Source: Fistulifera solaris (taxonomy: Eukaryota). Taken from it: a stretch of 64,000 bases of DNA. The stretch covers positions 1,612,001 through 1,676,000 of the forward strand of contig AP026123.1 of NCBI GenBank assembly GCA_030295235.1, given 5' to 3'. The notes beneath the pieces were generated by a model. That model made no database searches. It worked only from the letters and a program-made list of their open reading frames with translations, and was not told the origin of the DNA. The position numbers and the translations under genes were made by a program. Shown here piece by piece: positions 1 through 64,000 of this stretch; the first letter of the stretch is position 1; the number at the start of each line of letters is the position of its first letter.

Positions 1-59
1 ACCATATTAGTTGCGGATCATCGTCGTCGTTAATCTTACGATAAGAAATCAAGTCGCAA

Positions 60-1001
60 TCAGCCGATAATTGCACATAATGTGACCCGCGGCGCATCGT
101 ACTCCCCCCTTACCAAACTGACATCTGGCCACAAAGAGGAAGGGTCCATAAACTGAGGAATATAGCCCGACTCGTTTTCGGTCCTTGAGCTATCACCTTC
201 AAGTGCAAATACATCTTCTTGTAACACAACAGGTGCAATATGCAGCGGCTGATATATGAATCCACCCGTGTAGAAATCTTGCTGCCGTACGTAATCCTGG
301 GCAACGGTATGCATGAAACCTAGACTCTCATCAAAATAACTCGCTGTTTCGATTTTCCGTAAGATTCGTTGACCGTACTGGTCCATGAGAAATTCTTCCT
401 CTTCGGCAAAACGATCGGGTGAACGACTCCCCTTCTTGAAATGATTGTGTACCAAACGCATCGTTAAGATAGCTTGGTTGATAGTACGATTCACTTCTAG
501 CGTAACCGCTCGAATAAAAATCACTAAAAAAGTCTTGAAAAATGGCCCAAGGATCAATCGGCTCATGAAAGGGTGCCACGCCGTGTCCTCTGCACTGTCA
601 GCAGACGGCGTACGCGAGAAGTCGTTGTGCGTTTGTTGATCGCGTTGTCGCAAATAGTTGTCATATTCTTGCTTTTCCTTCGAAAGGACTTGATATGCTT
701 CCGCAACACGCGCAAATCGATCATTGCCTTCCTGAGTCGTTGTCGTGTTGTCTCCCACCAGTTTATCCGGATGCCATTGCTGTGCTTGCTTTCGATACGC
801 TTTCTTGATCTCTTTTTCATTGTATTCGACATTTCGGTCGAGTCCTAGTATCTTGTAGTGATCCCAGTGCTCCCATTCGTATGTGTCATTCACTGCGGTA
901 GAAGCGAACACATGGCTCAGGGGTAAGAAACGATACGGTGCAAACGTCTGCAGAATAAACCAACAGCCGATCAGAAACAGCCGTGACCACCCCGACTTCA
1001 T
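60..1001 (-). CDS. Secretory-pathway DnaJ/Hsp40 J-domain protein (frameshifted; 3' end uncertain, may run off the window)
   Basis: Hydrophobic N-terminus, then J-domain DHYKILGL...EIKKAYRKQAQQWHPDK...F..VAEAYQVLS with the HPD motif. The alternative frame 331-579 (DPWAIFQDFF) looks like the true post-J segment, implying frameshifts near 578 and 430. Confidence 0.85.
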   Translation of the reverse strand: MKSGWSRLFLIGCWFILQTFAPYRFLPLSHVFASTAVNDTYEWEHWDHYKILGLDRNVEYNEKEIKKAYRKQAQQWHPDKLVGDNTTTTQEGNDRFARVAEAYQVLSKEKQEYDNYLRQRDQQTHNDFSRTPSADSAEDTAWHPFMSRLILGPFFKTFLVIFIRAVTLEVNRTINQAILTMRLVHNHFKKGSRSPDRFAEEEEFLMDQYGQRILRKIETASYFDESLGFMHTVAQDYVRQQDFYTGGFIYQPLHIAPVVLQEDVFALEGDSSRTENESGYIPQFMDPSSLWPDVSLVRGEYDAPRVTLCAIIG

Positions 1002-1132
1002 TCCAATGCATAAAAGACGATCACCACAAAGAGCCGAAGATGCTTCGTATCATTCGTTTTAATAATTTATTTTGTAGTTATAAGTTTCTAATTATAACGC
1101 GGCGTGACAAAAATGAATAAGCGAGCGACGAA

Positions 1133-1762
1133 GTGTTTCGAGTCACACAGAAAATCTGTGGATGTTCGAGAAAATCTGAAATACCCGGTACCGTGTTTTG
1201 CGTCACATCGAAATTTTGTGGACGTTCCAGAAATTCTGGAATAAGAGTTTCGCGTGACACAGAAAATCTGTGGAAGTTCCAGAAAATCTGGAATCGGTGT
1301 TTTGCGTCACACCGAGATTTTTGGTCGTTCCAGAAATTCTGGAATTGGTGTTTCGCGTCAAACAGAAAATCTGTAGAAGTTCCAGAAAATCTGGAATCGG
1401 TGTTTTGCGTCACAAAGAGATTTTGTGGACCTTCCAGAAATTCTGGAATCGGTGTTTTGGGTCACACAGAAAATCTGTGGAAGTTCCAGAAAATCTGGAA
1501 TCGGTGTTTTGCGTCACAAGGAGATTTTGTGGATGTTCCAGAAATTCTGGAACCGTTTTTTTGGGTCACACAGAAAATACGTATTGTGCCAGAAAATCTG
1601 GAATCGGTGTTTTGCGTCACAAAGAGATTTTGTGGATGTTCCAGAAATTCTGGAATTGTTGTTTTGCGTCACACAGAGATTTTTGTGGACGTTCCAGTAA
1701 TTCTGAAATCGGTGTTTGGGTCATGCAGAAAATCTGTGGCTGTTCCAGAAGTTCTGGATCTG
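1133..1762. repeat. Tandem minisatellite, ~52-bp unit, ~12 copies, A/B alternation giving a ~104-bp higher-order repeat
   Basis: The GTTCCAGAA anchor (slightly degenerate in some units) recurs at 1164, 1224, 1276, 1327, 1379, 1431, 1483, 1535, 1586, 1638, 1691 and 1742. Unit is approximately GTTCCAGAAA(A/T)TCTGGAATCGGTGTTTTGCGTCAC(AAAGAGATTT/ACAGAAAATC)TGTGGA. Confidence 0.97.
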
Positions 1763-1765
1763 TTG

Positions 1766-2503
1766 TTTTTACTCTAGGCCAAAGTGTAGTCGCCTGTCAA
1801 CTTTTCCACGACTGCATTTCAGTCCTGAACCAAGCTTTATCGAGCCCCGCTGCTACCCACCCTGCGATTGTTTCTTAATGTTGTTGAATAACATTACTTT
1901 TTTAAAATGGGTTTCATTACAGTATTCAACTTTTAGCATCATTCTGCTATACACACAGATTTTTTTACGTCGAAAGCTTGGGGATCGTTGCCTTCCTTCT
2001 TCACTATATACCAGAGTGTATACTACGTTTCTTCATGAGTCGTCGGTTGTGGAGCCTGCTATGACTTCGGATGTCAGAGCGGTTTCTCCCAACTTCTATT
2101 CTTTTATGTTTCACGTCACGCATTCTATCTTCAAGTTAGCGACGTCCTTCCTCTACATGATCCTGCCTATGGTCGTGTCCTGTGGAGGTACAGAAGCTAA
2201 ATCACATCTTCATTCTATACTCAAAAGGCATATTGTTATTCCATCTGCCACACCAGTGCAGCCATCTGTTCGAATCTTTGGCGAAGCTGGTCGTGGTCTC
2301 AAATTCGCTTCCTCTCATGATGCACGCAGCGTAACACTCACAATTAATTGATCGTTTTTGCCTAATTCGTTCAGTTGTCCGTATCTACACGTATCAATAG
2401 ACTTGGCAGCTTTTGGTGCGGTGTTAGATCTATAAAAGTTATCTCTACCGTTACGACGTTAGAACCCTTCGAAATTGACTTCATGACTGCATTTCAGTCA
2501 TGA
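1766..2503 (+). repeat. Array of 3-4 copies of the dispersed bipartite hairpin element (~210-235 bp period)
   Basis: 1766-1828 TTTTTACTCTAGgccAAAGTGT...CCACGACTGCATTTCAGTCCTGA; 1999-2052 degenerate copy; about 2211-2265 very degenerate copy; 2481-2503 perfect TCATGACTG-CATTT-CAGTCATGA. Confidence 0.75.
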
Positions 2504-2747
2504 GTTAAAATTCTGCTGCGCAATAAAAAATGACGCGACGATAACGTACATCTTGTTGCCATGAAACAGGAGTGTAATAACGAATGAGTGCAAGAGTTCA
2601 TAAGCTTCTTTATTCTACGTTAAAGAACGAGTCAAAGATTGAGCAGCATTAAATTTAAATTAGTACAATTTACACTGCAGAATTCCATCATGCTCGTGCT
2701 GACGAGGACGACCAAGCGAGTCGTCAGTACTCAACTGTCATCATGTC

Positions 2748-4818
2748 TCACCAGATGAGGTAGGCAAGAAGCAAACCAACAATCAGACTAATCACAAACA
2801 AGACTCCTAATAGAGGATAGGATGCGCCGCTCGTTGCTTCGCAATTGGGCGTAGTCACCGATGCAAGGCGACTGACAGAAAGGACCGGTCCAGTCGGGAG
2901 GGCATTTGCACTTGCCATCAACACAAGAGCTAGCCCGAATAGGCCCGCGGCCTTCAACAGATTCTTCCCAGTTAATTTCGGTTCCCTGATCAGGACTGGG
3001 ATCGACGGAGAAAAAGTTTCCGCAGTCGAAATTAGTGGAACATTTACCGCCTCCATGTTGCACGACAACCAATGGTTCCTTCTTGATGTACGAATTGAAC
3101 GTGTACTTCTCCCAGTTATCTTGGATGTATTGCTTGGTGGGATATTCCGGCGGGTCACATCCTACAGTGTGCAGCGGGTCCGACTTGTCTTGATAAACGC
3201 GAACGTAATCGATCTCAAATTTTGCAGGTCGACGAGGGTCGATGTCTTTGCAAAGATCTGCCAGCCAGCCTGTACTTTCAGGGCATCGCAAACAGTTCGG
3301 GTTTCCACAGTCGAGACAGGTGAGCTGTCCCTCGGGCGAGCACATGCCGTACGCCGACAAGCAAGGGTCATCTGGTCGACAGCCGTTCCATCCCCACCTA
3401 TGTATCGATACAAAACGGTGCTGTGAGAGGAGTGCGAGAATGAATCAATACTACTGACGTTCGCATTAGTAGTTCGTACCTTGTCGAAACGTCTGTATTC
3501 AAGACTGTTCGAAGTCATTTGAAGCGTGAGAAGGATCAGGCATTACTGTAGCAAGAATGCACGATTTACGAACTTACTTAAGTACATTGCTTCAAAGGGA
3601 ATCACGGGAAAGGCATCTGGCGAACCAGGACGATTCTTGAGCATGTCTGCTGTGATGTCATAGATCAACTTGTCTCCATTGTAAAAACGAACGTAGCCAT
3701 CATCGCTACCTGTTTGCCATTCTGTCCGAATGATATTGTGGTGCTCTTCATAAAAACGCTCGTCGTGGTTCCAATTGGCCGATAAACCATCTTGCCAAAC
3801 TTCGGGAATTTTGTGAATAACCTGGCCGTACCAGTAATTGTTGATCATTCGGGGGTTGGTATCGGTCAAATTGTTGATTCCTTCGCCTGCATAAGCCCGT
3901 CCGCCCATGGGATAGAGGTCAGGGTACCATTCTCCTTTCAACGGCATGTTCGGAGTGAAGGGTCGGATGTAAGAAGCGATTCCGGGCGAAACTTGCAGAG
4001 AAGAGGAAATCAGAGGACGATTGAGGCTATACTCGCGCGTTGTTTTGTCAACAAAAGCCACTTTCTTGTACTCCAGAATAAAATCTCCAGGCTGCGCTTC
4101 GATGATATCGATTTCAGGACTTCCGCGTCCTTTTCCGTCGCGACAATTGGAGATTCGTTGAGCCGCATCCGCTTCCATAGCTTCCGCGGAAGTTCCGCAC
4201 TGATCGTAGCTCCACGGCCAAATTCCTGCTGTACTTTCCATGTAGCTGGGACGAGCAAGATTTCCAAGCATCTAAAAGCACATGCTGTCAGTTACAGTAA
4301 TTTCAAATACAGACATGTGTCTTCTCAGAGCATACGTACCCAGAATGCCGGCCACAATCCACCTCGCAATGCCTTTCCAGGCAATTTGAACGAAATCTCA
4401 ATCATTCCGGACGTGTAAAGCAGAACTTGTTCCAAGTCGTGACCATCCCAGATGAATAAACCCGAGAGAAGGAGTATTCTTTCCCAGTGTTCGGGTCGTA
4501 CTCCTTCCAAGTCGCGTTTTGACGCGCCGTCTCGATGACAAGTTTCCCGTCGCGGGTCTTGACAAAGGAGCTGTTGTAGTACTGTATGGCGGCGTTGGGG
4601 ATACCAGGGCGATCCTCTGCTGTCCAGCGCGTATCGTGACCGTCCACGAATGATCGTTTCTCGTCTTCGAACTCATCGGAAAAGACCAGATGGAGCTGTC
4701 GGTCACCCATGCCTTTCACCGTGTGCGCTTCCACGGGAGTGCTGGCGTCGATCCATCGGCTGGCGCGTGCCGAGCTGACCAGCAATAATAGTATGAGAAC
4801 AACTTTTGAGTTTGTCAT
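2748..4818 (-). CDS. KRE6/SKN1-like GH16 beta-glucan transglycosylase with signal peptide, C-terminal EGF-like Cys cluster and TM anchor (3 exons, frameshifts)
   Basis: Motifs LVFSDEF, GLWPAFW|MLGNLAR, WPWSYDQC, catalytic RGSPEIDIIE, FEIDYVRVYQ and GCDPPEYPT. Introns at about 4273-4339 and 3422-3578. Confidence 0.9.
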
Positions 4819-5046
4819 CGTCGTAAACAATAAAGAGGTTTCACTTTCAACAATCGATGAAAAGAAAATGAGACGATCGCTTTTGGAAACGAACACGTTC
4901 CCGTTTGCGCGCGCGACGGTCGGGACGGTCCGACGTGTTGTTTTCCTAACTACTTGTTCATTTCTTAGAAGAAAAGGACCGTTGGACGTTACTCCAACGT
5001 TATCGTATCCCGTGTGGATGACGCATCACCCGATTTGTGACTGTAT

Positions 5047-5077
5047 TACGTCATGATTGTGACGTAGGAGTGACGTA
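5047..5077. promoter_or_regulatory. Three TGACGT (bZIP/aureochrome-type) boxes in a divergent promoter
   Basis: TACGTCA at 5047-5053, TGACGTA at 5060-5066 and TGACGTA at 5071-5077, between the GH16 start (4818) and the thioredoxin-like start (5230). Confidence 0.4.
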
Positions 5078-5229
5078 TTTCTTACAAAACGCTTTTCAGT
5101 TTTGATCTGCATCGGAGGCGAAAGGCCTTTGAAGTTGAAAGCATTGCAGCTTGCAGCACATTAGTTGCTGAGTTTTTAGTCCAGGTCCCATTGCATTCAG
5201 CTCTTACAAACGCTTTAAGCGGCATCACC

Positions 5230-5901
5230 ATGTCAGAACCCAGCGAAGAGAAAACGGAGATGGAGCTGCTGATCGGCGACACCCTTTTGACACCCACTAA
5301 CAAGGCCAAGGCTAAGAAAGGTCTGTTTCCCTCCAAAGCGACGAAAGAACTCATGGCTGAAAAAGATTTTGTGCTTTTGTACTTCTCAGCTAGCTACAAT
5401 GCTCCTTGTCAAGCGTTCACGCCGACGCTGATCGATTTTTATAAGAATTACAACAAGTCCGGCCGCTTCGAAGTCGTCTTGGTTTCAGCGGATACATCGG
5501 ATGATGCTTTCAATGAATATTACGGAAAAATGCCATGGCTGGCTATGCAAGATAAAGAGATGATAAAGTCTCTCATAAAAAAGTTACGAATACAAGAATT
5601 TCCAAAGTTGGCCATTGTGCAAAACCAGACAGGATTTTTTCTCACGCTCAACGGTCAGAAACAGTTCGACGAACTCGAGAAACCAGGCGATGCATCGAAG
5701 TTAACAGATATGTGGAAAGGAATGAAAGCAAAACCGCTAGACCGAGATGCAGGGGAGCAAGTTCAGATGACTTTTGTGCAAATGGTGAAAGATACTTTAC
5801 GAAACGGCTTCATTTTTTTCATCCTCTTGACCTTGTACACTTATGTGCTACCTCTTATCAAGAAAACGTTACAAGGCATGGGAGGCAAAAGTGAACTTTA
5901 G
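5230..5901 (+). CDS. Nucleoredoxin/tryparedoxin-like thioredoxin-fold protein with atypical active site and C-terminal TM helix
   Basis: LLYFSASYNAPCQAFTPTLIDFY...FEVVLVSAD...FNEYYGKMPWLA is the nucleoredoxin signature. C-terminal hydrophobic stretch GFIFFILLTLYTYVLPLI. Confidence 0.85.
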   Translation: MSEPSEEKTEMELLIGDTLLTPTNKAKAKKGLFPSKATKELMAEKDFVLLYFSASYNAPCQAFTPTLIDFYKNYNKSGRFEVVLVSADTSDDAFNEYYGKMPWLAMQDKEMIKSLIKKLRIQEFPKLAIVQNQTGFFLTLNGQKQFDELEKPGDASKLTDMWKGMKAKPLDRDAGEQVQMTFVQMVKDTLRNGFIFFILLTLYTYVLPLIKKTLQGMGGKSEL

Positions 5902-5976
5902 TAGCCGAAACACAGCACTATTTTATGCTTATGAAGTTCTTGAAAGTAGAAACGCCATTTCTGTAGGATGTCCTGA

Positions 5977-7421
5977 CTAGTGTGGACCACATCGAGCTTG
6001 GGGAGTTCCGTATCCGTATGGTGGAAGGGAAGGAGCAACCCTGCGACTTGGAACACTCATGCCCCAAGGAGCCGACGAACGGCGCGGACGCTGCTGCGAC
6101 GGAGTCTGAAAGTGTCCGGATGGATGATAGACGTGCTCGCTGGGATATTGCGGTTGTGGTGTACTGACGCCCCGATATGCGAAATTGGGAGGTGCCATCC
6201 AAGGAGTTTGCGGTAGAAAGGAATGAAGCACTGGTGGATGCCCATACGGTGCCACGCTGCCCTGGAATGGCGGCGGTTGCATCTGAGTCGCGTGTGGCTG
6301 CGGATACCGACTTCTAGGATATGGCGTTTGGTAAGGCGGATGTTGATAAGCCGGTCGATCATATCGATGAGGAGTCTGAGACGGTGGGAGAAAAGCCATC
6401 GAAGGCATGGGGTCGTTTCCTGTGATCTTTGATGGTTGCATTGCTGTCGCGTAGTCACGTTGTTGTATGCCTACTGCATGTGCAGCGGGATTTTGCGGGG
6501 ACACGGCATTTGCAGGAAACTCCTGGATCTCCATCGCACTATCCTGATGCTGGTCGAACATGAATTGTGAATTTGTGTCGAAGGGCACTCCCGCACAGTC
6601 CGATTCATTCACAGGAATACCAGCAAAGAAGCTTTGAAGACGGAGAAGCACACTCTTGTCCACCGGTATGTTGGCCATGGTATCGTGATCCATGGTCGCC
6701 AGTGCCCCGATGCTTTTCACAGACATGAAAATAAGCCTGATATCATCAGGAGAAATATCCATGAATTTTGCCCACTCCATGACAGCATTGCCAATGTGAT
6801 CCGATAGGACGTTGGGTTCCGGTAGTTGAGGAAGGAGACAGAGATGCTGTTTCTGCTTACGGTGAAAGTATTCCTGGCGCAATTTCGTCTTCTCGGGTCG
6901 CATTGCATCGACCATTTGCATCAGATAGAACACCGCAGCACAGGTATCGTTGACCATCATCATGCGAGGCGGATTCTTATTCTGTTCGTTTTTCGAATCG
7001 TGCCACGTATCAAGCAAGTCGAAAGCTCTTCGAACAAAGGAGCTGCGGTCTGCCATCACCATTTGCTGTGTCGCGAAAGGCATGACGAAGAAGACCACTA
7101 TGGTTTGAAAATGCTCCAGAAAATCCGGAAGACCGTCCAAATCATCTTCCTTGATGCCGTCGAGGTCATGCGGATAGTATGCTCGTACCGCCAAGCTTGT
7201 TCCGCACGGTAAAATGATGTGAGCCCCAGAGAGTCGTGTGTGCACCCGCATCTTCTCACAGTAGTCTCGCAACTGAATCTCAAGTTCTGTAATAGAAAGA
7301 GGATTAACTTACTATTACAGCGTTCTCTGACAAACCAAACAAGTTTTTGACTCACCGGACGGCCTTGTAGTGTTCGAGCGAGCCACCATGATTGTTTGAA
7401 ACCGCTTTGCGGTGGTGTCAT
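5977..7421 (-). CDS. XPF/ERCC1-family non-catalytic subunit-like protein (SPO16/PTD/FAAP24-like) with HhH region and P/Q/Y-rich tail
   Basis: Short exon 1 (MTPPQ...VSQKL), intron at about 7273-7340, then a 431-aa ORF containing HIILPCGTSLAV, PRMMMVNDTCAAVFYLMQMV and the HhH-like DIRLIFMSVKSIGALATMD...LLRLQSFF. The gene itself is solid; the family call is from remembered similarity. Confidence 0.6.
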
Positions 7422-7673
7422 TGTAACAGCCGTCGCACCTTGATTTGTAGCGTTGATACTATTCATTAAAAATTTGCGAAACGGTTTCAATCTACAACAA
7501 GGATATTCGACGCACCAGTTGAGTCAAATAATAAATGAATTTCCGTAGGAAGTGAACGATTGCATAGCCTTCAAAATGTTAAACCTTGCAATGAACGCAA
7601 TGATCAAACGGGAAAAAGTCGTCGGATGCATTTTTTCTGCAGAAGAATCTTTGTGTTGTGTCACGAGTCGTCG

Positions 7674-7935
7674 TCACGAGCGAAAGCCAGTCATGGCAAC
7701 ATAAAACCTACATTTTGTAATTATAGTGAAATTTTGAGCTACCGATCAAAGCGAATTCTTGACGTAAACAAAGAAGCGGGGAAATGAGAAAGTTGCTGAA
7801 ATACTCCTTATTTCGTGAACAGGAAATACCCCGAGCAAGAGCATTGCGACGTGTATAACATCAGTTTGACAAATACGTTTTCATTTTATTTTATTCATCA
7901 TGGAAAAAACGAAAAACACTTTGGACCATAGTAGT
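7674..7935 (-). repeat. Two copies of the dispersed bipartite hairpin element (~205 bp apart)
   Basis: 7674-7731 TCACGAGCGAAAGCCAGTCATGG...ACATTTTGTAATTATAGTGAAA and 7895-7935 TCATCATGG...AACACTTTGGACCATAGTAGT. Confidence 0.6.
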
Positions 7936-8064
7936 AATTGCTGTCTCTGTTCCGCTTAAGGTTACTAGTAAGGTTGTGGCGTGCACATGAGCGCCGCGTA
8001 TAGCCCTAATACAACAGCTTACGAGGACCCGAGCGTTTTATACCTGGTATATAAGCTGGTAAGT

Positions 8065-8087
8065 TTACCAGTACCAGGTACTGGTAA
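8065..8087. promoter_or_regulatory. Perfect 11-bp inverted repeat built from TACCAGTA/TACCNGGTA motifs, ~70 bp upstream of the ATG at 8155
   Basis: TTACCAGTACC-A-GGTACTGGTAA, with a further TACCTGGTA at 8041-8049. Confidence 0.45.
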
Positions 8088-8154
8088 TTAGACCAGTTGC
8101 GGTCGTGCTGATCGAGAACAATAGCCATCAAATTACTCTCATAAGTATCTCAGA

Positions 8155-9849
8155 ATGGCGTCCTCTTATGATCCGAACGTCATTATTCAAGCCGCGGACG
8201 AAAAGCTAGTCAATGGCGATTTTGAAGGAGGGCAAATGATGTTTCAGTCCGCCTTGTTGACGTGGGTCGACGATGCTCGGGAAGGAGTCAATCAAGTTGA
8301 CCCGGAAACGATTCGAGAAGCTGTAGCATCCTTGTGGCTGGCTTATGCGGCATTCCTCACAAAAGCGAAACAATTTAAATCCGCCACAGAAGCATACGAG
8401 CAGGCGGTGGCGTGTCAAATCGCGGGGTCGGTCGGTCGCGTCTGGCTCGAGTATGCGCGCTTTGCGGAAGAAAGAGGGAAACTTAAAACGGCGCAAGATA
8501 TATACATAAGAGCATTGATAGGAGAAGGAGGAAAGCCGTCTTCGATTGTAGACGAACAGGATCAGAATCTTCTCTGGAATGAATTTCTGGAAATGATGAG
8601 AAAGTCGAATTCGGATCTTACTCTCCCTGCTTTGCAATCCGCCGTTTACGCTGAACAAAACGGGGTTCATGCAACTCTTGTAGCACCGGAACCTATTCCG
8701 TCATCGATTCCTTCATCGAACTTGGGACAGTCACGAAAGCGCACGAATGAGGCATTGCATACGGACGATTCGGAACTGCTGAATAATGCATCGTCATTGA
8801 CGCACGTTGTGACAGCAGAGTCCGTCGACATTGAGTCGAAGGCATTTGCCGAAGGACTTCAGCACCAGAGCTTACCACCTGACATAGCCGCCGCTTGGAT
8901 GGTGCGCGATGGTAACGGACCAGCTCTGCCACCGGAGCCACCACTTTTTGAGCCATCGCCACCGAAACTCGCAGACCCTGTAAGTCACATCAGTATCTAC
9001 GTAAGAAAGGTTTATATCTCATTCTAACTATCTCTCTTTCTATTTTAGACGGCAAAGGATATTCTTGGGGTTGATATGGCACTTCAGCTCGTCGAGCGAA
9101 TTTTGAGTCCTTCTGGATCAATCTTACTAGAGGTGTGTCGCGGTTTGTGGAGTATGCAGGCTCTACAGGAGAAAAAGTCAAACGAAGCTGTGGATGCACT
9201 CGATACTACGATGAAAGCTGAATTAGAAAAGCTGGAGGCGTCTCTTGAATCGCGTCTGACCGTTGCTAGTGGCGAAGCGGTTCTCGCCATGAATGCAAAT
9301 GCTCGTTCGGAGTTTCAAAACACATGCGGACAGCAGAGAACAGGTTTACTCACTGGTATAGCTTGGGAATTTCGAAACTTGCTTTACATTCAACAGCAAA
9401 TTCTCAGCAAAATGAAGGTTCCGGGATTCGAAGGCCCGACAGTAGATCCTAATACGATTGACCTGCAAGCAAAAGTTTGCTCGTATCTTCATTCCGCTTT
9501 CTTTTTACGAACACGAGTGGGGGAAGAGCCGCATGTTACTATGCTGAAAGGACACCTGAACGCTCTTCAAAAAGAAAAGGAAAGGCAACCATCAAATAGC
9601 CCTCTTCCACGATCGTTTGGAGGTCAGCAACCGCTCGCAGTGCCGCCTCCACAGAACAACTACAACTACATGATGCCGCAAATGCCATACCAGCAGCAAC
9701 AACAGCCGGGTATGATGATGATGCACCCTCCTGGCCAAATGAACATGTATAACAATCAAATGCAGGTGCCAATGCCCCCGCCACCACCAGGATACTACGG
9801 GAACCAGCAGCAGCAATATCCGCCGCCCCCGCCTCCTTACTATCGGTAG
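8155..9849 (+). CDS. HAT/TPR-repeat protein with P/Q/M/Y-rich low-complexity C-terminus (2 exons)
   Basis: HAT-like helices LWLAYAAFL, VWLEYARFAEERG..AQDIYIRAL and LLWNEFLEM. GT-AG intron at 8980-9048. Confidence 0.75.
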
Positions 9850-10022
9850 TTCCTGCTTGTGGGCTCCACGCTAAGTACATATTTTTCATGTTGTTAAACA
9901 TTCATTATTTATGGAGTACAATTAGACGATTTTTGAACCGCAGAACAAAGATGTTGTCGTCTGTCTTTCGTTCACCGTAGACAAACTATTCGCGCTTGCT
10001 CATCCGACGAAAGATACGTTAT

Positions 10023-11382
10023 TTAGTAGCTGCACGCATTCGTGTTGCGAGTGGCCTGAACTAGTGCATCTCGAGATTTACACCCCGCCAAACAACCTGC
10101 CGGGAATGTAGGGTCCTCGTTGACTGGAAGCGGAGTTTCCCCAAAACTCCACTGACACTCCTGCGTTACAAAATTGGGCGAGACGGTAAGCGGTAAGCCC
10201 AATTCTTGCTGGAAAAACTCTTGCGCCGGTATCTTGCATTGGTGCAAGCATAGACCCTGCATCCACTTTCCTGTAGGAATTTGCATTTTTCGACAATTAA
10301 GCCGCCAAGCTGCCCGTCTTTACGAAGATTGGGTCGTGATGGCCCCACCAAGAAGCCAAAGAACGTGGGCGTGACAAACGATGTAAGCCATGGCGCGTAA
10401 AACCATGGGCCCAGCTGCTTTCCATCCATGTCTGTCCCGAGTTTCGGAACAAAACCCGACATGAAGATTCGGTAAAATGGAGGTAACACAGGAGTCATTA
10501 AATTGCCCAGAGTGGATTTCACCATCGTATGCTGCGCTTCAGCTGTTCTTGTAGCATGAATTTCTGACCCTGTTCGAGGAGCCCTTGGATGCCCGCCTTC
10601 GTACTCGATACTCCACCCGTGTTCTTCTCCACAAAATTACGAAAGAGCCAAAGAAGAAACTGATCCAGAGCACTTTCCGTGTATACCATATCTTCCAACT
10701 CACAATCGGCTATTAGTGGCTCACCACGGATACTTCTTACTTGAACGAACGCGTCGACATTGTCGCCTTTTACTGCATCTTTGTAAGGTATATCTTGCAC
10801 ATTGGGCAGTTGAATTCTCGGAATGCGACTGGGACTCAAGAAAGATGCTGTCGCTACGTAAGCATTGTAATCGCAACGTAGCAATTTTCCCAATAACTGA
10901 TAGCGCCGAAATTCGAGCACCTTTCGTCGCAACGACAAATTTCGCGACAGGAGTTCCTCTTGGACTTTCAGTTGATCAATATCATCGCACACTTTTAAAA
11001 TAGTATCTACGGTCGCCGATGAGTCCGGTTGTACCAAGGTACCCATCGCAACGCCTATGCACTCTAACACCTCCTCTGCTTCGGCAAATAAGCTTCCCCA
11101 AGCGGACGATGTATAAATTTTGTCGGCCAAGTCGATGGCTGCTGTAGCACTTTCGGCTAGCTCAAGAGCCGCTTTTTCGGATATAGAGGAGGCTGGTGAT
11201 TCCTGCGAGTCATTTCCTTGAATGCTTTCGAATAAAGAAGAAGTACGATACGATGGTGCGATGATACGATAGACAGTCATCGGCGGAAGTGTTTGAAAAC
11301 TCCAAGACGGGTCGGCGAGCAATATTAGCGCCGCTAAGCATGTCGTTGTCATCCGCCATTGACTGCATCTTTGCCGAATCAT
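10023..11382 (-). CDS. Beta-carotene isomerase D27-like (DUF4033) protein, probably plastid-targeted; frameshifted
   Basis: FFGFLVGP, VEKCKFLQESGC, CLHQCKIPAQEFF..LGLPLTVSPNF..QECQWSFG spread across three frames. Signal peptide ends SWS-F. Confidence 0.85.
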
Positions 11383-11740
11383 CTTTGAATCAGTACAACC
11401 GGCGGGGGGCTTCTATTTCTGTTGTTGTTATTTTTTTGAAATTTTCTTTATACCTTTGCATTGCCTCAAGACATCGTTCTTTGTGTGTCAGAAATGAAGA
11501 CAATAACCGGCACTTTTGTCGCTCCGCTTTGATCTCCTGTGACGTGTTCTTCAAGTTCGCGGACGAACGGATGAATGTCGGACCACATGTCGCACAGAAA
11601 CTAAGAGCATGAGTTGCACTTACGTAATAAAAACGTACCGGTTCTAAATCGCATCGGCGGATCTCCGACGAAAAACGCACGCACAAAAACCATGCAAAAA
11701 CACAAAACAAAAGCGTCATTCATTCCGTCTACAACACAAG

Positions 11741-12741
11741 ATGAAATCCTTCGACTGCTTTCTCTTGACAGTTTTTCTATTCATTAAATCTTTCACTCAC
11801 GCACTCTCATCACCGAACACCACTATGAAGCGGATTTTGGTAACGGGAGGCAACAAGGGTATAGGAAAAGCGATTTGTGAACGCCTTTTACAGGAATGGG
11901 ACAACACGCACGTCATTCTAACCGCACGAAACGCGGAGCGTGGCAAATCCGCCGTGGAGGACATTATCAAGACGCTCAATTGTTCGCCGGAACGGATCGA
12001 ATTTTTGGAAATGGATGTATCATCCGACGAGTCTGTCAAGGCTGCTGGTGCTGCCTTTGAAAAGATGAGTGCAGGGACTGCTCTCGATGGAATCATCAAC
12101 AACGCCGGTGTAAGTAGCAGAACCAAGTATCTCCACATGCCATGCTGTCACAGCCAACTCACTGTTCTTATAGATTGGATGGGGGTATTCGACCGAAGAA
12201 ACGGTGAATACAAATTACTTTGGGGTGCGTCGGGTGAACGACGCATTCGGAAAATTTCTCAAACGACCGGGCGGTCGTATCGTCCATATTGCCAGTGCTT
12301 CCGGTCCCAATTTTGTCGCGGATTTGGCGAAAAACGATCCTTTGCGCAAAATATTGGGTCAACCTTGGACGATCGAGGGTAGCGGAGCGGAACGAGTCGC
12401 ACTTTTGGATCAATTAGCTAAGGAAACGAAAACCAACAATGGCTACGGCGTAGGCAAAGCATTCCTCAATGCATACACTCATGTGTTTGCCCGAATGAAC
12501 CCTGATCTGGTCATCAATAGTTGCACACCAGGATACATTTTGACAGACATTACGAAAGGAATGGGTGCGTCGAATCCCTCCTTCCAAGGGGGCCGTCCCT
12601 CCGTGCTGGTTAATGATGGATGAAAGTATTGCCGAAGAGCCGACCGGTCGGTACTATGGTAGCGATTGCGTGCGATCACCTCTCGATGTTTACCGAGGAC
12701 CAGGAGACGCTCCCTATATCAATGATGAAGATGCGAAGTAG
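11741..12741 (+). CDS. Short-chain dehydrogenase/reductase (carbonyl reductase-like)
   Basis: TGGNKGIG, INNAG, YGVGK (YxxxK) and CTPGYILTD. Intron at 12110-12173; frameshift near 12580. Confidence 0.9.
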
Positions 12742-12802
12742 TGAAATTGAAAAAGTACGTCTATTATGCGATATCAAGCGAATATTAAGGAACCCTCTCG
12801 AC

Positions 12803-14656
12803 CTATTGGTATGGCTGGGTGCTGTTTTCTGATGCTGCTCCAGTGGTGATCGTCTCGATGGCTTCCATGATCTCCTTCAAATCTTCTCCGTTTACATCAG
12901 TTCCATTGACATCGGTCTGATTCGTCATTGTCTCAATCTCATCCACTATTTCTCCCTCTCGTTCGACCAACTCATCCAACTCCTCTACTTTTTCTTCCAA
13001 GTCAAACGCCGTAGCACGTAATCGCTCGTCTGCCAATACATCGCGGCGGATTGTATCACACAGAATAGATAATCGAAGAGACCCCTGAAAGGGATCTTCA
13101 ATCGCGTACCCGATTTCGTAAACACCTGTATGGATGATCAAGCCTCATGAGCAAACAGCATCTTTTTCCTTGCCGTACAATCAACACTTACCGAAAAGTA
13201 ACCAAGACATGACGAATAATACAGGACCTGTAAACAGTCGTAGATCTTTGACAACAGCAAAAGGAAACGAGAAAAGCCAAATGGTCAGCGCCCGTAATGT
13301 ATGGCGGGCGTAGTTCAGGGAACCACGGTTTGGTGAATGCGTTCTGCTCCGCCTATACACGCGGACAGCTTATTTGTGATTGCAATGAGAGCCAGACGCT
13401 CACGCGCAGAAAACTTAGGACCATCCGGAACGTCTCGAAGCTCCCTGGCCATGCGGTCGCAAACCTTGAATGATGAAAGGAGGCGAAGTGAGCGAACGTG
13501 CAACAGTTGTTTTATTTCACAACCTGTCGGGTTTAACTTACCCACAAAGGACGATTCTGAGCTTTAGCGCAATATTCTAACGCCTCGCCCGGTAATAATC
13601 TCCAAGGCAGTGTACGCTTGTCCACCCAATAGAGAGGGCGCGTTTTGCGGCGACTCTGTCCTAACTCTTCTTCATTTTTTGCTACGATTGCAGCTTCCGG
13701 GTCGGTATCTCGTGGTCCATTGTCTTGATACAACAGGATCGTATTCTCAGGATCACGTTCATACTCCTCGTCGTCCAATCTGCGCATTACCAAGTTCGGT
13801 CGAATCCTATGGCGCAGGAGGTATGGGAAAGCAGCGAGGAGTCGTTGAATTCTTCTGCGTTTATCGATCCCAATTTCATTTTCATAAAGCATGCACATTC
13901 GATAAAGATCCCGTGCATTGTTGATGATTGTTTCCCATATTTTGCGGCCTTCGGCAAAACGTTGATAAGCGGAATTCGTTCGAAAAACCAGCAATAATCC
14001 CAAGGCACTCATTGTAAGCGAATGGGGAGCAGCAGGAAAGTACATGTGAGATGCAGCTTCAGCGCTCTTTCGTAGCAATTTTTCATGAAGAATGGCAAGA
14101 AAAGTTCCCCAAGATGTTACTACCAATACCGGGCTCATGATATCTCGAAGAATTGCGGAATTTAATAACGTGATTGTGTTATGAAACCAATCACGGCTCG
14201 AGTATCTGGATTAATTGTCAAATGGGTTGTGAAGTCAAGACCGTTCGAACTTAGCATACGTAAAAAAAACAGTTGTACGCACCTATCGCTTCGCGGAACA
14301 CCTCCCAACTCTTCTGCTTCTCTCATGATAACTTTGTTAGTTCCCCGTAACCGCTTTCCTCCTGACAGCCATCCGAGCCAAAGTCCTACCCCCGAATTGT
14401 TTTCGTCGTCGTCCACATTCTCATCGTCTTCGTCCTCTTTTGTTCGAAACATCGGAAGAATACTGGAACATGGAATTAACCCAGAAAGCGCTAATATCTC
14501 TGTGCTTTCATTCCTTAGTTTCGATTTCTTGGGGTAATTTAGAGTCGGTTGTATAGGCACAAATGCCGAAGTCGTTGCCAACACGGTAGATACAGTCAGT
14601 AATCGTAGAAGAGAAAGATCCGTTCGCCGCCGATGGGATGCTGATTTGTTCTGCAT
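12803..14656 (-). CDS. Bestrophin-family (UPF0187/VCCN-like) anion channel, plastid-targeted, multi-exon
   Basis: LGLLLVFRTNSAYQRFAEGRKIW, GGAERIHQTVVPLNYARH and EIGYAIEDPF. Signal peptide followed by TSA-FVP. Confidence 0.9.
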
Positions 14657-15385
14657 TGTGAACGCGAACATTTTGCGCCCAGTAAATACAGATTACAAGA
14701 CGAAGAATTAAGTAGCTGTGGCTCACGAGGAAGTGAATTGCCGAATGAATAGGTGAATAAGAAAGAGAATGGGCTCCATGCAACCATCGTAAAAACGCGA
14801 AGAAAAAATTCGAACCACAAGCCGGCACGAGGCACCGCAACAGAGCGCGCGCCGTGCACGGCGAACAGTATTCCGTTGAGTAAGTAGGAGTATTTCTTTT
14901 AATAAAAACAATACCGGTTTATTTTCAACGGAATTCACAACTGATTTCCGCGGTCTAGGGGCTGGACTGCCAAGATTGGATCATTTTGTCGTCCGTGTCA
15001 TCGACGCGACGGACGAGGAACGAGGCAAAAACGAAATGAACGTGACAAAGTTTCATCATTCAAGGCTTCTTCGATGAGCAGTCAACCATGGACATGGAGA
15101 AAGACTAGAGCCGTTAGTTTTCTCACGCTTAAAGCGGAACCCATAACCTCAATATAGAGATAACAATTAGGCCGTCGCGACGATGAATGAAAAGCCCGAG
15201 GATCGAACGGAAAGTCGACGACGGCAATCACACGGAATGCCAAAGGTTCATGAGATGTCAGCGCAACTCTTTTCTTCAACAATGGAGACCAAAAGACAAT
15301 TAGAAAGAGATATCAATGAGATAAGATCAGCCTCTACGGACTACGTGTCGATTTCTCATGTTGCGGCGATCACCAAAAAGTTAAG

Positions 15386-18300
15386 ATGTCACGGGATGAT
15401 TCGGGCAAACTTGCCTCCGTTAACCCGGCCGCCGCGATCGGCGACAGTGACAGCGATAGCGATGTTGAATTTCTTTTCACTCTTCCATCTGAGCCAAATG
15501 AGTCAGAAAGTACGAGTAAGCCCGTGGAAACACAACAATTCGACCAGGAGGCGAGCCGTGCATCGAGAGATACAACCGAGTACACCAATTCCGTGCCGTC
15601 ATACACACACGCATCATCAGCTTACGTACAAAACTTGGCGGAAATATGCTACACCATAATGCATGATGCTAGATGGCGCACAATGGAAAACGATACATTA
15701 TTTCGATGGGAACAGGGCGACGACCTCAGTATTGTCAAAGAACTCTCGAGGTATTACGAGGGAACTGTGAAGACCGGATGTGGACTTTGTCGATGTAGAG
15801 AAAGGGGCGAAACAGCCTTTGAGTCTCATAAAGCCATAAAGCAAAGCGAAACATGGCCCGATCCTGACGAGGCCAGGGCCATTCATCTCTATTGTCGCTT
15901 GTACTACAGAAAAGGTCCGTGGTTTCGGATCGATGACATTTACAAAAGATACTATGCACACGGAGCTAAGCGTGCGACTGGCGATATCGACCGATCAACT
16001 GATGCGGAGACGAAAGAAAATACACAACAAGGAGGTCCAGCAGAGCAGCAGAATTTACAACACGACAGAAAGAATTCAAATTTACCTGGTGTCGACTCTT
16101 TTCAACAGCATCAATTGGACGGAAGTAAGAATGGAATAGACTTACTCATTGGTGATCTGTGTTGGCTAGTTGCGGCTGGTTATATTCGTGGGTTTGAGAG
16201 TGAAGAAGAGTGCGGAAAAACTGTTGGGCGATTTTTGCTGAGAAGCGACGAGAGGACGGTTGTTCTTTCCAAGTTAGGAGCCAAAACGAAGACCAAGGGA
16301 GCGCGATCATCTAGCGCTTGTACCGCTAATGAAATATGGACGCAGATGCAGCAGCAAAAGAGCTTATGGTCTCATTTTCAGCCAAGGAATGCAAAACAAT
16401 CCTCCTTGTTACCAGTGAGGAAGCATGTGGATGAGATTATATATCAGCAAGTGACGAAATGCGTGATGCAGTCACATAGCATAGCTGAGCATACGCGAAC
16501 TTTGACGCTCCGAACCTTTGGAGACGACGTGCTGAAGCATGTACGAGAAGTTTTTCGAAGATCTAGCCGAGAGGCTCGAATCGAACAAATGAGTGGTTTA
16601 ACCTGCATTCGGCTGAGAGAAGCGCCTTTGAAGACGTTGAAGAGGATAGTCAGACTTTATCTCTGTGCTTCAGAGGGCCCCGGTCAGATGCGAGGGGATG
16701 GCAGCAACGGATGGTATAGTATTGATGCCAGAGGCTCTTTACCTGATCTCCCACTGACTCCGTCGATTGATGCGAACTGGCATCGCATAAACTACCCAGG
16801 TTTAATGGTGCGATTCGGTCGAGCTTCTTCATTGTTCTCGAAAGCTTTTCAATCCATAAGCACAGAACTCTGCAGCGACCACAAAAAAGACGAAGAAGTC
16901 TCTTCTATAAGGATTTTCGGCTCCGCGGATGCATTTCAAATTTGGGAAACTACAGCAGAACTCCGTGCAAATGTCGATTACCTTATCGAATTGAACGAAA
17001 TAATACGTTACAATAAACGAAAAATAGATCGCGGCGATAAGACTTCACTGTCGCTGCCCTCGCTCACCGATACAGACGTTGACTTTATCGGAATCTCGGA
17101 CAAAAACGTTCGTAGAAACGTTGTTTTTAGATTTTTGAGAGCTTGTCGAGTTTCGGATCAGAGGGCCGAAGATACGCTTATCAGAATTGAAGAGGATTTA
17201 AACGGAAGTCTTCCTTCGGTGAAGCTTTGTTGCGAGAGGGTCTTACATACTATTGGGGTGACCTGCTTGCATCTTCTTTGTTTACGGCATGCATCAATTG
17301 CGACAGCTGATGTATATCGGATCACTCAGCGTCCATGGCTACGGCATCTGACTTGGGAAAGCTGCATGGCTTCCCTACTTTGGGACATTCACCCCTATTT
17401 TGAGAGGAATAACTGTTATCGACTTGCTTTGTTGTCTCTTCAGATGCTTGTTTTTGGAAAAATTGATGACAAGCTGTCATTAGTCTATCCTGAAGCCCCA
17501 TCGCCACTGGCACCACATCTTATATCACGCCGCGCAAGAGGAAAAGCATTCGACAGGATCGTAATAGATTTCACTCATTATACACGGAAGGCCACCAGCG
17601 TGAAAGATGAGAACGAAATTCCTCAAAAAGAAACATTGTCGCTGTTGTCGAGAAAAGTCACGTGTTTTACAAATGCTGTGATCCGGGACGCTTTATCGTC
17701 TTCCTCAATTTCTTTTGGATCAATTAGGATCCTTGCAAAGCGTCTTCGCTGTCCGCTGTCAGAAACAGTTGCCCGTTCAATTCCCATGGAAGCCAGTGAG
17801 CTTGGTCTTCGTCTAGATAATGACGACATTGAAGATTCCTCGAAGAAATGCTACAGAGACTGGTCACCACTAACAGACCGATCGGTAGCAAACGCCATCC
17901 TATCTGATCAGTCAATCCCAGGACGATGCTCTTTTGTAGGACATGAAGACGGCGGAGTCCTAAGTCAAGCTGTTTCCTCGATGAATGTTGAAGAGCTTGC
18001 TATTGAATCTTACCGGAGTGGTCGGTTACCAGTACAGTCAGACGACGCTGCAATTACCGGCGGAGGATTCCACGGTTGGCATGATGAAGGAGGTCGAGTT
18101 CGAGCATTATTTCGAATTCTATGCTCCAAGAATGTACTGCGCATGAATTGGGGCGAATCTTTTGTTATGACGAGTTCAAACTTCGACCATTATACTGTTC
18201 ACCTTTCTCCGTATCAAGGGGCGCCGTTCGATTTGCACGTTGGTCATGGAAAGCAAACAAATGCTACAAGCTTCTATTCTCGAAGGAAGAAAGAAATTGA

Positions 18301-19036
18301 CCAGTTTCTTAGTATGTTGCAGACGCTTACTTGCCAAGAGGTTGCTGACCTCGTTTATGACGAAGTGAAGGCGCATCTGGATTGGTCTATACAACATAAG
18401 ACGAACGATCCACAACTCATCAGAGATCTCTTGCAACTAAGAACTCTCTCGGCTCTTGCTGCTGGTCTCGGCGGTATGCAACTTGCTGCAATCTTTCGCT
18501 GCTTGTTCTTCGATTATCGCTATTATAGCGGAGGCTTGCCCGATCTGCTACTCTTCAGAGCGGCTTACGAAGATTCCAAGAGCCTTGAGCTGGTTGAATT
18601 GAGTGAATGGATTGGTGAAGAGTTTTCGAAGGACCGACAGGCAACAATCGCTGAAAAGATAGGAGCGAGCTTCCTTCTAGACCGCGATGATGAATTTCTA
18701 GGCTGCAGCAAAACAGGGGACTCCGCAGGACAAGGCATTCAGTCAACTCGACAAGGGAGAGGAAATTCGGAGAAGCTTGACTCGATTGATCCATTGCGGA
18801 TGTCATCATCAAAAGATATGCTTCCGGAAAGACTTATTCTCTCGCACAATAGTCGGAAAGTAAAAATTGACTGCATGATGGTAGAAGTAAAGAGCGCCAA
18901 TGATCGCCTTGATCCCCGGCAAGAAGATTGGTTGAATATTCTCGACCGTCACGGCAAGGCAAGAGTTTGTAAATTCGAGAAGTCCTCGAAAGCCAAGAAG
19001 ACAGAGGATAATGGTGATTCTAGATGCGAGGAATAG
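15386..19036 (+). CDS. FAN1: Fanconi-associated nuclease 1 (VRR-NUC domain)
   Basis: 1216-aa ORF with LYCRLYYRKGPWFR, NVEELAIESY, GWHDEG, YQGAPFDL, YSGGLPDLLL and VEVKSANDRLDPRQEDW. Confidence 0.9.
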   Translation: MSRDDSGKLASVNPAAAIGDSDSDSDVEFLFTLPSEPNESESTSKPVETQQFDQEASRASRDTTEYTNSVPSYTHASSAYVQNLAEICYTIMHDARWRTMENDTLFRWEQGDDLSIVKELSRYYEGTVKTGCGLCRCRERGETAFESHKAIKQSETWPDPDEARAIHLYCRLYYRKGPWFRIDDIYKRYYAHGAKRATGDIDRSTDAETKENTQQGGPAEQQNLQHDRKNSNLPGVDSFQQHQLDGSKNGIDLLIGDLCWLVAAGYIRGFESEEECGKTVGRFLLRSDERTVVLSKLGAKTKTKGARSSSACTANEIWTQMQQQKSLWSHFQPRNAKQSSLLPVRKHVDEIIYQQVTKCVMQSHSIAEHTRTLTLRTFGDDVLKHVREVFRRSSREARIEQMSGLTCIRLREAPLKTLKRIVRLYLCASEGPGQMRGDGSNGWYSIDARGSLPDLPLTPSIDANWHRINYPGLMVRFGRASSLFSKAFQSISTELCSDHKKDEEVSSIRIFGSADAFQIWETTAELRANVDYLIELNEIIRYNKRKIDRGDKTSLSLPSLTDTDVDFIGISDKNVRRNVVFRFLRACRVSDQRAEDTLIRIEEDLNGSLPSVKLCCERVLHTIGVTCLHLLCLRHASIATADVYRITQRPWLRHLTWESCMASLLWDIHPYFERNNCYRLALLSLQMLVFGKIDDKLSLVYPEAPSPLAPHLISRRARGKAFDRIVIDFTHYTRKATSVKDENEIPQKETLSLLSRKVTCFTNAVIRDALSSSSISFGSIRILAKRLRCPLSETVARSIPMEASELGLRLDNDDIEDSSKKCYRDWSPLTDRSVANAILSDQSIPGRCSFVGHEDGGVLSQAVSSMNVEELAIESYRSGRLPVQSDDAAITGGGFHGWHDEGGRVRALFRILCSKNVLRMNWGESFVMTSSNFDHYTVHLSPYQGAPFDLHVGHGKQTNATSFYSRRKKEIDQFLSMLQTLTCQEVADLVYDEVKAHLDWSIQHKTNDPQLIRDLLQLRTLSALAAGLGGMQLAAIFRCLFFDYRYYSGGLPDLLLFRAAYEDSKSLELVELSEWIGEEFSKDRQATIAEKIGASFLLDRDDEFLGCSKTGDSAGQGIQSTRQGRGNSEKLDSIDPLRMSSSKDMLPERLILSHNSRKVKIDCMMVEVKSANDRLDPRQEDWLNILDRHGKARVCKFEKSSKAKKTEDNGDSRCEE

Positions 19037-20093
19037 TAGACAATGCGTCAAGCTCCGCTTTTTCGTCAGAATCGCAGTTCTGGGATAACCCAACCCGCTG
19101 TCTCCATTCGCTACGTAGCTTGCGCATTCGTTCGTAATACGCCGCATGGAACATGCCGTCCGAGGCTGCATTGTAGGTGAGAAAAACGGCTCGTCTCGGA
19201 AAAGGAGACGAATTCGCAGACGATCGATGGGGCAACCAGCCGTTGAAGATTGCAATCGTCCCTCCAGGACACTCGAGGTCCTCAAAATTAAGCGTTTCAG
19301 CTATTTCAAGGGGAATAGCACCGGCTCTACCACTGGCATCCGGACTACCGTTTTCTTCGGGAAGAATAACTGCGCAAGCATTTTCTTCGCTCCACTCGCC
19401 TTTCGCTAATCGCAAACATCCATTGGAGGATGTCATGTTGTCGATAGCAACCATGACTGTAACAAAGTCTTTGGGGCCATTGTCACCAAGAGCAATTCGC
19501 AAGGAAGGATTGTCAAGATGCGGCGCGAATCCGCTTCCACCTGGAGGTTTTAGATTTAGCTTTTCCTTGTACAAAACTTGTGGCATCCCGAGAGCAGCAG
19601 AAACACATCTTCGCAAATAGTTATTGCAAAGAATATCCCAGTCCTTTTGTGAATCAACAAAGTTCTCTAATCTTGTCAACTTCCGCCGCTCTTCAATGAT
19701 GGATTCTCCACTCGACTTATCATTCGTCAAGACTTGAATTGTTTCATATGTTTTGTCCATCACCCTGCTATCCGAAGACCAAACTAATTCTTCCGTCAAT
19801 TTCCTCATGATAAAAGCTGGGATAGACAACTCGGGGGGAAATACGCACACCGACGTAATCTTGTACTGTTCTTTTAAGTCGTATGTATCCACAATTTGTT
19901 GTATAAAGTCATCCGATATATCCCCAAGAGCTTCTACGCTCTCCTTCGACGGAAGCTCTCCATCGTCACCACAACTGCTGTCGTCCTTGACGTCGAGGGA
20001 AGTGATGCCTAACAATTCACGGAGTGCCTCGTCAGCACTTGCCATGGTCTCCTCGTCACTGATGTATTCTAGTAGGGCATGGCTTTCCTTCAT
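19020..20093 (-). CDS. Phytanoyl-CoA dioxygenase-family Fe(II)/2-oxoglutarate dioxygenase
   Basis: LYKEKLNLKPPGGSGFAPHLD (HxD), NGCLRL and HRSSANSSPFPRRAVFLTYN. The start codon is uncertain. Confidence 0.88.
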   Translation of the reverse strand: MKESHALLEYISDEETMASADEALRELLGITSLDVKDDSSCGDDGELPSKESVEALGDISDDFIQQIVDTYDLKEQYKITSVCVFPPELSIPAFIMRKLTEELVWSSDSRVMDKTYETIQVLTNDKSSGESIIEERRKLTRLENFVDSQKDWDILCNNYLRRCVSAALGMPQVLYKEKLNLKPPGGSGFAPHLDNPSLRIALGDNGPKDFVTVMVAIDNMTSSNGCLRLAKGEWSEENACAVILPEENGSPDASGRAGAIPLEIAETLNFEDLECPGGTIAIFNGWLPHRSSANSSPFPRRAVFLTYNAASDGMFHAAYYERMRKLRSEWRQRVGLSQNCDSDEKAELDALSTIPRI

Positions 20094-20453
20094 TTTTAAG
20101 CCCCAACGTTTGCAAGCGTCAGGATTGCGTTCGATATTTGTCTCAATTGTTTCCTTTCTGTCGACATTCAATCCGCAAATGTCGTCGCGATTCGATTTTT
20201 GCGGACGAGACGAACTCAGCAAATGATGAGTGTCGCTGCGTAAACTATTATGTATAGATTCTTGTGTATCAAGAACCAGACGGGTGAAAAGCTAATTCTG
20301 TAAAACCTGTTCAGTGCTTCTGTATAGAGTATGAAGTAGATTACCTTTTCGGAGCGTCTCGCATGATGACCGCTTGATTGAAAAACGCTGTTGATCGCAA
20401 AATAAGCGCCACAGCCCCGCCCACAATCACTACCATAATAAACCTTTGGCATC

Positions 20454-21013
20454 ATGAAGAAGACTCCCGCCGGTGAAGTAGTTATCGTTCCTCGTAACTT
20501 CAAACTACTCGAGGAGTTAGAGAAGAGCGAGAAAGGCCATGGCGACATGTCAATCTCATTCGGGTTGGCCAAGTCCGACGATACTTTTCTCACGGAATGG
20601 AACGGTGGAATCCTCGGTCCTCTTGGGGTGAGTAAGTTGGCGCACAGAATAATGCTGTTGTTTTCTTGTTTGAAAGAAAAGCTCTAACAAATTTATTGCT
20701 ATGTTAATCCGCGGTGTGGCTATTTTACCGATTATCTTTTTGACAGACAACTTTTGTGGATCGATTCTACGAACTCCGAATTCATTGCCCCGAGGATTAC
20801 CCCGCCGTTCCGCCCAATGTACGTTTCGTGACAAAAATTAATATGAATTGTGTCGATAGCAAGACGGGTGTTGTTAGCCCCAGCAAATTGCCAGCCATCA
20901 AGAACTGGAACCGAAACATGGGTATTGAGCAGGTTTTGCAGTCTCTTCGCATGGAAATGTGCAGCGACGCGAACCGAAGGTTGCGACAGCCGGCAGAAGG
21001 TGGAACGTTTTAG
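20454..21013 (+). CDS. MMS2: Ubiquitin-conjugating enzyme E2 variant (2 exons)
   Basis: VPRNFKLLEELEKSEKG, WNGGILGP and YPAVPPNVRFVTKINMNCV. Intron at 20628-20746. Confidence 0.95.
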
Positions 21014-21070
21014 GAGTGTTCATTCATACTGTCAGAGCTGGGCATTTTTACTTTCCAACTTTTTAAATTA

Positions 21071-21883
21071 TCACACTAGGAGACCGTTTCTTATTCGATA
21101 GCGTTCAAAAGCTTCCTTCACCTTTTGTGCTCTCACTTCGTCCTTAGTTAGTTTCGACGCGCCTTCATCGAATCTTTCCACTACATGCTCAGCGAAACTA
21201 TCTCTATCGCTTCTCAAAGATTCTGGCCTATCTTGACTGTTAGCGGCTCCTTTCGTTTTGTCCTCATTAGAAGGGGCTGATTTGATGCTCTCGCTTTTAA
21301 CCGTCCCACCCAATGCTGTATTTTTGTTCAAATTCCCGTAAAAAGTCGCCATGCCTAGTCCTCCACCTTTCTTTGTAACATCGTTTTCTTCATCCTCTCT
21401 GCGCTGTTGCTCGTCTTGTGCAAGCCATAATTCACGCTCTTCCAACTTTTTCCGGTAAGCAGCAGTAACGAATTTTTCTTTTCCTCGGAAATCTTGCTCG
21501 TTTTCCTCTAATGCCTGCTCCCTGGCTATTTTCTTTTCGTAAACGATATCTCTTTCATGTTTCCGCTTCTTGGCTGCTTCCAAAAGATCCGCAATGTACC
21601 GACTTTTGCGATCATCGTCTTTGGCTTCTTCTTGTGCGTCAGCCGGATTTTTGTGAAAGGTTTCATAAGCACCATCGTAGTCAAAAACACTAGTATCCGT
21701 TATCTGCATCGCTTTTTGTGCTCGCATTTTCATCGCATCTTGCTCACTTCGCACCGCCTGGTTTACCCCAGATCTGGAAGATGGTTCGTCGTAATCGTCA
21801 TCCTCTCCAAAAACATTCGACTTGACCTTTTTCGATGGCGCCTTCTTTTTCGACGCTGCTGCGGAAGATATATTGATGTTCAT
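21071..21883 (-). CDS. NSRP1: Nuclear speckle splicing regulatory protein 1-like (CCDC55/DUF2040)
   Basis: SVFDYDGAYE, KSRYIADLLEAAKKRK, KEKFVTAAYRKKLEE and AFERY. Confidence 0.88.
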   Translation of the reverse strand: MNINISSAAASKKKAPSKKVKSNVFGEDDDYDEPSSRSGVNQAVRSEQDAMKMRAQKAMQITDTSVFDYDGAYETFHKNPADAQEEAKDDDRKSRYIADLLEAAKKRKHERDIVYEKKIAREQALEENEQDFRGKEKFVTAAYRKKLEERELWLAQDEQQRREDEENDVTKKGGGLGMATFYGNLNKNTALGGTVKSESIKSAPSNEDKTKGAANSQDRPESLRSDRDSFAEHVVERFDEGASKLTKDEVRAQKVKEAFERYRIRNGLLV

Positions 21884-22548
21884 GATAGCAATAGATTCCC
21901 CAACTTCAGAACTAGCTGATGTACAACGTACAACCCCATTGTTTGCGTTTCTGTGTTGACGTGCAAAAGTACGGTACCAAGTAAACTACCGGTAGCATGC
22001 CAAATTTTAGCTCAAACCCTAAGATGGCAATCTGACTCATGACGCCCACCGGCCTTCGACTGTAAAAGGTTAAGTAGTCTTGAGACGCTCTTTTCCTTTT
22101 GATGGTACTGAAGAAGCAGTCACGATCATGAATCACGATTTTTCAATTATGCTCAATGTCTACTTTATTTTATGAAGCAATTACAATAATGACTGCTTTG
22201 ATATTTTTATTTAAGGCTTAAGAAAATTTTTATATTGCCGTTTCTTATTCCTGTTTCAGATGCACGTAAATGCATACCCAACTTCGTACTTTGTGGACCA
22301 CAGACAAAAAGTCTAAGACATGTCCACGTTTTACCTTATCTCCACGCACCGCGCCACGAGCACCAAAATCATCACGGAGCGCACTTTTTCGCCCTCCCCA
22401 TCCCCATCAAACAGCTTCATTCATGATACTGAATACTTCGCACAAGCTTTAAAAAGCATTATTATTTATTCTTACCACGAAAGGCATCGACGTAAACGAA
22501 AGCAGCCCTTAGCAAATCAACGAAGTATTGGCCGCACGACAACTCGCC

Positions 22549-22836
22549 ATGAACGTTCCTCTCTTTATTCTACTCGTCTTCCTGACGGTCACATATTTCA
22601 TTGACGAAATACTGCCTTTCTTGCCAGACGAAGTACAGGTCAAGTACTACCAGTTCTGGATGGACATTCGACGGGAGAAAGAGAACGATGCGTATACTCC
22701 TCTGCCAATGGTAACCGCTCATTCAAGTAGTCCACGATTGTCGAGTCTAAGATACGATACACATTGGAAGTCAGAACAACATGCGTTTCAGAACGATCTC
22801 GTATTCGGTCTGAGCGTGATTCATGAAAGAGTATAA
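22549..22836 (+). CDS. Small hypothetical protein with N-terminal hydrophobic segment (3' structure uncertain)
   Basis: MNVPLFILLVFLTVTYFIDEILPFLP...; a possible splice donor lies near 22711. Confidence 0.4.
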   Translation: MNVPLFILLVFLTVTYFIDEILPFLPDEVQVKYYQFWMDIRREKENDAYTPLPMVTAHSSSPRLSSLRYDTHWKSEQHAFQNDLVFGLSVIHERV

Positions 22837-23465
22837 ACGGGTGGATAACTTCGCCTAATTTGTTCGACCCTCCCGCTGTTGTTGTTGACGCAACAAGGAC
22901 GAGAGATTACGATTCTTCCTTCTGGTGGCTACGTCTCTTTCACTAATTCTTGGTCAAAACCGAGAACCGTACATTCATTTAAAATGGAGCTAGTTAGATT
23001 GAAGAGACTGATCAAGATGACAGCTGACACAACAAATACCAATCCGGATTTGGGTCGCCCTTAGAAAGCAAGAGCTGAACGGTCGACGATCTATCACTGC
23101 TGCAACGTAACAATGCGGTTTTTTTATTAATGGTTTAGCAGTACTTTCCTTACGTAGCTGATCTAGCAAAGTTCTTGTTACATCCATCATTTCTTTGACA
23201 TCCATTTGTAATTTGTAGAACTTTGATTGCTAGGACGAACAGACCCGACGATTTTTCCCACAAGCTCAAAAAGTTCAGTAAACCCTAAAGCCACCAGCGC
23301 TAACTAAAACTGGCACCAAAGTAAAGACTTTCTGTTTGAAATGATGTTACAGTGAAGTACTTAGCGTTGGTTAGATCTGCCCTTGTGCAACGGCGGCCGT
23401 TTTTCATAGTGAAAACAAAATTTATTCAGTCTTGGGCTAACACTACCCATCAATCAACAAACGTC

Positions 23466-24305
23466 TCATTTCTTCCAGAACATTAAATTAAACCCCTTCT
23501 TTTTGTTCTTCTTGCTGGTTTCCCGGGGATTCGCGTGTGGAGCATTACTGATATTCCCCGTCCAAGCAGACACCCTAGCTTGCTCGTCTTTCACCCCCAA
23601 CGCCACGGCCTTTTTTAGCTGCTGCAGCGAATTTTGTAAGGAAACTTCACGAATTTTTTCCCAATCAATGGAGTCCAAACTTTTCCCATCAAGCCTTGAT
23701 GCGCTGATCGCCTTCAGTACAGCTTGACGATGCTTCCATTTATTCCTGGCATCTTCTCGAGAACTCCCTGTGATCGTCCCCTCTAGACCACGTATAGAAT
23801 TGTTCTCTTCGTCAAACTTCAAGTCACCACTGACGTGATTCTTCCATCTAAACACGGTGATTTTAACATCATTATCGAACCTATCAAAATCTGATCCATC
23901 CAACCAGTAATTTTTCTTGTCCTCATCAGCAACAGGCTCCACCTCATGTATTGTCTCAAGCTCCTCGTCGTTGTCCGGAAACTTTACTTTTCGCTTCGCC
24001 GCCTCTTGAGGAGTAAGAGGAGGGTCCTTTCCCTCGAGCCGATGGCGTTCGGACCTTGTCAGAAAACTGGAATAACTGTAATTACGAGGGATATTGCCCG
24101 GTGTATTCCTGTTGCTACTGATCTTTTGCATTTCAGGTACATCGCCATCTTCCTCGTCGTCGCTACCAGAGAGCTCTAATACGCCTTTATCAGCACTGCC
24201 GCCCTCAACAAAGTAATCTTCTTCATCTTCATCGTGTACTTTGCCATCTTCTGTCGTTGAAAAGTTCGGTAATTCCATAATTCTGCTTGTCACTTCAACG
24301 TTCAT
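23466..24305 (-). CDS. Hypothetical protein (KVKF...IHEV...YW...RGLE type often seen in diatoms)
   Basis: Uninterrupted 279-aa ORF with an acidic N-terminus, an RKVKF motif, SIRGLEG and a basic C-terminus. Confidence 0.75.
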   Translation of the reverse strand: MNVEVTSRIMELPNFSTTEDGKVHDEDEEDYFVEGGSADKGVLELSGSDDEEDGDVPEMQKISSNRNTPGNIPRNYSYSSFLTRSERHRLEGKDPPLTPQEAAKRKVKFPDNDEELETIHEVEPVADEDKKNYWLDGSDFDRFDNDVKITVFRWKNHVSGDLKFDEENNSIRGLEGTITGSSREDARNKWKHRQAVLKAISASRLDGKSLDSIDWEKIREVSLQNSLQQLKKAVALGVKDEQARVSAWTGNISNAPHANPRETSKKNKKKGFNLMFWKK

Positions 24306-24956
24306 CGTCTTCTTCAGCGAATTAAGAAGCTGTTGTCAGGGTTTCGACTCGACCGGTGCCACTGATGCTATGATTTGCTTGGAAATACGCTTTACTAGCT
24401 TTTGAATATGGATTTTCATCAACGATGAGCCATAAGATTCTTGCCGATTCATTCTCCGATGATTCGTGCTTCATGATGACCGATGTTAGTGTTCTTGTTG
24501 TTGTTGTTTACTGGTAAGACACGCATCGCGCTTACTTGCACCAGGTACTTTGTACGCTACAGTGATGCCATTGGTGATCCTTTGCTGACGTGACAAACAA
24601 GACTAAAACGCCGTCGGTCTTGAATTGCTTGGCATCGCAATAAAACTGCACCTAAAAATGAGCCATTTGGTCTTGGTGTACATCTGCTCTCTAGCGCTGA
24701 ATGATTCAGCAATCGGCAACAATGGCTCATACTGGTAGGCTAGCAATGAAATTATGATCGTATCGGCTATCAAGGGCAATGATTCCTGTTGCACCGACCG
24801 GTTCAAGTGATCTAATTTTCTCCGCCAGTACAAGATTGACGACAGGGATATTCAAATACCATTCTTTTAATCCATTCTATGAATAATTTGCAGTTAACCT
24901 CTACAGGGGTCGCTCGTCATGTCGAGACTCCGTACGCCGCACCGCGCAGAAAACCA

Positions 24957-27900
24957 TTACACCCAGAAATAGCCCTTGTTTCCACCGTTCGCGGGTTTAG
25001 TTCCATTCGAGGCAACCGCTGAGCTCGTCGATGACGGTTGTAGTATGCTGTCTACTCGGGGTGGTGGAGGCGGCGGCGGACTCGGCGGCCGGGCTGATTT
25101 ATCGTCGGATGACCCAAAAATGATTTCTCAGCTTTCGCCAGCTCGGAAAGGAACGAGTTCCATACATCACTCGTACCGGATGGTGGTGTCTCCTCCTCTT
25201 CTTCTGGCGGGGGAACTACCTCGGGAACTTGCGGCGGAGGCGATGAAACAGGTACATGCTGGGGCTTGAACTCCTCATATGAGTGCTTCGATTCCGAGGG
25301 CGACTTTGCAGTCCGACTCGCGATAATAGATTCGTCATTTTGCGTCGGCGTGGTGTTGGTCGGACTGGATTTGTTCAAAACAGCAGGACTGCGGCGAGAA
25401 AACAAACCTGCTCTAGACTTGCTGGGAGCTTGTCGAACGCTTACACCAGCATGAGCTAGTGTTCGTGCAGAGTTAACTTTGGTCTCTGCAGCATCATTCA
25501 CAGCTTGTGGCGAAGTAGGCTTTGCAGGTGAACGAAAGTACGAAGACATCCCAGGAAAGCGGATGCTTTTGAACTCTCATCGTCTGGGTAGCTAGAATCC
25601 CTCGAAAAGGATCGACCTATCATTTGTTTCGGATCATCAGATATATACCGAGATGCTAGTGGCCTCGGCTCTTCCGTAGTGTAAAGAGAATCATCGTCCG
25701 ACATGACATCACTGTACGCAGGTGAAGGTGGTCGCTGAGAATCATTGTCATCTGCATCGTCGTCCTTCTCCCGGAATACAATCCTACCCGGTTCCTCGTC
25801 ATCTTCATGGCCATTGTCGACGCTTACAGAAGGTGTAATCGGCACAGGCTGCACCGGAGTTGCTTGGTGTTGCTGACTCTTTACATTGTTTGCAGTCGAG
25901 TCATTGGACGAATCAGCAGCTCGGGTGATAGCGGGAGATATATTTTTTCCAATTGATTGCTGAGTATTTGACTTTGACGAATCTACAGCTCGTCCAAAAA
26001 CAGGAGAGATTTGTTGTTTCCCAGCGGCAGCAACTTCAAATCCAATTTGCTCCTCAGAATCGGAGTCTCCTTTGTCTTGTCCATACTTTTGGTAGTATGT
26101 ATCTGCAAGTGACATACCAGGCATCGACATAGACATTGGCGTTGTCAGCGTCTGGTCAGCGTAGAAGAATGATTCCGTGGCAGACTGCTCCATCAATTCC
26201 TCATTACGCCTATCCCTCATGATTTCTTCCAAAGCTTCTTTTTCCGCATTTCTGCAGGCTTGTTCATATGCGAGCTGTTGTGCTTTTAGCTCTGAATTCA
26301 GATCTTTCTTCGACGTTGCGTTTCTTCGGCACACAATACAGACGGCTAAGGCGACAATGAATGCAGCGATACTGACTACAGCCGCGGCAATATAACCCGA
26401 CGATTTTTTCTGATCATTGTTTGGATTTTGTTGATCGATTTCTCCCGGAATAGCAGTTCCTGCGGTTGGCAGTGCTGTTGTGGGCGCGGCGGTTACTTCT
26501 GGAATTGGAACGGTTGGTATTTCCGTGTTTTGTGTCTGTTCAATAGGCGATCTTGTCGGTGCCGGTACTTCCACCGGCCTCGCTATGGGCGAGCTGGTCG
26601 GCGCAATCGTGGTACCCCCTACAATCACAGAAATAATGTTTCCATTGATATCTCCAAAGAAAAGCTCGTTTCCTGATTCAGATACTGCAAAATTCGCTTC
26701 AATGCTAGTATCACACGTGTCCGCGATGTCACAATCCATCACCCAATTGACCTCTCCCGCAATGGCATCATACTGGGAAACACGTCCATTTGCCTTGAAT
26801 CACAAGTGAGATCCTGTTTATGACAGTTACTGGACAGAATCTCGACAATCTTACCTCGATCGTATAAACCACATCTCCACTCAAAACTGGTGAAGCTTCA
26901 ATGAGACTCTCAGTGGTCACAGTCCAAGCAGAAACACCGTCTTGCAGCATCACCGCACTAAACTGGGGACCCGCCGAGGCCACAAAGGCCATTTCGCCGG
27001 TTGATGAAAATATTGGTGTTGACAAGATCGCTGCATGCTTGTCAGTGTTTTGATCTAGCAACCATACACGACACAGCAATACGAAGACACTTACGTGCGT
27101 CTGCATTAGCAGGATTTTCATCTACAAAACGTTGCCAGCGCGGAGCTTTATTTTCAACTTGGAAATCCGCAGAAAGAACATCTGATAAATCATTTGCACC
27201 TACGTATCCGGTGAGACTCGCTCCTTGCTCTGCGATAATGAGCTCCATGTTTTCACTCAAAAGAGGCGCTGTCACCGAGGAACGGAGGAACGTAGATATA
27301 TTGATGAATCTAAAAGGCGCAGATTGATCCTCTTTATTTCCTTCTTCCTTTTCGGGTCCTCCCCGCCTTCTTCTTTTCCGCCTCCACCTTCTTCCACTTG
27401 TTCAATCAGCACATATAGCCCTCCTTCCTCTGAGAGACCAATGTCGCGATTCGAAGCGACCGCGAGAGCATCTTGATTGTCTACTGTTACCAGGGAGGGC
27501 GGACCTAAAGTTGTGTCGTCTGTGATAAAGCTTCCGACCGCCCTAGGGTCTCCTTCGCCTTCCATTTGAAATATGGTGATCCCTCCTACGTCGGTGTTAT
27601 GCACGACGTAGACATATTCTTCGCTCACTTGAGGGGTGCCAATAGCTCGTCCGTTGACAGAAACACTCCAAACCAATGTGCCGTCTTCTAGATTGACACA
27701 CAGCACCCGACTGGTCGTTTCCGCGTCATCTCGCGCCGCGTCAACGACCGAGTAAATTGCCAAGTCTCCGCGCAAAGAGATATACCCGACGAACTCGATA
27801 ATTCTTGCCCTGCCGTTGTTTCGGGCGTGAACACGTACGTGATGGTGTCATCTGTAGGGTCAAAACGGGCCAAGGACCCTTCGGCGGTTGTTGCTACCAC

Positions 27901-28059
27901 GGAACCGAGGTAATCAATCAAAGCATTTCCACGTTGAAAGGTCAAATTAGGGAGTTGAAATTTGGAACCCAAGCGCGGTTCCAGGAGTAGCTGGGCTTCC
28001 ACAGGCAATGCCAGTAGTAACAAAGTGCACAGGCAGTGCAATAAAAAAGACGTTCCCAT
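24957..28059 (-). CDS. Type I membrane protein: signal peptide, PQQ-like beta-propeller ectodomain, P/T-rich stalk, TM helix and long acidic cytoplasmic tail; fragmented by introns and frameshifts
   Basis: MGTSFLLHCLCTLLLLALPVEAQ; repeats such as DGTLVWSVSV and DGVSAWTVTT..ASPVLSGDVVY; LFFGDINGNI; TM YIAAAVVSIAAFIVALAVCIVC. Confidence 0.7.
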
Positions 28060-28527
28060 GTTGATTGTGATGAAATAGGAACATCTGTTTATTGTTTTGT
28101 CTTTTTTGTTCTGAAAGGGTTGACTGGCCGTTGAATTACAGATGCTGGCTTCCCTCCAAAAAATTGCCCCCATCATGCCGTCGCGCCATTCGTTGCAGCC
28201 TCATCGATTGTCCGTTCAAAAAGTGTTTTGTCTATGTATTCTACTAGGTATAACACAGAAAGTGCGAAAAACTCCGCGCATTGGTGGTGCGCGCCGGACC
28301 GCTCATACATGGGCGTCATAGACACGACTGAGATCGTTAAGTCCTGTTTCAAAGTCTCGCTATATGGATGAATAACATGACAGGGACAACGAAACTAATT
28401 GTGCCATGAAAGTAAACTTGTTATGATTGAATATGATTTTCAGCCTAGACACTGCAAATACACTTCAAAAGCCCGACTGCTGAATGAAATTATGAGGTAG
28501 CGGTGTATTTATGTTAGAAGGCCCCAC

Positions 28528-29511
28528 TCAATCCTTTGATCCTGAGCCGAACTTTGCAAACAAAGACTCCACTCGCTTGGTCACCCAGCCGTACAATTCC
28601 TCCTTCGCTTGAATGGCTGCCGCGTGCTTCTCGCGTTTTCCTGTTTGAATGTCCCTAGCCACATCTAGAAGACTCACGAGCATCTGCTTGATGACTTGCC
28701 GAGTGAAAAAGTTGATAATGGACACGGGCACATAGCTGACATGAGCGTCTATGGATTTTTCGATCGTTACCAAGACTTTGTGTTCATTTTCCGGGTACTT
28801 TCGTTTGGACCGTTTGAGAAGATCGTGATCCTCCGGACACGCGCGAATGACAATGCCGGCATCAAAGTCAATCCGGACGGCGCCTTTGGCAGGTTCGGGA
28901 ATGTTGATGTCATCATCAAAATACCCCGGTGGTAGATCTTTGACACGAATCAAAATGGCAGCAGCTTCTTCAATGGCATCGATTGATACTGCATGTTGCA
29001 CAACTTCGCGGGTAGCAATCGGGAACGGCATATCCACCGTCACTTGAACAATCTGATTCCCTCTTCCGAATTCATGCAACATCTTTGATTGGCGAAGTCC
29101 CACTCGCGGGTGCTTCCAACTCGGCATCCATTCTGAATATAGGTTCGTTTCATTTAATACCGCCAACAGCGGTACCACCATACTCGACTCTAAAATCAAT
29201 TCAATGCGAACTGTAAGCCTGTTGTTTAAATCGACCTTGTGGTACGTCACAAAGTCGTAATTCGCGTGAGCTTCTCCTTGTTTCTTCCATCCATGCGCCA
29301 CAAATGCACCCTCTCGCTCTCGTTTCAATCGACTTTCCATTTCATCGGCCCACAGCAGAGCGTGACGAAATTGTGTGGTCAATTTCGTCATATCTTGCAC
29401 CTCACGGAGGTGCCGCGCCGCCTCTAAATATCGTTCGACCGCAATCAGCTCTTTTGCTTTCTTCATCAATTCATCGTCCGATACTCGGATCGATGATGAT
29501 GATTCGAGCAT
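28528..29511 (-). CDS. START/SRPBCC-domain lipid-binding protein
   Basis: LLAVLNETNLYSEWMP, DMPFPIATRE and YVPVSIINFFTR in a 327-aa ORF. Confidence 0.75.
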   Translation of the reverse strand: MLESSSSIRVSDDELMKKAKELIAVERYLEAARHLREVQDMTKLTTQFRHALLWADEMESRLKREREGAFVAHGWKKQGEAHANYDFVTYHKVDLNNRLTVRIELILESSMVVPLLAVLNETNLYSEWMPSWKHPRVGLRQSKMLHEFGRGNQIVQVTVDMPFPIATREVVQHAVSIDAIEEAAAILIRVKDLPPGYFDDDINIPEPAKGAVRIDFDAGIVIRACPEDHDLLKRSKRKYPENEHKVLVTIEKSIDAHVSYVPVSIINFFTRQVIKQMLVSLLDVARDIQTGKREKHAAAIQAKEELYGWVTKRVESLFAKFGSGSKD

Positions 29512-29731
29512 TTTCGTGCTGACAAAGACAACCGGATGGGGGCACTCTGATACTTTGATGTGCGTATTCTGACGTCGAACTCTATTATGTATAACCAGAT
29601 ATGAGCTTTATGAACATCAATTAGGTCTTATGTTTCTTGTAAAGGGTGAATGGCATATTATTGGGAAAGACGAGATGCTGCGTTTCCGCAAAAACCGTGC
29701 GAGCATTCATGGTGCGAGGACGACTCATGAC

Positions 29732-29783
29732 TCATGACTAAAACCAAGTCATGGTGAAAACGGACAACAGTTTGGACTTATAG
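29732..29783 (-). repeat. Dispersed bipartite hairpin element copy
   Basis: TCATGACTAAAACCAAGTCATGG-tgaaaacgga-CAACAGTTTGGACTTATAG. Confidence 0.7.
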
Positions 29784-29977
29784 CTCGTAAGAGTCTAGGC
29801 AAGAAAGTATAGACCGTATTTTCAACGGATACCGCGAGACATAACTGTTATCGCCAATAATACTTTTTTTCTGCATTTAATATTTTGTTCTTCATCCCTA
29901 TTAATCATCAGTCATCAATTATCAACACTCGGATACTTCCATTCGATTCATTCCTTTTCTAAAGAAAGTGGTTAGCG

Positions 29978-30434
29978 ATGTGCTGCTGCGGTGGTGATGC
30001 CGTCAACGAAGACAAACTTGTTCTTTGCTGTGCGCTTTGCTGTGTCAACCTTTCTGTGTATCCAAGTTGCGGTTGCTTGGGTTGCTCTGGAAAGGTAAGA
30101 TCTTAATGGTGATGATGAATGAACTGTATTCATACCTCATCCGATAATTAATTGACCCATGTTATGGTCACAGGCGGGTATATGCTGTTTGAATGCAGAG
30201 GTTTGCTGCAAGCCTGGTGTTCCTTCGCTCTTTCCGTTTTGTTGTCTTGGACTTAAACCCCAATGTAATGGTTGCAGTATCCTGAACGGTCAGTGCCATG
30301 TCTGCTGTGGCGTTTTGTCCTGTGCTATTCCTTGCAATGACGAAGTTCCGGTAGCGGTTGCTGTAGCTGGATTGACGCTTTACCCGAAATGCGGTTTTTG
30401 CATATCACAGAAGACAGTAATGGAGCGTGACTAA
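29978..30434 (+). CDS. Small cysteine-rich protein (~125 aa, 25 Cys), 2 exons
   Basis: Exon 1 (29978-30094) encodes MCCCGGDAVNEDKLVLCCALCC...GCSGK. A GT-AG intron at 30095-30173 joins it in frame to AGICCLNAEVCCKPG...MERD*. Confidence 0.85.
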
Positions 30435-30876
30435 GTACATCCGGCATCATGGGATCCCAGAATGAAAGAAATTACGTGAATGTCATATTATGTAAAAGAT
30501 TGGCAACTTGTGGCTGTTTTGCTGTTATGTTTTCCAGCGGAGTGATCTCGGCGAAAAGTTCGAATCGGTAAGAAAGTAAATTATAGTAAATCCGCCTTTA
30601 CCAAGGAGACGCATCAATACACTTATGGAAATATTACTTGAAATACGCTTCATTGCATTGCAACCTTGATCTAGTGCTCCCATAAAGCGATAAAGATCCA
30701 ATTCTAAAAAAAATGGAAAGATCGCAATTTGGATAATTGACCCTCATTCAGTCTGATGTGTGCTCAGTCAAGCTGCCTTTATTAGAGGTGTGCATACCTT
30801 CGTCATTATTCTTTCTAAAGATAAACGTTAATTAGTATACCTAGACCATTGCGTCGGATAATGTCGTATTCCGTAG

Positions 30877-31124
30877 ATACAATAGACTCAAAGTGTATAC
30901 AACATTTTTCACGACTGCACATTCAGTCATGAATACCTAAAGCTCCGAGCCAGACTGTTACCGAAACATCTTTCGTTCTGCACACTTGTTAATCTGAATT
31001 TGTCATCTTGTCATTTACGCTTCGATTTCTACGTCCATTTAGTCTTGCCGACGCTGGTATTCAGATTTTGCTATAGACCCAAAGTTTTCCCTCAACATTA
31101 CCACGACTGTATTTTCAGTCATGA
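30877..31124 (+). repeat. Two copies of the dispersed bipartite hairpin element (192 bp apart)
   Basis: ACAATAGactcAAAGTGT...TCACGACTG-CACATT-CAGTCATGA (ends 30932) and TTTTGCTATAGacccAAAGT...CCACGACTG-TATTTT-CAGTCATGA (31066-31124). Confidence 0.85.
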
Positions 31125-31279
31125 GTCATCCCTCTGAGGCAAATTGATAGATGCGAAATAATGTAAACTCCGTTTTTTCTGCTACATTAGCTAGAGACAT
31201 GAATGCTTCACCACGCCGCAACAAATTTCAGTTTTATCGGGATACGCAATGCACACCACGAATAATCTGATGCTCATCG

Positions 31280-33287
31280 TATGTTTCAATACCAGGTAAG
31301 GCGAGATTGATTTGAAGAAGTCGACATCATGACAAAAACATCGCACTTATCCGCCTACTCAAGCTCCTTGACAGTCATGCTTAAAGTACTCTCATTTCGG
31401 ATCTTGTGTCACGCAGTCATGCGTCCGATGTGGATTTCTCATTCGAGATTGGAAAAGGAACACACAACCGCACAAAAACGCATTGCAATCACTTCAGTAT
31501 TGAGAAGGATTGATCACTCGCTTATTGAACCTCAACAAAAAATTGATAAGCACTAAGGCCACCAGCGACTCTGAATATCCATTAGCGAAGAAGCCGAGAA
31601 AGACGCAACAATTCGACCCACAAAATGACAGCATCCGAGTTGACACAACTCTTACCCCAAAAACAAGGAGACGAATCTTCGTCTTGTGAGTTTTTATAGC
31701 CATATTACACCTTTCTTTAACACTCTTACTCACTTGTTACTAACTTGACAGCTTCCAAGACTATCGGATTGATGGGAAGTATCGCTATCGCCGTCAATTC
31801 CTTAGCCGGCCCCGCGATTCTCCAACTCCCATTTCAGTATCAGCAATCTGGTATCATTCCCACTACAATTTGCTTGGTGGCTGTCGCCACACTGTCTGCC
31901 TACTGCAGCTTACACATGGCCAGTGTGGTCTCCAAGGTTCCCGGAAACAAGCATTACGACAAATGTATTGAATTTAGTGACGTTTATCGTATTTTCTGGA
32001 GTGAACGAGCGTATCGAGCTACCCAAATCTTGTTTTATTTGACGGCAGTGTGTGTCAATTTGGCCGCCATTGTGGATACTGCACAGACGGTTGATAGTGC
32101 GCTGGGTCTTCACGCTAAGACTTACGGATATTCGTTTGATAAGGGTGAATTCATCTCGTGGTCACACCGAACTCATTGCACACGGTACATGGTGAAGCGC
32201 GGAGATTGCAGCCCCTTTGAGGATCCCGACAAGTATGGACAGTATATTCTGACAGTGGGGTATCTCTTGACGGCTGTTGTTTTTGTGCCTCTTTGTCTAA
32301 TGGATCTGAAAGAAAATAGTGCTCTACAGAGTAAGTGATATCCGTGCCCCGTCGAACGTCGAAGAACCTTATGACTTGTGATCGTCACCTCACGCTGTAA
32401 TAACTCGACCAGTCGTTGGCTTTGTGATACTGATGACAACTTCGGCTTATTTTTGTTTGGACTTGAGTCAGTTTCACCTGACTTTAGAGCATGCTTCTCT
32501 TTGGGGTGAAAAATGGGACGATATGTTGGGCGTAATTCTGTTCAATTTTGCTTTGGTCTTAGCCATTCCGGCGTGGCTCCACGAAAAGAAGGCAAATGTT
32601 GGAGTCGGGCAAACAGTGTTCCTGTCGACTGTGATTTCCGCGGCATTATACATTGGTGTCGGGCTTATGGGGGCGTTGGCAATTCCCAAAGTGAACATCA
32701 ATCTACTGGACCCGATGGTTTCCGGAGCCTTTGGCCGTGGTGTTCAAGTGGCAGCCTCCATATTTGCCTTTTTCATCATTGGCTTGGATATTCCGCTCTT
32801 CTCCGTGCTAACAAGATACAATTTGACTCATTCTGGCTTATGCAGTGTCGACTTCTCCAACTGGCTCGTCGTATGGATCCCTTGGGGGATTGGATGGGCG
32901 TTCTATGCCGGTGATGCTATTGGAACGCTTCTTTCTTGGGGCGGCATCCTTCTTCTGTCATCAGTTGCTTTCATTTTGCCGTTGTCTCTAGCATATCGTG
33001 CACTCAAAGCAAGACCAGAAGAGGCTGGTGCGGTCGAGGTCTACGGTCCCTTCTTCAAAACGTTCAAGCAACAGAAAGTTGCTTTACGTATCCTCTTGAT
33101 GACCGCCACCGCGAGTGTAGTGATTGCAATTTTAGGAGAATTTCTCGGAGACCAGGCCACTGCCCTTTATCTATCGTCAACGAACTACCTGAATAGTACC
33201 TCCGTCGAAGATTTACTGAACTATTCCCACCTAATGTTCTCTGAGGTCTTTATGAATAACTCGACACTCAACACAACCTGGTGGTAA
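31280..33287 (+). CDS. Amino-acid transporter (AAAP/Aa_trans family), multi-exon; 5' end uncertain
   Basis: KTIGLMGSIAIAVNSLAGPAILQLPFQYQQSG, GVILFNFALVLAIPAWLHEKK and many TM segments. Introns at about 31686-31751 and near 32331-32412. Confidence 0.85.
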
Positions 33288-33601
33288 CTCCTCTACATCT
33301 ATAGAAACAAATAATACATTTGAATCGAGAATTAAAACATTAATAGCGGAAGAGTCAAAGTTTTGATGACTTTTTAGTTTTTTCGGGAATCAAACAGGCA
33401 AACTTCATGGCGTTGTGCTGGCTATTTTGGTTGCAATGACCTACGGCTTGAAAGTAAGAGCTACTCCACTAGAATGACTCACTTTATGCTCAAACACTAG
33501 ATCTTGACGAAGTTTTACATTATTACACCGGACTACAAACCATCGGCGACTACATCTACCCTTAAAAAGGTTCCGTATCGATGAAATTTGAAGCATTGCC
33601 A

Positions 33602-33853
33602 TCACGACTGGATCCAGTCACGGTCAAAGTACGGCAAACAATTTGATGCGGTAACGAATAGGTCCGCAAATGAAAGCACAAAGTGTACAAGCATTTGCAA
33701 TGACATTGATGACATCGTTAGTAACAGCTAACTTCATTCAAAAAATGTGGCATCGTGTTTATCTGCGTCGAAACGTTCCTAGGCGTCGACTGAGATTTTA
33801 CTATAGCCTTAGAGTGTTGGTTGTACGGATTCACGACTGCTTCTCAATCATGG
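33602..33853. repeat. Two oppositely oriented copies of the dispersed bipartite hairpin element
   Basis: 33602-33655 TCACGACTG-GATC-CAGTCACGG...AAACAATTTG (minus) and 33796-33853 TTTTACTATAGccttAGAGTGTTGG...TCACGACTGCTTCTCAATCATGG (plus). Confidence 0.75.
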
Positions 33854-34272
33854 CTAGCAATGCCATAAAGTGGCAACAAATTATACTCTAGTTCATGTAC
33901 AAAGTTATAGGTATCAGAAAACATGCAATGGATCCTTTGAAATGCACAATCGCGAAGATTGGCGTGGGAAATCTCCTGAAGTGTGCCTTAAACCATATTG
34001 TCGGATAAAACTTTGAACTCAAACCACGTGCCGGTACGACATCATTACCAGTATGAGACCGACGCCCGTTTTTAGTGTGCGACCATGACAAATGCGATCA
34101 CGATGATGCTTGTGAAGCAGAAATCGTGAACGGAGGAAAGCATTTTATTTCAAGGCCTTCGAATATATTGAGCGTCAATTGCCATTGCCACTGTATTAGA
34201 GACGCTGTCCCTACTTTTTCGTTTTTGAAAAGCGTTGCCTAACGATAATTGAACATCTTCGAGCCGTTCAAC

Positions 34273-35349
34273 ATGCTAAGATACCTCCTTGTCGTCGCAT
34301 CATTTTGGTCTCCAAGAACATGCGCTTTTTCTTTAAACCCTCACTTAGCTTCAGCACCGAGTTTCATTTCGCGTAGGCAACAGATACGGCTCTTTGGAGA
34401 AACACTATACGGCAAAGGAGCAGAGATCTGGCCTCCCACCAATGAAGGGATTGTCGATTTGAAAGATTCCTTCCCCAACGGCATTTTACCGGACGACATT
34501 GCCAAGCGCTATCAACAACAACGGAGGATCATTGAGGACGAAGTTGTTGCTCCAGCCGACAATTCGTTGGTAGAAAAGAGAAAGAGGCGATGGAGCATTT
34601 TACCCCCTCGAGTCGCTCGCATCCTACGAAGAGCAGCGGCAGGAGAAGAAGAAAATGAGCAAGCCACGCAACCGATCGACCGAACCCCCGCCATCGTTGG
34701 CTTGGCATGTCTGTCTATGGTGCAGCCAATCGATATGCTGTTAGTCACGTTCCTATCCGGTTATTTTTGTCTCCTGGCAAATTGGTCGAATCTTGCGAGT
34801 CGGACAGGCATTCCATCTCTCCCCGCTCTACCACCACAAGGCCACGTTCCCGTGCAAATATCCAATCCGCTGGGGTATCATTTATCGCAGTCGCCCATTT
34901 ACGACAAATGGCTGAAACTTGGAATTTTCTTGGGTTTGTTTGCGCCCGTGCTATGGATTTATCATCATACCTACGGAGGAGGCTGTCTAGACGCTGCTCT
35001 AGCAGGACGACCGCTATTTCTCTTGTGCTGTCAGGCCATATCGGAATCTTTAAGTCGTCGCCAATTGATATCGACTCCATTACCAATTCGCATTCTGATT
35101 CCTGTTGCTTACAATAGTGTTCGTCTAACGTATCTGTGGAGGTTCGTTGTTGCTCCAGGTTTGGGTTGGGCGGGACTCTTGCTCGCCATTTCTAATTTCT
35201 TGTACTGGTCGGTCAATTTATTCGGTTTCTTGATCCCAGTTGCTACCATGAAATACATGCGCACCCACTTTTTCTTTGTTGAAGCCCAACAAGTCACAAC
35301 ACGGGTGGGTATGGAAGAGACGGTAGGCTTAACACCCTACTACAAGTAA
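34273..35349 (+). CDS. Probable plastid-targeted multi-pass membrane protein of unknown function
   Basis: Signal peptide followed by TCA-FSL, several TM segments, and conserved-looking LPALPPQGHVP and PLPIRILIPVAYN. Confidence 0.75.
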   Translation: MLRYLLVVASFWSPRTCAFSLNPHLASAPSFISRRQQIRLFGETLYGKGAEIWPPTNEGIVDLKDSFPNGILPDDIAKRYQQQRRIIEDEVVAPADNSLVEKRKRRWSILPPRVARILRRAAAGEEENEQATQPIDRTPAIVGLACLSMVQPIDMLLVTFLSGYFCLLANWSNLASRTGIPSLPALPPQGHVPVQISNPLGYHLSQSPIYDKWLKLGIFLGLFAPVLWIYHHTYGGGCLDAALAGRPLFLLCCQAISESLSRRQLISTPLPIRILIPVAYNSVRLTYLWRFVVAPGLGWAGLLLAISNFLYWSVNLFGFLIPVATMKYMRTHFFFVEAQQVTTRVGMEETVGLTPYYK

Positions 35350-35565
35350 AGCTTTATTTTTTTTAAATGACTATAGTCGGGTTGTCAGAAAACTTGACTC
35401 GCTGGATCGGTGCGAGCGCGAATGCAGCAAGTCACAACACGGGTGGGTAGGGGAAGAGACGGTAGGCTTAACACCCTACTACAAGTAAAGCTTTATTTTT
35501 TTTAAATGACTATAATCGGGTTATCAGAAAACTTGACGCGCTGGATCGGTGCGAGCGCGAATGCA
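35290..35565 (+). repeat. 138-bp direct tandem duplication of a gene's last codons and 3' UTR
   Basis: CAAGTCACAACACGGG...GCGAGCGCGAATGCA at 35290-35426 and 35428-35565, with about 4-5 differences. Confidence 0.95.
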
Positions 35566-35724
35566 TCTGCGATTGAGCATGGGGCAACGTGATGGCCTTG
35601 TCATCAACGTATGTCGCTTAAAAAAAAGCATAATCAAGGTCGCTAGAAACTAATGACTCGGAGTATTGTAGAAATGACCTGAATACTAGAATTAGTCTAG
35701 TGACTACCACGCACTGACAAAGGA

Positions 35725-36960
35725 CTAGAGATAATCACCCACATTGGTCGGCATTTCCCTAATTTGTGTACTGTAGAACTGCTCAATCTCACGGAGAAGT
35801 CGCGTATCTTCTTCCCGAACGAAGTTGATGGCAACTCCTTTACGACCGAAACGCCCAGACCGCCCAATTCGATGAATATACAACTCTTTGTTGGTTGGTA
35901 AATCATAACAAATTACCAAACTCACTTGTTGCACGTCAATACCGCGTCCCCATAAATCTGTGGCAATTAATACTCTGGAGCTTCCGGATCGGAACTCCTC
36001 CATTACTGCATTACGAGCCGATTGATCCATATCCCCGTGCATGGAACACACTGTAAAATCCCTTTCCTTCATTTGTTGTGCCAGCCAATCTACTTTCTGT
36101 TTCGAATTGCAAAAAATTACCGCTTGTGTAATGGTCAGCGTATCGTAAAGGTCACACAAGGTATCAAACTTCCATTCTTCCTTTTCCACGGCTATGAAGA
36201 ATTGCTGGATGCCTTCTAAAGTTAATTCATCTCGTCGCACCAATATTCTAACGGGATCTTTCATGAACTGACGCGTCATTTCCAGCACACTGGCTGGCAA
36301 TGTTGCACTCATCAGAACAACTTGCGCGGTCGGTGGCAGCATGCGATAAATATCGTAGACTTGCTCCTTAAATCCTCTATTCAACATTTCATCCGCTTCG
36401 TCCAAAATCATCACTTTTAAATTTTGTACCCCCAAAGCTCCTCGTCGTAATAAATCAAAGACACGACCGGGTGTACCCGACACAATTTGAACATTGTTTT
36501 GCTCGAGCGCTTTAATGTCCATCCCGAGTGATTTTCCTCCGATACATGCGTGACACGATGCATTGAGGAAATCTCCAAGAGCGGAAACAACCTTATGTGT
36601 CTGCTCCGCCAATTCTCGAGTGGGACTCAGTAAGAGTGCTTGTACCGCTTTACTTCGCGAATCGAGTAACTGCAACGCTGCTATACAAAAGACCGCCGTC
36701 TTCCCCGTCCCCGATTGACTCTGTGCAATGACATCTCGTCCTCGCACTATGGGACGAATCGCACGTTGCTGAATCGCACTGGGCTTTTCGAATCCGTAGG
36801 CATAAATTCCCTTGAGCAGATCCGGCTTCAAGTTCATGGCGTCGAAGGAAGGGCACGGGGCCGTGTCATCGTCTTCGCGCTGGTGTTTCTTTTCGTACGG
36901 TTTCTCGCGGTGCTCCGAACGGCTTTTGTGATCGCGGTGACTGTGCTTTGCTTTGGGCAT
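35725..36960 (-). CDS. EIF4A3: Eukaryotic initiation factor 4A-III (exon junction complex DEAD-box helicase)
   Basis: [56 protein letters not shown] and [13 protein letters not shown]. Confidence 0.96.
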
Positions 36961-37593
36961 AATATGAATGATAATTGAGAGATTATCGAACTAATGTCAA
37001 TGTTTTATAGTCTATTAATTTGTATTATTTCTCATCTTTTCTCTGCTGTTTCGTCTCATCGTGCATCGTCTAAGCGGCGGAAACCGGTGGCAAAAACACG
37101 TCTCGTCTGTCCTACGCTCACATTTATTCAGTAGTGGTGCGATAGCCTAATTGTAGATTGAATTGAATGCGGTACTAACGACTATAGAAATATTCAATGC
37201 TGGTTTGAAGCACTATTTAGGCTATATTTTTCAAATCAAGCGCGGGCAGGCCGTACGTCCATTAAGTGTAATTTTTGCCTCCATCGGGGTGACATTTTCA
37301 CGTGTCGCGGCCGACGTGGTTGACGCGCGCAGAGCCTTCGCGGAAGCGCCCTCGGCTTTCCCTCCACCAAACTGGCAATGCTTTGCGCATTTGCGACACG
37401 CCATCACCATTCATACCGCAAACAGATCATCCTTTCACTTTAATGTGGCCCAGATTCCTGTGGTGACTGCCAGCATAATATCGTTTCGTTGTCTTACACC
37501 AGGTACCCCGATTTGCTAACCGGGTGACGATCTTCTGGCTCAGTGAGGCTTTAATTCTCACAATCCTGCTCCGCTCATTTCTTTCACACAACC

Positions 37594-39948
37594 ATGTTAC
37601 GTCGGCGCACGACAACCACAAGCGAGGTTGAGCGTAAGCTCGAACTACTAGAAGCTCGTTTTACTGCTCCTCCGGCGACGCCGCCGAATTCTGTTGACGA
37701 GGTGGGCGAGGAAGAGTCTGTGGCAACACACAAAAGCACAACGCCGCGCATAAAAAATCAGCATAGCCGTCAAGGCAGCAGTCGCCTCAACAACAGCCAG
37801 CACTCGTTCGGATTCGATACTCCGTCCTTATCCGGTCATTCTCAATCGATATCGGCCCGACAAAAGGCGGCTCGTCGCTCCTCCCTTTCCATCGTCGAGG
37901 CGGCTACGACCAAGCATTTGCGGAAGATCGCGGGCGAAGCGTCTTCCAGTGATAGTGCTTCCAATGCCGCTACCATTCTGACCGGTCACCAAAGCAAAAA
38001 GAAAGCGCCTGTACCTGAAACGCCTTCTTCGACGCCCGTTATATCGATGCAAAATATATTCAGCAGCAATAATAGCAACCACAACAGCAACTCCGTTACC
38101 ACGACAACAGTAAGTGCCCACATCAACGAGTCAATGTTTCTTGTATATCCCCATCTCATTGATCACTTTTCTATCCAGGACAAGAAGCGCAAACAGTATG
38201 TGCCCGTGAAACGTGACCGTCCGTCCATTAAAGAGAATTTAGGACCCATCGCCCCGAAACGCAAGGTGGAAGAAAGTCCTCGCCCCAAGCGGACCAAACC
38301 ATCCAATTCGCGGTCTCTGTTCTACTATTTTCGAAAAGAAGATGCAGTAGATGCCAAAGTTGATGAGCCTGTCAAACCAGTTAAGTCAAATGTGGTGGAA
38401 ATTAAAGAAGAGGAAACAGTGGAATACTGGAAAATCAAATGCGAGAATCTCGAGAAAGAATGCCTGGACAAGGAAGAACAGCTTTCTGCCGTATCGAACA
38501 ACCGAACAATCATACATACAGCTCTTCAATCGGCTTTGAATCAACGAGAATTGGAGCTGAAGGAATTCAAGGAGCTAGCGCAAAAGCAGCAATCGGCCAC
38601 CGCCAGTGTGCTCGAAGAATTTCTTCGTCAAACCGCCGAACAAGAAGCGGTGACAGAGCGAGAACGGCTGGCAGCGGATGGAGCCCGATTGGGTCGAATC
38701 GTCCGGACCGGAGTGCGATGGCAAGAGACATGGCAAGATGGGCACGCCACAAAGCAACTGAATGACGCCAAGGAGAAGCTGGCGAAGAGTTTAAAAGAAT
38801 TGAAGCAGCGACAGCACGAGTCACAGGACGGGAAAACGCCCCTGGAGATCACGGAGCACATCGAGTCGACTCTCTATCACATTGGAAGACTTCGACAGGA
38901 GGAACGGGAATTGTGTGAGGAAGAGAAGCGACTGAATGTCGAAAAGACTCGACACATTCGCGCATTGAAACGCGTGGCTAGCGAGGATTCGTCCCGCTTT
39001 CGCTCGCGTCCAAAGGTGAGTCTACTCTCGTGTGCTATAACATCTTGCTGTTCAACAACTCACTTCTCCATGTAGTTAAACGATCGTTATGTTCTGCAGT
39101 CGTTGTTAGGGAAAGGAGGCTTTTCAGAAGTCTGGAGGGCATACGATCTGGAGGAACTCCGTGAAGTGGCAGTCAAAATTCACCAGCTCGATCCACGATG
39201 GTCTGATTCAAAGAAAGAAAATTATACAAAGCATGTTTCGCGGGAATATGAGATCCACAGAAATGTCCGACACCCACGTATTGTTTCTTTGTATGATGTG
39301 TTTGAAATCGACAGCAATTCCTTCGCAACGGTTTTGGAGTGCTGCAGTGGAACCGACCTGGATATTCTGCTAAAAGACAAGCGGCGTATCCCTGAACGAG
39401 ATGCAAGAGCTATCTTACTACAAATCCTCTCCGGTATGAACTACCTGAGCCATCCGTCAGCAGAGCGACAGGGAATCATTCACTATGATTTGAAGCCGGG
39501 TAATATTCTTTTCGACGAGAACGGTGACGCTAAGATTACAGACTTTGGTCTCAGCAAAATTGTGGACACCCACGACCCTGCTGACAGCATGGAACTCACC
39601 TCGCAAGGGGCTGGTACGTACTGGTACCTGCCTCCAGAATGCTTTGTGATGGACGAAAACGTTCGAATCAGCAACAAGGTTGACGTGTGGTCGATTGGAG
39701 TAATCTTCTTCCAGATGATCTTCGGTAAACGTCCTTTTGGCGATGGCCAGTCGCAAGATAAGATTCTGGCCGATCAAACTATGTTGAATGCCCACGAAGT
39801 GAAGTTTCCCGATAAAATTGAAATTTCTTCAGAAGGAAAAGAGTTCATTCGCGCATGCCTGTCTTATGATCAAGCATATCGTCCGACGATTGCGCAGCTC
39901 TGCGAGCACTCATATGTCGTGAAAGATTGGGATAGTATGCCCAAATGA
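37594..39948 (+). CDS. TLK: Tousled-like Ser/Thr kinase (3 exons)
   Basis: Coiled coil with RLGRI..WQDG, EDSSRF, LLGKGGFSEV, KKENYTKHVSREYEIH, HYDLKPGN and ELTSQGAGTYWYLPPECF. Introns at 38110-38178 and 39016-39075. Confidence 0.95.
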
Positions 39949-41224
39949 CCCGTGAATAGCAACAACAAACTAAGATAGTCTTACTGTTATTCTTGATAAG
40001 GCAAGCACGGATTTTATGCATGATGTCGTAGTATTATCGCCTTCCAAACTGTAGGCCCTCAGTGAATCATTTCTCACGTTCATGCTGGGCCTTTCTAACA
40101 AAGCATGAGTGCACGTAGCGCTCGCGTTTTGAAATTAATAATATAAGTTGCCAGACTTAACTACTCGTAGATTGAATCTTTCTTTTAGGATGTATTACCA
40201 GTAGTTCGTTCAGAGCTTCGGATAGGCTGCCTTCGTGGTCTTCAGATTTACAACAAAGAACGTTCGCGAGCAGACAGCACGGTGGGCAGAAGACATAGCA
40301 ACTGGTGTCCTCAATTGTAAAACTGATGGAGAATTTCTCGGTCCTGAAATTCGATCGGATATTTCGGTTAAGCGTCTCACAATCCGGGCTGTATCCGAAT
40401 GAAAATATGCCTACGGTAAGCTGGGTAGCACTCACTTGAATAATAAAATATCGTGAAAGATCGACTTTGCGAATTCGGCGTCAAAAGATTTTCAATGGTG
40501 TCTTTTCTTTAAATACGTCGCAATTTCAGCTGTTGTCCAGTGGATTGGCATCTACGAAAGATCAAAGCATGAGGCCACATCAGCCAGTACGCAAACCCAT
40601 CCTCTTATATGTAGGATAAAACCCTTACTGGCACGTATATCCAATCGCCACTCTCGTCGAAGTCTCTTCATTTTTATCGCCATCATGAAAACAAAAAAAA
40701 ATTGCGAAGGAGATGGTCAATTCATTTCAAAATGTCGATCAATGGCATCGAAATGATGTAAATAGAGTTTGGGCCCAAAAATCCTGTGCTATGCCCTTGT
40801 AAAAATTGGCCGAAGAACACGGTTTGCCCATATACATTTAAGTAGTACAAGAAAAGAGCGTATTAGCTAGATTGTATTAATTAAATCAGAACGGTACTTG
40901 ATGGTTTGCCTACGTCGCAGCGTGTCTGATAAATATCGCAGAGGATGCACGGACAGACTGGACCCTCTTTGATACTCGTGACTCAGACATAGAAAGGCTG
41001 CACACTGGTAGAGATTGTAGACGGAGCAATCGCGGGATACACCTTTTGAAAAGCGACGATGATGAATGCGAATTGCGACGATGATGCATGAGATATTCTC
41101 TGACTCCTTGTCATTCGATTGAAAGAATACGAAAGCAGGTGTATTGTGATCGTTGTTAAGTGGTCAAAAATCATCATGATTCTTCTGGAGAAACTGTTTT
41201 GAAGCGTAACGAGTGCAGCGAAAC

Positions 41225-43080
41225 ATGGGCTTTGAATTGCAGCACGTCCTGTCTGACGCACACCATTATGGCGTCTTTGAATGCGTCATTTGTCAACAGT
41301 TAATCGATTTGGATGCATTAGTGACAACGCCGTGCTCACACGCGTTTTGTGATATTTGTTTGCGTCAGTGGCTCAACAAGAGCACGGAATGTCCTACATG
41401 TCATCAAAACTTACTGTTTTCGAACAACAATCAACACAAGTGTATAACGATAGGCGGTGTGTCCGTGAATGTCGAACCGCTGTCGTTAACCCAGCCGCTG
41501 GCTCATCGGTCACTGAAGCGAGTGCAAGTATCATGCCCTTTCTCGCAGATTGGATGCGACTGGAAAGGTGACTACGGTGATTTAGACTCGCACTTGTCGA
41601 AAGCAGCGCATCACTCGAATGCAACAGACGACTCAACTCAACGCACGAAACAAACAGCGGCCATGTACAAAGAAGAAGGCAACAATAAATTCGCATCGAG
41701 ACACTTTCGTCAGGCGCAGGATATGTACGCAAAAGCCATTAGTATGTTGGAAGTTCTTGGACAAAAAGATGAAGAAGTGTATCTGTTGTTGGCTTCACTA
41801 TATGCGAATCGGTCTGCGACGCACTTGATTCTGCACGAGTTTTCGGCTGCGGTCTATGATGCTACGTGCGCTACTGCAACCGACCCATTTTACGTCAAAG
41901 CGTATTCCAGAAAAGCGAAAGCTTTGGTGCAACTTGGATCTTTGGAGGAAGCATTTCGTGTGCTACAACAGGCCACTAGCGTTGTCAAGGGAGGGCAATA
42001 TGACAAGCTGCTCGCGAAAGAACTTGAGCAAGTCACTGTGCTAAACCAGATTTTTATTGAGGGGAGTGCTCAGTTGGGTAACAACGAATTTGCGGCAGCA
42101 AAGTCTTCGTTTAGCTTGCTACTGTCCATTTCACAAGACTGGCTATCTCAAACACTGGAAGCCCCGAATGTGTTGCTAGGAGTGGCAAAGGCGGATCTTG
42201 GCCTGGGATTGACTGACGCAACACTGCGGCTCACGCTTCAGGTTCTTAAGAAGCATCCACAGTCAACAGACGCGTATGCTCTTCGAGGACAGTGTTATCT
42301 GCTAATGACAGAATACGATGCAAGTCTCTCTTTGTTGAAAGAAGCCTTACGACGTGATCCGGATTCAATTCTTTTGCGCAAAGCTTTGAAAGAGACCATA
42401 TCGATTCAAAGCTTAGCAAATCAAATCAAAGAAGCCCTCTTTATCGCCGTTTTGAAGAAGCAAATCAGAAAGCGGCAGAAGCGATCCAGGCATGTGTGTT
42501 ATTACCCCCTAAATCCCAGTTGCACGCATGGCTGTACACGCAACGTGCTACGGCCTCTTTACGCTTGAAGGAGCACCAAAATGCATTGAAAGATTGTGCC
42601 ACGGTCCTGTACTATCTCGAAGATTATGTGGAAGCATGGCTCGTTCGATTTCAAGCGCTCCACGCTTTAGAGCGTCACGAAGAAGCATTGGAGCTGTCGA
42701 CGGATCTTTTGCAAAGGTGGGGCGCAAACGATTCTAGGATCCGCAAAGCGTACGAGGCGGCTAATTTTGAAGTCCGTAAAAGAAAGCGACCTGACTTTTA
42801 CGCTATGCTAGGAGTAACTTCACTGGCATCGGAGCGCGAAATTAAAAAGGCGTATCGACAAAAGGCTATGGAACTGCATCCGGATCGAATGGTGGGTCAA
42901 AGCGAAGACGTGCAAAGGAGGGGTCAACGCGACTTTCAATTACTCGGTGAAGGGCTGGAAATTTTGACCGATGATTTCAAAAGACGATTGTATGACGACG
43001 GTTATGACACGGAAGCGATTAAAGAACGCGTCGAAGCCGCCAAGAGAGCTGCGCACGGTCGTCAAAGTCATTATCATTAA
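41225..43080 (+). CDS. RING finger + TRAF-type Zn finger + TPR repeats + C-terminal J-domain (DNAJC7-like fusion); frameshift near 42440
   Basis: CVIC...PCSHAFCDIC..W...CPTC; CPFSQIGCDWKG..L..H; TPRs (YKEEGNNKF, LYANRSA); DFYAMLGV..EIKKAYRQKAMELHPDR. Confidence 0.88.
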
Positions 43081-43176
43081 ACCACTCCGAAATAATAATA
43101 ATTTTCACACAGGCACAGTTCATACATACGCGTGTTCAACATAAATCTTTTTACAGATAATCTTTTTCGGTTGTAG

Positions 43177-43965
43177 CTATTGTCGTTTGAGGTCGTCCGA
43201 AGACTTTCTCCGGAAGAATATTGAGTCGATCCACATCTTTAAGCCCATGAAAGCGACATCACAACCAGCAAACATAAGCGCAGGAGCACCCAACAGATCA
43301 TAAAATACGCTTTCTCGCATAATTTGGCACGAGTAGCGATCGAAAACGACACCCGCCACGGGTAACAAACCTCCTAAAACAACGGTCGCCAAGCATGCGG
43401 GTCGCAATTCCTTGAGCATTGCAGCAAAGCATACCTGACCGGCAAAGGCCAACGGTACAAGATAAAAAAGTTCTAGTCCGATGGTGCTCGTGTGTCTGCA
43501 GAAAATGACTGTTGCCAGAAGAGCCGAAGTAAGACATATTGCGAATGTGACGGCTTTCCAGAATCGAGCGGAATCAATGAGTCGATCCAGACATGCTCCC
43601 ACAATGGCACAGGAGGACAGTCCCGTAAAGAGACAGTCCAGTGACCAAAGCAATGGTTGTTCTTCTACTTCTGTTCTACCAGGGGTAATGGTGACAAGAC
43701 AGTGCAAGAAAAGAGCGAAGAAATTCATGAGACCAAAACAGCCAAACGCTGCTCTCCACCACCGTAACGTTTTGTACTGGTAAGCCCCTTGGGCTCCGAT
43801 CCATATTCCCCCAAGCGCAAATACCGCCAGAGATGGATGTCGGACGCTTCCTGGAACGAACTCAGGGCATAGTTGTGCGATGTCGTCGGGGAAAAGAAGT
43901 TGAAGTACTCGGGGAAATGTGCGGGTGATTTCAGGGAAATAACCAGCGACAAATGGTCGACTCAT
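43177..43965 (-). CDS. Hypothetical multi-pass membrane protein
   Basis: 262-aa ORF with about 7 hydrophobic segments. Confidence 0.7.
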   Translation of the reverse strand: MSRPFVAGYFPEITRTFPRVLQLLFPDDIAQLCPEFVPGSVRHPSLAVFALGGIWIGAQGAYQYKTLRWWRAAFGCFGLMNFFALFLHCLVTITPGRTEVEEQPLLWSLDCLFTGLSSCAIVGACLDRLIDSARFWKAVTFAICLTSALLATVIFCRHTSTIGLELFYLVPLAFAGQVCFAAMLKELRPACLATVVLGGLLPVAGVVFDRYSCQIMRESVFYDLLGAPALMFAGCDVAFMGLKMWIDSIFFRRKSSDDLKRQ

Positions 43966-44450
43966 TGATTTGAAATTTAATTAACAATCAATGTGAACTG
44001 TGCAATGTTTATTAGAAATATAAAGTAATGCGAAAACGTGAAGAGATGTAATGGAAAACGATGCTTGCCACTTGCATCATCGTTGTTGTGGTGTCAATGA
44101 AAAGTGTCATCGCATATACCTGGTAGAACCCTTTATGTACGTGTTAAGTATCTTATGAAAAAATGTCTTAGTGGCTTCATATTCTGATGGAACGTCCAAC
44201 CTAAACTGTCGGACCGCGACCGTGATTTGTTCTTCCTTACTATTCCTTCATCCCTACCGTACCCCTATACCCTGGTATTCAATCTTCAAACTCATTTGCC
44301 TTGTCGCAAGAGCTTGTCGGCTGAAATTTGTTGCATGGTTAGTATAATTTGTACTGTGTATCCGCTTCAGTGAATACATTCAGATGATAGGCTCTAATGA
44401 GACGCAAAAGACAACAATTGTGTTGCATGCGGTTTAAGACTACTGTAGAC

Positions 44451-44510
44451 TCATGACTGAAATGCAGTCGTGTCGGCTCCTCTAAACCAACAGTTTGGAG
44501 CAGAGTAGAA
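44451..44510 (-). repeat. Dispersed bipartite hairpin element copy
   Basis: TCATGACTG-AAATG-CAGTCGTG...CCAACAGTTTGGAGCAGAGTAGAA. Confidence 0.8.
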
Positions 44511-44663
44511 AGTAAACCTTAGAACACGAAGGTCAGCGGCTCGCAAAATCATCGACCCCCATCAAACCAAACATTTTCAAACCTATTATTGAACCTTGTT
44601 TTTGAGCTACCAGGTAGTTATTAGTATTTTATTCCATTATTAGTTGAAATATCCGCCTGAAAA

Positions 44664-46334
44664 ATGAGCGAAACGGACATGAAAGAGCGTTTCTTTGCCT
44701 ACGTTGACGAGCGGCAACGGCGCTACATCGATCAGCTGGGAGAAGCTGTCGCGTAAGTCGAACAATACAACGGAAAATTACGGGCGCGCTCTTTCCCTCA
44801 CTTTCCTCTCGTTCTCAGTATTCCTTCTGTTTCATCGCAACTGGATACGCATTTGCCGGATATTCAAAAATGATGGAATATGCCGCAAATTTCATTCAGC
44901 GTCTCGGAGGACAGTGGGAACTGCGCGACAATCCCGATGGCACTTCGGAACGTCCTTTGCCGCCTCTCTTGTTGGGACATTTTCCGGTCGATCCCCGCAA
45001 AAAAAACGGTATGTGTGTACGGGCACTTGGATGTTCAGCCGGCGCATATTGACGATGGTTGGGATAGTGAACCCTTTGTACTCACCGAACGAGACGGGAA
45101 ACTGTTCGGAAGAGGCAGTACGGATGATAAGGGTCCGGCTTTGTCGTGGCTATGGGTTATCGAAGCCCATAAGGAATTGGGAATTGATTTACCCGTCAAT
45201 ATCAAGATATTGTACGAAGGCATGGAAGAGTACGGTAGTGAAGGTTTGTTTACTTTTATTCGCGACGAGCATGACAAATTCTTGGGGGATGTCGACTTTT
45301 TCTGCATCTCGGACAATTACTGGATTGGGAAGTCGAAACCATGTTTGACGTACGGATTGCGAGGTCTGGCGTACTTTGAATTGATCGTACAAGGCTGTGA
45401 GCAAGATCTGCATTCAGGAAACATGGGTGGAGCAGTGCATGAAGCGATGACGGACCTCATTCGTCTCATGGGAACGTTGGTGGACAGTCAGGGAAGAATC
45501 TTGATAGAGGGCGTCATGGATGATGTGAAACCGGTCACTCCTGAGGAAGAAGCTTTTTATGATCCTATTGAGTTTGATGTCGAATCTTTCAAAGAAGAGG
45601 CTAAAGTGAAGTCAATCAGCAACAAACTTCTGCATGGCAACAAAAAGATCTTCTCATGGCACGGTGGAGATTCCCGACTCTCTCTTTACACGGCATCGAG
45701 GGTGCTTTTTCGGGATCAGGCGCAAAGACAGTTATTCCAGCAAAGGTAAAAGGAAAGTTTTCGATGAGACTTGTCCCCGATCAGGATCCGGTTCGAATTG
45801 AACAAGTAGTCAGGGCACACATAGCTCGCGAGTTTGAAAAGGTATGTATGCTTATTTGTGTCTGCGGGTTGTTTGCCGGTCGCTCAGTATCTCATGCCTA
45901 TTAACTTTCAGTTGAATTCGCCCAATAAAGTGGAATTGAACATGCTGCATGGAGCCAAATCCTGGCTTTCGTCACCCGATCACCCTAATTACGCAGCGGC
46001 AGCAGCTGCAATTCAAACCGTTTTTCAAACAACACCCGATTATACACGAGAAGGTGGATCAATCCCTATCACCACCGCATTTGAAGAGGCGACCGGGATG
46101 AACGCTTTGTTACTGCCGATCGGAGCGTGCGACGATATGGCGCACTCTCAAAACGAAAAGTACAACATCACAAATCTTATGAATGGCATCAAAGTACTTG
46201 GCATGTATTTGCACGAGCTGGGTAAAATTGGGGGACCAAAGCCATCTTCGTGTCGGTGCATTCCATTGACCGAGGAAGAGCTCATGGTACCTGGAGCTTT
46301 CATGAAGGGATTTCGTTGCAAATGCGAAATGTAA
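44664..46334 (+). CDS. CNDP2: Cytosolic non-specific dipeptidase / Cys-Gly metallodipeptidase (M20A), 3 exons, frameshifts
   Basis: [45 protein letters not shown] and AHSQNEK. Introns at about 44753-44818 and 45842-45911. Confidence 0.95.
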
Positions 46335-46591
46335 CAAGCTGCGACTAAAAGATAGTTTATTTCGTTATTTTGACTTAATGAACGATAATACATTGTCTGT
46401 ACAACCGCGGGGCAAGTCGTTCAAGTCGAAAAAGGGGCACTCAAAAGAAGTGTGTCGGGTAAGTGGTGAAATCTGGTCGAATCCTCGCATCCTGGTGGAT
46501 GATAAGATTACACCTATTCTTGTGTTTGGTGCTCGTGATTCACGAGTGCATCTAGTCGAGTTGGATTAGATTGCAATGCACTACTGTACAT

Positions 46592-47542
46592 CTACTGAAT
46601 GATTTTTAGCGCAGTAATAATGGCATCGCATTCATCATCACTATCTTCGCCTTCAGTCCGCTTCGTCATATGAACCTGGAGTCGCCTCGTCTCGTGATCG
46701 TGATCATCAGCTTCTTCATCGTAAATGTATTCATCGTGAAGACTACCGTCCCGGTGACGCAACGGAGCCATCAAAACCTGAACGTCAGATCCTTGAATTC
46801 TCCAGTGATGTGCGTAACTCGAGAACGCAACAAGTGAAGTTTCGTCATCACTCTCTCGAACCATCGCAACGACGACAAATAGAATGTTATCGAACAGTCC
46901 GACACTCATTCCGCTACGGTTCAGATAGCGTCGGAGCTCAGACCACCGTGATAAAATAGCTGCACTCGCCCCAGCTCTCCCTAAATCAAGTGTGATTGTT
47001 GTTTCTTCTTCCGGTTCGTTATCGTTGCTGCTATCATCGACGTCGCCGTCCTTGGCAGAAGAATCGTGAAATTCGAAATAGGCCGGCACGAAACCTTGCC
47101 ATATCAAGCTTTTAGCACTCCGACTGGAAATGCGAAGAAAGAACTCGAGTCTCGAAAATTCGACGGGTCCCCAGAATGACTCGAGGTTTAATTGAGGTAA
47201 ATCATCACAATCGGTACACCCTTCCCAGTGTAGTTCCCCATTTCGTTTCTCTTCATCCGGATCCCGGATAGGGTCAAGGAAGGTATAATGATCCAGCACA
47301 GCTGTTTCCATTTCTTCCGCAAACGCACTCGCCACTGCGTGTCGATATACTCTTCGGTGCGCGGATCGGGAGACTTCGGAAGCAAACGAAATAAGAGCAT
47401 CTAAATGGGTCCACAAATGCGGCGTCAACGACAACTCCTCTAGCGTCGAAATACCACACGAGCCGACCGCTGCGAGGCTCAGTCCGTCGAGATATTCGAA
47501 AATTTGAAAAATCACGACTTCCGGGAGATTATCGAGTTGCAT
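46592..47542 (-). CDS. F-box domain protein
   Basis: N-terminal LDNLPEVVIFQIFEYLDGLSL...LW in a 316-aa ORF. Confidence 0.75.
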   Translation of the reverse strand: MQLDNLPEVVIFQIFEYLDGLSLAAVGSCGISTLEELSLTPHLWTHLDALISFASEVSRSAHRRVYRHAVASAFAEEMETAVLDHYTFLDPIRDPDEEKRNGELHWEGCTDCDDLPQLNLESFWGPVEFSRLEFFLRISSRSAKSLIWQGFVPAYFEFHDSSAKDGDVDDSSNDNEPEEETTITLDLGRAGASAAILSRWSELRRYLNRSGMSVGLFDNILFVVVAMVRESDDETSLVAFSSYAHHWRIQGSDVQVLMAPLRHRDGSLHDEYIYDEEADDHDHETRRLQVHMTKRTEGEDSDDECDAIITALKIIQ

Positions 47543-49044
47543 TCGTTTTTGTTTGGTATGAAAAATTCACTTTCACATTGCAATGAAGCAAACATTATCA
47601 TCAACACACGTCGGGTCGCTTCGCGCAATATTTCGCGCACAGAAAAACCGTGTCCCGAGTAAGCTGAACATACAGTCTGCTACTGTGTGGCTTTTACTTC
47701 TGTGAGTCAAGTGTCAAGTGTCACAAAGTGTGTACAGTCTGTCCGTGCGTCCTCTGCGACATATCCCAACAACACTGCGACATTGGCCAATATTCGTGTA
47801 CCGCTCCGAACTACCATCTACATTTTAGGCTTAGACATTAGTTTTACTACTTTCAGGACGTAGTGTGTCTAAACCGTGTTCTTTGGCCAGCACAGGATTT
47901 TTCTGCTCATTACTCCTATTATTTTACCTTCAACTTCATTTTTTTGTGCTATTGAGAGTGCCCTTGTGAAAGGGAAAAAAAAACACTTCTCTTCTCCAAT
48001 AGTCTTGCATTCATGATAGAGAGAGTTACGCAGAAACTTCTCCGGAAGTGCGCATGGAAAATCGTTTTAAAAAGGGATTATCTCCATTATACTCCAGGAT
48101 GGCTTTTCTCGATGCTCGATGATCTTCAACGCAGCCATGCTGGATCTTGAGGTTGGTCGTGGCGGAACGTATTGCGATTGTAGAGCTGCAGATATGGTGC
48201 ATGGAGGAAATAATGGATATGATACCTTGACTCGTGAACTCGAGTTATCGCGAATCTGGATCGCCATACACAGCAAACCCACTCGAGAGCAGTACAAAAA
48301 GCGACGTCTCTTAAGCAATTTTCTCCAAAAATGGGCCTACTTGAGTTAATGAACGCCAAAATCGCACAGTCGAAGCCTCACACTACCTTATTATCCAAGC
48401 AAACGCTACCCAACTGACCAGAGTTAATTGCCTCGTCCGGATAAAACGCAAATTAGGAAATACTCAATCGAATATACGAGCAGACTTTGGGGTATAACGA
48501 AGCATTTCATGCAATCTACAGTCCAAGTCGGAGAAGTTTCGCTTTGCTACACACTCAAGTGCTTCATTCGCGACCTTTTTCCAGGGCAATATACCTATTC
48601 TAAGGTGAATGCTACGAAAGAAGATGTCCTTTCTCTATCTATTGGAATAAAATCGAGCTGGTTCGAAGAGAAATATCCATCGAGGAAGCAGTTGTGTCGG
48701 GAATATTGAAAAGCAAAATGATGGCCTGGTCGAATGTCAATTCTGGTCTGTGTCACTCAATAAACACTTATTGAATAATAGAGAATGAAATACAGAACGA
48801 ACACTAGATTGGAGGCGGCGCTATCACCAATATTACACTGTCATCAAAGACGACCAAAGTTAAGGAAGCGACAAGAATGCGGTCACAGAAAAGGGATACA
48901 CGATTTTGCAAATAGGGCTAGTTTAGCTATCGACTACTTGCTTGTCTCGTCTAGAAAATAAACAGAGATGTGATAATAAAATCACGTTCGACTGACGTAT
49001 ATAGTCTTGTAGTCAAAGCTCGATCTCGTAATTCGTGCCGCTGC

Positions 49045-49923
49045 CTAATGATAATGCCCAAAGCGTTGCTGGCAACTCGAGCAATTGTCCATTCGAATTC
49101 GCCGACCAGCAGCCTCGCGGCGTCGTTTCGGCTCAGCATTATGATTGCTTTCACTAGATTGGAGTTCTCGCCGTTCGTTCATTCGATATTCTTGAATCTC
49201 CAAAGCATCCAAACGTTCAATAGTGGCCTCTAATTCTTTCAATGCCATTTCATCGGCTTCCCGCATCTTCCAGTGATCCTTTTTCGGCGCTGGGTTGTTG
49301 AACCAACGATCTCCCATTCGTTGTTTGATTTCATCCCGCGACTGCCACTGCGGCTCCAGTACCGCACGGATCTTCCGCGCGGCCGTTTCCGCGGCACGGC
49401 GGTACTTGTCCCGTTGCTGAATCAAGCTGCCGTTCGCGACTTGAACAATGGAAGCATCTTCCGACATGACGGACTGAGCGTTTTCGTTTTCTTGAACCAA
49501 GCGAGCATATTCCGAGTCGGCAAGGTGCATGGCGAAATTGAGGCGTTCGAGAGATTGTTCGTAATACTCGACCCCGGCCAGCCACTGAGGAGGATCTTGA
49601 AAACGACACTGCGTCGCCTCCCGGGCCAATAGCTCGGATTGTAACGTCACGAGACGAATCAAGAGACGTCGACTGACCATGGGGGCTCCTACGCGAACTT
49701 CTTCCACGTAATCTGAGAGGTCATACGGGAACTCGGGAGGAAAGAGCGTTGCGGGAGGCTGATTCCAAGTATCCTGATGCTGCATGAGGATGACCAGTGC
49801 CTCTTCTAAGTATGCTTTGCTTCGATTGAGAGCATCACTGGAAGGGCGAGGTGTTTGTAGGACATCTGCTGCCATTCGAAAGCCCTGCAGCCACGCTTGC
49901 GTACAAGCCAGAGAATTATTCAT
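49045..49923 (-). CDS. Hypothetical helical/coiled-coil protein
   Basis: Long ORF from MNNSLACTQAWL with helical composition. No family recognised. Confidence 0.65.
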   Translation of the reverse strand: MNNSLACTQAWLQGFRMAADVLQTPRPSSDALNRSKAYLEEALVILMQHQDTWNQPPATLFPPEFPYDLSDYVEEVRVGAPMVSRRLLIRLVTLQSELLAREATQCRFQDPPQWLAGVEYYEQSLERLNFAMHLADSEYARLVQENENAQSVMSEDASIVQVANGSLIQQRDKYRRAAETAARKIRAVLEPQWQSRDEIKQRMGDRWFNNPAPKKDHWKMREADEMALKELEATIERLDALEIQEYRMNERRELQSSESNHNAEPKRRREAAGRRIRMDNCSSCQQRFGHYH

Positions 49924-50382
49924 GTTTGTCCTCGTAGCCTCACAATAGTAATCAATGTGAAAGCTGAGGTAAATCAAAGGGGATAGTATTTTATACCAGT
50001 ATCTTTTCACGAGATCTAATAGGCGTTCAATCTCAATGAAGTCTATGTTTGTTAGGCACAAGTTCGTTGGATGTCTTCTTATGTGAAACAACTGGAAAAA
50101 ATAAGCGGCGGTGTTGAGGTGCGAATAAAAGGAATGAGGCGAGAAAATAAGGTGCGACGAAGTGCGGGAAAAAAGCGCGCGCAAAATTAAAGAATTCGGG
50201 ACTGAAGTCCGGTTGAGTCATAAATTGTAAGCGTCACTACATAATTACATAGTCACTCCCAGTAGGACATAAGAAAGGAGAACGGACGCAAAACGCGAAC
50301 CTTCGCGTTCTTTGCGGTTCTTTGTTCTTTCGTTGCCGATCATGATCTTTGAGACTATCACATATTTTGTTTACTATCTAAC

Positions 50383-51181
50383 ATGACAGAAGACTTTAGC
50401 ACCTACCAAATTGACCCCAATTTCCCACCGGACAAGGCAGGCGAATGGAAAACGCCACCCAAGGAGGACACGTGGGTTCTTTCGCACCATTCTTTACGAG
50501 GCGAACTGAAGGAGATTGAAAAGGCTCTTGTCCACGTAGTGAGCGATCCAATAGCTTGGAAGATTGCCGCCTTGGAATCCATGTGGAAGTACCATCGGGG
50601 TCATGTTTTGGCGCACCACAAAGCTGAAGAAGAAATTATGCAGCCCGTGTTGTCGACGCGATTTCGTTATCCCGAGAAGGTCAGTGCCGCCTCGTCTCTC
50701 CTGCATAAATATTTATATCGTTTACTGAGTAACGCTTGTGACAATAGGCGTCCGATGGGCATAAAGATCTTGAGAAGAATGTTGAAGAGTTACAGAAGCT
50801 TCTGGAGGGTGACGGGGGAAAAGAGTCGATCGAGTCGTTCCAAACAATGTTTCAGCAATATGCCATTGCCCTTCGTCAGCATTTACAAGACGAAGAGGAT
50901 ACAGCTTTACCCTTGCTGCGGGCTTTCTTCACACAGAAAGAATTCAAAACCACGGGAAAACGGATGGGGGCCGAAGGAGGACACGCTGGCTCGTTTGTTT
51001 ACTACATTGGTGAAGAACGATTTCGGAACGAATTCATGTCGAAATGGGGCATGCCGTTCTTTTTGTGGTATATTGTATTTGCTCCGGCGATGAAAGAATA
51101 CCGATTGCAAGTGATTGTTCCAGGGAGTGCATTGCGGCGAATGTGCCGCCGAAGGAGGAGTCGACATGCAAAACGTCGTAG
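50383..51181 (+). CDS. Hemerythrin-like (HHE) cation-binding domain protein (2 exons, terminal frameshift)
   Basis: WVLSHHSLRGE, HHKAEEE, H(KDL) and HLQDEE. Intron at 50680-50747. Confidence 0.85.
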
Positions 51182-51234
51182 GACTATACCGATAAAAGTA
51201 ATTCAACTTTTAATCTCTTTCATGAGCAAACAGT

Positions 51235-52798
51235 TTACAAGACTTGAGCTACGTCCATACTAGCATATATTACAAGCTCCGGAGGGTACACGTTCGAAGA
51301 AAAAGATCCCTTCAGTCGTTTCTCCCATTCATCGTACACCGGATAACGCTGAAAACTTTGCACGCTTCGGTACTCGAAAAAGACATCATCCTTGGAAAGT
51401 ATGGCTTCTCGTCGAACCGCCTCAGTACCACCATCAAACTGGAAGCCCTTTGTGTATTCACATCCCTCCATGGCTCCCCAATACATGCGATTGGACGAGT
51501 TGTTCAAGCCATCTTGCAAAAAGATCACGCCCATATTGGTCAACGCCAAAGCATCTTCTGTGACGGTCATTCCAGCACTGGACACGAGCGATATTTGAGC
51601 CTGATATGCGGGAATAGGAACAAAGGTGAGACCTTTGTCGGAGGAACTAGGTATACGAGTTGTGCGACCCGTCACAATATCAGCTAGATAAGTATTCTTC
51701 GCCGATCTTCTGTCGTGGTCAAAGCAGATTTCGCACGTAAAACTGATACCATCCACCATGAGCCAATCGTACTCAATCATTGTATACCTGTTGACGAAAG
51801 GAAGTCACTTATTAGAACATAATCACAGCCTTGAGCACATGTCCACTCAGTGCGTACCCAATGTTATTCAACTCGTTTTTATACTTGTTCCACAGATCAT
51901 TGTCATATCGCTTTATAGAGAAATCGAAGGGATTGAAGACTGTTGTATCATGGTCGGGAAGCGCTTCATCAATCAACTCCCTCACTGCTGTTTCATTGAG
52001 AAAACGTCGAGGTGTCAAAAAGTCGCTGCTGCTCACGTATCGTTTTGGAACTAAAAATCGCTTTCCGGAATGATCCATTTTGTCAGGATCGTAACCCTTG
52101 TAGAGAGGTGCAAAATTGTAAAATAAAAAGTCGTATGGATCTTCCGTTGGCAGTGCTTCGGATGCAACCACCGTGCCCATGACAAACAGCCAGTTCTCGA
52201 ACTTTTGTTGCGCTACTATTTCTTCCAGGCCTTTCAAGATCTCACAGATTGCTCCGCACTCATTGAAGCTGTCGTCATTTTCATCGTACGCAAGGTGTAC
52301 GCCCCATTGACTCCTCTCCAAAAGAATTCGGGCGCAATGAATATTTTGAGTGTCATAGGATCTGGATCGGCGAGTTCATGTGCACGAGCAACGGCCTCGC
52401 GCATAAGTTCGAGTCTTTGTCGTACATCTTCCAAGGGATCGTCGTGTCCGACATAACATTGAAGTATTGGTCCATCGTCGCCTCCATCGTCCATGTGACC
52501 GTACGAGTTACGACCGATGCACTCCGGATTCTTCCGTCCATCGGGTAGCTTCGCGGGCGCACCTCCCGTATAAATTTGAAACCCAACGCCTTGCACTTTC
52601 GAATACTTGGAATGTGGATGATGGGCGTTGTGCAGATCGATTTCGAGACGATACGAGCGCAGCCCCATAGCAAGAACACCCACCACGAGTCCTACAATTC
52701 CCCATATCACATTTGACACTTGGATCTGATTGCTTTTTTTGTGAAGGATGACGACCCGAACCTCGTAATAGCGGGCTATTTTCCGCAGATAGCGCCAT
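51235..52798 (-). CDS. Membrane-anchored nitrilase/CN-hydrolase-fold protein, paralog 1 (frameshifts, 1 intron)
   Basis: N-terminal TM VIWGIVGLVVGVLAM; KIFIAPEFFWRG, LVPKRY and CEICFDH. Confidence 0.7.
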
Positions 52799-53201
52799 CA
52801 GGTGTTCACTGTTCACTGATACTTTGTTTGAGCTATTCAACAAGGTCTCTTACTTTCATTCTCTTGTCGTTTTTATCATCATGGTCGATGATCATTGCAT
52901 GTCCTATCCGTTACTCCGAGTATTTATTTTTCGTGTCGCGGAAGATGAGTATCGTACCGGTATAAATGACTATTAGATATAGTGTAGATTACTTTTTTCG
53001 AAATTTCCAGTCCCGTGCGTTGTTGACTGCATTACGGGAGCTCTCTATTATTTCGGCGCCATTTTTGTATAAAAATGCACAAAAAGAAATGCAAGGAAAA
53101 CAGAAGACATGCACAAACGCGTTATGATATTCACATCAGTCTACATAAAGTTGTCGCGGTTGTCATTTTCAAAGGAAATCATTCGATTAGTCTTCCAAGC
53201 T

Positions 53202-54827
53202 TTAGAAGCCAGCATGATTCCTTTGATTCGACTTGACTTGAGCGATTTCGACGGGCTCGTATACAACAAGTTGCGGTTCATACAATGCGGCAGAAAACAC
53301 GCCGTCTAACTTCTTCTTCCAGTGATCCCATATTGAATACTTTTCAAAGTTATGTAAAGACTTGAACTCAAATAAGGCGTCCATGTACGAGACGACTGCT
53401 TCTCGCTGAACCGCTTGCGTACCACCCGTGAAAATGTAACCATCCTGACGGAAGCCATCGCATTCTGCCACATTTCCAAAAGTCACATCGTTGGCGGCAT
53501 TGCTCTGACCGTCTTGCAGAAAAATGACACCCCCATTCGTCAAAACGAGTGAGTCCTCGGTCACCGTCATGCCGGCGCTAGAAACAAGAGAAATTTGTGC
53601 CTGAAATTCCGGAATATTCACATAGGCGAAACCGTTCTCATCCGAGTAGCTTGGAATCAACGTACTGCGACCCGAAACCATGTCCGCCATGTACGTATTT
53701 TTAGCTCGTCGCTGATCATGGTCAAAGCAAATTTCGCACGTCATGGAAATTCCGTCAATCAAAAACCAGTTATTATAAATCAAGTGATAGCTGGGAAAAG
53801 TTGAAAGAGACGTTAGTGACGATTTCCGATCTTATTGTTCGAAGATCTCACAAACGACAACGACAGCCACGTACCCCCGATCGTGAAGATCATCTTTGTA
53901 CAAATCCCAAGCATCTACGTCGTACTTGTTTTGACCAAACGGTATGAACAAAGTGTTGTCCGTTTCTGGCAAGTCTTCCGCGAGTAATTCCAAAATGGCG
54001 GACTGGTTCGACATGAATCGGCGGGGTAACAAAAAGTCCTGCCCGCTCACAATACGCTTCGGAACAAGGTAACGCTTTCCGGTGTGATCCTGTTTCGCTG
54101 GATCGTAACCTTTATATAGTAGAGCGAAGTTGTAGAAAAGATAATTGTACGGGTCTTCTTCCGGTAAGACCTGCGAGGCAATGACGGTGCCCATCAGAAA
54201 GAGCCAATCTTGGTATTTCGGGTCGGCCACAAATTCTTCCATGGCCAGCATCAAATCGCAAATGGGCCCGCAATGCGTATAGTCCTCTTCATCTTGCATA
54301 ATATACGCACCATCAATACCCCGCCAGTAGAATTCGGGTGCAATGAATACTTTCAAAATGCTGGAATCAGGATCGGCCACATCGTACGCTTTCTCAATGG
54401 CGTCTTTCATTAATTGAATTCGTACACGAACATCATCAATAGGATCTTCGAGACCCAGATAGCACTGATATTGCAAACCATTTTCGTCGTAAAATTCACC
54501 GTACGAATCGAGGCCGATGCATTCGGGGTTCTGCGGGCCGGTATTGTTGCGATCCAAAAATGCGGGTGCTCCGCCCGTGTAGATTTGAAAGCCGATTCCT
54601 TGGACTTTGGAGTATTTGGAGGTATAAAGACGCGAATGACGTTGCGAAGGGAACCATGTCGACCCGTGAGTAGACATGGCCAGAACGCCGACGACAATGC
54701 CGATGAGGATGCCGCCGACAATTCCGTAAACGCTCATCGTTTCTGTGCAATAGGTCTTGCGGCTGCTCACAAATTCCGGGGCGCCTAAGAGCGACGTATG
54801 CTCGCCTTGTTTCTGATAGCTTTCCAT
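53202..54827 (-). CDS. Membrane-anchored nitrilase/CN-hydrolase-fold protein, paralog 2 (1 intron)
   Basis: TM VYGIVGGILIGIVVGVLAM; KVFIAPEFYWRG, LVPKRI and CEICFDH. Colinear with paralog 1, with the same intron position. Confidence 0.75.
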
Positions 54828-55154
54828 GATACTATTGGTCTGGCTCGAGCGATTGATTTTGGAATGTGAAACGAGAAAAAGAATTTGTGTTGTTGTGAGT
54901 TGTGAAAATGGTGGTTGGAGTTCGATGGGTCGAAAAAGCGAAAGTGCAAAAATAGAGGCGCTCGAAAACCCGCGAAAAAGATTCGTTGAAGATACGTGGT
55001 CTTGTGACGTCACGAAGCGAACGGTACGGTAGATACAGCAGGACAGAGGGCAAAAAAGCAAAAATAATGCGCGGAGCAAAAAAAGAAAAAAGTTCGTTTC
55101 GAAAATATTTTGATTATGCATTCAAAGCAAAGTTTATACTATACATTGTAAATC

Positions 55155-56333
55155 ATGACGACTCCCCTCTCGAAATCATACTTCCCACTCCTCATTACAG
55201 CATTCGCTTCCGGAACGGCGCTGGGTCTGTTTGTCGCCAAGCGTATGATGAAACTATCACCAGAACAACACCTGTGGAGCATCGTGATGCATTCCTTCAC
55301 GGGCGCTTTAATACATGCAGGCGATTCTCTGGAATTGTACGATCACTTGGAAGCCATGAAACGACCGGTCACTGCTCAAGAACTTGCCGAAGCGACAGGG
55401 TGGTCGGAACGCTGGTTGGAGGAGTTTTTGGCTCAAGCCGCCGGAGCCGGTGTTTGCGCATTTCGTGACGGCAAATTTTCCATGACACCGGGATATGCTC
55501 CCTTATTGTGCAACCCGGCAACAAATCCGCGCAGTTTGGCGGGATTGTTTGAGATGTTACTCCCACTGCTCAAGCGGGCGGAGTCTGTGGTCGTACAGGC
55601 AATTCAATCCGGAAAAGGAGTGGATTATGACTTTGGCAATGCACAAATCATTCGTGGCATTGATCGCAAAAACTACAATTGGTTTCGGGATTATCTGATA
55701 AAGGATGTTTTGGAAGATGTAGTTGTTCCAGCCACCGGCGAATCACTGGTGGAAATGCTAAAACGGGGTGTTCACGTGGCCGATATCGGTTGTGGCTGCG
55801 GGGCGTCATCCATCATTATGGCCAAGGCGTTTCCGAAATCGATCATTTACGCGTATGAAGCATCCGCACTTTCATTGCAAGTTCTTCAAGAACGGATTCA
55901 AGCCGAAAACATTCCAAATATTGTCGTGTGCAACGTTGCGGAACGGGGCGTGGGAGACGGACCAGACGGTGATGATGCAGACTTCTCATTTGTCTTTTCC
56001 CACGACCTGCTGCACGATATGACGGATCCGCAAAGCTTGATTCGTGATGTCAAGACAAAGTTGAGTGACAGAGGATGCTGGATTGTTGTCGATATCAAAT
56101 GTCAAAACACGTTGACGGCCAATATTCAATCGCCCGCGTCCGCCTTGTTTTACGGCTTTTCATGCCTTCTATGTCTTGCCTGTTCCACATCCGAAGATCA
56201 TGGGGCCGGGTTAGGAACGTGCGGTTTGCCGGCATCCAAATGTCAAGATTTTATGAAAGAGGCCGGCTTTACCCATTTTGAAGAACGAGGAGTGGCTTCG
56301 AACCCGGTTCAGGCTCGTTACATTGTAGCTTAG
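55155..56333 (+). CDS. Class I SAM-dependent methyltransferase with N-terminal winged-helix domain (Rv2258c-like)
   Basis: TAQELAEATGWSERWLEEFL, VADIGCGCGAS, HDLLHDMTDP and GAGLGT. Confidence 0.9.
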   Translation: MTTPLSKSYFPLLITAFASGTALGLFVAKRMMKLSPEQHLWSIVMHSFTGALIHAGDSLELYDHLEAMKRPVTAQELAEATGWSERWLEEFLAQAAGAGVCAFRDGKFSMTPGYAPLLCNPATNPRSLAGLFEMLLPLLKRAESVVVQAIQSGKGVDYDFGNAQIIRGIDRKNYNWFRDYLIKDVLEDVVVPATGESLVEMLKRGVHVADIGCGCGASSIIMAKAFPKSIIYAYEASALSLQVLQERIQAENIPNIVVCNVAERGVGDGPDGDDADFSFVFSHDLLHDMTDPQSLIRDVKTKLSDRGCWIVVDIKCQNTLTANIQSPASALFYGFSCLLCLACSTSEDHGAGLGTCGLPASKCQDFMKEAGFTHFEERGVASNPVQARYIVA

Positions 56334-56479
56334 ATCTGTATATACCAGACATAGAATTTCGACGTCGTTGATTCGCTTTCGATTTTCGATGCTTGAACAA
56401 ATGGTAATGGAGCTAAGAAGTAACTGGAATAAAAGGCATCAGCTACGAACTTGCTTGTTAAGTCGTCAGGCTTCATGCT

Positions 56480-57160
56480 AACGATTTTGACGTGCATGTT
56501 GGTAAAGAATTGATCAATACCGTTGTAATTGCCATAGTCACAGACTAAGTTGGCTAACGATAACCAAATCTGGCCATTCCTAATGAGGAATACACGTCTC
56601 TTAGCAATTACGTAGTATAAGTTGCGAAAAATCGAAGGGATTCACGACTGAAACTCAGTCGTGGCGAAAAACTTTGAACTATAGTAAAATCGAGTTTGCG
56701 CATCGCGAGATCGATTATGACGTGCAGTTTAATAAAAACCATTTAACACCGTTCTTTTGCCCTAGTCAATCTAATTTGGCTCACGACAACCAAGTGTGAC
56801 CTTCTGAACGAGGGAAACACGTCGCTTTGATTACATAAGTTGCGAAAAACCGACAGGATTCATGACTGAAAATCAGTCGTGGCGACAACGATCAACACTT
56901 TGAACCATAGTAAAAATCAAATTGCACATTGCGAACTCGATTTTGGCATGCTTGTTGATAAAAATAAATCAATGTCGTTACTATTTGCCTTTGCCAAAGA
57001 TCAAGTCGGACACGGATAAGTAGGCTTGATCGTTCTTAATGAGAAATCGACATCGCATTAGCGCAAAGAGCTGTTATTGCTCTTTGCATTTGAGTGGTGA
57101 CTTGACTAAAATGCAGTCGTGGACGCTGTAAACCAACACTGTGGGTCTATACAAAATATT
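56480..57160 (-). repeat. Diverged tandem array (~3 units, ~218-242 bp), each unit carrying the bipartite hairpin element
   Basis: Hairpins start at 56642, 56860 and 57101, each followed by AC(A)CTTTG..CTATAG-like tails. Flanks also align, e.g. TAAGTTGCGAAAAA at 56618 and 56836. Confidence 0.9.
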
Positions 57161-57342
57161 GAACACTGAATGAATGTCCTCGATCGCTGCATGGATTTTA
57201 TCGATGAAATGAATTATTGATCGGTGTGTTGCAAGTAAACATTGAGAAGGTACCTGGTAATTGCATAACAAAACACTCGTCATCGGCACCATGAAGATGA
57301 TACAAGTAAAGAATTGAAGTCTTGGCTGTATTTTTCAACGAT

Positions 57343-58599
57343 ATGGGTGTAAATGGTCTCCTGGTAGTGCTTCATTTATTCGCGCTGACGAGGTTTATCC
57401 AATGCTTCTCTACTACTTCTGATTTGCACAGCATTTTCAGTCCTTTTTCTCTTCATGCGACACGAGAGGATCGATCTTCGAGTATCGATTACGACGTTCA
57501 CCTGTTTTCGCTCAAATGGTCTTCATTGGATGATCCGATAAATTTTAGCAAGACTGTTCGGAATACATGGCGCTGGAAAGACGAAGTACTAGGGGATGGC
57601 CGTGACTTTTTCGTACCACGGCCGAAGACGTTGCATGCTTTGCAAGAGTACATCGTACAAAGGGCGGCTGCCGAGTTCAATGACAGAGAAGCCGACAACT
57701 GGTTACTGGAATGTGTAGTGCTTTCTAATTGTGCAAGATTTGAGATCATATTGTTGACCAGAGATAAGGCAACGACTCTGGAATTTTTGGCGGGATGTTT
57801 CGTCGCTCAAATTCAATCATTCACAAATCTCCGGTTCAAGCAATTGCAAACATCATTTGACCGACCGGGAAATATTGATGGCTTAGCCAAAGTAAAACAA
57901 GCCGATCGGCAGCGTGTGTCCGATCTTGCGGAGGAGCGACATTGGAATCACTTAAAGGGCGCTGAAGCCGTCTGTCGACGTCTCTGCATGATCGCAGCAG
58001 GAATGGCGGATCGCCCCAGTCGACCCGGACGCCCGGTTCCCTTTCAACCCTTTTCGAGTCGTGACGCTCATATCTTGTTGCAGCTGAAACGCACGTTGGA
58101 GAACGCAAGGTCGGCTCCGCGCATTGCCTTGTTGCTTCGCTACGCCTTGATTGCCGGGAAAACGGTCCGAAATCCAGAGAAAATAGAGGAATTGCAGAAA
58201 CTTCGTCAATATGGAACGGGCAATACGAAATACGACAGTACCCCTCCTTCCCACGTATTGGAGCATGTAACACAGGTATGAAAATAATGATCCTGGCGTT
58301 CAGCTACACCAATCTTTTCTAATGAATATTGATATTTCCGGTTTCTGCAGGTTGCGATACAAAAGGAATCGACCCCACTGTCGAAGAATGTGTGAACGCA
58401 TGGGTAAATTTGAGTAATGGCAAAGATATCGCATCATTTCGAAATAGCGCGTTAAAGCTTGCCCTCAATAAAGAGGGAGGAAAAGTGGGTTTTGAAAAGA
58501 CTACACGAACCCACTATTCTTCTGAGAGAAGGGATGACGATTGACGAAGATTCATTCCTGAAAGATTTACAATCTGACCTAGTCACAATGTTTCGCTAG
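57343..58599 (+). CDS. Glutamyl-tRNA reductase-like protein lacking the NADPH-binding domain (2 exons, frameshifts in exon 2)
   Basis: CVVLSNCARFEI, LCMIAAGM, DAHILLQLKR, ALIAGKTVRN and later RLHEPTILLR resemble HemA catalytic and dimerisation motifs. Signal peptide followed by IQC-FS; intron at 58276-58350. Confidence 0.65.
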
Positions 58600-58654
58600 T
58601 GCACTTAAGCCTTTTTTATAAGGTTATAGCCGAACCTCTCCTGCCTTAGCTTTT

Positions 58655-60259
58655 TTAATATCGTTTTACTTTTTTCGACTGCTTTGACGTGAAATTCGTG
58701 TAATCTAGCTCGAGATAATACGTCTCTTTCATGGGCTGTCCTGTTGCCGGGTCGTTGGTTCGTTCTTCATGCAGCTTCATCTTGTAATGTGTTTGATCGG
58801 GGGTCGGGTTGGAATGATCTATGAAAAATTGTTCCACGCGCAAACGATCTTCGCTCGATAATCGATTCGATTTATTTTCAAGCAATGACCGCCAGTCTTG
58901 TTGCCGGTGATGTCCTCCAGAAGGCTTATCGGAAGCAGGTGCCTTCTCTGGGGATTCAGCTTTCAGTGCAGCCTGCGTCGTTGTCGCAGCAGCCGGTACA
59001 GCAGTTGCGACCGGAACATCTCCAGTCTTCTCCGTTGACGCCGACATGGCCTCGTCAGAATTACCACGGACTGCCGTTGCGTCACTTTCCCTTTTCGCTA
59101 ATTTTGCACTATCACTCCCGAGTATTTCTGCTTTTCGTTTCCGGCCAGGTTTACCTTGTTGTGGCGTCAATGCTTGTTGTTGCAGCTGCTGATTGGTCGA
59201 CAAAGCATTCGCTTCCTCGTCGTCAACCATTTTCATTCGTGATCGCGCTGCCGTGCCTTGCATAGCTCGACCTCTCACTCCCGCCACGGTACTTCCGGCA
59301 ATAAGCGTTGTGGTTCTGCCAGTTGCCCCCGCCATCCGACCCCGGCCCTTCCCTACCAGCGCTTGAGCTCCACCGGCTCGCCGTTGATGCAAAACAGTTT
59401 TAGCCATGACAGCTGCGGGCTTTTTGGAAGTTATAAACATGGAAGACTTGGGTCGTTGTACGCCCGCAGTGAACTTGTTGTTCGACGATGTAGAACGGAA
59501 TCCTGGAAAGGTTGGTGTCAGAGTCTCTTTGACTGCTACTGGATTTGTTTCGTTGGCAATGGCTCCCATTCCAGGGATGGTTTCGTGCTCTTTTTCTTCC
59601 TGGGCTTTTAACGCATCCTGTTTCGCGTCCATCGTTAGTAAATCGGAAGAACGGTTCACCGTAAAGTGCCCATGCTCTTTCGGAAAAATATGCTCGATCA
59701 TTTCCGGTTTCAGCAAGGCATATCGAAATGGAGCGAACATAGGATTTGCGTCCGCCTGAAGACGAGGCTGTTCAATCGCGTCCACACCTTCGGTGCTTTT
59801 CTCCACCTGTTGCACAGAATCAATGATAGCATTGCATGTCTTTTCTAATAAATCATTCGCCTCCTCTCCCCGACATGATCTCCGGCATTCATGTGAATCT
59901 TCTCCTTCCTCGTGAAACATGATGCCCTGTATCAGGCCCGCTATGACACGAACCCACTCTTCATGTTTGGGGGATTCTTGGGCATCCGTCAAAATCGCGT
60001 CAATTTGCGCATCCAGCTCACCGTGGTCCGGGTCAAATCCTAGCAAGCCTATCAGTATACGCAGCTTTGTTATTTTGTCGGTGCGATGCAGAACTTGCGC
60101 TAATCGTTCCAGAAATTCGACCGGCGCCGAATCATCCTCCGGCTTGCGCAGGCCGACGGTTTGGGCTGTTTTGGTGAGTTCTAAAGACGAAAATGGTCCG
60201 CGGAGCTTTAGTTCGACGGTCGTTAGAAAGGCGTCGAGATCTTCTGCTGGATTTGCCAT
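58655..60259 (-). CDS. NELFA: Negative elongation factor A-like protein
   Basis: N-terminal TKLRILIGLL, EWVRVIAGLI and P..YALLK....HFTV; low-complexity middle; C-terminal LSSEDRLRVEQF..NPTP...MKLHEE...LELDY...KK. Confidence 0.75.
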   Translation of the reverse strand: MANPAEDLDAFLTTVELKLRGPFSSLELTKTAQTVGLRKPEDDSAPVEFLERLAQVLHRTDKITKLRILIGLLGFDPDHGELDAQIDAILTDAQESPKHEEWVRVIAGLIQGIMFHEEGEDSHECRRSCRGEEANDLLEKTCNAIIDSVQQVEKSTEGVDAIEQPRLQADANPMFAPFRYALLKPEMIEHIFPKEHGHFTVNRSSDLLTMDAKQDALKAQEEKEHETIPGMGAIANETNPVAVKETLTPTFPGFRSTSSNNKFTAGVQRPKSSMFITSKKPAAVMAKTVLHQRRAGGAQALVGKGRGRMAGATGRTTTLIAGSTVAGVRGRAMQGTAARSRMKMVDDEEANALSTNQQLQQQALTPQQGKPGRKRKAEILGSDSAKLAKRESDATAVRGNSDEAMSASTEKTGDVPVATAVPAAATTTQAALKAESPEKAPASDKPSGGHHRQQDWRSLLENKSNRLSSEDRLRVEQFFIDHSNPTPDQTHYKMKLHEERTNDPATGQPMKETYYLELDYTNFTSKQSKKVKRY

Positions 60260-60944
60260 GTTTTAATCAAAGGTAACATTTATTTAACACAAAATGGTTT
60301 TATATTGACTTGATGATCGATCGAAATAAAAATGCGCGTCTTTTCCCATTACTGGTATTTGTTGTCGTCATGTCAACGCATCGTACCGGTACTGGGTAAA
60401 GTATACGACCGAAAGTTGAAATCAAACGAACTCGCATGACAATAGACTACCTAAGGTGTCTAATCAACTTTTGCTTCACTTATTAATGAATCCTCCGTTG
60501 GTTTTCATGCAATACTGCATATCCATGATTGCAAAAAATTTTCGCTTGTCAACAGCTGTCAATTCCTCCAATACTTACGGATGCAATGACTGTCAACTCA
60601 AAGTAAAAGTTTGGATACATCCCGGCTCCACGCAGATTCAAATGGGAGCTCAAAGCTAACGAGGACAGCGCTCGCTCGTCCACTCTTTTGGGTGATAATT
60701 GTTGACCGCTATTGCGCAAAGAAGAGGTATTAGATGCCATATGCTTTGAGCCAGCATTATACTGGCGTAGATTTGAAATGCTAGGCACTCTTGGAGTGGA
60801 TTAAAGTGCGCCGAACGCTTCTTCACGAACTCCAAAATAAAGTGAGAGGGAGCAGTAATGCTCTTAATGACAACCTAGCGCAGTTAGGAGTTAGGACATC
60901 AATGGCAAGATAAAGATCGAAAAATGAATTACTCCTATGGTTCT

Positions 60945-60994
60945 TGCACCATCCGAGAATCGAACTCGGAGCTCGACGATGGCAACGTCGAATT
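60945..60994 (-). pseudogene. 3' half (anticodon arm, T arm, acceptor strand) of a second tRNA-Gly(GCC) isodecoder
   Basis: Reverse complement reads AAAATTCGACGTTGCCATCGTCGAGCTCCGAGTTCGATTCTCGGATGGTGCA. The 5' acceptor strand and D arm are absent. Confidence 0.85.
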
Positions 60995-61054
60995 TTTGTC
61001 TGAAACAAAAATAAGAAAATGAAATTTTTGTCTGAAACAAAAATAAGAAAATGA
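60991..61054. repeat. Exact 32-bp tandem duplication between the tRNA half and the full tRNA
   Basis: AATTTTTGTCTGAAACAAAAATAAGAAAATGA at 60991-61022 and 61023-61054. Confidence 0.9.
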
Positions 61055-61061
61055 AACGCAG

Positions 61062-61132
61062 TGCAGCATCCGAGAATCGAACTCGGGGCACGACGATGGC
61101 AACGTCGTATGTTACCATTACACCAATGCTGC
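61062..61132 (-). tRNA. tRNA-Gly (anticodon GCC)
   Basis: Reverse complement GCAGCATTGGTGTAATGGTAACATACGACGTTGCCATCGTCGTGCCCCGAGTTCGATTCTCGGATGCTGCA folds as a 71-nt cloverleaf with GTTCGA T-loop and a downstream T-run. Confidence 0.96.
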
Positions 61133-61728
61133 GTTTCTCGACGAATCTTCAAAACAAAATAAGTACGATGAGTAAAAGGTACGGTACTGGTAGGTCTCTA
61201 AGGTTATGATGGCTTACAAAATCAATAAATTATTTTCCGTGTCACGGTAACGCGGAGAGAATCATTGTAAATGCCAGCGAGTTCTTGTTTTGATTCTGAT
61301 TCCGACGGTGGTTTTGGTGTGTTCGAATTCAACGGCAGCCGAGAGAAATGGATGGTTGAAAATGAATAACTCTTACCCTTATAGTGGTGTGGAACCGAGA
61401 ATCTGTTGTACACTTAGAGAGATACTATTAATCACGGACGGACTCCGTCTGTTAGTATAACCAGTATTCTGAGTACCGCTTGCATACCGGATCGTTGAAA
61501 CTCGTCTGTGATGCGTCAGTCGTCTTTCTGGGTTATGGGCTTGACGACAGACACCACGAAAAAATCTTGCAAAACGCGCCATCGAAGATCGAGCATCGAG
61601 CATCAAGCATCGAGCCATTCATTTTTTCATAAACATCTTTCCCATCACAGTCACTCTCTTTCTTTCGGAATAACAAGCACGAGCTACATTCGCTCTGCAA
61701 CAGTTCCTCTGAATACAATGTCGATGAG

Positions 61729-64000
61729 ATGAAATTTAACTACAAGCTTCAAAGATTATGCGGTGCTTATTACGGTTGTCCGACGGGTGAAGGAGGTTCG
61801 AATGTCGTTTATGATTCAACCGGTAATTCGTTAATTTCGGCAGTAACGAACCGCATTCAGGTCCTCAACTTGCAATCCCACACCGTCAGGACATTGCCGA
61901 TTGAAGCTCGATCGAACATTCGCTTTCTCGCGCTATCGAAGGATGATTCTTTGTTGATCGCGGTCGATGTTTTGAACTATGCTCTGCTCATCAGTTTTCA
62001 CAGAGGAATTGTGCTGCATCGATTCAAGTTTTCCGAGCGCGTCCGGCACATGGCGTTTAGTCCAGCCAGCTCGTCTTATCTTGCCGTCACGCACGGCAAA
62101 CATGTTCAGGTTTGGTGTACCCCTCGCATGCAAAAGGAGTTGACTCCTTTAGTGCTTCATCGCACGTACACGGGTCTGGGAGACGATGTTACCTGCTTGG
62201 CTTGGTCACCTGATGAGTCTGTTCTCGCCGCCGGAAGTCGCGATTGTTCTATTCGCATCTGGACGCTGCATTCTACTTTGAATTACGAGCCGGTCACACT
62301 AGCGGGACACAAGAGGGCCATCGTCGGACTGTATCTGCTGGCTTCTGGTGACCGAGTCCGCACATGCTATTCCGTCAGCGAAGACGGTGCGCTTGTTACT
62401 TGGGAGTGCGAATACAATGATGATGAATCAATTCAAGTTGAAGACATGGATACGACGGATGACTACGATGCTGTCGGCTTCTTCACGGGAGGCACTGCTC
62501 CCGCTCCTGAAGAATCCAAGAACACGTCTTCTTTTACAAACGCCGAACATCTTGTCAAGGGAACTTGGAAAGTGAAGAATCGACATTACTTCAATCAAGA
62601 CAATGCCATCGTATCTACAGTTTCCTATTCGGAGCGTGGTCAGATATTGGCAGTTGGCTTCTCTTCTGGACTGTTCGGGCTTTACGAAATGCCTTCCGCT
62701 GCGAATCTACACACCTTGTCGATCGGCTCCAATCAGCTCATTCGGGCATCTGCTCTGAATTACTCTGGTGAATGGTTAGCACTCGCGTGTCCCAAGTCAC
62801 AGCAGTTACTGGTATGGGAATGGCGATCAGAAACGTACGTGCTGAAGCAAAGAGGTCATGCTTACGGAATGCGTTGCATGGCGTACTCTCCTGATGGAGT
62901 GATTCTTTGCACTGGAGGAGAAGATGGAAAGATCAAGCTGTGGAATGCAACATCGGGATTCTGTTACGTCACCCTCGAACAAAATCATACTGCACCTGTG
63001 ACAGCTGTCGCTTTTGCGAAAGCAAGCGTCGTTCTTTCTGCGAGTTTGGACGGAACCGTCAGAGCCCACGATTTACATCGATATCGAACGTTTCGTACAC
63101 TGACGACGCCCACTCCTGTGCAGTTTCTCTCGCTGGCGATTGATCCGAGTGGAGAAATCGTCACTGCTGGTAGCACCGATCCTTTTCATATTTATGCTTG
63201 GAACCTACAGACTGGCAAGCTTTTGGATGTTTTTACTGGTCACACTGGTCCTGTTTGCAGCATGGCATTTCAGCCAAGCGGTGGGGTTCTTGTCAGCGCA
63301 TCTTGGGATGGTACAGTCAAATTGTGGGACTTGTACAAAAGGAACATTGCGACAGAAAGTCTTCAGCACACGGCAGACGTGGTTTGCGTCGCTTGTCGTC
63401 CCGACGGCAAAGAAATATGCTCAGGTACAACGGGTGGTATGCTATGCATCTGGGATGTAGAGACTGGGCGTCTAAAATACGAGATCGATGGACGCCGAGA
63501 TATTTCCGGTGGTCGAAAGATGAACGACCGCATGACGGCTGACAACAATGCCGCCGGTCGATATTTTACGTCCGTTTGCTACTCTGCGGATGGGTCTTTC
63601 ATACTAGCGGGTGGAAACTCAAAATATGTATGCATTTATGAGCTTTCTCAGCAAATTTTGCTCAAAAAGTTTCAAGTTACATTCAATCGAAGCTTGGACG
63701 GGGTTCTTGACGAGGTACGTTCCGTTTTGCATTTTGACATTGGTAGGCAGTGAGGGTCGGCAAAAGAGATCGCCATGATGATGAACTTCCCATAAACGTT
63801 CGCAGATTGCGTCGACGGTAGAGACACCAGTGGGTCAAAATAACTTCCTTGGATGTCTGAGCGATTTCTTCGACCGGAAACTTTTTATTTGTGTCAATTA
63901 TAATCGCCGTTTTTCTCACGCGCTTCTCGTTTGTTTCCTGCAGCTGAATTCTAAGAATTTAGGCCCTGCGGGTCCAATTGATGATCACGCAGATCCTGAC
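61729..64000 (+). CDS. PWP2: Periodic tryptophan protein 2 (UTP1), WD40 SSU-processome subunit; runs off the window
   Basis: QLLVWEWRSETYVLKQRGH, SLDGTVRAHDLHRYRTFRT, IDGRRDISGGR and NRSLDGVLDE|LNSKN. Intron at about 63715-63943. Confidence 0.96.

Follow-up and report, generated by a model that had tools for sequence, protein, structure and literature searches.

A copied 70-bp module with a TATA-like box and a palindrome in intergenic spacers of Fistulifera solaris

Copies of the element and the genes around them

The 64,000-nt stretch of Fistulifera solaris contig AP026123.1 analysed here (the window; positions 1,612,001 to 1,676,000) belongs to a compact, diatom-like algal genome, and it carries repeated copies of a non-coding module of about 70 bp. 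The module begins with a run of T and with CTATAG, a TATA-like hexamer that is itself palindromic, continues with a second box, CAAAGTGTTG, and ends in a short palindrome with 9-bp arms that opens with YCAY; the consensus reads GATTTT-ACTATAG-N3-CAAAGTGTTG-spacer-CCACGACTG-NNTTT-CAGTCATGA. Sequence common to the copies ends at about 70 bp, except in a tandem array at 56.5-57.2 kb. A sequence-only reading had placed the element at 15 positions, among which we recognise ten full and three partial copies; 33602 is doubtful and the position near 2211 was not detected.

A full copy at 1761-1832 (plus strand; leave-one-out nhmmer E 1.9e-10; cmsearch 58 bits) immediately adjoins an array of eleven 52-bp tandem repeats (1133-1758). 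On the same strand lie a weak partial copy at 1993-2041 with boxes and no good hairpin (cmsearch E 0.018; nhmmer E 0.13) and a hairpin-only copy at 2474-2505 (nhmmer E 4.5e-6; cmsearch E 1.2e-3 for the match at 2474-2503), in which the hairpin is perfect (TCATGACTG-CATTT-CAGTCATGA) and the boxes are degenerate. The minus strand has a full copy at 7671-7740 (nhmmer E 5.5e-7, an independent match), whose 3' arm has decayed to CGCTCGTGA, and, 221 bp from it, a partial copy of box 1 and box 2 only at 7892-7945 (nhmmer E 8e-5; cmsearch E 5e-4 for 7892-7942).

The full copy at 29727-29796 (minus strand; leave-one-out E 6.3e-6) lies in a spacer of 372 bp whose flanking genes diverge: ORF 28531-29607 on the minus strand and a small, spliced, Cys-rich gene on the plus strand with its ATG at 29979. 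An RNA-like spliced contig (29926-30475) comes from the latter gene and reaches at least ~92 nt upstream of 29926, to within ~40-50 nt of this copy's reverse-read CTATAG; the only RNA-like runs are tiny and gave nothing interpretable at the elements. Two full copies follow on the plus strand, one at 30863-30936 (leave-one-out E 4.5e-6), 690 bp upstream of an amino-acid-transporter ATG (31626), and one at 31055-31128 (leave-one-out E 1.1e-10), 191 bp downstream in the same orientation with an unalignable spacer between (z -0.31). The doubtful copy at 33602-33647 (minus strand) has a good palindrome that matches the core hairpin and weak boxes (nhmmer E 0.13; cmsearch E just 1.2 at 33602-33646). 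A full copy at 33787-33856 (plus strand; leave-one-out E 3.9e-4) stands 417 bp upstream of the ATG of a DUF7733 gene (34273), and another at 44447-44520 (minus strand; leave-one-out E 2.3e-10) lies in the divergent spacer between ORF 43180-43980 (minus) and an M20 peptidase gene (plus).

At 56482-57230 there is a true tandem duplication on the minus strand, with about 3.5 units of 218-240 bp and one element in each. Unit 1 (56637-56701; leave-one-out E 6.1e-9) has lost 8 nt in box 2, unit 2 (56855-56927; leave-one-out E 2.3e-13, 75.6 bits) is the copy closest to the consensus, and unit 3 (57097-57167; nhmmer E 2.3e-9, an independent match) has a decayed 3' arm; units 1 and 3 are also supported by the alignment of units.

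All 14 copies lie in non-coding spacers, and the earlier claim that none falls in a coding sequence holds. Open frames of at least 60 aa running over copies score -0.05 to +0.08, which is non-coding, compared with 0.08-0.22 for Pfam-supported genes. A 103-aa frame at 56333-56641 scores 0.138; it touches a copy by 5 nt and runs through repeat-unit DNA. In the gene map, the spacer contains a gene 5' end at 8/8 loci, a location that is uninformative because ~87% of the window's spacer DNA is of that kind. Copies are found in 6 of the 12 spacers longer than 700 bp, and the distance from element to next ATG is 216-690 bp. Spacers between genes of the same direction are informative in four cases: the element points toward the downstream gene in two (30863/31055 and 33787) and away from it in two (1761 and the 56.6-57.2 kb array).

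Conservation and pairing of the element

The element is real and not a chance motif. The exact hairpin CACGACTG-N3-8-CAGTCATGA was observed four times against 0.00 expected from shuffles, and TTTTACTATAG with at most one mismatch five times against 0.55. Comparison with shuffled DNA, which the sequence-only reading had proposed, gave for the hairpin core GACTG-N3-8-CAGTC eight occurrences against 0.28 expected, all eight at element copies. Leave-one-out nhmmer recovered 8/8 strong copies (E 2e-13 to 4e-4). In a covariance-model search with filters off, the ten full-copy matches are the training set itself; its independent matches are those at 7892-7942, 2474-2503 and 1993-2041, with 33602-33646 reaching just E 1.2. 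The composite pattern has five matches in the 64-kb window versus one chance match across all JGI metagenome contigs, none in IMG/VR, and one chance match in 596 Gb of prokaryote genomes. An Rfam search of the element, extended to E 5, found no match, which agrees with the original impression that the family was not a described one.

Conservation is blockwise. The boxes, arms and loop TTT carry 1-2 bits per column, compared with ~0-0.5 bits in the flanks and the inner spacer, and by our own count on the alignment differences from the consensus affect ~9% of arm positions versus ~60% of spacer positions. The internal spacer is essentially random in sequence, and uniform neutral decay cannot produce such a pattern. 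The arms had been described as conserved around a freely varying loop; the first part stands, but the loop, 4 to 6 nt long, has TTT on its 3' side in most copies. Similarly, the gap of 10-20 nt originally assigned to the spacer conceals a near-fixed total length: the A of CCA[C/T]G follows the first T of CTATAG by 29-31 bp in 7/10 full copies, by 35 in one and by 21 in the one with the 8-nt deletion, and a hand count gives ~33 in the 44451 copy, where the script did not match the box. Subgroup signatures mark the spacer, for example CAAC(A/T)TT (copies 1806, 30909 and 31101) and GTTGGTT (33831, 44451 and 57103).

Stem covariation, a check suggested by the sequence-only reading, was not found: 472-500 of 500 shuffles equal or exceed what was observed, and on the reverse strand no stem pair has changed on both sides. 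The arms are kept as sequence rather than as pairing, which fits recognition by a protein. The two strands do differ. Two C.A mismatches on the box-to-hairpin strand are G.T or G.U on the other, where 88.9% of cells are paired versus 81.5%; on the reverse strand the best fold contains the full stem in 8/10 copies, and folds are more stable than shuffled by a mean z of -1.34 there and -0.86 on the other strand (10 copies each).

This asymmetry favours a small RNA gene family or RNA motif, as had been proposed. In the reverse-strand transcript a hairpin of 9 bp would include two G.U pairs, the boxes CAACACUUUG and CUAUAGUAAAAUC would follow it as single strand, and each ~220-bp unit would be one small transcription unit; the regular unit length of the arrays and placement regardless of protein-gene orientation are consistent with this idea. 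However, covariation is absent, no conserved structure was found by fold analysis beyond the 9-bp hairpin, Rfam offers no match, and decay of the CpG in which it sits can account for the G.U asymmetry at stem position 4. A conserved promoter is also lacking outside the element, as is a consistent T-run terminator: the nearest run of four or more T is ~33 to ~165 nt downstream (read by eye). In addition, 12 or more copies in 64 kb with diverged bodies are unlike known small-RNA families. We consider a structured RNA quite unlikely.

Spacing of the copies and evidence on mobility

Neighbouring copies are 191, 218, 221, 232 and 240 bp apart (n = 5), in line with the 190-240 bp first noticed, and are separated by 118-175 bp of DNA. 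Outside the 56.5-kb array this DNA had been called not obviously alignable; comparison at three loci bears this out (z -0.85 to -0.02), whereas spacers within the array gave z 31 and z 4. Spacing of 191-240 bp together with unalignable spacers suggests either retention of the core in situ after duplication or a phasing constraint. The array itself shows 73% identity over 265 bp in self-BLAST, and core and flank identities are 0.77 versus 0.74 for units 1 and 2, and 0.70 versus 0.58 for units 3 and 2. Core and flank have thus diverged similarly at this array, the one that can be dated, and it does not demonstrate selection in situ.

Conserved repeats with variable spacers, regularly spaced at four loci and built on imperfect palindromes, could suggest recombination sites (attC-like or tyrosine-recombinase) bounding ~220-bp cassettes, the second proposal of the sequence-only reading. 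The 118-175-bp spacers have no open frame of coding character, though, most loci have one or two sites, the window lacks a recombinase gene, and no rearrangement was seen between two DNA samples. We know of no such cassette system in eukaryotic nuclei, and we regard this explanation as very improbable.

The same spacing leaves about one nucleosome between sites, and a further candidate is a docking site lacking promoter activity: a nucleosome-phased boundary or insulator, replication-origin-type or other chromatin-organising site bound by a putative factor that recognises the palindrome and boxes. The earlier proposal of a nucleosome-phased protein site is compatible with arms that are conserved in sequence and do not covary, as well as with the 191-240 bp period, and comes close to the reading we prefer. 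Placement regardless of orientation and the presence of copies in longer spacers also argue for docking. Against it, a rigid dimer bound to duplex DNA would not easily accommodate a loop varying from 4 to 6 nt, the spacing argument consists of five distances, and the TATA/initiator geometry described below would be a coincidence; to our knowledge there is no candidate factor. A site of this kind is unlikely, in our estimation.

Contigs from a second, environmental sample bridge 6/6 copies between 29 and 45 kb with few differences, which indicates that those six are fixed rather than recently mobile. Empty sites, another suggested check, were not seen in the second sample, and of its 18 joints the 15 listed include none at which an element is excised. 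In two DNA samples, read contigs that carry different flanks stack up on hairpins (depth 79 and 145 versus ~20-29), with loose ends at 44449 and 44472 on the hairpin of the 44447 copy; this stacking indicates that the family extends beyond the window.

These results bear on the main rival explanation, a selfish hairpin element, non-autonomous and moved in trans by a rolling-circle or HUH-type system (Helitron-, Helentron- or IS200/REP-like), which we hold to be doubtful but a real contender. Either the mobile unit itself would be very short, or the module would be the conserved end of heterogeneous elements. The copying enzyme, encoded at some other place in the genome, would read the hairpin and two boxes on single-stranded DNA; boxes and arms would be conserved because copies losing them could not be recopied. 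Copying is the only way in which a 70-bp composite could have spread, and the stacked contigs, the occurrence in both orientations and in spacers only, and the partial or decaying copies (2474-2505, 7892-7945 and 57097-57167) all fit. The subgroup signatures suggest lineages of source copies, and the strand asymmetry of the hairpin agrees with HUH enzymes, which read one strand only. However, neither terminal nor subterminal inverted repeats were found within 1.5 kb, the alignments show no target duplications, and loci are dissimilar past ~70 bp, leaving a 5' end and internal region undefinable. Searches of the window for Rep, helicase-Rep, transposase or recombinase, also suggested at the outset, found none in 93/93 open frames of at least 120 aa. 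Outside the tandem array no two copies are closely similar (pairwise core identity 0.65-0.71), and the presence of 6/6 copies in the second sample likewise weighs against mobility.

Those defining features of Helitrons, Helentrons and MITEs that were tested are absent; a looser hairpin element mobilised in trans is possible. As PMC4067079 describes them, Helentron-associated non-autonomous elements (HINE/DINE-1) and canonical Helitrons resemble ours in having a short palindrome close to one terminus, with conserved subterminal sequence ahead of it, no target duplications, a T-rich flank, tandem repeats carried or formed, and gene-less non-autonomous copies; some HINEs hold internal tandem repeats, comparable to the 52-bp array beside copy 1761. 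Unlike them, our element lacks a 5' counterpart with which a subterminal inverted repeat could form and has nothing common to its loci past 70 bp, and neither a Rep/helicase in the window nor empty sites in the second sample. The proposal of Helitron or Helentron termini is also at odds with the end itself: reverse-read conservation continues 35-45 nt beyond the hairpin to CTATAGTAAAATC instead of reaching CTRR ~11 bp after the palindrome. Bacterial REP/BIME (REPIN) sequences are short imperfect palindromes mobilised by RAYT HUH transposases. Like ours they have a conserved adjacent tag, are strictly extragenic, numerous and often clustered, and occur in both orientations, and by analogy both may be recognised as sequence plus hairpin. 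Our element differs in residing in a eukaryotic nuclear genome and in its two-part build, the boxes lying 30-45 bp away from the hairpin, and we know of no RAYT-like gene for it. Many REPs function at the 3' ends of RNAs, a role unsupported here.

Likeness to core promoters

YCAY is the initiator core of stramenopiles and mammals, and the distance of 29-31 bp from CTATAG to YCAY in most full copies is a TATA/initiator geometry. The element's copies in 5'-flanking spacers recall core and spacer promoters, and its short same-orientation arrays with a ~200-240 bp unit recall rows of duplicated spacer promoters; rDNA spacers contain promoter-bearing repeats of ~240 bp. According to PMC3599244, a TATA box stands ~30 nt upstream of the transcription start and the oomycete initiator is YCAYTYY, comparable to our TATA-like box ~30 bp upstream of YCAY/CA. 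The loop and 3' arm read TTCAGT, which fits the human initiator BBCA+1BW as given in PMC5287114.

Core promoters differ in several respects. The element is one fixed unit of 70 bp that recurs by copying at many loci, has an extra conserved box between the TATA-like box and the putative start, and has a palindrome spanning that start; it is not consistently oriented toward protein-coding genes or close to them. The inconsistent orientation counts against a promoter, as do distances to the ATG that are long for a core promoter in a compact genome, the weakness of CTATAG as a TATA box, and a G rather than W at +3 of the YCAY site. Descent of all copies from one 70-bp unit would equally produce the fixed 30-bp distance, and the spread of the composite by copying is transposon-like behaviour. 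C. elegans piRNA (21U-RNA) Ruby units combine a conserved upstream bipartite motif with variable downstream sequence. By analogy only, since the sequence is unrelated and the lineage another, our copies may resemble them as many autonomous mini-units between genes in both orientations.

Taken together, our best reading, tentatively held and drawn from sequence, is that the element is an old promoter-type module, spread by copying and recognised by proteins, which may seed initiation or open chromatin in gene-flanking spacers. Besides the TATA/initiator geometry, it draws on the blockwise conservation, the arms kept as sequence, the placement in non-coding spacers, the regular spacing, the fixation of six copies and, as a single local example, the spliced contig that comes near the reverse-read CTATAG of the 29727 copy. 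The data show the anatomy, conservation, spacing and non-coding position of the element; protein binding, initiation and an effect on chromatin are functions that we infer. An intact copy would recruit TBP/TFIID-type factors and a palindrome-binding factor, which would open a nucleosome-free site in the spacer, and transcription would begin at or near the palindrome. Rows of copies would be old tandem duplications with one nucleosome-sized stretch (118-175 bp) between adjacent sites. The outcome may be short unannotated transcripts, or neighbouring gene promoters may be assisted from either orientation.

Copies and anatomy of the element

The element, a module of about 70 bp with a TATA-like box 1 (CTATAG), a box 2, an inner spacer and a palindrome with 9-bp arms, is real. 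The exact hairpin CACGACTG-N3-8-CAGTCATGA occurs four times in the window against 0.00 expected, and the core GACTG-N3-8-CAGTC eight times against 0.28 expected. All eight core matches sit at element copies, so the window holds no solo hairpins elsewhere. With up to 1 mismatch, TTTTACTATAG was found 5 times (0.55 expected), and box 2 alone, CAACACTTTG, was barely enriched at 12 matches versus 6.05 expected. A profile built from eight copies recovered 8/8 (E 2e-13 to 4e-4) in a leave-one-out test in which the tandem sibling was removed together with the tested copy. The same profile detected further copies at 57103-57158 (E 2e-9) and 7674-7734 (E 5e-7), and also matched a hairpin half at 2476-2505 and a box half at 7898-7939. 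A covariance model run with filters off added only 1993-2041 (E 0.018) and a doubtful match at 33602-33646 (E 1.2). Most of the roughly 15 positions listed by the sequence-only reading therefore stand, as 10 full and 3 partial copies, or about one copy per 5 kb; 33602 is doubtful, and the covariance model without filters found nothing near ~2211.

Alignment of the copies gave the consensus GATTTT-ACTATAG-N3-CAAAGTGTTG-(about 12 nt)-CCACGACTG-NNTTT-CAGTCATGA. Information peaks at the T-run and CTATAG box, the latter itself palindromic, at the CAAAGTG box, at both arms and at the TTT on the 3' side of the loop, while the columns of the inner spacer and of both flanks are near-random. By hand count on the alignment, the arms deviate from consensus at ~9% of positions and the inner spacer at ~60%, a difference that excludes uniform neutral decay from one ancestral sequence. 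The inner spacers carry weak subgroup signatures, the pattern that descent from several source copies would produce. The module varies little in total length. In 7 of 10 full copies, 29-31 bp separate the first T of CTATAG from the A of CCA[C/T]G. Of the other three, one has 35 bp, one that has lost 8 nt has 21 bp, and the copy c44451, whose box escaped the script, has ~33 by hand count.

We considered whether the arms are conserved as a structure. Paired stem cells amount to 81.5% on the box-to-hairpin strand versus 88.9% on the opposite strand, which pairs better because two recurrent C.A mismatches turn into U.G there. Similarly, 8 of 10 copies form the full stem in the best fold on the reverse strand, and the mean fold z is -1.34 there versus -0.86 on the other strand. 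One of the two asymmetric stem positions is a CpG (CACG/CATG), and the asymmetry at this position may reflect simple CpG decay. We detected no covariation in the stem, since the observed measures were reached by 472-500 of 500 shuffles; one pair has changed on both sides on the element strand and none on the reverse strand. Because covariation is absent, we conclude that the arms are conserved as sequence. In addition, folding of the 10 copies revealed no recurrent structure beyond the 9-bp hairpin, and Rfam 15 gave no match at any copy, either at gathering scores or at E up to 5. These results speak against the structured RNA proposed from sequence alone, and we regard a small-RNA family, to which the well-paired reverse strand would point, as very unlikely.

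Several other identities were rejected. Against tRNA-type A/B boxes or a SINE head stand a variable N3 between the two boxes and the lack of any ARAGORN-type or Rfam match; against a spliced-leader gene, a GT after the hairpin in only 4/12 copies; against a Pol III unit terminating at a T-run, inconsistent distances; and against a bZIP/AP-1 site, the presence of TGAGTCA beside only 2-3 copies.

The composite pattern has 5 matches in the 64-kb window. Across all JGI metagenome contigs it matched once, within an ORF of high GC and bacterial type; IMG/VR had no match; and the 596 Gb of prokaryote genomes (GTDB) contributed one, on a bacterial MAG contig (63% GC) that goes unrecognised by the element profile. 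We attribute both single matches to chance. At hairpins within 29-45 kb, contigs with other flanks pile up to depths of 79 and 145 versus ~20-29 in the two DNA samples, with 5-6 loose-ended contigs at 44449 and 44472, and for this reason we conclude that the family extends genome-wide, beyond the window.

Genomic setting, spacing and arrays

The window represents nuclear DNA from a compact eukaryote. Its G+C is 46%, its introns are short (GT..AG), and its ~32 closely packed genes have a stramenopile or diatom character; among them are KRE6/SKN1 glucan synthesis, bestrophin, DUF7733 and numerous housekeeping families. The long-ORF list lacks a small gene at 29979-30435 (+) that is rich in cysteine (MCCCGGD...); it has a 79-bp GT..AG intron (30095-30173) and is backed by an RNA-like contig that is spliced and differs from the window by ~9%. 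Just after a WD40 gene, 63770-63864 (+) is a candidate U14/SNORD14-like box C/D snoRNA, scoring 48 bits (E 5e-7), under the Rfam gathering score of 64. A tRNA gene at 61062-61132 (minus) has a 52-bp partial duplicate at 60945-60996 (90% identical), with a perfect 32-bp x2 tandem repeat between the two (60991-61056). The spacer between two convergent genes holds a 139-bp unit x2 at 35290-35565 (96% identity), and 51509-52611 and 53509-54620 are neighbouring minus-strand paralogues of unknown family with 64-69% DNA identity. From 29000 to 45000, contigs of both DNA samples fall into two likeness classes relative to the window, >=99% and 90-95%, and the divergent class aligns in genes and not in spacers, which suggests that the organism carries a second, diverged copy of the genome (haplotype or homoeologue).

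Every copy of the element lies in non-coding DNA, as the sequence-only reading had claimed. Frames of at least 60 aa over copies have coding scores of -0.05 to +0.08, against a range of 0.08-0.22 in genes with Pfam support; a score of 0.138 belongs to a frame that overlaps a copy by 5 nt but passes through repeat-unit DNA. A small minus-strand gene below the 56.5-kb array (frame 56333-56641) was rejected, since its first Met lies at about residue 49 and the frame crosses repeat-unit DNA. On our own gene map spacers make up ~29% of the window, and the chance that eight independent loci would all fall in spacers is ~5e-5. All eight loci occupy a spacer containing a gene 5' end, a location that is uninformative because ~87% of spacer DNA is of this kind. 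The orientation of the element shows no tie to the genes. In the four informative same-direction spacers, the element points at the downstream gene in two (30863/31055 toward an amino-acid transporter, 33787 toward DUF7733) and away from it in two (1761 and the 56.6-57.2 kb array), and it stands 216-690 bp from the next ATG.

Self-BLAST found no similarity between the flanks of different copies, with the sole exception of 56482-57230. This locus is a true tandem duplication with a unit of 218-240 bp, carrying three full copies (56637, 56855 and 57097, all minus). Its core and flank identities are 0.77 versus 0.74 and 0.70 versus 0.58, about equal divergence, and this in-situ comparison, a test for selection, gave no significant difference. 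Outside the array, neighbours share one orientation and lie at distances of 191, 221 and 232 bp. The spacers between them resemble one another no more than shuffled DNA does (z -0.85 to -0.02), with positive controls inside the array at z 31 and z 4, and so an earlier impression that these spacers cannot be aligned held up. At locus 1, 675 bp (3 x 225) separate the hairpin at 1806 from that at 2481, and the resulting 225-bp grid takes in both the weak copy at 1993 and the ~2211 site that escaped detection. At 118-175 bp, the inter-copy spacers have about the length of one nucleosome. We think it quite unlikely that the module is a docking or boundary site and not a promoter.

Other repeats were observed in the window. 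The copy at 1761-1832 directly adjoins an array at 1133-1758, in which a 52-bp unit recurs in ~11 tandem repeats with 77-86% matches. Each unit contains two small palindromes, CACAGAAAATCTGTG and TTCCAGAAATTCTGGAA, the latter with two TTCnnGAA heat-shock-element-like half-site pairs. The array yields three spurious open frames of >200 aa and lies ~130-750 bp upstream of a DnaJ/Hsp40 gene (ATG 1001, minus). The hairpin of the 52-bp unit bears a suggestive resemblance to that of the element, but no profile match was obtained, and a relationship was rejected. A second dispersed non-coding repeat family is represented at 40780-40985 (+) and 47713-47900 (-), with 73% identity over 97 bp; each copy is upstream of and facing a gene (41210 plus; 47566 minus), and contigs of the two DNA samples pile up there to depths of 158 and 113 versus ~15-20, with many loose ends.

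Mobile-element and cassette readings

The family has spread by copying, because a 70-bp composite cannot arise repeatedly by chance, and its boxes and arms are kept either by host-level function or by a requirement for re-copying. A selfish hairpin element mobilised in trans would account for three features: the spread of the family, the decay seen in some copies, and the asymmetry of the strands. None of the specific family tests run here supports this explanation. We rate it slightly below the promoter-type reading.

Canonical Helitrons are described as having a 3' CTRR end ~11 bp after a palindrome of 16-20 nt (PMC4067079). The element has a palindrome of 9+9 nt. Read hairpin-first, however, its conservation runs 35-45 nt on to CAACACTTTG-N3-CTATAG-TAAAATC, reaching CTATAGTAAAATC, which suits neither a CTRR end at that distance nor the HINE layout; the four bases just ahead of the T-run read ATAG/AGAG and not CTRR, and TAAAATC beyond is also conserved. 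It also differs in showing no 5' TC end and no shared body, the loci being unlike outside the ~70-bp module (self-BLAST; spacer z ~0). For HINE/DINE-1, the account in PMC4067079 gives paired subterminal inverted repeats of 12-15 bp, one at each end, a 5-10-bp palindrome whose distance to the 3' terminus is 8-35 bp, and insertion at T-rich sites. The element carries a palindrome with 9-bp arms, but conservation past it ends within ~3-5 nt, and its T-run is part of the conserved module itself. Unlike HINE/DINE-1, it is without subterminal inverted repeats: a search for inverted box 1/box 2 (>=10/11 matches) within 1.5 kb on either side of all 10 copies found no partner, the sole matches being the palindromes of other copies and one local repeat. 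With the CTRR end, the 5' end and the subterminal inverted repeats all lacking, the Helitron/Helentron terminus suggested by the sequence-only reading is not supported. The element also differs from a MITE, since its ends GATTTTACTATAG and CAGTCATGA are not inverted repeats, and no flanking direct repeats or target duplications were seen in alignments of the copies. In contigs of the two DNA samples X1 and X2, 6/6 copies at 29-45 kb are bridged in both; no empty-site alleles were seen, and none of the 15 joints listed (of 18) removes a copy.

Recombination sites delimiting cassettes had also been proposed. The arrays differ from integron-like cassette arrays in that the spacers hold no coding-like frame, and all 93 open frames of at least 120 aa in the window were free of Rep/helicase, transposase and recombinase. 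We regard recombination cassettes as highly improbable.

A promoter-type reading and its meaning

We tentatively favor a promoter-type DNA function for the module. A TATA box lies ~30 bp upstream of a YYA/YCAY start site, and YCAY is described as the stramenopile initiator core (PMC3599244). The module carries a TATA-like box ~30 bp upstream of YCAY, although its CTATAG is only a partial TATA box. The reading is favored because this gap equals the TATA-to-start distance, because the arms are read as sequence and not as pairing, because the copies are fixed in a second sample, and because at the copy 29727-29796 a spliced RNA-like contig of the adjacent small gene reaches to within ~40-50 nt of the palindromic CTATAG. 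The small RNA-like runs X3 and X7 have no cover at 30.6-31.1, 33.8-34.3 and 43.9-44.5 kb, which is uninformative either way. Against a promoter, the orientation and distance of the copies are a serious misfit with core promoters of neighbouring protein genes (2/4 toward; 216-690 bp), the fixed geometry could be mere shared descent, and the datable array without excess core conservation is a further serious objection.

Two bolder possibilities are unlikely. In one, the copies make up a new class of mini transcription units, each of them autonomous and comparable to the piRNA units of nematodes. In the other, they are to a eukaryotic nucleus what REP elements are to bacteria, and the first such case. 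As mini-units, thousands of portable TATA/box/palindrome promoters would populate a diatom-like genome in nucleosome-phased rows, each copy firing a short, sequence-variable non-coding RNA from gene-flanking spacer. As a REP counterpart, the element would depend for its copying on a HUH enzyme that has been domesticated.

Full-text literature searches turned up no diatom element of such a form, and Rfam was likewise without a match; the Fistulifera assembly preprint deals with centromere motifs and with repeats unrelated to the element. From one window, with function read from sequence, we rate the element as a short dispersed palindromic or promoter-like repeat. At its density it should be masked or modelled when this genome is annotated, under either reading, and with at least ten copies whose boxes are kept and whose surroundings are randomised it offers a clean test case. 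Should it prove to be a hairpin mobilised in trans that lacks both inverted repeats and target duplications, the range of REP-like or rolling-circle-like mini-elements would grow to include a stramenopile nucleus. Should it instead act as a portable core promoter or as a site that opens chromatin, it would be directly useful in expression constructs and would join the small number of cis-elements defined in diatom-type genomes, where promoter grammar is poorly understood.
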